The translations under genes were made by a program, and so were the position numbers. DNA of 36,483 nt from Reclinomonas americana ATCC 50394 (Eukaryota): contig PS015230.1 of the NCBI GenBank assembly GCA_048213135.1, positions 50,347 to 86,829 on the forward strand, given 5' to 3'. The notes under the pieces are model-generated. The model saw nothing but the letters and a program-made list of their open reading frames with translations. It had not been told where the DNA came from and made no database searches. This document shows positions 1 to 36,483 of this stretch, piece after piece. Each line of letters opens with the position of its first letter. Within the stretch, counting starts at the first letter, position 1.

Positions 1-857
1 ACGCTCCGCCCGCTTGCGCGCCTTGGCCTCCGCCCGCGACTGCTCCGTCTCCTCTGCCTCCTTTGCGGCCTCCGACTGCGCCACCACTGTTGCCCGTCGC
101 TCCAACTCCTCGCGCTCCTGCTGCGATCGACGCAGCTGCATATACACACAGTCAGTCAGCACACGACGATCGCAGTCCGCATATCGAACACCAACACAAG
201 CCTTATCCTGCTTCTCCTTCTCCTGCTCCTCCTTCCACGCAGCCGGCGATCCCGCACGCGCACGCAACCGCGATCCCGCTCGAGGCTGCGATCCACTGCT
301 GCTCTCCATCGACGCAGTCACCGTCACCGTCGGTGCAGGAGGCGGAGGTGGAGGCGGTTCTTCCACTGTGCGACGACCTGCGCAACGATCGAATGAGCAT
401 CAGAGGAGGAGGAGGAGGAGGTGCGTTGGAGGCATGCGACTCACTGCTGCGTTTGCGATCTGTATGGTACGAGCAGAGTGAGCAGGGGTGTTGCGCATGC
501 GAGACAAACTATGAGACTCACCGCCTCTGGGAGGTCCAGCAGACAACGCGGCAGCAGTCACGACTGTCTCCTCCACAGGCACAGGTGCGGGCTGTGGTTG
601 TGGAGGAGGAGGAGGAGGAGGCTGCTCAGGGTCCTTCCCGCGCTTCTTCTTGCTCATCTTTGAGTCGAACTGTGCCATCATGCGATCCAGCTCCTCATCG
701 TCGTCGCCGGCTGCCAGTGCTGCAGCAGCGGCCGCAGCGGCACCCTCCCCGCGACTGCTGCGATGTCTGAGAGAGAGACACACACAGAGTGAGAGGCAGA
801 GAGAGAGAGACACTCAGAATGAGAGAGTAACTTGTCGCCTGACTGCTCAACCGACAT
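1..857 (-). CDS. Uncharacterised Pro-rich/charged (coiled-coil-like) protein, 5' part; runs off the window
   Basis: ATG 857. Phase-consistent exons 857-832, 766-522, optional 459-445, 377-202 and 135-1 give MSVEQSGDKHRSSRGEG...DDDEELDRMMAQFDSKMSKKKRGKDPEQPPP...KEEQEKEKQDKLRRSQQEREELERR. No recognisable domain. Confidence 0.7.
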
Positions 858-1066
858 CACAAAAAAACAGTCGATTTTTTCATGTCAGTGACAACGTGTG
901 TATGTGGCAAGGAGACTGTGAGAGACGCAACTCGACGAGACATTCTCGCTTTGTTGAGTGAGTGTGAGTGTGTGTGTTTAGGTTTTTTTCGCGCGCGAAA
1001 CGGTCGAAAATTTGTCTGAACACACACTCTCCGCACACTCCGCGCACACTTTTCTCTCTCACACTC

Positions 1067-1405
1067 ATGTGGAGCGGTCTGTTCTACGCTGCTGTGAGCA
1101 CGTTTGGGCTCAATGGAGTTGCGCGCTCACTCACTCACTCCTCACACTTGCTCCCACATGCGCGCGCGCTGACACTCTGTGTGTGTTGCAGTTGTTCTTT
1201 GTGGTGGCAGTGACTCTGCAGACTGACAAGGTCTCTCTCTCTCTCTCTTGTCACGCGCGTGCTCACTGTCTGGCCACTCACACACACACGCACACAGTTC
1301 ACTGACTTTACCTACTCGTTCTCGTTTATCATTACGGCGATCATCTTGCTGCTCAATGGCGACTCGATCAACGAGGCGCATGCATGGGTACACTCTCCTC
1401 TGCCA

Positions 1406-1436
<31 letters not shown>

Positions 1437-3161
1437 AGAGACACTCATTGTCCGCACGACCCCACAGATCGGCAGTCTGATCGTGATCGCGTGGGGCACA
1501 CGACTCCTGCTCTACCTCGTCATTCGCATTCACAAAATGGGCCGCGATCAGCGCTTTGACAAGATCCGCACAGACACAGGTGCAAACGGGCGCAGTCCTC
1601 TGCCTCCACCAGTCGCTCACTCTANNNNNNNNNNNNNNNNNNNNNNNNNNNNNNNNNNNNNNNNNNNNNNNNNNNNNNNNNNNNNNNNNNNNNNNNNNNN
1701 NNNNNNNNNNNNNNNNNNNNNNNNNNNNNNNNNNNNNNNNNNNNNNNNNNNNNNNNNNNNNNNNNNNNNNNNNNNNNNNNNNNNNNNNNNNNNNNNNNNN
1801 NNNNNNNNNNNNNNNNNNNNNNNNNNNNNNNNNNNNNNNNNNNNNNNNNNNNNNNNNNNNNNNNNNNNNNNNNNNNNNNNNNNNNNNNNNNNNNNNNNNN
1901 NNNNNNNNNNNNNNNNNNNNNNNNNNNNNNNNNNNNNNNNNNNNNNNNNNNNNNNNNNNNNNNNNNNNNNNNNNNNNNNNNNNNNNNNNNNNNNNNNNNN
2001 NNNNNNNNNNNNNNNNNNNNNNNNNNNNNNNNNNNNNNNNNNNNNNNNNNNNNNNNNNNNNNNNNNNNNNNNNNNNNNNNNNNNNNNNNNNNNNNNNNNN
2101 NNNNNNNNNNNNNNNNNNNNNNNNNNNNNNNNNNNNNNNNNNNNNNNNNNNNNNNNNNNNNNNNNNNNNNNNNNNNNNNNNNNNNNNNNNNNNNNNNNNN
2201 NNNNNNNNNNNNNNNNNNNNNNNNNNNNNNNNNNNNNNNNNNNNNNNNNNNNNNNNNNNNNNNNNNNNNNNNNNNNNNNNNNNNNNNNNNNNNNNNNNNN
2301 NNNNNNNNNNNNNNNNNNNNNNNNNNNNNNNNNNNNNNNNNNNNNNNNNNNNNNNNNNNNNNNNNNNNNNNNNNNNNNNNNNNNNNNNNNNNNNNNNNNN
2401 NNNNNNNNNNNNNNNNNNNNNNNNNNNNNNNNNNNNNNNNNNNNNNNNNNNNNNNNNNNNNNNNNNNNNNNNNNNNNNNNNNNNNNNNNNNNNNNNNNNN
2501 NNNNNNNNNNNNNNNNNNNNNNNNNNNNNNNNNNNNNNNNNNNNNNNNNNNNNNNNNNNNNNNNNNNNNNNNNNNNNNNNNNNNNAGGAAGGCCACCGGC
2601 CACGCAATGAACCACCAGCCCGAGGCCGCACCCGCCGGCAGCGAGGCGATAAAGAGGCCGGACCAGGTCAGGATCTCGCCAAAGTAGTTGGGGTGACGCG
2701 AAAACGCCCACAGGCCGGAGCGGATAAAGTCGTGCGGGTGGCGCACCTTGAAGGCGAACTTTTGCTGGTCCGCCACCGTCTCAATGACTACTCCGCTCAC
2801 GGCGATCGCCCAGCCAACGGCCTCGGTCCACCAACGCGCAGACGATCGCTCGTGCACGACAACACCGCTGTTGTTGAGCACGACCAGAGGCAAGCTGATA
2901 ATGACCACAGCGATGGCTTGAATGGCCCAGAAGCGCGCGAATCGAGCTGTGTGAGAGAGANNNNNNNNNNNNNNNNNNNNCTCGCCCCTGACCATCACCT
3001 TCTTGCTGGTGCGTCTCAGCGGCATTCCGCCACTCGAGCGCGCCTACGAGAAGAAGTATGCGTTGCGCGATGACTACAAGGAGTACAAGCGGAACACACC
3101 TGTACTCGTGCCGTTCACACTTGGACTCGTGGAGAGCGCCGAGCCGAGAAAGCGCATGTGA
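1067..3161 (+). CDS. DUF1295 family (steroid 5-alpha-reductase-like) membrane protein; one internal exon lies on an inverted contig
   Basis: Exons 1067-1117, 1192-1230, 1298-~1387, 1468-1579, then 2946-2586 read on the minus strand, then 2981-3161. Family motifs WGTRLLLYLVIRIHKMGRDQRFDKIR, ETVADQQKFAFK, GLWAFSRHPNYFGE and SGIPPLE...YKEYKRNTPVLVPF. Confidence 0.9.
1412..1437. repeat. (CA)n microsatellite in a DUF1295 intron
   Basis: Direct reading of the sequence. Confidence 0.9.
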
Positions 3162-3235
3162 TTGGTGCGCACAAAGTGAAAACGGTTTATTCCGGTTACC
3201 CGGTTTTTGTTTCTTAAGTAGAGAGAGAGAAGAGT

Positions 3236-5637
3236 ATGGGTGCCTCGAACAGCGCCGACCACTCGGCGGGGGCGCGTATGAGTAAGCGCGAGTCGCGCAC
3301 CAAGTTGCACAAGAAGGCCATGGAAAGCTCGCAGTATGTCGCCTGGGAGCAATCGACATTGGTCAGTGAGAGTGGACACAGAGAGATCGATTGGTGCTGT
3401 TTGTTTGCTGATGATTGTGTGTCGTCGATCAGGCGGGCAACTCCACTGTGGAGCAGCAGGCGGCCAAGGACGCGATCACTGCGTTGGGTGGCGATCACCC
3501 GTCGATTGCACTTGGCGACGATCTGCTGCTGCGCGTGCACGACTTGTCCGGCGACTGCCTGCTGCGCAACGAGAGCGGTGTGTCGTCGACGCTGGTGAGT
3601 CCGTCGGGAAGTGGGCGGAGGGCGATGGATGTGCACTTGCCGGCGCGATCGGCGCACTCGTGTGTGAGTGTGTCGCCGGATTGTGTGCTGGTGTTTGGCG
3701 GGGCCGAGGGCACTCGCGTCCGCAACGAGGCCTTCCTCATCGACGTTGCCGGTGCGGCCGACGTGACAGCAGTGGAGACCAAGGAGTGTGGCGATATCGT
3801 CGTGCAGGAGGCTGAGCAGCTCGGCGTGTGCTTTTACGAACGGTCAGCTTCTCGTTGCTTGGCTGCTCTCTTGAAGGCAGCAGATCGCTGACTCGTCGTG
3901 GTCGCGCGCAGTGTACGTTTGCAAGGAGCGGCTCCGTCGGCACGATCGGGAGCGGCGATGGTGGCACTGGACTCGGAGGGCGACGACGATCCGAACGTGC
4001 ACGTGCTCATGCACGGCGGCTACGACGGCGTGCAGTACCTGGGCGACTTGCATTTCATGTGTGTGCGCAATCGTGGAGCGGCCAAGAGCACCAACGAGGT
4101 GACGACGCAGCTGCTGCTCATGTACGGCACACTGCCGACTCCGCGTGCGCATCACACAATGGTGGCGCTGTCGCCGCACACGGTGTTTNNNNNNNNNNNN
4201 NNNNNNNNNNNNNNNNNNNNNNNNNNNNNNNNNNNNNNNNNNNNNNNNNNNNNNNNNNNNNNNNNNNNNNNNNNNNNNNNNNNNNNNNNNNNNNNNNNNN
4301 NNNNNNNNNNNNNNGTGTGGGGCGGTGTGTGCGGCACTCATTCGCTCGACGACGGCTACGTGCTCGACCTGTTGAATGTTGCGTGTTTGCCGCATGCGCA
4401 CTGCACTCGCTCAATCGACCTCGCTTGCAAACTCACCCTCTTCTTCGCGCAGATGGAGTCCAACAAGGTGCCACTGCGCGGTGCGGTGCCGTCGGCTCGT
4501 TTCGCTCACGTGTCGGTCATGATCTCGCCCATTCACTTGCTCATCTGGGGCGGTGTGACGGCGCAACCCGAGGACCCGTCGGTGGTCTACGTCCTCGACA
4601 CTGCACAACTGGAGTTTACGCGGTATGAGCTGTCGGGCGACGTGCCACCGACGCTGTTGCGATACGCCTCGGCCGCGCTGCTGGCTCCCAATCGCCTGCT
4701 GCTGTCGGGCGGCGGTGACGCCGACTGCAACGACTCGGGCGACATGTACCTGATCAACACGGAGACCCTATCGTGCATTCGTGTCGCCGAAGACACCTCA
4801 CCGCACATGCCGGCTCCGCGCTTCCGCCACGCCATGCTCGCCATGCGCGGTTTGCCCGGACGCGTCCTCATGTATGGCGGCTGTGGAGCGCTGGAGGATC
4901 TCAGCGACTGCTACCTGTTGACTGCTCGTTGCGTTGATGCAGAGCAGCGGTCTCTCGCCTGCGTTGTGCAACTCACTTTGTTTTTTTGTCTGTGCGCCCC
5001 ATGCAGTCACCACTGATGGTATTCCTGTGCCCGACATTATGGCTGCTGCCGGTGCCGCGGTNNNNNNNNNNNNNNNNNNNNNNNNNNNNNNNNNNNNNNN
5101 NNNNNNNNNNNNNNNNNNNNNNNNNNNNNNNNNNNNNNNNNNNNNNNNNNNNNNNNNNNNNNNNNNNNNNNNNNNNNNNNNNNNNNNNNNNNNNNNNNNN
5201 NNNNNNNNNNNNNNNNNNNNNNNNNNNNNNNNNNNNNNNNNNNNNNNNNNNNNNNNNNNNNNNNNNNNNNNNNNNNNNNNNNNNNNNNNNNNNNNNNNNN
5301 NNNNNNNNNNNNNNNNNNNNNNNNNNNNNNNNNNNNNNNNNNNNNNNNNNNNNNNNNNNNNNNNNNNNNNNNNNNNNNNNNNNNNNNNNNNNNNNNNNNN
5401 NNNNNNNNNNNNNNNNNNNNNNNNNNNNNNNNNNNNNNNNNNNNNNNNNNNNNNNNNNNNNNNNNNNNNNNNNNNNNNNNNNNNNNNNNNNNNNNNNNNN
5501 NNNNNNNNNNNNNCGCCGTCGACGATGAAATCAGCGACGCCTTGCGCGCCCTGGCCATGGACAACTTTATGGGAGACGACGACGATGATGATGGCGATGG
5601 CGACGATGGCGATGCCTGCAATGCCGGTGGCGACTAG
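3236..5637 (+). CDS. Kelch-repeat (beta-propeller) protein with an acidic tail
   Basis: Repeated P-x-R-x-x-H...hhhGG units: PARSAHS..VLVFGG, PSARSGA..LMHGGYDG, PTPRAHH..VWGG, PSARFAH..LLIWGG, PAPRFRH..VLMYGG. Introns start at 3362, ~3828, 4378 and 4928. Two N-gaps lie inside the gene. TAG 5635-5637. The start may be 3236 or 3278. Confidence 0.85.
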
Positions 5638-5852
5638 CTTTCAACGCAGGAAGAAAATAATGTTTTGTTTTTGAGTTTGTTTCCAATCATATCACCCACA
5701 ATGAATGAATGAATTAGTGTTACAGCAATCCTCACACGCGTGTGGTACACAATTATTCTCCTTTCACACACAGATAGTACACACAAGCACACTAAACAAA
5801 AATTGTCTCTACGAGAATACAACACTTCTACAATCTCACACACACACACCAA

Positions 5853-8800
5853 TCACACAAATTTCTTGTACAAGCACGAAGTGATGGTGTGCTCCGAGCT
5901 GCCAATGTCGACAGCCACACAAAACGGCCCGTTTCCGATGCCCTCGTACGCCTATGATGGAGGTCAGTGACATTCTCATCGCGACGCAAGCAGATACACA
6001 CACGAGCACACACCAGTCCCAAGTCCTCGGAGTTGAGGAAGAACCGGACCGTACCCTGGTCCACATTGACCAGCACACCCACTCGATCGCCAGGCGAATA
6101 TGCCCGACCGTATTTGACCACCTCACCGGCATGGCGCCGCACACCGTCACTATTGTAGCCTGCATCCCATACACAGATTCAGCAACAGCAGGAAAAACAA
6201 CACAATTTTTGTGGACGACAACGACCACGCACCCCAGCTCATCTGGTCGGCTCCCAAGAAACCCTGCAGGTTGCATCGATTCGCAATGCAGAGACCCACC
6301 GACACCGACAGCGGCTTTGTCGGTGCCTCAACCGCATACTCGGCGTACCACACGCCATACGAGAATACGGACTCGCTGCAGGCCACCGATCGCCCGTTGC
6401 GCCCACGCCCCAACACCGACAGACCATCGCTCTGCGAGGTGAAAGCACATGCAGTCAGTCGTCAGTCAAGTGCGACGCGAGTGTCGCGATCGAGACGCAA
6501 CAGACAGCTTGGCAAAGGTTCCCAGTTGACGTGGATTAAAGGGCAGGCACTCGGCGCCGTTGCGGGCGCCACGAGCCAGCGCCAGAGTCGTCGACACCAG
6601 GTCCTTGAAGGCGGCCTCGGCACGCAGTCGAGTCGTCTCCACCGATCTGTGTGTATGCACACACGTGAGCAGACAGGCACAACAGTTTTTCGATTGGAAT
6701 AGGTTTAGACGCAACGCAGGTGCCTTGGGCGGCATGTCGGCTGCCGCCGTGCTCGATGAAGATACCAGCGAGCGCACGGGTCTGACGGGTGCCGCCGCGT
6801 TTGGCGGTGGCGGTACAAGGCTGCGGGCGCCTCCTGCAGGCGGTTTTGTGCGCAACATCGCCTCCAGACGCTCCATCAACTGCGCGTCACGCTGCGGACT
6901 GCCCACCGTGTCGACATCTTCACCAATCATGGTCACCTCGCTTGCCATCACTGTGGGTGAGCCCGGGAGTTGTGGAAGCTGCGGTGGCGGCGGCGGAGTC
7001 GGTGGTGACGGCGACTTGGTGACCGTTGTTGTCGTTGTCGTCGCCGGAGGTACCGGCGAAGCACGACGCGATGGTGGCTTGGCTGACGATGGACGTGCCG
7101 GCGATGGTGGAGCCGGTGGATCCAACAGGTCGGAGGGGAACTGCAGGTGCACGGAGTGAGATTGGAGGCTAAGGGGGAGAGAGAGAAGATATCGGCATTT
7201 CTTCACCAGCGGATTCTGGCGCAGCGCGGTGACCGTCGAGGCCGGCATCTCCGCGTATGTGATGGTCGCAAAGAGGCCACGGCGCGTCGGTTCATCCAGT
7301 GTCTGCTGGTGCAGCTGTACGTAGCGGAGCACAATCTGCAGCTTCTTGTCCTGCACGCTCTGCGGTTGTGGGCGGTCACTGCGCAGAGTTCGTCGCCTGC
7401 ATCACGAAATGGTGAGAAGGGCGACGAGAATAGGTGCAGCAAGAAGGCAGACGGCACTCACAGGACATCCGCCGAGAGCGCATTGACAAAGGCCACATTC
7501 TCGCGCTCGTTCATCACATCGTGTGCCCCCGGCGCCGCATTCAGATCGCGCAACATGGCCTCCTGCACAATTTGCGACCGGCAAACGCTGCTGGCGTACA
7601 GCAACATCAGCGCAACATCGGCCCCAAACGGCGGCGTCACGCCGTCGCCTCGTTCCTCTGCACAAGCACGCAGAGAGAAGTCAGACTTCCTGCAACGAAA
7701 ACTGAACTACACAGGCTACGCACCAGACACACTCGACACCAGCTGCTCGAGCTCCTCGCGACTGACAGAGGCCAACGACGAGTCGGCCCACTTGGATCGC
7801 AGCACAGTGACCAGCGCACGCTCGCAGTCCACACGAGGAGGTCGTGGATGCTGACGGAAGACCTGACACATGTCGACCACGGAAAGCACGCTGCCGAGAC
7901 GGCGATCGTGCCAGAACGACGACAGACGGCGACCGACTGCCGCAAACGCCGCCGAACGAAGCTCGTTCTGCGGCGGCTGCAGACGTGCTACCTGCGACAG
8001 GAGCTGCAGCGGATCGGCAGTGCCGGAATCGAGCGCACGCAGCAGCAGCGTTCGGATGCGTGCAACCGCCTCCGGGCACACCAGTTGCTCCGCCAGTATG
8101 AGCAGCGGAACGTACACGTCGGCAAGTCGCGTGTCAAACTGCGAGAAGAGGACAACACAATGTGAGGGAGTCGCTCACAACAAGTGAAGCAGCACAAGCA
8201 GCTTCGCTCACCTCTTGCAGGCCGGCAAGCGACTCGGCATCGATGCTCTGCAGCAGCAGCGGGAACACGCCGGATGTGTCGCGAATGTCCTCGGGCAAAC
8301 GAACAGTCGCAGGCGGGGAGCGTGCGTCTGAACCCACCAGTTTCGCCACGCGTGCACTGTGCTTCACCAGAAACTTGCGATTGGCTTTGAAGCTCTGCTC
8401 CGTCAACTCTGTGTCAGATGGGCAGGGTGAGTTTGCAGGGTGACAAACAACCGGATACTGCGTGGCGCTCGACTCACCGCCGCGGCTTCCACCACCAGCC
8501 ACCACCGTCAGCACGGTAATCTCCAGAGAACCGTCGTCGACCCGAGTAACCTCCACTGGCCGCGGCGACGAGGACACGGAAACCGCCGCCGATGGCGCCG
8601 TGGATACCGCCGGCGTCCTCGCCGGTGCCTCCGACCGAGGGCTGGCCACCACACTGGCCGCCGAGATGTCGCCCCGACTGCTGGCCGCCGCACTCGCCGG
8701 CGCCGACTTCTCCACCGACTGCAACGTCGGGAGGTCGTCGACCGACGGGGCACGCTGCACAGCTGCGACAGCGTCCACACTCTCCACATTGCCGCCGCGA

Positions 8801-11297
8801 TTGGCCGGCGGACGCGACAGACTGCGCCGGAATTCGCTGGGCGTGCCGCTGCTCGGCGGCTTCGGTCCACTTGGCGTGTCGGCCTTGCCGCCAATCTCAT
8901 CCACATCGTCGAGCACCAGCACCGCATCCGGCGGCATCGCCGTCGCCGTTGGTGACAACACAGTCGGCCGTGATTCGCGCCGATTCACCGTGACTGTGGC
9001 GGGAGCGACGCCACTGGCGGTGCGAGCCGCCACCGGCGAGTGAGCCGCGCTGTTGTGCGGAGAGGCAGTGGCCGAGGTCACGGTACTCGGTGTTGGCGGT
9101 TGTGACCGTACCATGGGCTCGACGCGCGACACTGGCAGCGGAGTGGCAGCGGCAGGCGACGCGGGAGCGGCACGGACCGGCGAGGCAGCGGCGGAAGACT
9201 TGGCGGACGACGAGTTCGGTTCGACCTTCACAGTGGTCGCAGGCGGCACCGGAGTCTGGCTGGCCGCTGCCAGGGCGAGAACCAAAGGTTCGTCGTGCAC
9301 GGCCGGCGTCTTTGGGGATGCGGCCGGTGAGGCCTGTCGTGGCGAAGCAGGCTTCGCACTTGCCTGCGCCGACGATGATCCGCGAAGCACAGCCACGCGC
9401 GGCGACAATGACGGCGATGCCGACGAGTCATCGTTGTGAACAATCACCGCCGCCGCCGCCGCAGCAGCAGCAGCTCCTGATTTACTGGACGGCGTTGCGG
9501 GCTGCAATAAACAAACACGAAGGGTGGAAAACAGTGAGAACGGCTGCTGAAAGAAGCGAGGAGGAGGCGCGGCACGGACTCAACTGTCACCACACGCGGA
9601 GAGGCAGGCTCCGACAGATGCGACAAGTCGAGCGACGAGGACGACGAGTCGGCAATACTTGGCGTCCGTGGCGACTGTTTGCTGGCCATGTTGTTGGCTG
9701 GCGATTGCGAGCTGGGAGATGCCGCAATGTCGACCGACGCCGCTGGGGGAACATCCGCAGCCGCGTTGCCGTCGGCAGAAAAGTGCACTGTCCGCGGACT
9801 GAGCACTTGCCGTGTCGACGGCGGCGTCAGCTGCGGTGCACTCGAGTGTGACGAATCGGTGACGGAGGGCTGTGAGCGCGGCGAGTCGTTCGTCATTGTG
9901 CCATTGGTGAGGCGCTCGTGAATCGCCGCAGCCACGGCCGAGGCGGTGACGTTGGAGTTCGCCGCCGCCGCCGCCGCCTGCTTGTCCACCAACTGCTGCG
10001 CCTGTGTCGGTGACAACTTGGCAGCAGCAGCAGCAGCAATGCCGGCCGCAGGAGGTGGTGAGTGCGAGTGACCGCGCGAGACAGGCACCGACGATGCCAC
10101 AGAGCCAGGCCGCGACTCTGGCCACCGTTTCCGATCAAAGGGCAGCGGCGTGCGTACATGCGTCAGCTTGCCGAGGCTCCGCGGGCTGTTGGTCGCCTCA
10201 CTCGGTGATGGCGTCGACACCAGCGACGCCGTCGACAGTTCGCCAGAGTTGATGAGACGCGGACTGCCGGGCAGCGAAGACAGACCCGACACAGCGGCCT
10301 CGCCAGGTCGACCGCGAGGGGTGTTGGGCAGCGAGATCGCGCCGACTTGCACGCCGCTGCTGCCACTGATCTTGGCCACTGCCGGTTGCACCGGCTGCGG
10401 CGGTGGCGGCGGTGGCGGTGGCGGCGGTGGTGGAGGCGGCGGCGGCGGGGACGGCAAGCGAGACGGTGGCGCCTCGAGACCGATAGCCTCGCTGTTTGGT
10501 GTGTGCGGATCAGACGGAGGCGGCGGTACCGACTTGGGTGGCTCGCTTGGCGCCGACCGAATCGACGACATGCCGTCGGCGCCCGATTCGAGAACTGGCA
10601 GCTCACGAGGCTGGCGCGGACTCACTGGTGCCGAGGCCGCCAGCGGATCCACGACAGCGCCACGATTGCGCGGTGATGCGGGAGCAGAGACAACCGATTC
10701 GGGAGGCGGTGCGGTGGGCAGGGAGGCCTTGAACGCCGCACTCCGCAACGGGGTCGGCGACGGCAGATTCTCCGTGCGAGTCAGTGTCATGGACGAGGCC
10801 GTCAGCAGCGGATCGTCGTCGATTGCCGCAGACGACGGTGCTCGACCCATCTCCTCCGCGACGCCGTCGCCAGACACCGCCGCCACCACCACCTCCTCCT
10901 GTTCAGCCGCCTGCTCTTCCTCGCCGCCAACAGCACCTTCCACTAGTGTTGCCGGCGCTGTTACTCCATTGTCGCTGTCGACCGTGTCGCCGCCATTCAT
11001 CTCCGGTTCGCCAGCAGCACCGCCATTGAGCGACGATGCCGATGCCGCGGCGGCAGCGGCCGAGTCGTACTCTTCCACTTGGTCTGCGAACGACACGGAG
11101 CGCGGCGCCTCGTCGTTGCCGCTGACACCTGAGCCGCCCATCACCACCGCCGAGAATGGTCGCTTGTTGACACCGCCGGCCAACATGGCCGCATTGGCAC
11201 CGGCGTTGGCAGGCGTGTTGGCCGAGTCTACGGCAGCACCAGCACCGTCGCTGGACATTGCGCCAGCCGCCGCCGCCGCCGCTGCAGTGGCAGCAGC
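5853..11297 (-). CDS. Large Pro/Ser/Ala-rich protein with a BTB/BACK-like region and C-terminal SPRY domain (probably the 3' part of one gene extending to ~15406)
   Basis: Spliced C-terminus KLSSDGLSVLGRG...FSYGVWYAEYAV...VSVGLC...GFLGADQMSWGYNSDG...YGRAYSPGDRVGVLVNVDQGTVRFFLNSEDLGLAYEGI is SPRY-like. SFKANRKFLVKHSARV..LLILAEQLVCPEAV is BTB-like (weaker). About 10 phase-consistent introns. TGA 5855-5853. Confidence 0.8.
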
Positions 11298-11324
11298 NNN
11301 NNNNNNNNNNNNNNNNNNNNNNNN

Positions 11325-14300
11325 TGATCGTGATGGCGTCCTGTGAGCACGCAAGCAAAAGGGTGAGACAGTGATATCCACCAGCCTTCTTCTCCTGTGA
11401 GACTCACCATCGGGATCGGCTGGAGGGACGATCATAAATCACAGGCGCATGATCCAAGTCGCCAGCCGCATCGCCGGCCGCCAAGTGACTCGTGCGCCAC
11501 GGAGTACCGTCGCCGCCACCGCGCCCATCACGCGACGAGTGAGAGAGCGGGGTGATGACACGCTCATCGTCGTCGTCGTCACCATCGGCGACCATCTCCG
11601 TGGACGCGTCGGTGCCCGAGTCGACCGACTCGGCCGTCTCCGCCAGCGACTCAAAGTGCTCGAGTGGCGGAATGGACAGATCGAGTGGTGGTGGTGGCTC
11701 GTCGTCGTCCGGCGGCGCCACCATGAGCCCAGCTTGCCGTTGTCGGCGACGTAATTGCTCCTGTTGCATGGCCTGCACCTCGGCCGCGGCAGCAGCCACC
11801 GCAGCAATCTCCATGTCCATCTCGGCGGGCGACAGCAGCGCTTCGGGTGGTGGCAGAGGTCGCGAGGCGGGTGTGGCACGAGGCTTGAGACTCGAGTGAC
11901 TCGGTGCCACCGGCAGCGCCGGGTCACGAACCGTGGGCGGTGTTGGTTCGGCGGTGGTTCGTGGTGGTCGCTTGAAGGCTGGCGCGTCGGGCCCGTAGCT
12001 CCGCGGCGAGTCGATGCCAATGGAAAATGCAGCTTGCCGCCGTCGGTCGACTGCGTAGGGGAGTTGAGTGGGATACAAATGAAAGAGAATGAATGGTGAG
12101 AAATGAAATGCACGCAACAAGCTTCGCCACCAGTCGGCGTGCCACCTGCTCCACCATTGTCCCTGCCGACCGTACCATCTGCATTTCTGTCACTCCCGAA
12201 TCTGTTCTCCTGATCTCCACCGGCTGTCGGCGATGTCACATTGCCAACGGCGGCCAGCGACAATGGTGTGCCGGCCGACGACAGCGGTGAGCCGAATCGC
12301 GGCAACGAAAGCGGTTCGACACCCGCCGCCGACGCATCACGGACAGACGTTCGTGACGGCAGTCGCGGCAACAGCGCTGTCGACGACTGCGATGGTGGTT
12401 GCTGTGGTGGTTGTGGTGGCGGCGCACCAGTTTCCTCGTCGTACGCCTTCATGGCTGCATCGTGCACGGATCCACTCTCAAATTCAAACGTGGCCGGTGC
12501 GCCGAGAGCGGCGAATTCGTCAAGCAGTCTGAGGAGAGCATCAGCGACAAGTTAGTGCGTGCATGCGTGGCAGGGAGAAGAGAACGAGCGGCGGTGGTTT
12601 TCGCAACTTGCTTCGCTCAATCAAGCACCGAAAGGCGGCCTCCACCACGTACGGAGTGGCGGTGGCAAAGGTGATGCGAAAATCGGAAACGCGAATGTCC
12701 CACACGGTGAGGTATTTGGTCGCCTCGTCCACTTCGACTCGCAGGTCGCGGTGTATGGGGTTGGTGTGCGACAACTGGCGGGCCTTACGCGGCTTCGACG
12801 GACCGCAGCACCACCACGGCGCCACCTCCGAGGCCAGGAGGAGAGGGCTCTCCCAGAACGCGAATGTCGAGTCACCGCCCACACGCAACTCGGCCGGGAA
12901 TTCTTCCACGACCCGACCACCGTCGTAGAAAAACACGGTGGTCTCGCAGCAAAAGCCCTCGGCCACGTACTGCTTGAGCAGTGCGTAGTCGGCAGGGCGC
13001 AAGTGGCGTCGATTCACTCGCACCGGTAGTGGTGGAGGCCCCTCCAACGTCAGGTGGCGGCGTCCAAAAGACAGCGGCTGCGGGGTCGTTGACTCGGCCG
13101 TGTCGGCAAAGCGCACCACACTCCCGCTGCGGAACTGCGACGATGTCGGTCGTCGCGACATGCCGCCACCACTGGGTGACGCCGACGCAGGCGGAAACAT
13201 GGCCGTAGTCGCTGGTGAACCGGACCGATAGGAGCGTGGAACCAGCTGCGTCCCCGGACCCGACGACGGTAATGGTGGGCCTTGCTGCTGCTGCTGCTGC
13301 TGCTGCGGGCGTGAATGCTGCTGTGGCGGGGGCGGTGGTGGTGGTGGAGGTGCAGGCTGCATTGATGCGTGTCGATAGGTGCGCTCGTGTTCGAGGGGTG
13401 GATGTTGCAGCGGAGGATGTTGTGGTGCCCGCAGCAGTTGCTGCTGATAGTCACCGCCGTCGATGCCGGGTGTGTCGGCGGCTGGTGAGGCGACCGGGGC
13501 GCTGCCGGCGCGCAGAACAACGGCCTGTGCAGATGAAGAAAGTGAGCAAGAATGCGCAACATGAATGAGTTCTCCCCCACACGCGCGCTCACCCTCGGCT
13601 GCTGCGTCGGATTCGGTGTCGAATGCACAGGGCCGTGCACTCGCGGCGTCGGTCGATTGACACGAGCATGGTACGCTTCCGCGGCCTCCCGACGAGCGCG
13701 ATCGGCAGCCTCCTCCTGCTCCTGCCGCTGCTTCGCCTCCTGCTCCTCATTCAGCCTCTGCTGCAGCGCGTGTCGCTGGGCGAGCTTTTCGCGCAGCGAC
13801 GTCGTTCCCACGCCAGCAGCAGCAGCGATTCCCACACCAGCGCCACTGCCCGGTGTCGACACCGACATTGGCGACGCCGTCGCCTCACCCTCCGTGTCCG
13901 ACGACGGCAACGGCACGACGACCAGCGGCCGCGGTGCCGGCGAAATGCTCTGATCCCGACTGCTCACCGCCGTGTTACTGGCCGGTGTCTGCGCCGCTGC
14001 CATGGTCGACGAATGCCGGAACTTGGTCGACTCCAGCGGCGGATTCATCAGCACCGAAGCCGCCACCGTCGCCGGCGATGGCGTCACTTGCCCCGACGAC
14101 GGCGATCGATGCACCTGAAAAAAAAAACACCAGCGCTCAATCGATGCATTCACTTGCTCGACCCGGCGCATGCACATACCTTGCCACTGCGATTCGGCGG
14201 CGGTGGTGTCGGCGATCCGAGCACCGGCGACGCATCGGGTGGCGGTGGTGTCGTGCCCGCCGGCAATCGCATTCTCCAGCTCGCCTGCGCCGCCTGCTTC

Positions 14301-15406
14301 TTGGCCCGCACCTCACTCTTGCTGACCGGCACTGGTGGAGGCACTGGCGGTCCCGGCGGCGACGACTGCTGTTCACTGGCCTGCATGATCATGCGTCGCA
14401 CTTCGGCATCCTCCGGCACCTCATCATCATCATCATCAGCTGCATCTGCATTCTGCTCTCGTCGCCGCGGCTTCAACCGTCTGTGCAACCGCCGCTCGTA
14501 CTCCTGCAGAGTGGCCTCCACCTCTGCCTCCTCCACCTCAAGTCCGGCGTCTATTGCCGCCTGTCGAGCCTCCATTAGCTTGCGCATGCGTCGCTTGATC
14601 TTGCGACGTTTGCGACGGCGGCGATCGGCACGTCGCGCGGCCGCGGCAGCGTCGNNNNNNNNNNNNNNNNNNNNNNNNNNNNNNNNNNNNNNNNNNNNNN
14701 NNNNNNNNNNNNNNNNNNNNNNNNNNNNNNNNNNNNNNNNNNNNNNNNNNNNNNNNNNNNNNNNNNNNNNNNNNNNNNNNNNNNNNNNNNNNNNNNNNNN
14801 NNNNNNNNNNNNNNNNNNNNNNNNNNNNNNNNNNNNNNNNNNNNNNNNNNNNNNNNNNNNNNNNNNNNNNNNNNNNNNNNNNNNNNNNNNNNNNNNNNNN
14901 NNNNNNNNNNNNNNNNNNNNNNNNNNNNNNNNNNNNNNNNNNNNNNNNNNNNNNNNNNNNNNNNNNNNNNNNNNNNNNNNNNNNNNNNNNNNNNNNNNNN
15001 NNNNNNNNNNNNNNNNNNNNNNNNNNNNNNNNNNNNNNNNNNNNNNNNNNNNNNNNNNNNNNNNNNNNNNNNNNNNNNNNNNNNNNNNNNNNNNNNNNNN
15101 NNNNNNNNNNNNNNNNNNNNNNNNNNNNNNNNNNNNNNNNNNNNNNNNNNNNNNNNNNNNNNNNNNNNNNNNNNNNNNNNNNNNNNNNNNNNNNNNNNNN
15201 NNNNNNNNNNNNNNNNNNNNNNNNNNNNNNNNNNNNNNNNNNNNNNNNNNNNNNNNNNNNNNNNNNNNNNNNNNNNNNNNNNNNNNNNNNNNNNNNNNNN
15301 NNNNNNNNNNNNNNNNNNNNNNNNNNNNNNNNNNNNNNNNNNNNNNNNNNNNNNNNNNNNNNNNNNNNNNNNNNNNNNNNNNCGTATGTGGCATCCCACT
15401 TCCCAT
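11325..15406 (-). CDS. Low-complexity coding region with a ~120-aa globular (possibly PH-like) segment; likely the 5' part of the SPRY gene
   Basis: Long open frames are joined by phase-matched introns with donors at 14179, 13590, 12607, 12118 and 11407. The globular segment ~13000-12610 reads FCCETTVFFYDGGRVVEEFPAELRVGG...YLTVWDIRVSDFRITFATATPYVVEAAFRCLIER. The putative ATG at 15406 lies beyond a gap. Confidence 0.65.
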
Positions 15407-15477
15407 GGCATCCTCATCTCGATGCGAATCGATCTTGTCTTTGGGCACTTGTGTAGGTTCCGCGCACCAGTGCGAGT

Positions 15478-16468
15478 ATGGTGAGCCGCGAGCTGCGTGT
15501 GGGCCTCAAGGAGGTCTCACTGCATGATCGTAAGCGACACGCGCTTGATTCGGTGCGTGCACCTGTCTCTCCCAGACTGTCTCTCTGTTCTCTCTGATGT
15601 TGCTCGTGTGCAGTTGCGTGCGCACTTCCGAGCGCGTGTGGAGCAAGACCGTCGGCGCTTTGTGCAGCATGCGAGAGAGCGACGCCGTCGCTCGACGGAG
15701 AGCGGCATGCAGATGGAGACGGATGACTTTTTGCTGGAGTTCATGCAGGGAGCCAAGGCGCAAGGTCTCGTCCTTCTCTCCACCTCCTCTCCTTTGTTTG
15801 TCGTGGTGGGTGACGTTGTCTCGCAGAGTTGATGCAGGGCCTGTCGGCGGAGATGGAGACGGAGCTCATGTTGCAGCTCGAGGCGGAGGTCCTCGAGGAG
15901 ATGCAGGCGATGGAGCGGGAGCGGGAGCAGCAGATGGTGGAGGAGTACGAGTTGGCGGCGGAGATGGAACGCATGCGTATTGACGAGGCGGTGAAGGACA
16001 TGTTTGACACCACCACCCCGGATGTGGTGCGTTGTGCAGTGTGCACGAGTTGTTGTCGATAGTGGTTGCTCATTTGTTTTGGTTGGCAGGTCGTGTGCCC
16101 CGTGTGCACGCGCAATCCGGTGATGCAAGACGGCAGTCGATTGTTTTGCGCGTGCGGGTGGCGCATCAACACGGGAGTTTCGTGTGCTTTGTTGGCGTGC
16201 CCCCTCCGTTCTTGAGTCTCATGATTTCCCCTCAGATCGGCCCCGTGTCACTCGATGGTCTGCAGCGACAGCTCGTGACGGCGTATCACGCCCATGCGTT
16301 GCGTCTTGCTCCCTCCGACTTCGCCCCCTAACCCCCGTCCTCACCACTCCACACACACACAGCTCCGCGTGCCCGGCCACACCGTCGTTCGGCGTGGATC
16401 GAGGCATGGGCACCGAGTTCCTCGTTCTCCGATGCACACAGTGTGGAGCATTCGAAATCGTGGTGTGA
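15478..16468 (+). CDS. RPAIN: RPA-interacting protein (RIP/RPAIN) homologue
   Basis: Six exons. N-terminal LRAHFRARVEQDRRRFV, an acidic middle (ELMLQLEAEVLEE...EEYE), VVCPVCTRNPV..FCACG, and C-terminal HA..CPATPSF....LVLRCTQCGAFEIVV* match the RPAIN architecture. Confidence 0.85.
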
Positions 16469-16532
16469 ACACACCAAATCGTCACAAATATATTATTGTA
16501 CAGGAACGCTCATGATACAGTCACATGTTCTC

Positions 16533-18709
16533 TCAAATGGTGCTGGTGAGGAACTTGTACGACTGGTGAGCCGTCGGTGACCCGGCGCTTCTGCCGCTCT
16601 TTGTTTGGCCCAAAAAGGTGACAAGTGTGTCGGCGGCCACCACCTGCGTTTGTGGGGGTGAGCAAGCAGCAGAGGAACTATATGGATTGGCAGGCACACA
16701 CACACACAGACCAAATCATCTGCCTTCTCCGCCCACTTGTCGGGGCTTGTGAGGATTTTCTTGGTCAGGAAGAGAATGTCTGGGCGCACGCGAAGTGAGT
16801 CGACACGTGCAAATCCCTTGTCATCCTCCATCCACCTCCCTACCTTCATCGGTCTTGGTGGCCTCCGGGAGGGCATGCACGCGCTCCACCAAATCGTCCA
16901 GTNNNNNNNNNNNNNNNNNNNNNNNNNNNNNNNNNNNNNNNNNNNNNNNNNNNNNNNNNNNNNNNNNNNNNNNNNNNNNNNNNNNNNNNNNNNNNNNNNN
17001 NNNNNNNNNNNNNNNNNNNNNNNNNNNNNNNNNNNNNNNNNNNNNNNNNNNNNNNNNNNNNNNNNNNNNNNNNAGTAAAGGGATGTAAGGGGAAGGGAGG
17101 AGGGAGGAAGGGAGAGGGGAAGGGGGGAAAGGGATAAAGGGAGGAAGGGGGAAGAGAGGCAGGGGAAGGGGGAAGAGAGGAAGGGGAAGGGGGAGGAAAG
17201 GGGGAATGAAGGAAACGGGAAATGTGCCTCTCTCTCCGAGGAGACGCGAAGAAAAGAATCAGCAAGTGGAGAAAGAGACGTGCTTCAAACGAGGAAGGTG
17301 ACAATGCGCGCAATCAAGCTCTTCACGCGATCTCATCCTGCGTGAGAAAGAAATGCAGGCAAGGTCATGATCGCCACTCCATGGACAAACCCATGTCCTC
17401 ACTTCGATGTGCTGGAAGACATCGAGAGGAAAGAGGCAAAGCGAGAAAAAAAAAGGAGACGAAAGCGAAAGAGAAAAGACAAGAACGAGACGCCTCGCCT
17501 GGTCGCTTAGCAGGGAGTGAGAGAGAAGGGCAATGGCAACTCACTACGCGAATCTGTTCTTGTGTGCGCGAGAGAGACAAATTCGTGGCGCGCAGGAGCC
17601 ATGTCACGCTCTTCTTTCAGTCTCGAGTCCCACACACACACGCACCTTCATCTCCATATAACAGTTCAGATTGTACAAGTGAATCCAGCAGGCTGCCACC
17701 TGCCCCAGAATCGCCTTTCGCTCGTCCATCGAAAGCTAGCGGAGAGAGACAAGGTGAGCAATCTTGCATACGCGCGTTGACACCGAGCACAAGCAGTGCG
17801 CACTTGATCCTTGGTGCTGAGGTACTCCTCCAACGTCAAGCCGCCCCGCTCGACGACAATGTACCACCGCCCAGTGTCCTCGTCAAAGAACTTGTCAAGC
17901 AGGTTGGCCACCCACTTGGAGCGCAGCAGGCGGTACACCTCAACGTGACTGAAAAAAGAGAGGCAGCAAAAGGTGAGAAACGAGTGGAGAGATGCGCAGT
18001 GAGAGATACAGATAGTGCAAGGTAGGTGAGAGCAGTGCGGAGAGAGATCTCAGTGAGCGACACACGGTGATTAGCAAGTGATCAGTGCAGGAGGAACCCG
18101 GTGATAGATGAGTAAGACGCAGATGGTGAGCTGTTAGATCAGTGAGAAAGATACGCAGTGAGAGATCAGTGAGTGTGGCACACAGCGATCAGTGTGTGGT
18201 GAGTGTGAGAGCAGNNNNNNNNNNNNNNNNNNNNNNNNNNNNNNNNNNNNNNNNNNNNNNNNNNNNNNNNNNNNNNNNNNNNNNNNNNNNNNNNNNNNNN
18301 NNNNNNNNNNNNNNNNNNNNNNNNNNNNNNNNNNNNNNNNNNNNNNNNNNNNNNNNNNNNNNNNNNNNNNNNNNNNNNNNNNNNNNNNNNNNNNNNNNNN
18401 NNNNNNNNNNNNNNNNNNNNNNNNNNNNNNNNNNNNNNNNNNNNNNNNNNNNNNNNNNNNNNNNNNNNNNNNNNNNNNNNNNNNNNNNNNNNNNNNNNNN
18501 NNNNNNNNNNNNNNNNNNNNNNNNNNNNNNNNNNNNNNNNNNNNNNNNNNNNNNNNNNNNNNNNNNNNNNNNNNNNNNNNNNNNNNNNNNNNNNNNNNNN
18601 NNNNNNNNNNNNNNNNNNNNNNNNNNNNNNNNNNNNNNNNNNNNNNNNNNNNNNNNNNNNNNNNNNNNNNNNNNNNNNNNNNNNNNNNNNNNNNNNNNNN
18701 NNNNNNNNN

Positions 18710-18743
<34 letters not shown>

Positions 18744-19606
18744 CCGTGAAAGATTGGTGAAAGACTGGTGAGAGACACGGTGAGAGGCAAGCGAGATGCA
18801 CAGTGAGACACACGATGAGAGATCAGTGTGAGATCAGTGAGAGACACACACAGTGAGAGATCAGTGCGCGGTGAGAGACTGGTGAGACACACGATGAGTG
18901 ATAGGCGGGAGATCAGCGAGAGAGACACACAGTGAGAGATCAGTGCGCGGTGAGAGATCGGTGACAGATCAGTGAGAGGACGAGCTCTGTGTCGTACATG
19001 AGACGCAACATGTTCCACTCGTCTTCCGAGGTGTAAATGAGCAGCATGATGCGCGTGGGTTCCGATCGCGACACATCCGTGCCAAAGATGAGACGAGTGT
19101 CCTCGTGGATCGCATCAAACAGCTGAAACCTGCTCACATAACGAAGGAGAAGAATGAGGACATGAAGAGAAGATGATGAAATGATGATGATGTTGATGAA
19201 GGAGAAGGAGACGAAGGAGACGAAGGAGGAGGAGAAGGAAGAGAAGAAGAAGACGAGGAAGAAGAAGAAGAAGAAGGAGGAGGAGAAGACGAAGGAGGAG
19301 GAGGAGAAGTAGAAGAAGGAAGAGAAGACGAACAACAGTCATCAGCAACACTGCCTCTCTCTCACACACTCTCTCACACACACATGCGCCCACACGTGAC
19401 CTCTTCTTGAAGAGGACTTCAGGGCTGAACTCATGGCGATGATGCGAGGGCGCACCAGGCAACGAGGAGACGCTGATGAGTGAGGCATGAGACATGCGCG
19501 AGGAGGCCGAGACCACAGAGTGCGAGTCGCCTCCAGCGTGAGACGCGCCTGCGCTGTGCGAGGAAGCGGCGACGAGCGAGCGTGAGGAGGCGGCTGCGGC
19601 GGCCAT
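16533..19606 (-). CDS. Degenerate protein-kinase-fold (pseudokinase-like) protein; central exon structure partly unresolved
   Basis: ATG 19606. Spliced EWNIHVEVYRLLRSKWVANLLDKFFDEDTGRWYIVVERGGLTLEEYL...LSMDERKAILGQVAACWIHLYNLN resembles kinase subdomains III-VIa, but no HRD or DFG was found. The 3' exons LDDLVERVHAL../DILFLTKKIL../VVAADTL..STI* end at TGA 16535-16533. Confidence 0.55.
17074..17222. repeat. G/A homopurine low-complexity tract
   Basis: Runs of ggaagggg/gggagagg next to a gap. Confidence 0.8.
17990..18980. repeat. Degenerate intronic minisatellite (CAGTGAGAGATCAGTG-like units) on both sides of a gap
   Basis: Recurrent agtgagagatcagtg / gtgagagacacac units at ~18040-18200 and ~18770-18980, inside the ~1 kb intron of the kinase-like gene. 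Confidence 0.75.
19160..19335. repeat. (GAA/GAG/GAT)n purine-rich trinucleotide tract, intronic
   Basis: Direct reading of the sequence. Confidence 0.85.
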
Positions 19607-20316
19607 TGTGACGGAAAAATCGATTTGTGTGAGAGGCGCTGGTGGTTGTCCCGTGGGCGGTATTGATGCATGACTTCACGAGTGTCGGTTTTGGCATGCA
19701 AGTGTGATGCACGCCTCCAGCGGCTGCAGTGAAGGCCGTTGAGTTGAGCCCGTTGATTTCTCCTTGTAGTTGACCCTTGACGTCGATATCGATGCATTTG
19801 TCCTATTGACCTTGCGGTCGACCTCCATGCCACGCCGTGATAGCCGTCAATCCTCACTTACCGTGAAGTACCTGGCCAGCTGCGTTGTACATGCGTCGCA
19901 GCCTCCTGGCAACCAGAACCATTGTGTTGCTACTGCAGCATCAGCGTCCTTGTGGACACTTGTCGCATTATTGTAATGTTGGTGAATGAAGCGTTTTGTT
20001 TTGTTTGTCAGCGGCCACCCTGCTCCCTTGACACCGACGCTTGATCATTCCTCCAGCAGCAGCACGTGCCGATGCGGAAAGAGATGCCTACGTCGGTGCC
20101 CAATCTTTCGTCGGACTTGCATGCCCTCAACGCACTCTCGGACCTCGCCCTGGTTCTGGTCCGCTGTGCGTGCTCACGCCAGGAGAGCGGATACGCGCTC
20201 CACACCACACTTACTCTGTTCCCTCCTACTACTCTCCACCGTCGTCCATGATTCCACACCACCCACACTCGCAGCAATTCGTCCAGCAGTCTCATCCACC
20301 ACGAATTCTTTCCAGA

Positions 20317-20574
20317 CTACATTGGTGGCGGACCTGCATCGGTGTGGTGGTCGCCGATCATGTCGGCAACCACAGCGAGACTGGCCGTCTCGTGACCCGG
20401 CTGGCTCAAGTTGTGCAACTTTACAAAACCAGCCTTTTCCGCCTGCAGACAGCAAATGGTCAGGAGAAAGAACAACAGTCTCGCTTCCTCTCTCCCTCTC
20501 TCTGCGTGCAACAACAAGCAACAGCTGTCTTGATGGCCAAGTCCAAACATATAAACCAACACAAACACCAGTTC

Positions 20575-20663
<89 letters not shown>

Positions 20664-22977
20664 GTNNNNNNNNNNNNNNNNNNNNNNNNNNNNNNNNNNN
20701 NNNNNNNNNNNNNNNNNNNNNNNNNNNNNNNNNNNNNNNNNNNNNNNNNNNNNNNNNNNNNNNNNNNNNNNNNNNNNNNNNNNNNNNNNNNNNNNNNNNN
20801 NNNNNNNNNNNNNNNNNNNNNNNNNNNNNNNNNNNNNNNNNNNNNNNNNNNNNNNNNNNNNNNNNNNNNNNNNNNNNNNNNNNNNNNNNNNNNNNNNNNN
20901 NNNNNNNNNNNNNNNNNNNNNNNNNNNNNNNNNNNNNNNNNNNNNNNNNNNNNNNNNNNNNNNNNNNNNNNNNNNNNNNNNNNNNNNNNNNNNNNNNNNN
21001 NNNNNNNNNNNNNNNNNNNNNNNNNNNNNNNNNNNNNNNNNNNNNNNNNNNNNNNNNNNNNNNNNNNNNNNNNNNNNNNNNNNNNNNNNNNNNNNNNNNN
21101 NNNNNNNNNNNNNNNNNNNNNTCTCCTCCCCCTCCTCTCTCTCTCTCTCCTTCCCCCACTTCTATTCTCCTCCTCCATCATCTCACTTTGCCCGCACACA
21201 GTGCGAATGTGGTGCTGCGCTGGCGCTACGACGTGCTGATGGTGGCGCCGGATCTCACCGAGGTGCGCGCCACGCCGACGGCGACGCCGGTGACGCCGAT
21301 GATTGACTTTGCCGACTCGCCGTCGTCGTCGTACATGCGCTCGGACAGCATCATTCAGCAGCTGACGCCGGAGCTGTCGGAGCGCGTGAGTGTGTGGTTG
21401 AGTGAGGTCGGTGTCGACGGACCGAGTGGCGGCGGCGGCTACTTTACCGAGCTTGTCGATTTTCTCACCGAGGTATTGCTTCTTGCTTGCTGGCTCCTTC
21501 TCTTTGTGGCGAGGGCTCATTTTTGTGTGTGACGCAGCGCCAACAATGCGGCGAGCTGCTGGTGTTGTGGTCAGCTATTGGCTCGCAGATGCGACAGCGG
21601 AATCCGCTGATCTATTCGCGGCAAGGGTGTCGCAATTTGAAGGAGTATCTTGTGCAGGTGCGGAGGGGGAAGTGAGGAGGGGAGGGGGGGGGGGGGCGGG
21701 AGGGAGAGGGGGAAGGGAGGGAGGAAGGGGGGGAGGGAGAGGGGAGGGAGAGGAACCAGAGTCTCTCTCGCTGAATGAAAGGAAAGAGTCTCTCTCTGAG
21801 AGAAAGGAAGAAGAGAAAACAGTCTCTCTCGAAGAAAGAAAAAATGTAAGAAAGTCTCGCTCTGAAAGAAAGACGGACAGTCTCACAGAAAGAGAAGTGG
21901 GAGGGAGAAAAAGAGGGAGACGTGCAGAAATATCGGGAGAGAATATGAGAGAGAGAGAGACAGGGAGTTATGCGGTTCAGATCGCAGCTGTCGGCTTGCT
22001 TTGAAAGCGAACACACGCACACAAGAAGCCTGCCGCTGCCTTCAAGACTGGTGTTGCGAGAGAGAGAGAGAGAGTTATGCGATCCAGATCGCAGCTGTCG
22101 ACNNNNNNNNNNNNNNNNNNNNNNNNNNNNNNNNNNNNNNNNNNNNNNNNNNNNNNNNNNNNNNNNNNNNNNNNNNNNNNNNNNNNNNNNNNNNNNNNNN
22201 NNNNNNNNNNNNNNNNNNNNNNNNNNNNNNNNNNNNNNNNNNNNNNNNNNNNNNNNNNNNNNNNNNNNNNNNNNNNNNNNNNNNNNNNNNNNNNNNNNNN
22301 NNNNNNNNNNNNNNNNNNNNNNNNNNNNNNNNNNNNNNNNNNNNNNNNNNNNNNNNNNNNNNNNNNNNNNNNNNNNNNNNNNNNNNNNNNNNNNNNNNNN
22401 NNNNNNNNNNNNNNNNNNNNNNNNNNNNNNNNNNNNNNNNNNNNNNNNNNNNNNNNNNNNNNNNNNNNNNNNNNNNNNNNNNNNNNNNNNNNNNNNNNNN
22501 NNNNNNNNNNNNNNNNNNNNNNNNNNNNNNNNNNNNNNNNNNNNNNNNNNNNNNNNNNNNNNNNNNNNNNNNNNNNNNNNNNNNNNNNNNNNNNNNNNNN
22601 NNNNNNNNNNNNNNNNNNNNNNNNNNNNNNNNNNNNNNNNNNNNNNNNNNNNNNNNNNNNNNNNNNNNNNNNNNNNNNNNNNNNNNNNNNNNNNNNNNNN
22701 NNNNNNNNNNNNNNNNNNNNNNNNNNNNNNNNNNNNNNNNNNNNNNNNNNNNNNNNNNNNNNNNNNNNNNNNNNNNNNNNNNNNNNNNNNNNNNNNNNNN
22801 NNNNNNNNNNNNNNNNNNNNNNNNNNNNNNNNNNNNNNNNNNNNNNNNNNNNNNNNNNNNNNNNNNNNNNNNNNNNNNNNNNNNNNNNNNNNNNNNNNNN
22901 NNNNNNNNNNNNNNNNNNNNNNNNNNNNNNNNNNNNNNNNNNNNNNNNNNNNNNNNNNNNNNNNNNNNNNNNNNNNN

Positions 22978-23012
<35 letters not shown>

Positions 23013-23921
23013 CGCAACGCTGCACGGAGCACTTGACTGGTGCCAGTCGGCGGCGAGATGAGCACAATGCTGCGTCACCGACGAGCAAGGCCGTCAGTCA
23101 GTCGCTTATCACGCGCGAGAGAGCGACACATACACACACAGCGCAACTTGTACTTGCGATTGCGCAGCGTCGACAGACAATACACAAAGTCAATGTCGCC
23201 AGTGATGGCCACAATCGTCAGCGGCGGCGGGTTATCCAACGCAAACGCCATCATGTCGACAATCTACACGCAACGTGATGAGCTTGCGGATGACACCAGC
23301 TCGAAAACAAGGTTTCATGACAGCGCACCATCATCTGATCCGCAGTGTTCTTGTTGCCCGTATGTGGTGTATCCGTCAACGATACTGCGCATTAAACACC
23401 CTTGCTCCTCAGCATGCGCGCGTGGATAGGCGCAGACGGAGGCAATACACGCACGGCAAACCTCCCGACGACTGCAACTCATGTCGCAACGAGCGCTGTT
23501 TCTCCGACACACCAATCTCCAAGTATGCCTTGAAGAGCACAATCGGACCAAATGCATGCACAGTCTCCCGCAAGCGCTCCACCAGCACATACCCCGGCAT
23601 GCCCTTGGGAACCGCCGCATTCTCTACACACATTTATGGTTGAGATCGAGAGTTGCAACACACATGAGTGGCACGAGCGCCAGTCGCAACCTGTGTCCCA
23701 GAAAATGGCCACAGGTCCTTGACACAAGTCACTGGGGGCGCTCTCTGCACTCGCCTCCTCAATGTGCACCTTGGGCGGCGGCGGAGGTTGCGGTGCTGTT
23801 ATATGACTTTTGTGAGTGCGTCTTTTATGTTTGAGAGGAGATGCGTACCAGCAGCAGTGAGCCGCATGTTCGGCGGACGCTGCTTGTGACGCGCAGACGA
23901 CGGAGGTGCCGCGGAAGCCAT
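20317..23921 (-). CDS. NYN-domain ribonuclease with a C-terminal LOTUS/OST-HTH-like domain; two internal exons lie on an inverted contig
   Basis: NYN motifs VAIFWDTENAAVP, NKNTADQMMIVDMMAFALDNPPPLTIVAITGDIDF, YNIVLI and ANVVLRWRYDVL. Exons 21202-21472 and 21538-21657 read on +, then 20442-20317 on -, giving WSAIGSQMRQRNPLIYSRQGCRNLKEYLVQ/AEKAGFVKL. ATG 23921. Confidence 0.85.
20576..20662. repeat. (GT)n microsatellite abutting a gap
   Basis: Perfect GT dinucleotide run of more than 40 units. Confidence 0.95.
21963..22101. repeat. ~30-bp imperfect direct repeat (GAGTTATGCG.T.CAGATCGCAGCTGTCG), two copies about 107 bp apart
   Basis: Copies at ~21965-21993 and ~22072-22100, each preceded by (GA)n. 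The second copy ends at a gap. Confidence 0.8.
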
Positions 23922-24171
23922 TGTGTGTGTGTTATGTGTTCAAGTGTGATGACGTCACTTTGGTCGCGATCGGATTTGTCACCTGCGCAAGGTAAGCGCG
24001 CGCGTGTTGTTGTTGCTGTTGCTTCTTTGCTGTTGTGCGTCTTGTGCGTGTGTGTATCGTGCGCGTTGTTGGAAAGCGCGGCAAAGTTGTTGTGATGTCT
24101 CATGGCAGTTTGTCTTCTCCGCACAGCCTGCCTCCCACTCTCTCTTCTCCTCTTCCCTCTCCACCAAAGCA

Positions 24172-26209
24172 ATGAGCGACGAACACGGTCTGGAGTCGGT
24201 GGACGACGAGGCCAACATGAGCGAGGGCGCGATGTCCATGTCACTCCCTCCGCCCCCGCCTCTGCCGCCGCCACCGCCACCCACTGTGAGCATCAGTGAG
24301 GAAGGCACAGTCACATTGTCGATCACCGCTGCCGTCAATCCGTTCGAGGTGAGCTGCTTGCTTTGTCGACAGTGATGATGATGATGGCGAGTGGCTCGCT
24401 CGCTCGCTCGCTCGCGCTGGGCGAGCAACACGCGCATTTGCTGCGGCAAACCCCCCTCGCGCCCCAATTGAACCTCCACCTACTCCTCTGTCTCTGTGTG
24501 GTGTGCGCCACGCGTGTTTTCTTTTCGAGTGCGCGTGTCTCGTGTGTTTGGTGTCATTGGCGCTTCTCTGTGTGTGCGCATTGTGAGAGCATTTCCCGCC
24601 AAATTGTGCGTTTCCACTTTGAGTTTGCTCATTGGTTGTCGTCGCAGCCGCAGCGCAAGAGGCCACTGGAGGCCGATGGCAGTGCACGGTCCAATTCGCC
24701 GCCTGCTGTGCGGCAGCGGCATAGCATGTCGCCGACACAACAACAGGCGCAACAGGAGGAGCCGAATGCTGCTGCTGCTGCGGCGGCGGCGGCTGCTGCA
24801 GTAGCACAGCTGCTTCCTGCGCAAATAGACGCGGCGGCGCTTCTGAACGACCCGAACCTGCTGGCGGCGCTGGGGAATTTGCCGCCGAGCATGTTTGCCG
24901 GACCGGAAATGGAGCAATTGCTGGCGGCACTGGCGGCCTCGACGTCACCGGCCACGTTCCAGGAGATGTTGAGCAACAGCAGTGCGTTCTTGCAGCCGCT
25001 GGGAGCGCCTGGTGGCAATCCAATGGCGGCAGCGGCAGCAGCGGCGGCAGCGGCGGCGGCTGCTGCGCTCAAGTCACCGGGCACGCCCGGCAGTGGTGGT
25101 CTCGGTGGCATGTTCCCCGGCAGTGGCGGGCTGAACGAGGACTCGGGCTCGGGTGATGGCGACAGTGGACGCAAGTCGCGTGGACGCTGCACGTACTACC
25201 CGTGCGAGTTCCCCGGCTGCACCAAGGTGTTTACGCGCTCGTTCAATTTGCGGCGGCATGTGGACACGGCGCATCGCGGTGTCACCTATCCGTGTTTGGT
25301 GGAGGGCTGCACCAAGGTGTTTACCGACGTCTCGCATCGGCGCTCTCACGAGAAGAATGCGCACGCGGATGTTGCGTCTCCCCATCCTACTACTTCTACT
25401 CCCTCCTTCGCACACTCACTTTCCCTTTTGGCAGTTGTTCTCTCCCTCGGCTGGGAGCTCACGACGCCGGCAGAGCGACGCTGGCGCACAACAGCAACTG
25501 ATGCAGGGCATGCCATCGCTGGAATCGGAGACGGCCAATCTGTTGGCCATGCAGCAGGCGCTGCAGTCGCTGGATCCTGCGCAGTTTGCCGCTCTCGCCA
25601 ATGTCGATCTCAACTCGCTGCTCCTCTCCACGGTCGCCGGCACATTCCCGCCCGAGCTGCAGTCGCTGCTGGCCGGCCAGCTCAACATCCCCGCCGAGAT
25701 GGTGGCCGGCATGTTGGCACCTCCGCCGCCACCTCCGCCACCGCCGCCGCCGCCACTGCCACCGAGTGACAGCGACATGCCGGCCGCCGAGGACATGAGC
25801 TCCTCGTCGCCGGCCACAACAACAACGACACCCACAGCCGAGTTGTTGCTGGGCGGTGACCCTAATGCCGCCAGCAGCTCCATCGATGCAGCCTCTGGTG
25901 CGTGCTTGTAAAACCTTCGAAATAACCAGAAGACCCACGGACTTTGCTGACGGTGGTACGCGCGATGCAGTCATTCCACCGTCGCTCCCCATGATGCCCT
26001 CGTCAACCGTCTCCTCCGGACTCTCCATGGACCCCATGCTGCTGATGCCGACCATGATGGGCAAGTCGGCGGAACCAACACGGCCCCTCAACCAATCCGT
26101 CATTGTCTCTCAGGCGGTGGGCATTGCCGATGCCAACCTGCCTCCACTGCGCCCAGAGATGCAATGTGCACTCTCCGTGGCTCCACTGCCCTCTGCCGAC
26201 ACTGTCTAA
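24172..26209 (+). CDS. C2H2 zinc-finger transcription factor (two fingers) with Ala/Pro/Gln-rich regions
   Basis: Fingers YPCEFPGCTKVFTRSFNLRRHVDTAH and YPCLVEGCTKVFTDVSHRRSHEKNAH at ~25196-25364. Introns start at 24349, 25371 and 25898. TAA 26207-26209. Confidence 0.88.
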
Positions 26210-26280
26210 AGCGACGCTTGAAAGCAAGCAACAATGAATGAAAATTTACACTTTGATCATTGTTGTGTTGCTGCAGCGAC

Positions 26281-26983
26281 ATGGAGCGCGCACTGGCCGA
26301 TGTCGACAAGGGCCTGCGCAGTGCATCAGTGGAGACGCGATGTGCAGCAGTCGCACGCTGTGCACCTCTGATTGCTGCATTCCCACTGCCCTCACTCATC
26401 AACGCCACCATTCTGCGCCTGTCTGCGCTCTACAACTCGAGGCACGCACGCACACTCACACTTACACACGCAAGAGAGAGAGAGAGGGAACAGCATCATC
26501 ACTGACAACTGTGCATTTGTGATTTTTTTGCCTGCATGCAGCACCAACTTTCTTCGCTATTGGATTCTGAAGGTGTTTGAGAAAGTGGAGGCGCACATGG
26601 GCCGCCTTCTCAACCCCGAGACCGTGCTCTCACACGTGACTGCGTTGCTGGAGAGCAACGACTCCACTGCGCGGACTCTGACACTGCGCGTGCTGATCAC
26701 GATGCATGCACTGTTGCCGGCACGTGTGGACTTGCATCATCGCTTCTTGCGGCTGCTGGCGGCGCAGCAGAGTCAGGAACGCATTGCTGTGCTGGCACTG
26801 GTCGATCGACTGTGCGGGGATTCGCGAGAGTTTGCAGTGTCGGTGCTGCCGCGTGTGCTGGAGATGGTGCAGGCGACGGGCGCGACGGACTCGGAGACGC
26901 GTGTGCGCGCTGTGCATGTGCTGCGGCACTTCCACTTTGATNNNNNNNNNNNNNNNNNNNNTCTCTCGTCTTCCCTCTGTGTC

Positions 26984-27043
<60 letters not shown>

Positions 27044-29925
27044 TCCTCTCCCTCCCTTCCTTCCCATTGTGCCCTTCTCACTCTATCTCTCTCTCTCTCC
27101 CTCTTTACTTCCCCTTCGTCTCCCCCCAACAGGCACTGACCACCACGCTGCAACACGACAACACGCTCGTCGCCTCGCTGAGTTTGCGATTACTCGCCGA
27201 GTGCACCACTGGCGATCGCGACGATGCGTGGATTGTGACGCAGTGTGAGCGCTCACTGCTCCTGCTGGTGACCGACAGCACCGCGGCGAGTGGGTCCGAT
27301 GCTGTGGCAGAAGACGACGAGGACGCGAGACTAATGGATGTGGATGGCGATGCTGTTGATGGAGATGGCGCGGCGCCAGGCCGTGTGGCGAGTGGCAGCC
27401 GGCGCCGTCAGAAGACTGCTGGCGAGGAGGATGACGATGATGATGGCCGGCGATCATCGTCACAGTCTCGCCGGTTACAAGCCGTTCGGCATGTCGTCTC
27501 CACGTTGCAGTCCGTGCTCCAGTGCGTTGCCTTTTTTCGTCTCCCACTCTCTTTCCATATTCCATCTGCTCACATTATGATTATGTGGGGCAGACGCGGC
27601 GTGCAGGATTCTTCGCTGCATGCCGACGTGCTGCGAATCATCGTGTCGAGTCTTGTCACTAGTCTGAAAGGTTCACCCGCATTGTCAGTGTACTCTTCGT
27701 CTCTCCATCTGTCTCACTCCGTATCTGCAGAGTCCACCACTGTGGCCCTACACCATGTGTTCTCTGAAGCACTGCTGCGCGCCGGAATCGTATCCGTGGC
27801 AGAGCAGCGCGTGAACGACGATTTGCTGTGCACCCTCGTGGCCGCCGTGTGCGACCGGCCGTGCGTGACCCGCGAGGCGGAGACTGTATTTGTTGCGTGC
27901 CTTCCCTCCGTCGCACACGCCTCGCCTTTTAGTCGCTCACTCACCCGCCTTTTCCAAAGTATCAAGCGTGTCGCTTTGCGCTGCGCACGAGTTCGCGTGG
28001 CGAGCACGCGCCAGTGGCGTTGGCGGTGTGTGACGCCGGCCGAAGATTACTCGACAGCGGCGACTCCTGGCGTGTGTACATGCTGGTACGCGAGTGTGTC
28101 TGCGAGGGATTTGTTGGACCGGCTGCCGAGCTCTTGCGTGGCGTGGTGGAGAAGAAGGCATGTGCCTCTCATCCCGTCGATCACACGACTCTCTGTTCTG
28201 CCCGTGCCTCCACTCACACTGCGTGGGTGCGCAGGTCGAGTCGGAAATCGTACTGGCCTGGATGACGTGCCTGATGCACTTGTGCTCCTTCGAGCAGGAG
28301 GTGGAACGAGCGGCGGAGTCAGCTGGCGAGTGGAGTCTGCTCGACAGCGCGCACCACCTGCTGCGCGCACAAGAACAGCTGCATGTGAGCTTTCTTCACC
28401 CTCGTGATCTCTCGCGCAGCTACATTGCTCATGGTGCATAACGCAGGTGTGCCGCCCGTCGACCGACGGGTTGCGATTCCAGAAGCGGTTTGTGGAGATC
28501 TACGGCGACGTGTGTCTCACGCTGGCGGGTATCCACGCACAGCTCGGCAGCCTGCTCAATCATCCGCTGAGTGATCGTCTGTGGATGGTGGACGAGTGCG
28601 TGGCCTCGAGTGCCGGCTGGAAGGACCAAGTGGCCACTCTGCGAGACCGATTCGCTGCGCTCTCGGCTGGCTTTGTCGACATGGATGCCGTGTCGGTGGT
28701 GTGCCTGCAGACGTTGCGTGATTCCAAGTGGGTTTTCTTCAGTTTCTTCTTTTTGCTGAAGCGAGTGGTCGACACAGGTGGGAGTCGGCGTTGGATCTGG
28801 TGTGGAGAATGGTGTCGTTTGTCGAGGCACGAGCTCACGAGTTGCGTGCATGCCTCGCTGAGTTGTGTTTCCCAGCTGCATGCTGACTGTCGATACCAGT
28901 GGAGTGACTGGGGTGCTGACGTTGTACGAGCGTCTGGTGGTTCCCGACGCCCCGCTCTTTGCCGACACACTGCCCCTGCGCCACGTGGCACCCGCCGAGG
29001 CGGTTGCTGAGTTGGTGTCGCTCGTGCAACTCGGAATCCCGGAGCAGTTGAGGGCGCTGGCGGACCCACAGGTGAGAGTCTCTTGGTGGCGATTCGTTGC
29101 AGTTTGTCGCTCATCCACCATGCAACAAAAAGGATGAACTGGCATGTGCTGTGGAAGCCTTGGAGGCGGTCATTGCGCGTGTACAATGTCTCGGCATTCG
29201 CCTGCCAAGATACTTGCTCGTCACGGCACCACGGGCCGCCGTCAAGGTGCGCCTCCCGTGTGTGTGCTCCAATCAGTAGTAAGCATGGTGTATGACCCTT
29301 TTCCTCCCCTCCCGCCCAGCTTGACGTCAGTCCCAAGCCGAGAAAGAACAAACCATCGGCAGCGGTCGATGTGCATGCCATCTTCCCGCTGCACGTCTCC
29401 GGGGTGGTTGAGGGACCAGCGCGAAGTTGCGGGCTCATCACACGTAGTACTGCATCGACAGCAGTCTCACTTTTTCTCTCTCCCTGCCCCTCTGCCGCAG
29501 GTGTGGCGCAAGTGGAGCACGTTGAGCTGCGCGTCAATGTGGAGAACTCGTCGATTCCGCCCGCTGCGCTGCCACCACCACAGCGCTTCTTCCTGGCTGT
29601 GTCGCCCGACGACCACAGCTTCTCCCAGTCGTGCCCTCTGACGCTGTCCGTGGTCGGCGAGTACACGGTGGTGGTATGGGTGCTGGTGGCGGGGGCGCAC
29701 GAATCGAGTGTGTCGTCGTCGCAGGTGAGTCGCGCGCGCCTCCTGCTCACTTCCCCCCGACACTCACTTTTTTGTGCACAGCCGAGCAATCGCGAAGGAT
29801 TGTTGGACTTTGTGCGGACCACGGACGAGTGGCCAGAGACCGGTCGTGTGTTTGCGCACGGCATTCGCAAGCACCCACTCGTCGTCCATCGCACTCGCCT
29901 CTCTGTGCAACCCAAGGGCTCATAA
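26281..29925 (+). CDS. INTS7: Integrator complex subunit 7 homologue
   Basis: N-terminus ALADVDKGLRS..RCAAVARCAPLIAAFPLPSLINATILRLSALYNSSTNFLRYWILKVF..SNDSTARTLTLRVL matches the INTS7 N-terminal pattern. Later LPRYLLVTAPRAAVKLDVSPKP precedes a beta-rich C-terminus. About 12 introns. TAA 29923-29925. Confidence 0.88.
26984..27040. repeat. (CT)n microsatellite in an INTS7 intron
   Basis: Direct reading of the sequence. Confidence 0.9.
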
Positions 29926-30013
29926 ACTTCGCATAACACTAGTTCATTGCGTGCTCCGTCACGGTCAGTCAACGGGAGAAAAGAGAGGGAGGGAGGGATG
30001 GCGTGCACAGGGC

Positions 30014-30343
30014 TCATGAGAGGCCGCGGCCTCTTCGCAACTTGACGAACGCTGCAATGGCCAGGCACGCGCTCAGACCAAGCCTGCGGGCCCAAATGTG
30101 TGAGTGGCGACGATAATTGTCACGACAGTGTGTGCACGCACCAGGTGGTAGCATAGATGAGATGCTTGGTGGGCGACACGTAAAAGTCGGTGAACTCATC
30201 CGGCGACTTGAGGTACGGCAGCGAGCCGACACGCGGCGCCTGAATGGCATCTGCCACACACAAAACAGTCAGCAAACTCGCCTCGCTGCTGTTTTGCGAA
30301 GAACAAAAAAACGCAACCAACAAACAACTCCAGCTGCTTCGGC
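30014..30343 (-). CDS. SURF1: SURF1/Shy1 cytochrome c oxidase assembly factor, 3' end (5' part in the gap)
   Basis: Spliced LFVDAIQ...VSPTKHLIYATTWLGLSACLAIAAFVKLRRG* has the H-L-x-Y-x-x-T-W motif followed by the terminal transmembrane helix typical of SURF1. Intron donors at 30317 and 30141. Confidence 0.75.
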
Positions 30344-30725
30344 NNNNNNNNNNNNNNNNNNNNNNNNNNNNNNNNNNNNNNNNNNNNNNNNNNNNNNNNN
30401 NNNNNNNNNNNNNNNNNNNNNNNNNNNNNNNNNNNNNNNNNNNNNNNNNNNNNNNNNNNNNNNNNNNNNNNNNNNNNNNNNNNNNNNNNNNNNNNNNNNN
30501 NNNNNNNNNNNNNNNNNNNNNNNNNNNNNNNNNNNNNNNNNNNNNNNNNNNNNNNNNNNNNNNNNNNNNNNNNNNNNNNNNNNNNNNNNNNNNNNNNNNN
30601 NNNNNNNNNNNNNNNNNNNNNNNNNNNNNNNNNNNNNNNNNNNNNNNTGATTGATCGACTCTTTGGATGTCTTCTTGACGTCGTTCTTGTGTATTCGACT
30701 TGCCCCCGATGCCCCACCATTCGCC

Positions 30726-31957
30726 TCACAAGTGACAGTGGTCGCGCATACGATGCACAAAGTGCACGAGGTTCGGGAACTCCAGAACGCGCTTGTGCAG
30801 CGGATCGTCGAGGTACGAGGCCTCGGAGACCAGCTGTGCGAGGTAGCCAAAGGCGACTGCGTCGGCCGTGGTCGGGCCCGGCTGGCCGAGGAAGAACTCC
30901 TTGTCGGCCAGTGTGGCGGAGAAAGCGTCAATATCGGCAATCATCTGTGCGTGCCAGTTGTTGTCGTCAGTTTTCTGAAACAGGCGGGGAAAAAGGCAAT
31001 GCTGCACGAGCGCGTACCGACGACCAGAACCTGTCCTCCGTGTTGTTCATGTCACCGCAGTGTGACAGCTTGTTGTATAGGCGGCGTCGCTTCCACCGCG
31101 ACATGACGGTGGCCGTAATCGCCGCCATGCGCGGGCGGAACAGGTGCTCCTTCATCACGTCCTGTCACCAGATGAGAACGGAGAACCTACACCAAGGGGA
31201 GAGGGAGAGGCACGCAACAAAGGCCTCGGGGACCATATATCTGGAAAATTGGAGGCCTCGCCGCAAGTGATCCTGTGCAACACAACACGCGGCCGATGAG
31301 TGAGAGTGAGAGTGAAGAGAAAATTCTTTCCCGCTGACACGGAAGAACCTCGCAGGTGCGATAGATAAAGTGAGAGACGGCCTTTTGTGTCGGCAACAGG
31401 TTGGCGTCGGGATTGAGATCGGGGAACTCGTGGCGCAAGAACTCCATAATGGCCTCCGTGTCGCCAATGGCGCGGTCGTTGAGCACGATGAACGGCAGTG
31501 TCAGTGTCGGGCTGACGCGTGTGGTCATAATCTCCCTGTGTGCGGAGAATTGAGTGTCAAAGTCGAGACTAGATAGAACGCACTGGGGTGGAGAAGAGGA
31601 GGAGGGACGCAACACAGGCTCGTACGGAATGCGACTCATGGAGAGCCACGCCATGAGGGCGAGGCACGAGGGTGACACGGAACCAGGAATATCAAAAAGC
31701 GGGGGCATCACAAACACGTACAGCAAGTCGCGCCGGAAACAGCCACGCTGTGGTATTCACTCTGTTCAGTGCAAGGGCACACACGCACACACGCGCGCAC
31801 TCACCGCCCGCGCAAACTCGACAGCTTCGGCACTCTGCGCACGGAATTCTTCGTGGCTGGTGCCGCGCGGCGGCGGCAGAATGAACAGACGGTAGATCAC
31901 CATGGCGGTCAGGGCAATCAACCACGGCGCCAGGAACACCACCCACATGGTGATCAT
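30726..31957 (-). CDS. FAX/metaxin-like glutathione S-transferase-family protein with an N-terminal hydrophobic anchor
   Basis: Motifs SVSPSCLALMAWLSMSRIPYE, SPTLTLPFIVLNDRAIGDTEAIMEFL and DIDAFSATLADKEFFLGQPGPTTADAVAFGYLAQL...FPNLVHFVHRMR. Five phase-consistent introns. Confidence 0.85.
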
Positions 31958-32098
31958 GGTGGCGGGAGAGGGACGCGGGGAATCAGGGCTGGAGCGGCGG
32001 CGGCAGAGAGCGTGGATTGTCTGTGCGTACTCGGCAGCAGACAAACGACGGAGACGCTGGCGACACGCGGCTCCGCGTGGACGATGTGCTTTCTCCCG

Positions 32099-33458
32099 TC
32101 AGACAGAGGACGACGATTCTCCGCCACCACCATCATCGTTGTCGTCGTCGTCCTCCGGCAGCCAGTAGACGACGCGATTCTGGCCATCAAACGGCAGCGC
32201 GACCTGCCGGATGTCCGGATGCTTGGCCATGAGGAACTCGATCAGCTGCTCGGTCTCCACCACCGGCGCTCCGGTGGGTCCTCGCCGATGGGCAAACAAG
32301 TGCGGAAACACGCAGCACGGCAACACCGCAAACGGCCGGCGATGATCGAGCGCCCACTCCACAATGCCATCGGTGGCCTGATCCGGATGCATGCCCACGA
32401 GACACGAGCAGTCGGCCAACACCGCCTCCAGCTGCGCCGCCGAATCCGCCACCGCCGCCGCCGCCGACTGCAACGAGGCATCGCCGGCCAGCGAACCCGG
32501 CGGGTACTCGAAAATGGAGAGGATCTGTGGCGGTGGCTCCGCCGACTGCCGTCGCAGAGCACGCCGCTGATGCGAGCGAAGCACCCGCGGACGCTGCTTG
32601 CACGAGAGGTGAGGACACTCGCACGCACGACGCACTGCTCTCCTAAACGCCAACGCACCGGATCCACCAAGGTCGACGGAACGCCGTGACTCCACAACTC
32701 GAACGACACATCGCCTCGTCCTCCGGCGACATCCACCACTCCAGTGCCCCTCCGCAGCTTCACCACGCCCACACACTCCAGCAGCCAGTCGACAAAGACA
32801 CGTGCACGACGCGAATGATTCCACACTCCATCATCGTCACTTGCCGCCGATCGCGATGACCAGCGTTCCACGCGCGCAGCTGCCACGCGTTCCCGCCCGA
32901 TCACGCGACGTCGCTCGCGCCGCGCTGCCACCCACGTCGCACGCAACGCCGCACGCTCCTCTGCGTCCTGCACATGCCGCCGCGGACACGCCTCGTCGCC
33001 ACGCAAACACGAACCCGTCAACAAGTGAAACTTGCACAATCGATCATCATCATCGTCGTCGCAGTGGCGAGCAACAGCAACAATGTGTGCCGCATGCGTC
33101 GTCGTGGACAGTCGCTCGAGGTGAACGCAGCGGAGTTCATCATGCTCCGCCGCCCATGCGCCTCGCACGCGGATTTGATCTCCGCGACGCACCACACGAT
33201 GTGCAGTGTCCATGCACTCGGCATTGCACGTGTCGCTGCGACAGACGACCTCGACGAGGGAGGCATCGGGGGCGGAGAGCAGGTCGAGGAAGCAGAGCTT
33301 TTTGGAGAAGATGCGGTGGTGCACAATGATGCCCTCCTGTGTGGCGGAGTGAGTGAGAGAGAGAGTGAGAGAGAGAGAGAGAGTGAGTGAGAGCGAGGGA
33401 AGTGGAGGGTGATGAGTGAGGGCACGCACACCAGAGTGACGATATCGATGTCTCCCAT
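32099..33458 (-). CDS. OB-fold + CCCH zinc finger + SAM-dependent methyltransferase-like protein
   Basis: OB-like LEGIIVHHRIFSKKLCFLDL..RRGDQIRVRG. CCCH finger LCKFHLLTGSCLRGDEACPRRH. Motif I VVDVAGGRGDVSFEL..TLVDP, followed by LVGMHPDQATDGIVEWAL..PFAVLPCCVF. Two introns. Confidence 0.8.
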
Positions 33459-34729
33459 CGACGGTGAAATGAGTGGAGACAAACGAAAACCGTCGTAAAT
33501 GCAAGCATGTTTGGGGAAACCAACACCGTGGCCGCTCGTACCGCTGGTTGCACATGCACGAGTTTCAGTAAAGTGTGAGACGAGTGTCGACTGCTTTCGG
33601 GATGTTGTTGCCGTTTACAATTTGCGCTGCCGCATTCGTCTGTGCCTCATTTGAATTCGTGTCAGGAGGAAACGGTCGACTCGTCGGCGTCGCGCGCTCG
33701 ACGAACACGAGCGTTCGTACAGCTGTGCGCTGCAAACACGGGTTATATACCGTGCGAGTGTGGCCAAGCGGAGCGATCGCGACACGAACACGACCACAAT
33801 CCTGAATATTACATGCACAGGATTTCCAGACGATCACTGGATGTGAATAGGTGTGTTGGTTTAGTGTTCACGACAACACTCCTCGGGTTTTCCGGTTTCC
33901 AGACGATCACGAGATGTTGATGCAGCGCATGCGCATGCCGCAGATCGAGCACGCCGGCGTGTGTTCGAATTGGTGTCGCGATCGGCGATTGGACTCGATC
34001 GCGGAGATTGCACATGGTACAGTGGCTGGCGGGGAAGTTTCGTGGTGTCATGTCGCAGCGTGCAGTGACGTACACTGTTTCAGTGCCACATACCAGCTGG
34101 CTAATGTGTCGTGATATCGATCGTGCACAAATATTCGAAGCGAGCGGCGCGCACTGCAGCGCTGCGCGTTCGCGTACATGCGCATGCATCGCTACTCTGT
34201 CACGCATGCGCAGTTTCCTTCTAATCCCGCCTCGTGCCTGCTCTGGTGTGTCGTGGGCGGCCAGCGCAAATAGTCCTAAAACGCCGTTGCGAACACACAA
34301 TTGCCAGCTGCGTCCAAATGCGGACGAAATCACCTTGTCGCAGGACCACACAGAAGCGCCCACCAACACCTCGCTGGTGCATGCGGATGAGCTCGGCATC
34401 TTTCCTCGCTTGTGGGCGAAACCAGATGCATGCTTCATGCAGCCATACACGGCGATATAATTGGAAAGTGTGAGACTTTGTGCAGATTCACCATAAAAAG
34501 AAGGGAAAGTCGAACACACCAAGTTTGAAGAGGTCGTCGTGGAGAGCAGAACACGCTCTGTTTTCTGAGTATTGTTTACTCTCTCTCTCTCGTTGCTCTC
34601 TCTGCTCTTGTCTCTGTGTGCGTGCGAGTGAGTGAGTGCGTGTGCGTGGCACTGTGTGGAGTGTGTGAGTGGCTGCCAGAGAGACAGACAACAACGACAG
34701 CAACGCCAGTGAGAGTGTTACGCGCACGC

Positions 34730-36483
34730 ATGGACCCTGACATGGGCGGCGGCGAAGAGGACTGTGGAGGCAGCGGCGGTGGCGAGTCATGCGCCACAAA
34801 TCGACGCATCACACGCAGAGAGGTAAGTTTTCCACGACCTGTTTCGACATCGACAACTATCGCATCTTGCACGCACTTTTTCACACATATATCTGCACAC
34901 CTACACGCACACACACACGCACTTGCACCCGCACTTCTCACTCTGTGCTGTGCATTTCCTGTGTCTGTGTGCTGTGGCGGCGAATCTGTTTGATAACCAC
35001 CTTCCAAAGGGAGATATATCACGCACCACGCTTAAAAGCAGAGGAAAAAATCGTGCCGCACAATTGGTCGTGCATTCCGTTGAGGTTTTCATATCACTGC
35101 ATCTTGGTGTTGTGCGTGTGGTCTTTGTTTTATATGCGCACATATCCCGCATCGTCTTTCCCCCTCCTTTGACGCACATGTACTCTCTCTTCCGTTTGGA
35201 GTTTTTAGCGAAACAATTCGACTCTCCGCCCTAACATTCGTGCGCACGCATAGACGGTCGTTCTGGAGGAGCAATTTCGCATCAACCCGTACCCGTCTCG
35301 AGCGCACAAGCAGATGCTGGCCGACCGCCTGTGTACGTCGTGGTGCGTGGTCGGATTCGTCCGTGTTTGTCAGAGGTCGCGTGGAGGACACTTGTCGTAT
35401 TCACTTTGTTCGGCTCTGTGCAAACACACATAAACAGGAAGGTGGTGAACGTGTGGATGCAAAACCGACGCGCGCGTGAGCGCAAGAACCTGCGGGTGCA
35501 CGGGCAGAGCCCACCGCAGAGGTTGCCGGCGCCGTCGTCGTCTTCGGGCAATTCCGAAGCCGACGATCGCGAGCTCAGCGACAACAGCGACACCAACGCG
35601 CCACTCCCGCCCCCACTGCCTCCGCGCGTGGTGCAGGCAATTGCAAGGGACAGCACATCCATGCGGAGCCAGGTGGCGCAACTGCAGGACAGGCATCATC
35701 GCGCCTCGCCACTGCAGATGCAGTTTCCGCAGCACGGACAACTTCCTCCTCCTGCTGCTGCTGCTCACCCACCTCCACCTCCACCGTACCATTACCCGGC
35801 GATATTGTGCCCACCAGCGCCGCCCGTGCCGCAGTCTCGACAGCAGTCACCGTCGCTATTCATGCCTGTGCACCCGGTATCTGGGTTCACATTTCCGACC
35901 GCGACACCGACACCCACCTCCTCGCTGTCGTCGTCCTCGCGGTCATCTCAGGCCGCCACTCCCACGTCAGTGTGCGACTGGCAAGACGCTGCCAGCTTGG
36001 CCAACCCCAACAGTAGCTACGCCGCCTACTTGCAGGCCGCCAGCCACGGTGGTGGACAAACCAGAAGGTATGTGAAAAGCGATTGGGTGGAAGACTCCGC
36101 GTGATTTTGCTTCTAATTTTGCTCCGTATTGTTATGTCAGCGTCCCCAACACTCCGCATGGCAGCGCTGCGTGGGCCGCTGCGGCGGCAGCGCTGATGGG
36201 CGCAACACCACCAACACCGTCGACAGCGAGCACATTGCAATCTGTATCTGCGGCGGCGGCGGGAAAGCAGTCTGCACCCTCGTGGAGAGTGCCACCACCG
36301 CAACCACCGCAACCACCACCACCACCACTGTCTGTGGGCGGCAAGGCGCATGGCGCACCCGCAATGACTGGCGCATGTGCGATGCCGGCGCCGTCTTTGC
36401 CACCTCCTCCACCACCGGCTGCGGTCTCCACCACCTCCTCCTCGTTCACATCGAGCAAGCTGCAACAACAACAATCGTCGGCA
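34730..36483 (+). CDS. Homeobox transcription factor (non-TALE, Q50); runs off the window
   Basis: Exons 34730-34822, 35254-35342, 35438-36067 and 36141 onward give RRITRRETVVLEEQFRINPYPSRAHKQMLADRLCTSWKVVNVWMQNRRARERK, with exact homeodomain spacing (L16, F20, Y25, P26, W48, N51, R53). Confidence 0.9.

Follow-up and report, generated by a model that had tools for sequence, protein, structure and literature searches.

GTTGCG(T) as a candidate second class of U2-type 5' splice sites in a stretch of Reclinomonas americana DNA

Introns that begin with GTTGCG or GTTGCGT are numerous in a 36,483-nucleotide stretch of DNA from Reclinomonas americana (contig PS015230.1; below called the window), and we lean, with some reserve, towards the view that they form a genuine and abundant class of U2-type GT-AG donors, which would be cut before the first G and recognized by a standard U1 snRNA in a shifted or bulged register. 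The earlier note that drew attention to the motif listed 18 such donors; GTTGCG is present at all 18 coordinates and strands, and 13 of the 18 read GTTGCGT, as it had said. The sample is this one 36-kb window, which is interrupted by 12 N runs, and the curated catalogue drawn from it comprises 48 donors (29 ordinary and 19 GTTGCG), 6 of which were included because they were claimed sites or neighbours of claimed sites. The gene models were built by hand, and the cut sites are those implied by the protein models.

The motif is over-represented in the window. GTTGCG occurs 52 times, 35.2 +/- 5.6 copies being expected, and GTTGCGT 21 times, 7.3 +/- 2.7 copies being expected; counts of 52 and 21, respectively, were reached in 0 of 100 shuffles. 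An order-2 Markov model predicts 5.7 copies of GTTGCGT in the window, and by such a model GTTGCG with A, C or G as the next base occurs about as often as expected (observed/expected 8/7.5, 15/10.3 and 8/6.9, respectively); the excess is confined to the T-ending form. Fourteen of the 21 copies of GTTGCGT are modelled intron starts, namely the 13 already listed and one at 931(-). The remaining copies are one possible donor at 28713(+), two sites within introns near the 3' end, one site lying over an acceptor and three exonic sites. The excess over chance thus equals the number of modelled donors, the other copies being at about chance level. The nine genes supported by a domain or a profile contain 42 introns, of which 14 begin with GTTGCG, about 0.5 being predicted by chance; measured against the background of 52 GTTGCG per 4164 GT dinucleotides this gives a binomial p of 8.5e-17.

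The agreement between the excess of GTTGCGT and the number of modelled donors argues against the notion, to which we give very little credence, that the class is an artefact of models fitted to the motif, or else a mobile intron family with GTTGCGT at its end. What speaks for an artefact is that the gene models of the earlier reader and our own are all hand-built, and that our self-written gene finder, which ignores the donor sequence and accepts GT donors only, recovered no more than 7 GTTGCG donors. This donor-blind program, which served as a guide and not as an intron count, made clear errors elsewhere: it missed GC donors, and in the GST, NYN, RPAIN and INTS7 genes it settled on in-phase donors that were wrong. 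Against an artefact, three profile HMMs and the Pfam coordinates agree with the models. Nor do the GTTGCG introns have a common sequence past the donor, as a mobile element should: past the first 9 nt a 9-mer is shared by 5 of 136 pairs of GTTGCG introns, by 12 of 351 pairs of other introns and by 12 of 459 pairs between the classes, and no introner-like mobile-intron similarity runs along the GTTGCG introns.

In their anatomy the two classes of introns resemble each other. All 19 GTTGCG introns start with GT, and where the 3' end is visible (17 introns) it is CAG (15), TAG (1) or AAG (1), the share of CAG being 24 of 27 in the other introns. The median length is 70 nt versus 66 nt, a CTNAY branch motif is present at a distance of 11-46 nt from the 3' end in 16/17 versus 21/27 introns, and the pyrimidine fraction upstream of the AG is 0.64 versus 0.59. 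Like U12-type introns, those starting with GTTGCG would make up a second donor class beside the major one; unlike them, they do not have the donor RTATCCTT (0 matches in the window), and in their branch and 3' signals they agree with the other introns here. Two likely GC-AG introns, starting with G|GCACGC at 26442 and with G|GCATGT at 28158, are also found in the window.

A DUF1295/steroid-reductase-like gene, whose relatives share at most about 49% identity over most of the query, has a first intron of 74 nt starting with GTTGCGC (1118..1191, + strand), and the spliced model is open. A Kelch-repeat gene on the same strand has two GTTGCGT introns. The first (4378..4452, 75 nt) precedes an exon that matches positions 38-184 of the Kelch_KLHDC2 profile; because this intron is in frame and without a stop, its removal is based on intron-like signals only. 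The second (4928..5006, 79 nt, phase 1) ends at the sole acceptor keeping the frame open and was also picked by the donor-blind gene finder. In a SPRY-domain gene on the - strand, a later exon of which matches SPRY with E = 1.8e-6, the GTTGCGT intron at 6647..6715 (69 nt) is likewise in frame without a stop, so that its removal is not forced. At the GTTGCGT intron 6432..6501 (70 nt) of this gene a frame change is required, read-through meeting a stop after 37 nt; its donor at 6501 is the sole in-phase GT between 45 nt upstream of the donor and that stop, and the donor-blind gene finder chose it too. A further gene on the - strand, modelled from its reading frames and lacking domain support, contains a GTTGCGA intron of 79 nt (12529..12607), for which an alternative in-phase donor, G|GTGCTT, lies 21 nt upstream, and a GTTGCGT intron of 68 nt (12051..12118), where a frame shift is required between two protein-like frames. 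The donor outside the earlier list belongs to a GTTGCGT intron of 89 nt (843..931, - strand), which follows a 4-codon first exon with its ATG at 943 in a gene again without domain support; the donor-blind gene finder picked this donor as well.

In an RPA-interacting-protein-like gene the exons on the two sides of a GTTGCGT intron of 65 nt (16298..16362, + strand) match positions 1-27 and 50-79 of RPA_interact_C, and the stretch between them, 22 profile positions long, is covered by 23 residues of the model. The situation is similar in a GST/FAX-like gene on the - strand, where the exons joined by removal of the GTTGCGT intron 31536..31613 (78 nt) match positions 1-18 and 26-82 of GST_N_4, with 8 residues over 7 intervening positions; in the same gene a GTTGCGT intron of 57 nt (31162..31218) is followed on read-through by a stop after 51 nt, and in the spliced model the frame stays open as far as the GST_C_6 exon. 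An NYN-domain gene, also on the - strand, in which the domain is confirmed for exon 5 (E = 2.4e-6), has a GTTGCGA intron of 67 nt in phase 1 (23624..23690) and a GTTGCGC intron of 78 nt (23070..23147), with the exon upstream of the latter matching NYN positions 82-118 right to its end; in-phase alternatives to the donor at 23147 lie at -6, +12 and +18. After a zinc-finger exon, with a zf-C2H2 match upstream, a GTTGCGT intron starting at 25371 on the + strand has two in-frame CAG acceptors, giving either 64 nt (25371..25434) or 103 nt (to 25473), the version used by the donor-blind gene finder.

Three introns of an INTS7-like gene on the + strand are modelled or considered here: 27892..27959 (GTTGCGT, 68 nt, AAG acceptor), 29426..29500 (GTTGCGG, 75 nt), the removal of which raises the INTS7 profile score from 132.5 to 137.6 bits (+5.1), and an uncertain one of 163 nt at 28713..28875, which starts with GTTGCGT and is frame-compatible, the profile being neutral (137.5 vs 137.6 bits). 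The best relatives of this protein are from Acrasis, Physarum and Naegleria (35-36% identity). Near N runs, all on the - strand, there are GTTGCGT donors at 19003..19009, where an open exon lies upstream, repeat-rich CT-rich sequence follows and the intron enters an N run at 18709, and at 23012..23018, where the intron enters an N run at 22977, as well as a GTTGCGT intron of 67 nt (30251..30317), for which 26 nt of upstream exon are left before the N run and whose donor is the sole in-phase GT. A word-indexed protein search with the GST C-terminal exon and with an INTS7 exon gave no match, nor did a PDB search with both exons flanking 27892, and an exact 28-nt exon word was absent from the metagenome contigs searched. 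Two sites were discarded: GTTGCGC at 13560(-), donor-like at first look, is located within a G|GTGAGC intron, and A|GTTGAGT at 9584(-) is indistinguishable from G|GTGACA at 9590.

Where the cut falls can be judged from a stop codon and from profile scores, and these favour cleavage immediately 5' of the first G in GTTGCG. In the NYN gene, splicing from 23690(-) joins F-W-D-T to E-N-A-A-V-P; with the same acceptor a GC donor 3 nt downstream leads to a TAG stop. At 27892 the INTS7 profile scores 134.3 bits with GTTGCGT, 131.3 with the GC donor at 27895 and 129.9 with GTATTT at 27886, margins of 3.0 and 4.4 bits, so that GTATTT, taken earlier for an equally valid donor, fares worse in this profile. 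At 1118 the DUF1295 profile scores 88.1 bits with GTTGCGC, 84.3 with the GC donor at +3, 83.5 with GTGAGCA at 1094 (margins of 3.8 and 4.6 bits) and -0.5 unspliced. The differences between competing donors are modest (3-5 bits), and in-phase alternative donors exist at 12607, 23147 and 27892.

The nearest alternative reading of these sites is that they are GC-AG introns starting 3 nt downstream (GTT|GCGT...), the GTT being exonic. A GC donor at this place always keeps the frame, the window apparently has GC-AG introns elsewhere (26442, 28158), and at 29426 the two donors are indistinguishable in the INTS7 profile (137.6 bits for GTTGCGG vs 137.8 for the GC donor at +3). The TAG stop in the NYN gene and the losses of 3.0 bits in INTS7 and 3.8 bits in DUF1295 disfavour it. 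By our own reading of the gene models each of the three codon phases is represented among the GTTGCG donors, which means that the GTT is not a codon effect; a constant exonic GTT in three phases would have no coding reason. Moreover, in the two likely GC donors the cut is preceded by AG and position +3 is A, which sets them apart from T|GCGT. We regard the GC-AG reading as highly improbable.

The ordinary donors, with their -1 G context, are very degenerate on the intron side, 23 different hexamers being found among 29 donors, with GTGCGT as the commonest (5/29). GTTGCGT is therefore the commonest ordinary donor, G|GTGCGT, plus one extra T; when N|GUUGCGU and G|GUGCGU are aligned as 7-mers, a single position differs. 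The two classes differ sharply on the exon side: a G at -1 is carried by 24 of the 29 ordinary donors and by 2 of the 19 that begin with GTTGCG (Fisher p = 8e-7), and those ordinary donors that lack it have mostly strong intron sides (A|GTGCGT, T|GTGAGC). A model in which donors are either exon-anchored or intron-anchored exists for plants and animals, and the present data could be read in the same manner: donors would be anchored either by the -1 G or by a strong motif on the intron side that is read mainly by U6 or by proteins, GTTGCGT would simply be the preferred motif of this kind, and no special register would be involved. The strong anti-correlation of -1 G with GTTGCG fits, as do the degenerate intron sides of the donors with -1 G and the strong ones of those without it. 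This explanation gives no reason why the motif should match the ordinary consensus at a displacement of exactly one U, and it predicts no particular partner RNA. We consider it unlikely.

The displacement by one U is what the favoured displaced register would account for. Counted against the 5' end of the standard U1 as printed in PMC4856993, which is assumed for this organism, the 19 GTTGCG donors have on average 4.8 paired positions if the register is normal, 6.3 if it is shifted and 7.2 if +3 is bulged, the mean of the ordinary donors being 6.6. Since a shifted or bulged register restores complementarity to the standard U1, no change in U1 is needed. The earlier suggestion that the motif points to a modified spliceosome finds no support in this, nor is it refuted. 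In the most likely mechanism the standard U1 5' end would bind GUUGCGU shifted by one nucleotide or with one U bulged, and the later spliceosome (U6, U5, Prp8) would still set the cut at GU; with the pairing provided by the intron side, the -1 G that ordinary donors need would be dispensable.

Some observations count against this mechanism. The bulged register predicts a benefit from -1 G, yet -1 G is rare at GTTGCG donors; the shifted register predicts A at -1 and C at -2, which are not seen among the catalogued GTTGCG donors. Donor positions +5 and +6 pair with U6. The +5 G and +6 U of the ordinary donors sit at +6 and +7 in GTTGCG donors, and with this displacement a bulge would be required at the catalytic stage, too.

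Human atypical donors at which U1 pairs in a shifted register or with a bulge at +2/+3 have reportedly been described by Roca and Krainer in 2009 and by Roca and coworkers in 2012. As in these, the GTTGCG donors have an extra nucleotide between the GU cut site and the part pairing with U1, and complementarity is recovered by a one-nucleotide shift or a bulged U; the paired part is GCGU here and AAGU there. In Tan et al. (2016; PMC4856993) both the shifted and the bulged register are given as validated in human cells, whereas the register proposed for GTTGCG is deduced from sequence. According to that paper, donors with a bulge at +2/+3 make up 54 of 201,541 human sites, and all validated noncanonical registers together 1.5%. 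A form of donor that is very rare in humans stands at 14 of 42 curated introns here, and this part of the earlier claim is supported: between a quarter and a third of the introns would depend on a register that is rare there. A literature text search for GTTGCG(T) in DNA and RNA spelling yielded no splicing paper among those listed, judging by titles and the beginnings of abstracts.

The roughly 1000-fold higher frequency of the class compared with the human register (14/42 vs 54/201,541, the latter from PMC4856993) also speaks for a changed snRNA, be it a U1 with a different 5' end, an additional U1 variant or a U6 with an altered box, for which GUUGCGU would be the cognate donor in the normal register. 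Furthermore, at the position opposite U1 nucleotide 5 both classes most often have C (+4 C in 11/29 ordinary donors, +5 C in all GTTGCG donors), and the scarcity of -1 G at GTTGCG donors matches neither standard register cleanly. A changed snRNA is not required, however, as in a shifted or bulged register the GTTGCG donors are as complementary to the standard U1 as the ordinary donors are, and the latter (G|GTGCGT, G|GTGAGT, G|GTACGC), at about two thirds of the introns, suit the standard U1. The 5' end of U1 is nearly invariant across eukaryotes, which argues in the same direction. An Rfam search of the window at gathering thresholds gave no match. All in all we think a changed snRNA unlikely. 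Slightly less likely still is that two donor codes coexist, with N|GUUGCGU recognized in the normal register by an altered or extra snRNA, which could be a U1 with a 5' end complementary to UUGCGU or a U6 with an altered box.

Small GC-rich green algae such as Ostreococcus are said, in work of Irimia and Roy from 2008, to have strong donors of the G|GTGCGT type, near-invariant and of one class. The present DNA is like Ostreococcus in its GC-rich compact genome, short introns, and +4 C and +5 G in the ordinary donor. Here, unlike what is reported for the alga, the ordinary donors are degenerate and the dominant class is a second one, marked by an extra U.

Wrong annotation of a large proportion of this organism's genes would be expected from gene finders that were trained on GTRAGT-like donors or work with a single donor model. 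The contrast at -1 (G in 24/29 vs 2/19) offers a simple and testable signature of a trade-off between exon-side and intron-side contacts. Displaced U1 registers are already known as rare human exceptions; if between a quarter and a third of the introns here rely on them, then donor recognition and cutting would be separable by one nucleotide genome-wide, and the organism would be a natural system for finding out how U6, U5 and Prp8 fix the cut site. If instead two donor codes coexist, then an snRNA would have co-evolved with a major donor class, rather than bulges being tolerated.

Nine genes with domain or profile support were rebuilt as independent models in the window, which has a GC content of about 60%, is very compact and contains 12 runs of N and numerous short introns (43-100 nt). 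They encode DUF1295, Kelch, SPRY, RPA-interacting-protein-like, NYN, C2H2 zinc-finger, INTS7 (match to PDB 7cun_G, E = 5e-18; profile built from 71 of 150 relatives) and GST/FAX-like proteins and, by weak matches only, a CCCH-zinc-finger and methyltransferase-like protein. Identity to the best INTS7 relatives, from Acrasis kona, Physarum, Naegleria lovaniensis and several Amoebozoa and insects, is only 35-36%, and DUF1295 relatives share less than about 50% identity. Word-indexed protein searches with the C-terminal GST exon and with an INTS7 exon gave no match. An Rfam search found no RNA genes in the window.

GTTGCG starts 14 of the 42 curated introns of these nine genes. In the window the hexamer stands at 52 of 4164 GT dinucleotides (binomial p = 8.5e-17 for 14 of 42). 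Six further donors were added from genes without domain support (sites of the earlier note, 931(-) and its neighbor 831(-)), which gave a catalog of 48 donors, 19 of them GTTGCG, for the curated part of the window. A purpose-written, donor-blind gene finder proved too unreliable for intron counts. The share of introns starting with GTTGCG would lie between a quarter (count of the earlier note) and a third (nine-gene count). In the left-end gene, the first coding exon at 932-943 (-) apparently has only four codons (ATG TCT CGT CGA), and the second exon has 11 nt.

Where the cut falls was judged from the proteins. In the NYN gene, at 23690, a cut before the first G joins FWDT to ENAAVP and thereby gives W-D-x-E-N, which we take to be the conserved start of the NYN subfamily to which the gene belongs. 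The alternative, a GC donor 3 nt downstream (GTT|GCGT) that leaves GTT in the exon, yields a TAG codon with the same acceptor. At 27892 the INTS7 profile score was 134.3 bits with GTTGCGT; with the GC donor it fell to 131.3, and with GTATTT, which had been considered equally valid, to 129.9. At 1118 the DUF1295 profile gave 88.1 bits for the GTTGCG donor, 84.3 and 83.5 for the alternatives and -0.5 for the unspliced sequence. The GC donor is disfavored at these sites; at 29426, where removal of the intron adds 5.1 bits, the two registers are tied (137.6 bits for GTTGCG, 137.8 for GC). Margins between competing cut sites are modest, and in-phase alternative donors exist at several sites (12607, 23147, 27892). 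Pfam coordinates run nearly continuously over 31613 (8 residues for 7 profile positions) and over 16177 and 16298 jointly (23 residues for 22 positions). Introns 4378 and 6715 keep the reading frame and contain no stop codon, and their removal is therefore deduced from intron-like signals only. As read from the sequences, each of the three codon phases is represented among the GTTGCG donors, and the invariant GTT is therefore not a coding feature.

All 18 positions at which GTTGCG had been reported carry it on the given strand, 13 of them, as reported, in the form GTTGCGT. The window contains 52 copies of GTTGCG, where dinucleotide shuffles predict 35.2 +/- 5.6 (at least 52 in 0 of 100), and 21 of GTTGCGT, where 7.3 +/- 2.7 are predicted by shuffling (at least 21 in 0 of 100) and 5.7 by an order-2 Markov model. 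The other endings are at expectation (observed/expected: GTTGCGA 8/7.5, GTTGCGC 15/10.3, GTTGCGG 8/6.9); the excess is confined to the form ending in T. Fourteen of the 21 GTTGCGT copies are at modeled intron starts, namely the 13 mentioned and the previously unlisted 931(-), and another, at 28713 (+), is a possible donor. The 6-7 non-donor copies equal the number expected by chance. Three are exonic and encode Leu-Arg (268, 12889 and 32947, all on the minus strand); those within introns at 23268-23274 (-) and 28841-28847 (+), 11 and 35 nt from the 3' ends, and the one across an acceptor at 15613-15619 (+; caG|TTGCGT) are probably there by chance.

The GTTGCG introns resemble the remaining introns in median length (70 vs 66 nt), CAG 3' ends (15 of 17 vs 24 of 27) and pyrimidine content, and have a CTNAY branch-like motif 11-46 nt from the 3' end. 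The U12 donor RTATCCTT does not occur in the window. That they are copies of a mobile intron was ruled out because they have no common sequence beyond the donor: a 9-mer is shared by 5 of 136 GTTGCG pairs, 12 of 351 pairs among the remaining introns and 12 of 459 mixed pairs.

Some other features of introns and genes deserve mention. The intron following donor 19009 (18710-19009, -) contains several copies of a CT-rich unit of about 30 nt (CTCTCACCGCGCACTGATCTCTCACTGTGTG-like) and reaches an N run. In the INTS7-like gene two introns apparently end in AAG instead of CAG/TAG (27960 and 29133, +), and two are probable GC-AG introns: 26442-26541 (+; AG|GCACGC), over which the profile runs directly from 73 to 74, and 28158-28234 (+; AG|GCATGT), with 134.3 bits, where the closest GT donors reach 127.2, 127.1 and 125.9. 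In the DUF1295 gene the conserved middle (2586-2960, between two N runs) lies on the minus strand and the flanking exons (1067-1624 and 2981-3160) on the plus strand; most likely this piece is a contig set in the wrong orientation within the scaffold. Genes lie very close together: at 3158-3236 there are about 75 nt from the DUF1295 stop to the next start codon, and convergent stop codons are about 220 nt apart at 5637-5859.

Among the 29 ordinary donors (all others in the catalog) GTGCGT is the commonest hexamer (5 copies), followed by GTACGC, GTGCGC and GTGAGT-like sequences; the remainder is degenerate, and the 29 donors comprise 23 different hexamers. GTTGCGT is therefore the local consensus plus one extra T, and an alignment of the 7-mers N|GUUGCGU and G|GUGCGU has a single mismatch. 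Twenty-four of the 29 ordinary donors but only 2 of the 19 GTTGCG donors carry G at -1 (Fisher p = 8e-7; 1.2e-6 without one donor chosen by that rule), and the latter share is also a little lower than the background of 30% (p = 0.046). Likewise, A|GTTTCGT at 16177 (+) resembles a displaced G|GTTCGT, and A|GTTACTC at 831 (-) a displaced G|GTACTC; together with A|GTTGAGT at 9584 (-), ambiguous as a donor, they suggest that the extra-U form extends beyond GCGT. Two donors with T at +3 retain G at -1, namely G|GTTCTT (31348) and G|GTTTGC (23461).

If the 5' end of U1 is the standard one given in PMC4856993, ordinary donors would pair at a mean of 6.6 positions in the normal register. GTTGCG donors would pair at 4.8 positions in that register, at 6.3 after a shift by one and at 7.2 with a bulge at +3. 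According to that paper, both displaced registers have been validated in human cells but are rare there: 54 of 201,541 sites belong to the bulge +2/+3 class, and all validated noncanonical registers together account for 1.5% of sites. The bulge would provide more pairs, and the scarcity of G at -1 would suit the shifted register better; a simple trade-off between exon-side and intron-side contacts would also fit this scarcity.

Donor positions +5 and +6 pair with U6. Ordinary donors have G and U there; in GTTGCG donors these are at +6 and +7, and a bulge would therefore be needed at the catalytic stage too, which is the weakest point of the explanation by standard snRNAs. This additional bulge keeps alive the alternative that a changed snRNA reads the GTTGCG donors, which we consider unlikely.

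An exact-string literature search for GTTGCG and GTTGCGT, in DNA or RNA spelling, revealed nothing on splicing in the titles and abstract beginnings of the matches listed; the genome paper of the organism may show this donor class in a logo. As judged from sequence, a register rare elsewhere appears to serve a large share of introns in R. americana, as the earlier note had proposed, and the modified spliceosome it had invoked is not needed, though it may exist. The introns themselves would be ordinary GT-AG introns of a known kind; new would be a major donor class that requires a displaced register.

Follow-up and report, generated by a model that had tools for sequence, protein, structure and literature searches.

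Exon-end G and donor classes in a 36-kb window of short introns: a possible out-of-step reading of GTTGCG(T)

The last G of the exon (-1) and the G at intron position +5 are among the best-kept donor positions of eukaryotes. The window studied here, by which the whole stretch of 36,483 nucleotides is meant, is GC-rich (60%) and belongs to an intron-rich eukaryote, and it holds donors of the types GTGCG and GTTGCG. An earlier note had claimed that -1 G is frequent in the first class and scarce in the second, and that both share one motif, G[G/T]TGCGT, cut in two registers. The question raised by this locus is whether the two classes do differ in the exon-end G and, if so, how a donor lacking it could be recognised.

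Reconstruction of the introns

The presence of a motif proves nothing by itself, as the two strands of the window contain 166 GTGCG and 52 GTTGCG sites, and therefore introns were rebuilt from spliced open reading frames and the continuity of Pfam domains. The -1 base was never used, and the choice of donor among in-frame alternatives gave a bonus to three hexamer classes. Since a self-trained gene finder was unreliable and a composition-only intron score did not discriminate introns in the window, the finder was trained on two hand-verified genes and every gene was then checked by hand.

This procedure predicted 55 short GT/GC-AG introns, which have a median length of about 66 nt and are spread over 14 gene models (Table 1). 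Both ends were resolved in 52 of them, all running from GT or GC to AG (50 GT-AG and two GC-AG), and the remaining three have a GT donor and an acceptor that was not resolved. As expected of U2-type introns, once they are removed the reading frame or domain is continuous again: spliced frames remain open through runs of 11, 7, 5, 5, 5 and 4 consecutive introns, and the homeodomain, RPA_interact_C, SPRY, NYN and INTS7_N profiles continue across junctions. Of the 52 introns, 42 (16/18 with GTTGCG donors, 26/34 with others) carry the branch motif CT[C/G]A[C/T] at a distance of 8-50 nt from the 3' end. The predicted introns are spliceosomal introns of the ordinary short GT-AG kind and have this branch motif.

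The commonest donor is GTTGCG(T), present in 19 of the 55 introns, about a third. These 19 are supported or plausible, and two further sites are weak (931 and the probably exonic 19009). The length of the GTTGCG introns is ordinary, with a median of 68 nt vs 65 nt in the others. It should be noted that GTTGCG is exonic at 28470 and 23490 and sits at the 3' end of an intron at 23274.

U12-type introns have the consensus RTATCCTT at the donor and a TCCTTAAC-like branch site. This type was discarded for the class, whose donors read GTTGCG and whose branch motif, CTSAY, does not differ from that of the remaining introns. Introner-like repeated introns were discarded as well, because pairwise alignment scores are equal within and between classes (mean local score of intron bodies 8.1 within the GTTGCG class vs 7.6-7.9 for other pairs).

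Regarding the sites already listed in the earlier note, all 16 carry the motif and the -1 base attributed to them on the strand given: 12 GTGCG sites with -1 G, two exceptions with -1 A (17803 and 27522), and the GTTGCG sites 23690 and 30317 with -1 G. Nine of its 14 GTGCG donors are well supported in the rebuilt set, three are plausible, one (32658) is ambiguous with an equally good in-frame donor, and one (21658) is weak, with no acceptor ahead of a gap. Its 18 GTTGCG donors had not been itemised, which makes it impossible to match them one by one to the 19 rebuilt here.

Table 1. Donors and predicted introns in the window, with ambiguous and weak sites included; controls are introns with other donors.
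Positions	Strand	Donor	-1 base	Remarks
1118..1191	+	GTTGCG	A	DUF1295-like gene; open spliced frame
4378..4452	+	GTTGCGT	T	Kelch gene
4928..5006	+	GTTGCGT	C	Kelch gene; plausible (short exon before gap)
6647..6715	-	GTTGCGT	C	plausible; 69 nt, in frame, no stop
6432..6501	-	GTTGCGT	T	within SPRY domain
12529..12607	-	GTTGCGA	A	
12051..12118	-	GTTGCGT	T	
16298..16362	+	GTTGCGT	C	RPA-interacting protein gene
23624..23690	-	GTTGCGA	G	exception; NYN gene
23070..23147	-	GTTGCGC	A	NYN gene
23012..23018	-	GTTGCGT	C	donor only, plausible; intron enters gap
25371..25434	+	GTTGCGT	T	C2H2 zinc-finger gene
27892..27959	+	GTTGCGT	T	INTS7-like gene
28713..28777	+	GTTGCGT	C	INTS7-like gene
28841..28899	+	GTTGCGT	A	INTS7-like gene
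29426..29500	+	GTTGCGG	A	INTS7-like gene
30251..30317	-	GTTGCGT	G	exception; small tail-anchored protein gene; plausible
31536..31613	-	GTTGCGT	T	GST_N_4/metaxin-like gene; acceptor 31536 or 31569, one donor
31162..31218	-	GTTGCGT	T	metaxin-like gene
843..931	-	GTTGCGT	A	candidate intron, low confidence
19003..19009	-	GTTGCGT	T	site probably exonic; read-through resembles protein
6160..6232	-	GTGCGT	G	well supported; within SPRY domain
7658..7723	-	GTGCGT	G	well supported
15553..15613	+	GTGCGT	G	well supported
16027..16089	+	GTGCGT	G	well supported; splicing restores RPA_interact_C zinc ribbon
17736..17803	-	GTGCGC	A	exception; well supported
17639..17645	-	GTGCGT	G	donor, plausible; acceptor not resolved
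21658..21664	+	GTGCGG	G	candidate donor, low confidence
23264..23328	-	GTGCGC	G	well supported; NYN gene
25898..25970	+	GTGCGT	G	plausible
27522..27593	+	GTGCGT	A	exception; well supported
29247..29319	+	GTGCGC	G	well supported
30084..30141	-	GTGCGT	G	plausible
32567..32658	-	GTGCGT	G	ambiguous with in-frame GTGCGT donor 32628 (-1 C)
35343..35437	+	GTGCGT	G	well supported; joins homeodomain profile positions 40 and 42, one split codon
1231..1297	+	GTCTCT	G	control
1388..1467	+	GTACAC	G	control
3362..3432	+	GTCAGT	G	control
3843..3911	+	GTCAGC	G	control
9502..9575	-	GTGCCG	C	control
8139..8211	-	GTGAGC	G	control
7397..7461	-	GTGAGT	T	control
5952..6013	-	GTGTGT	G	control
14115..14179	-	GTATGT	G	control
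13525..13592	-	GTGAGC	G	control
15765..15826	+	GTCTCG	G	control
16177..16235	+	GTTTCG	A	control
21473..21537	+	GTATTG	G	control, plausible
23796..23848	-	GTACGC	G	control
23385..23461	-	GTTTGC	G	control
26442..26541	+	GCACGC	G	control, GC-AG
27671..27730	+	GTTCAC	G	control
28158..28234	+	GCATGT	G	control, GC-AG; alternative in-frame GT donor 28143
28385..28446	+	GTGAGC	T	control
29072..29132	+	GTGAGA	G	control
29725..29781	+	GTGAGT	G	control
31748..31804	-	GTGAGT	G	control
31273..31348	-	GTTCTT	G	control
30975..31017	-	GTACGC	G	control, plausible, 43 nt

Loss of the exon-end G in the GTTGCG class alone

Among supported and plausible donors, -1 G is present in 10 of 12 GTGCG donors and in 2 of 19 GTTGCG donors (Fisher p = 8e-5), which agrees with what the earlier note had reported, and the only two GTTGCG donors with -1 G are again 23690 and 30317. 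The difference is found in the best tier (7/9 vs 1/15, p = 7e-4) as well as in all tiers together, with ambiguous and low-confidence sites counted (12/14 vs 2/21, p = 8e-6). However, setting GTGCG against GTTGCG describes the pattern only in part, because GTTGCG differs from all other donors and not from GTGCG alone. The sharper contrast is the one with every other donor: within the single 36-kb window that forms the sample, the pooled non-GTTGCG donors have -1 G in 30 of 36 cases (83%) vs the 2 of 19 (p = 1.8e-7). The donors classed as 'other' have it in 12 of 13, even though the -1 base was never used in intron calling, and GTT donors not followed by GCG have it in three of four.

Non-donor sites of the window give the background for these figures, with -1 G at 26 of 152 GTGCG sites and 6 of 31 GTTGCG sites (19%). 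The GTTGCG donors are at background level (2/19 vs 19%, p = 0.27), with no depletion below it, and only marginally under the codon-position expectation (p = 0.04). Furthermore, -1 G distinguishes true GTGCG donors from exonic GTGCG look-alikes (10/11 vs 6/28, p = 1e-4) and gives no separation between true GTTGCG donors and exonic GTTGCG sites (2/18 vs 1/10).

The composition at -1 of GTTGCG donors is T7 A5 C5 G2. This position is as G-poor (2/19) as position -2 of the other donors (A16 T9 C7 G4; 4/36), and position -2 of the GTTGCG donors (A7 G6 T5 C1) is unlike position -3 of the others (C11 A10 G10 T5). These results suggest that GTTGCG is the odd class, which dispenses with the exon-end G, unlike the remaining introns as a group.

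Possible readings of the GTTGCG(T) donor

The reading preferred here, and held only tentatively, is that GTTGCG(T) may be read out of step, its intronic heptamer being recognised in a register displaced by one base from the cut; we infer both the pairing partner and the register. The first G of the intron would fill the slot held in other donors by the last G of the exon, opposite C9 of U1, and the TGCGT core of GTTGCGT would line up with the TGCGT of G/GTGCGT (the slash before GT marks the cut). Cleavage would still fall at the sole available GU, presumably once U6 and U5 take over. T follows GCG in 10 of 13 GTGCG donors and in 14 of 19 GTTGCG donors (about 75% each), the core being kept one base further in. 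Moreover, the heptamer GTTGCGT marks donors (14/19 vs 2/10 exonic GTTGCG sites, p = 0.016), and GTTGCG donors show no dependence on -1 G, as a +1 shift would have it. In the shared motif that had been proposed, the alignment of the two classes, the T after GCG and the lack of -1 G before GTTGCG all stood, but a general one-base shift would not predict that the curated set holds seven GTGAG donors and no GTTGAG donor. This absence counts against a general shift because, once shifted, GTTGAGT would be expected to pair more strongly than GTTGCGT.

The standard 5' end of U1 is ACUUACCUG, and pairing energies were modelled with a human-type U1 5' end, which may not be that of this organism. In this model no GTTGCG duplex is stable (shifted +0.8, bulged +1.6 and canonical +2.8 kcal/mol), G/GTGCGTG reaches -5.9 kcal/mol, and the unconstrained optimum averages -1.15 for GTTGCG, -5.3 for GTGCG and -9.1 for GTGAG. 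The -1 G would add 3.5 kcal/mol of stability to G/GTGCGTG and 3.7 to bulged GTTGCG, and none to shifted GTTGCG (+0.8 vs +1.0). Among the modelled registers, indifference to -1 is predicted by the shifted one alone. An Rfam search of the window returned no U1, U6 or other snRNA gene and no other family.

A different cut, G/TTGCG with shifted acceptors, had been considered less parsimonious in the earlier note, and it is also unlikely here because the base following AG is unconstrained (T6 A6 C2 G4) and because of the codons at the 23690 junction. There, GT-AG splicing reads Asp-Thr-Glu-Asn; with the shifted cut the Glu, a residue that we take to be conserved in NYN domains, would be replaced by Gly.

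Several other explanations have to be weighed against the out-of-step reading. A lineage-specific snRNA change is possible, if on the unlikely side: U1 or a second U1 variant would be complementary to GUUGCGU, the long intronic helix making the exon-end G unnecessary, and the other donors would rely on a conventional U1 or themselves pair in a displaced register. The conserved and donor-specific heptamer, the absence of GTTGAG donors and the lack of a stable GTTGCG duplex with human-type U1 in any register are consistent with it. In addition, human U1 snRNAs are known to include variants (PMC3561869 and PMC10870369, in the text available), and Irimia and Roy raised such a change for the GTGCGTG donors of Ostreococcus, where a single spliceosome was deemed likelier in the available part of the paper (PMC2483917). 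Nevertheless, the other 36 donors fit a conventional U1, not only in their -1 G (30/36) but also in frequent +5 G and +6 T. A wider proposal, which is unlikely, is a major spliceosome with two modes of 5' splice-site recognition, one conventional and dependent on the exon-end G, the other reading GUUGCGU in about a third of introns, either with an snRNA whose 5' end is altered or dedicated to this task or in a register permanently shifted by one base. A bulged register is highly unlikely: here +1 G and +2 U would form their usual pairs with U1, one U would loop out and GCGU would pair as in GTGCGT. The same GCGU pairs would be restored, and the +2/+3 bulge is a validated human register according to the available text of PMC4856993, yet the -1 G would then pair with C9 for about 3.7 kcal/mol and should therefore be as enriched as elsewhere, which 2/19 vs 30/36 does not show.

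The pattern could also be historical or due to another factor, such as an old wave of intron gain with a complete donor, independent of an AG/G-like insertion site, or binding of the heptamer by a protein, or by U6/U5 with no involvement of U1. GTTGCG introns are spread evenly over the three phases (6, 5 and 7) vs mostly phase 0 (15/20) in the remaining non-GTGCG donors, and the available part of PMC4856993 cites a human intron that is naturally independent of U1; on the other hand, the intron bodies have no family likeness and a heptamer that is kept implies recognition today, and this explanation is judged quite unlikely. As for an artefact due to the intron calls or to the small sample size, the introns were predicted from the sequence, donor placement had a motif bonus, the self-trained gene finder was unreliable, and one ambiguous and three weak sites are present. 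But the long runs of open spliced frames, the Pfam profiles that run on across junctions, the -1 G of 12 of 13 'other' donors, and a contrast that is present in every confidence tier leave it with very little probability.

A genome with +5 C, +3 U and no -1 G in its commonest donor would show that recognition out of step, or by a variant snRNA, can serve as a main route and not only as a rare exception, and it would be a natural system in which the place where U1 binds can be separated from the place of the cut. For gene finding, donor models that score a fixed frame from -3 to +6 would overlook or wrongly place a third of the introns of this organism.

Comparison with known systems

Exonic and intronic positions of the 5' splice site compensate each other, and the importance of -1 G is greatest where the pairing within the intron has defects. 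This fits the GTGCG donors, with +4 C and -1 G, but fails for GTTGCG, which is canonically the weakest donor and should need -1 G most, yet has it least.

The atypical GTGCGT(G) donors of Ostreococcus (PMC2483917, available text) resemble the GTGCG class of the window, and so do AG/GTGCGT and the branch motif NCTGAC of Micromonas (PMC3879977, available text), in both the -1 G and the CTGAC-type branch. GTTGCG is not mentioned alongside GTGCGT in the available text of either paper. The window does not come from these Mamiellophyceae algae, because its best protein match reaches only 49% identity (DUF1295 exon). Two further exon queries retrieved no relative, and a tentative assignment to Plasmodiophora was dropped for want of support. 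Full-text literature searches for GTTGCG or GUUGCG as a splice motif gave only primers and unrelated matches, and no metagenome locus with an INTS7_N exon was confirmed.

The bulge +2/+3 register of human (Roca et al. 2012, via Table 3 of PMC4856993, with 68 predicted human sites, in the text available) shares with GTTGCG a donor starting in GUU and a downstream complementarity to U1 that is regained by looping out one U, but it predicts a kept -1 G, unlike what is seen in the window.

The nearest precedent is the rare human shifted (+1) register (Roca and Krainer 2009, via the available text of PMC4856993), in which each base pair is displaced by one position, +1 G occupies the -1 G slot and the cut stays at GU. 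According to the same text, it is independent of -1 G, as are the GTTGCG donors of the window, and both a shifted register and cleavage that U6 directs to a place other than the U1 site have been established in human, at rare sites (Tan et al. 2016, PMC4856993). The window differs in its UGCGU core vs the UAAGU-type core of the human consensus, and in a shifted duplex that is not stable when modelled with human-type U1. Moreover, whereas this register is described there as rare in human, in the window it would be that of the largest donor class, with 19 of the 55 introns.

Exon-end G in the donor classes

The last exon base (-1) really differs between GTGCG and GTTGCG donors in the window. G occupies it in 7/9 of the best-supported GTGCG donors, in 10/12 when plausible ones are added and in 12/14 when 32658 (ambiguous) and 21658 (weak) are also included (donor numbers are intron starts), versus 1/15, 2/19 and 2/21 GTTGCG donors at the same tiers (Fisher, p = 7e-4, 8e-5 and 8e-6, respectively). 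An earlier note had described this difference; motif and -1 base agreed with it at 16/16 coordinates, and the effect, which holds at all three tiers, exceeds its statement. Exon-end G is also frequent in GTGAG donors (5/7), in GTT donors lacking GCG next (3/4) and in all remaining donors (12/13), and the non-GTTGCG donors taken together (30/36) differ from GTTGCG (2/19) with p = 1.8e-7. GTTGCG is thus the exceptional class, the exon-end G being retained in all the others.

Among motif sites that are not donors, G precedes 26/152 GTGCG and 6/31 GTTGCG sites; GTTGCG donors are therefore at background and not clearly lower (p = 0.27), with p = 0.04 against the codon-position expectation (5.6/18). 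Inside modelled genes, GTGCG donors (10/11) can be told from exonic GTGCG sites (6/28) by their -1 G, which does not distinguish GTTGCG donors (2/18) from theirs (1/10); the GTTGCG donors are marked by T at +7 (14/19 versus 2/10 exonic sites). At -2, T is commonest in GTGCG donors (6/13), and A leads in the other non-GTTGCG donors.

Concerning single sites, 32658 competes with an in-frame donor at 32628 that is just as good and has C at -1, 21658 may simply lie ahead of a stop codon, and 19009 is probably exonic. No acceptor was found for 17645, where the model of the gene at 17074-18214 (minus strand, donors 17803 and 17645) stops; a 9-nt micro-exon with a GTGAGG donor behind it could possibly come next.

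Gene models and the curated introns

The window contains GTGCG at 166 sites and GTTGCG at 52 (both strands), so each donor required independent support. The INTS7-like gene was parsed by hand: removal of 11 introns (27522-29781) left a single open frame of 2,061 bases with a stop at its end, the exon upstream of this part being INTS7_N. The NYN gene was the second hand-verified model; five of its introns are complete, and the one starting at its sixth donor is cut off by a gap. Both models served to train a dynamic-programming gene finder, which proposed the remaining genes from codon usage, intron composition, a branch-motif bonus and a further bonus for donors starting GTGCG, GTTGCG or GTGAG; exonic positions were never among its signals. 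Class sizes may be inflated by the motif bonus, which cannot produce a -1 difference.

Every proposed gene was checked individually by splicing and translation. The frame was open over five introns in the RPA-interacting protein gene, seven in the C-terminal part of the SPRY gene, four in its large neighbour, five in the metaxin-like gene, three in the DUF1295-like gene, 2 + 2 in the Kelch gene and two in the zinc-finger gene. Furthermore, two independent Pfam alignments placed the homeobox intron 35343-35437 to codon level, with one split codon between profile positions 40 (end of exon 1) and 42 (start of exon 2). RPA_interact_C positions 1-27 lie on exon 4 and 50-79 on exon 6, and the 20 residues of exon 5 fit the gap within one residue. 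The curated set holds 55 supported or plausible introns, predicted from frames and Pfam, plus one ambiguous and three weak sites.

Features of the window
Feature	Position	Strand	Basis or remark
Kelch	4315-5013	+	Pfam
SPRY	6014-6157	-	Pfam
RPA_interact_C	16090-16465	+	Pfam
NYN	23150-23263	-	Pfam
C2H2 fingers	24300-25766	+	Pfam
INTS7_N	26543-26941	+	Pfam, E = 1e-28
GST_N_4 / metaxin-like	31190-31756	-	Pfam
Homeodomain	35254-35560	+	Pfam
DUF1295 (middle part)	2588-2959	-	Pfam, E = 4e-29; between gaps 1625-2585 and 2961-2980
DUF1295, apparent N-terminal part	1075-1624	+	
DUF1295, apparent C-terminal part	2981-3161	+	
Candidate intron	6647-6715	-	69 nt, in frame, without stop
Candidate intron	8409-8477	-	69 nt, multiple of three, stop-free; gene-finder proposal outside the curated set
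Likely GC-AG intron, INTS7-like gene	26442-26541	+	GCACGC, -1 G
Likely GC-AG intron, INTS7-like gene	28158-28234	+	GCATGT, -1 G; alternative, in-frame GT donor at 28143

The two 69-nt candidates would leave the frame unbroken if retained, and further in-frame introns like 8409-8477 may be hidden in low-complexity genes.

The window (36,483 bases, 12 N runs, G+C 60% outside gaps) is eukaryotic, with densely packed genes carrying many short introns. The closest relatives of the DUF1295 exon share only 47-49% identity, and none were found for two queried exons. The small contig with the DUF1295 middle part is probably in the wrong orientation within the scaffold. Long CT-dinucleotide runs and repeated CTCTCAC/CACTGATCTCTCAC-like units adjoin assembly gaps, at 18765-19000 (minus strand) and several gap edges, e.g. 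22978-23040 and 26962-27110; the GTGCG sites 18864 and 18943, 79 nt apart, have identical 8-nt upstream and 12-nt downstream contexts. Rfam matched zero families over the whole window, hence there was no snRNA gene to read.

GTTGCG introns and the position of the cut

Apart from the donor, GTTGCG introns are ordinary, with a median of 68 nt versus 65 nt, the same branch motif (16/18 versus 26/34 of the others) and a composition close to that of other introns. They do not form a repeat family, since their bodies resemble one another no more than those of other intron pairs do. In 12 gene models (49 introns), phases 0, 1 and 2 number 6, 5 and 7 for GTTGCG, 5, 3 and 3 for GTGCG, and 15, 4 and 1 for all remaining donors.

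A cut at G/TTGCG...AGN (slash, cut), which the earlier note had called less parsimonious with its shifted acceptors, is indeed disfavoured, because the first exon base behind the acceptor AG shows no constraint (T6 A6 C2 G4). At 23690, the GT-AG cut gives the junction Asp-Thr-Glu-Asn, and from the codons the shifted cut would replace Glu, which we take to be conserved in NYN domains, by Gly.

Proposed U1 pairing and known parallels

With the donors aligned on their GCG core, the next base is T in roughly three quarters of each class, and the G-poor -1 of GTTGCG resembles the -2 of other donors. These features favour the shared motif G[G/T]TGCGT that had been proposed, and aligning both classes on it is reasonable; the likeness does not extend to the -2 of GTTGCG, which is unlike the -3 of other donors. 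GTTGCG donors would then pair with U1 one base out of step from the cut. Energies were modelled with a human-type U1 5' end (PMC4856993, Table 2), which may differ from that of this organism. Canonical pairing of G/GTGCGTG is predicted at -5.9 kcal/mol, and at -2.4 without the -1 G; the strong -1 G preference of GTGCG fits this gain of 3.5 kcal/mol. For GTTGCGTG, the canonical register gives +2.8 kcal/mol, one bulged U +1.6 (-2.1 with -1 G) and the shift by one base +0.8 (+1.0 with -1 G), so only the shifted register would match the indifference to -1 seen in the data.

With this U1, pairing at GTTGCG donors is predicted to be unstable in all three registers, and the curated set holds seven GTGAG and no GTTGAG donors. 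Together with the -2/-3 mismatch, this means that GUUGCGU may be read by a complementary U1 (or a second U1) or by another factor. Out-of-step U1 pairing is the best available explanation, with real counter-evidence, and we put it forward tentatively, at somewhat less than an even chance.

GTTGCG or GUUGCG as a donor, searched alone or with splice terms, gave no relevant match in open-access full texts. Published descriptions of Ostreococcus (PMC2483917) and Micromonas (PMC3879977) include GTGCGT(G) donors together with a branch motif of the CTGAC type, and their passages on GTGCGT make no mention of GTTGCG. Tan et al. 2016 (PMC4856993) discuss pairing with a bulge (at +2/+3 among other positions), the shifted register that they credit to Roca and Krainer 2009, and donors whose cleavage site is set by U6 after U1 has bound at a distance from it; they count about 1.5% of human donors as using validated non-canonical registers. 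Out-of-step recognition itself is thus known; as a major donor class it would be new, if confirmed genome-wide.
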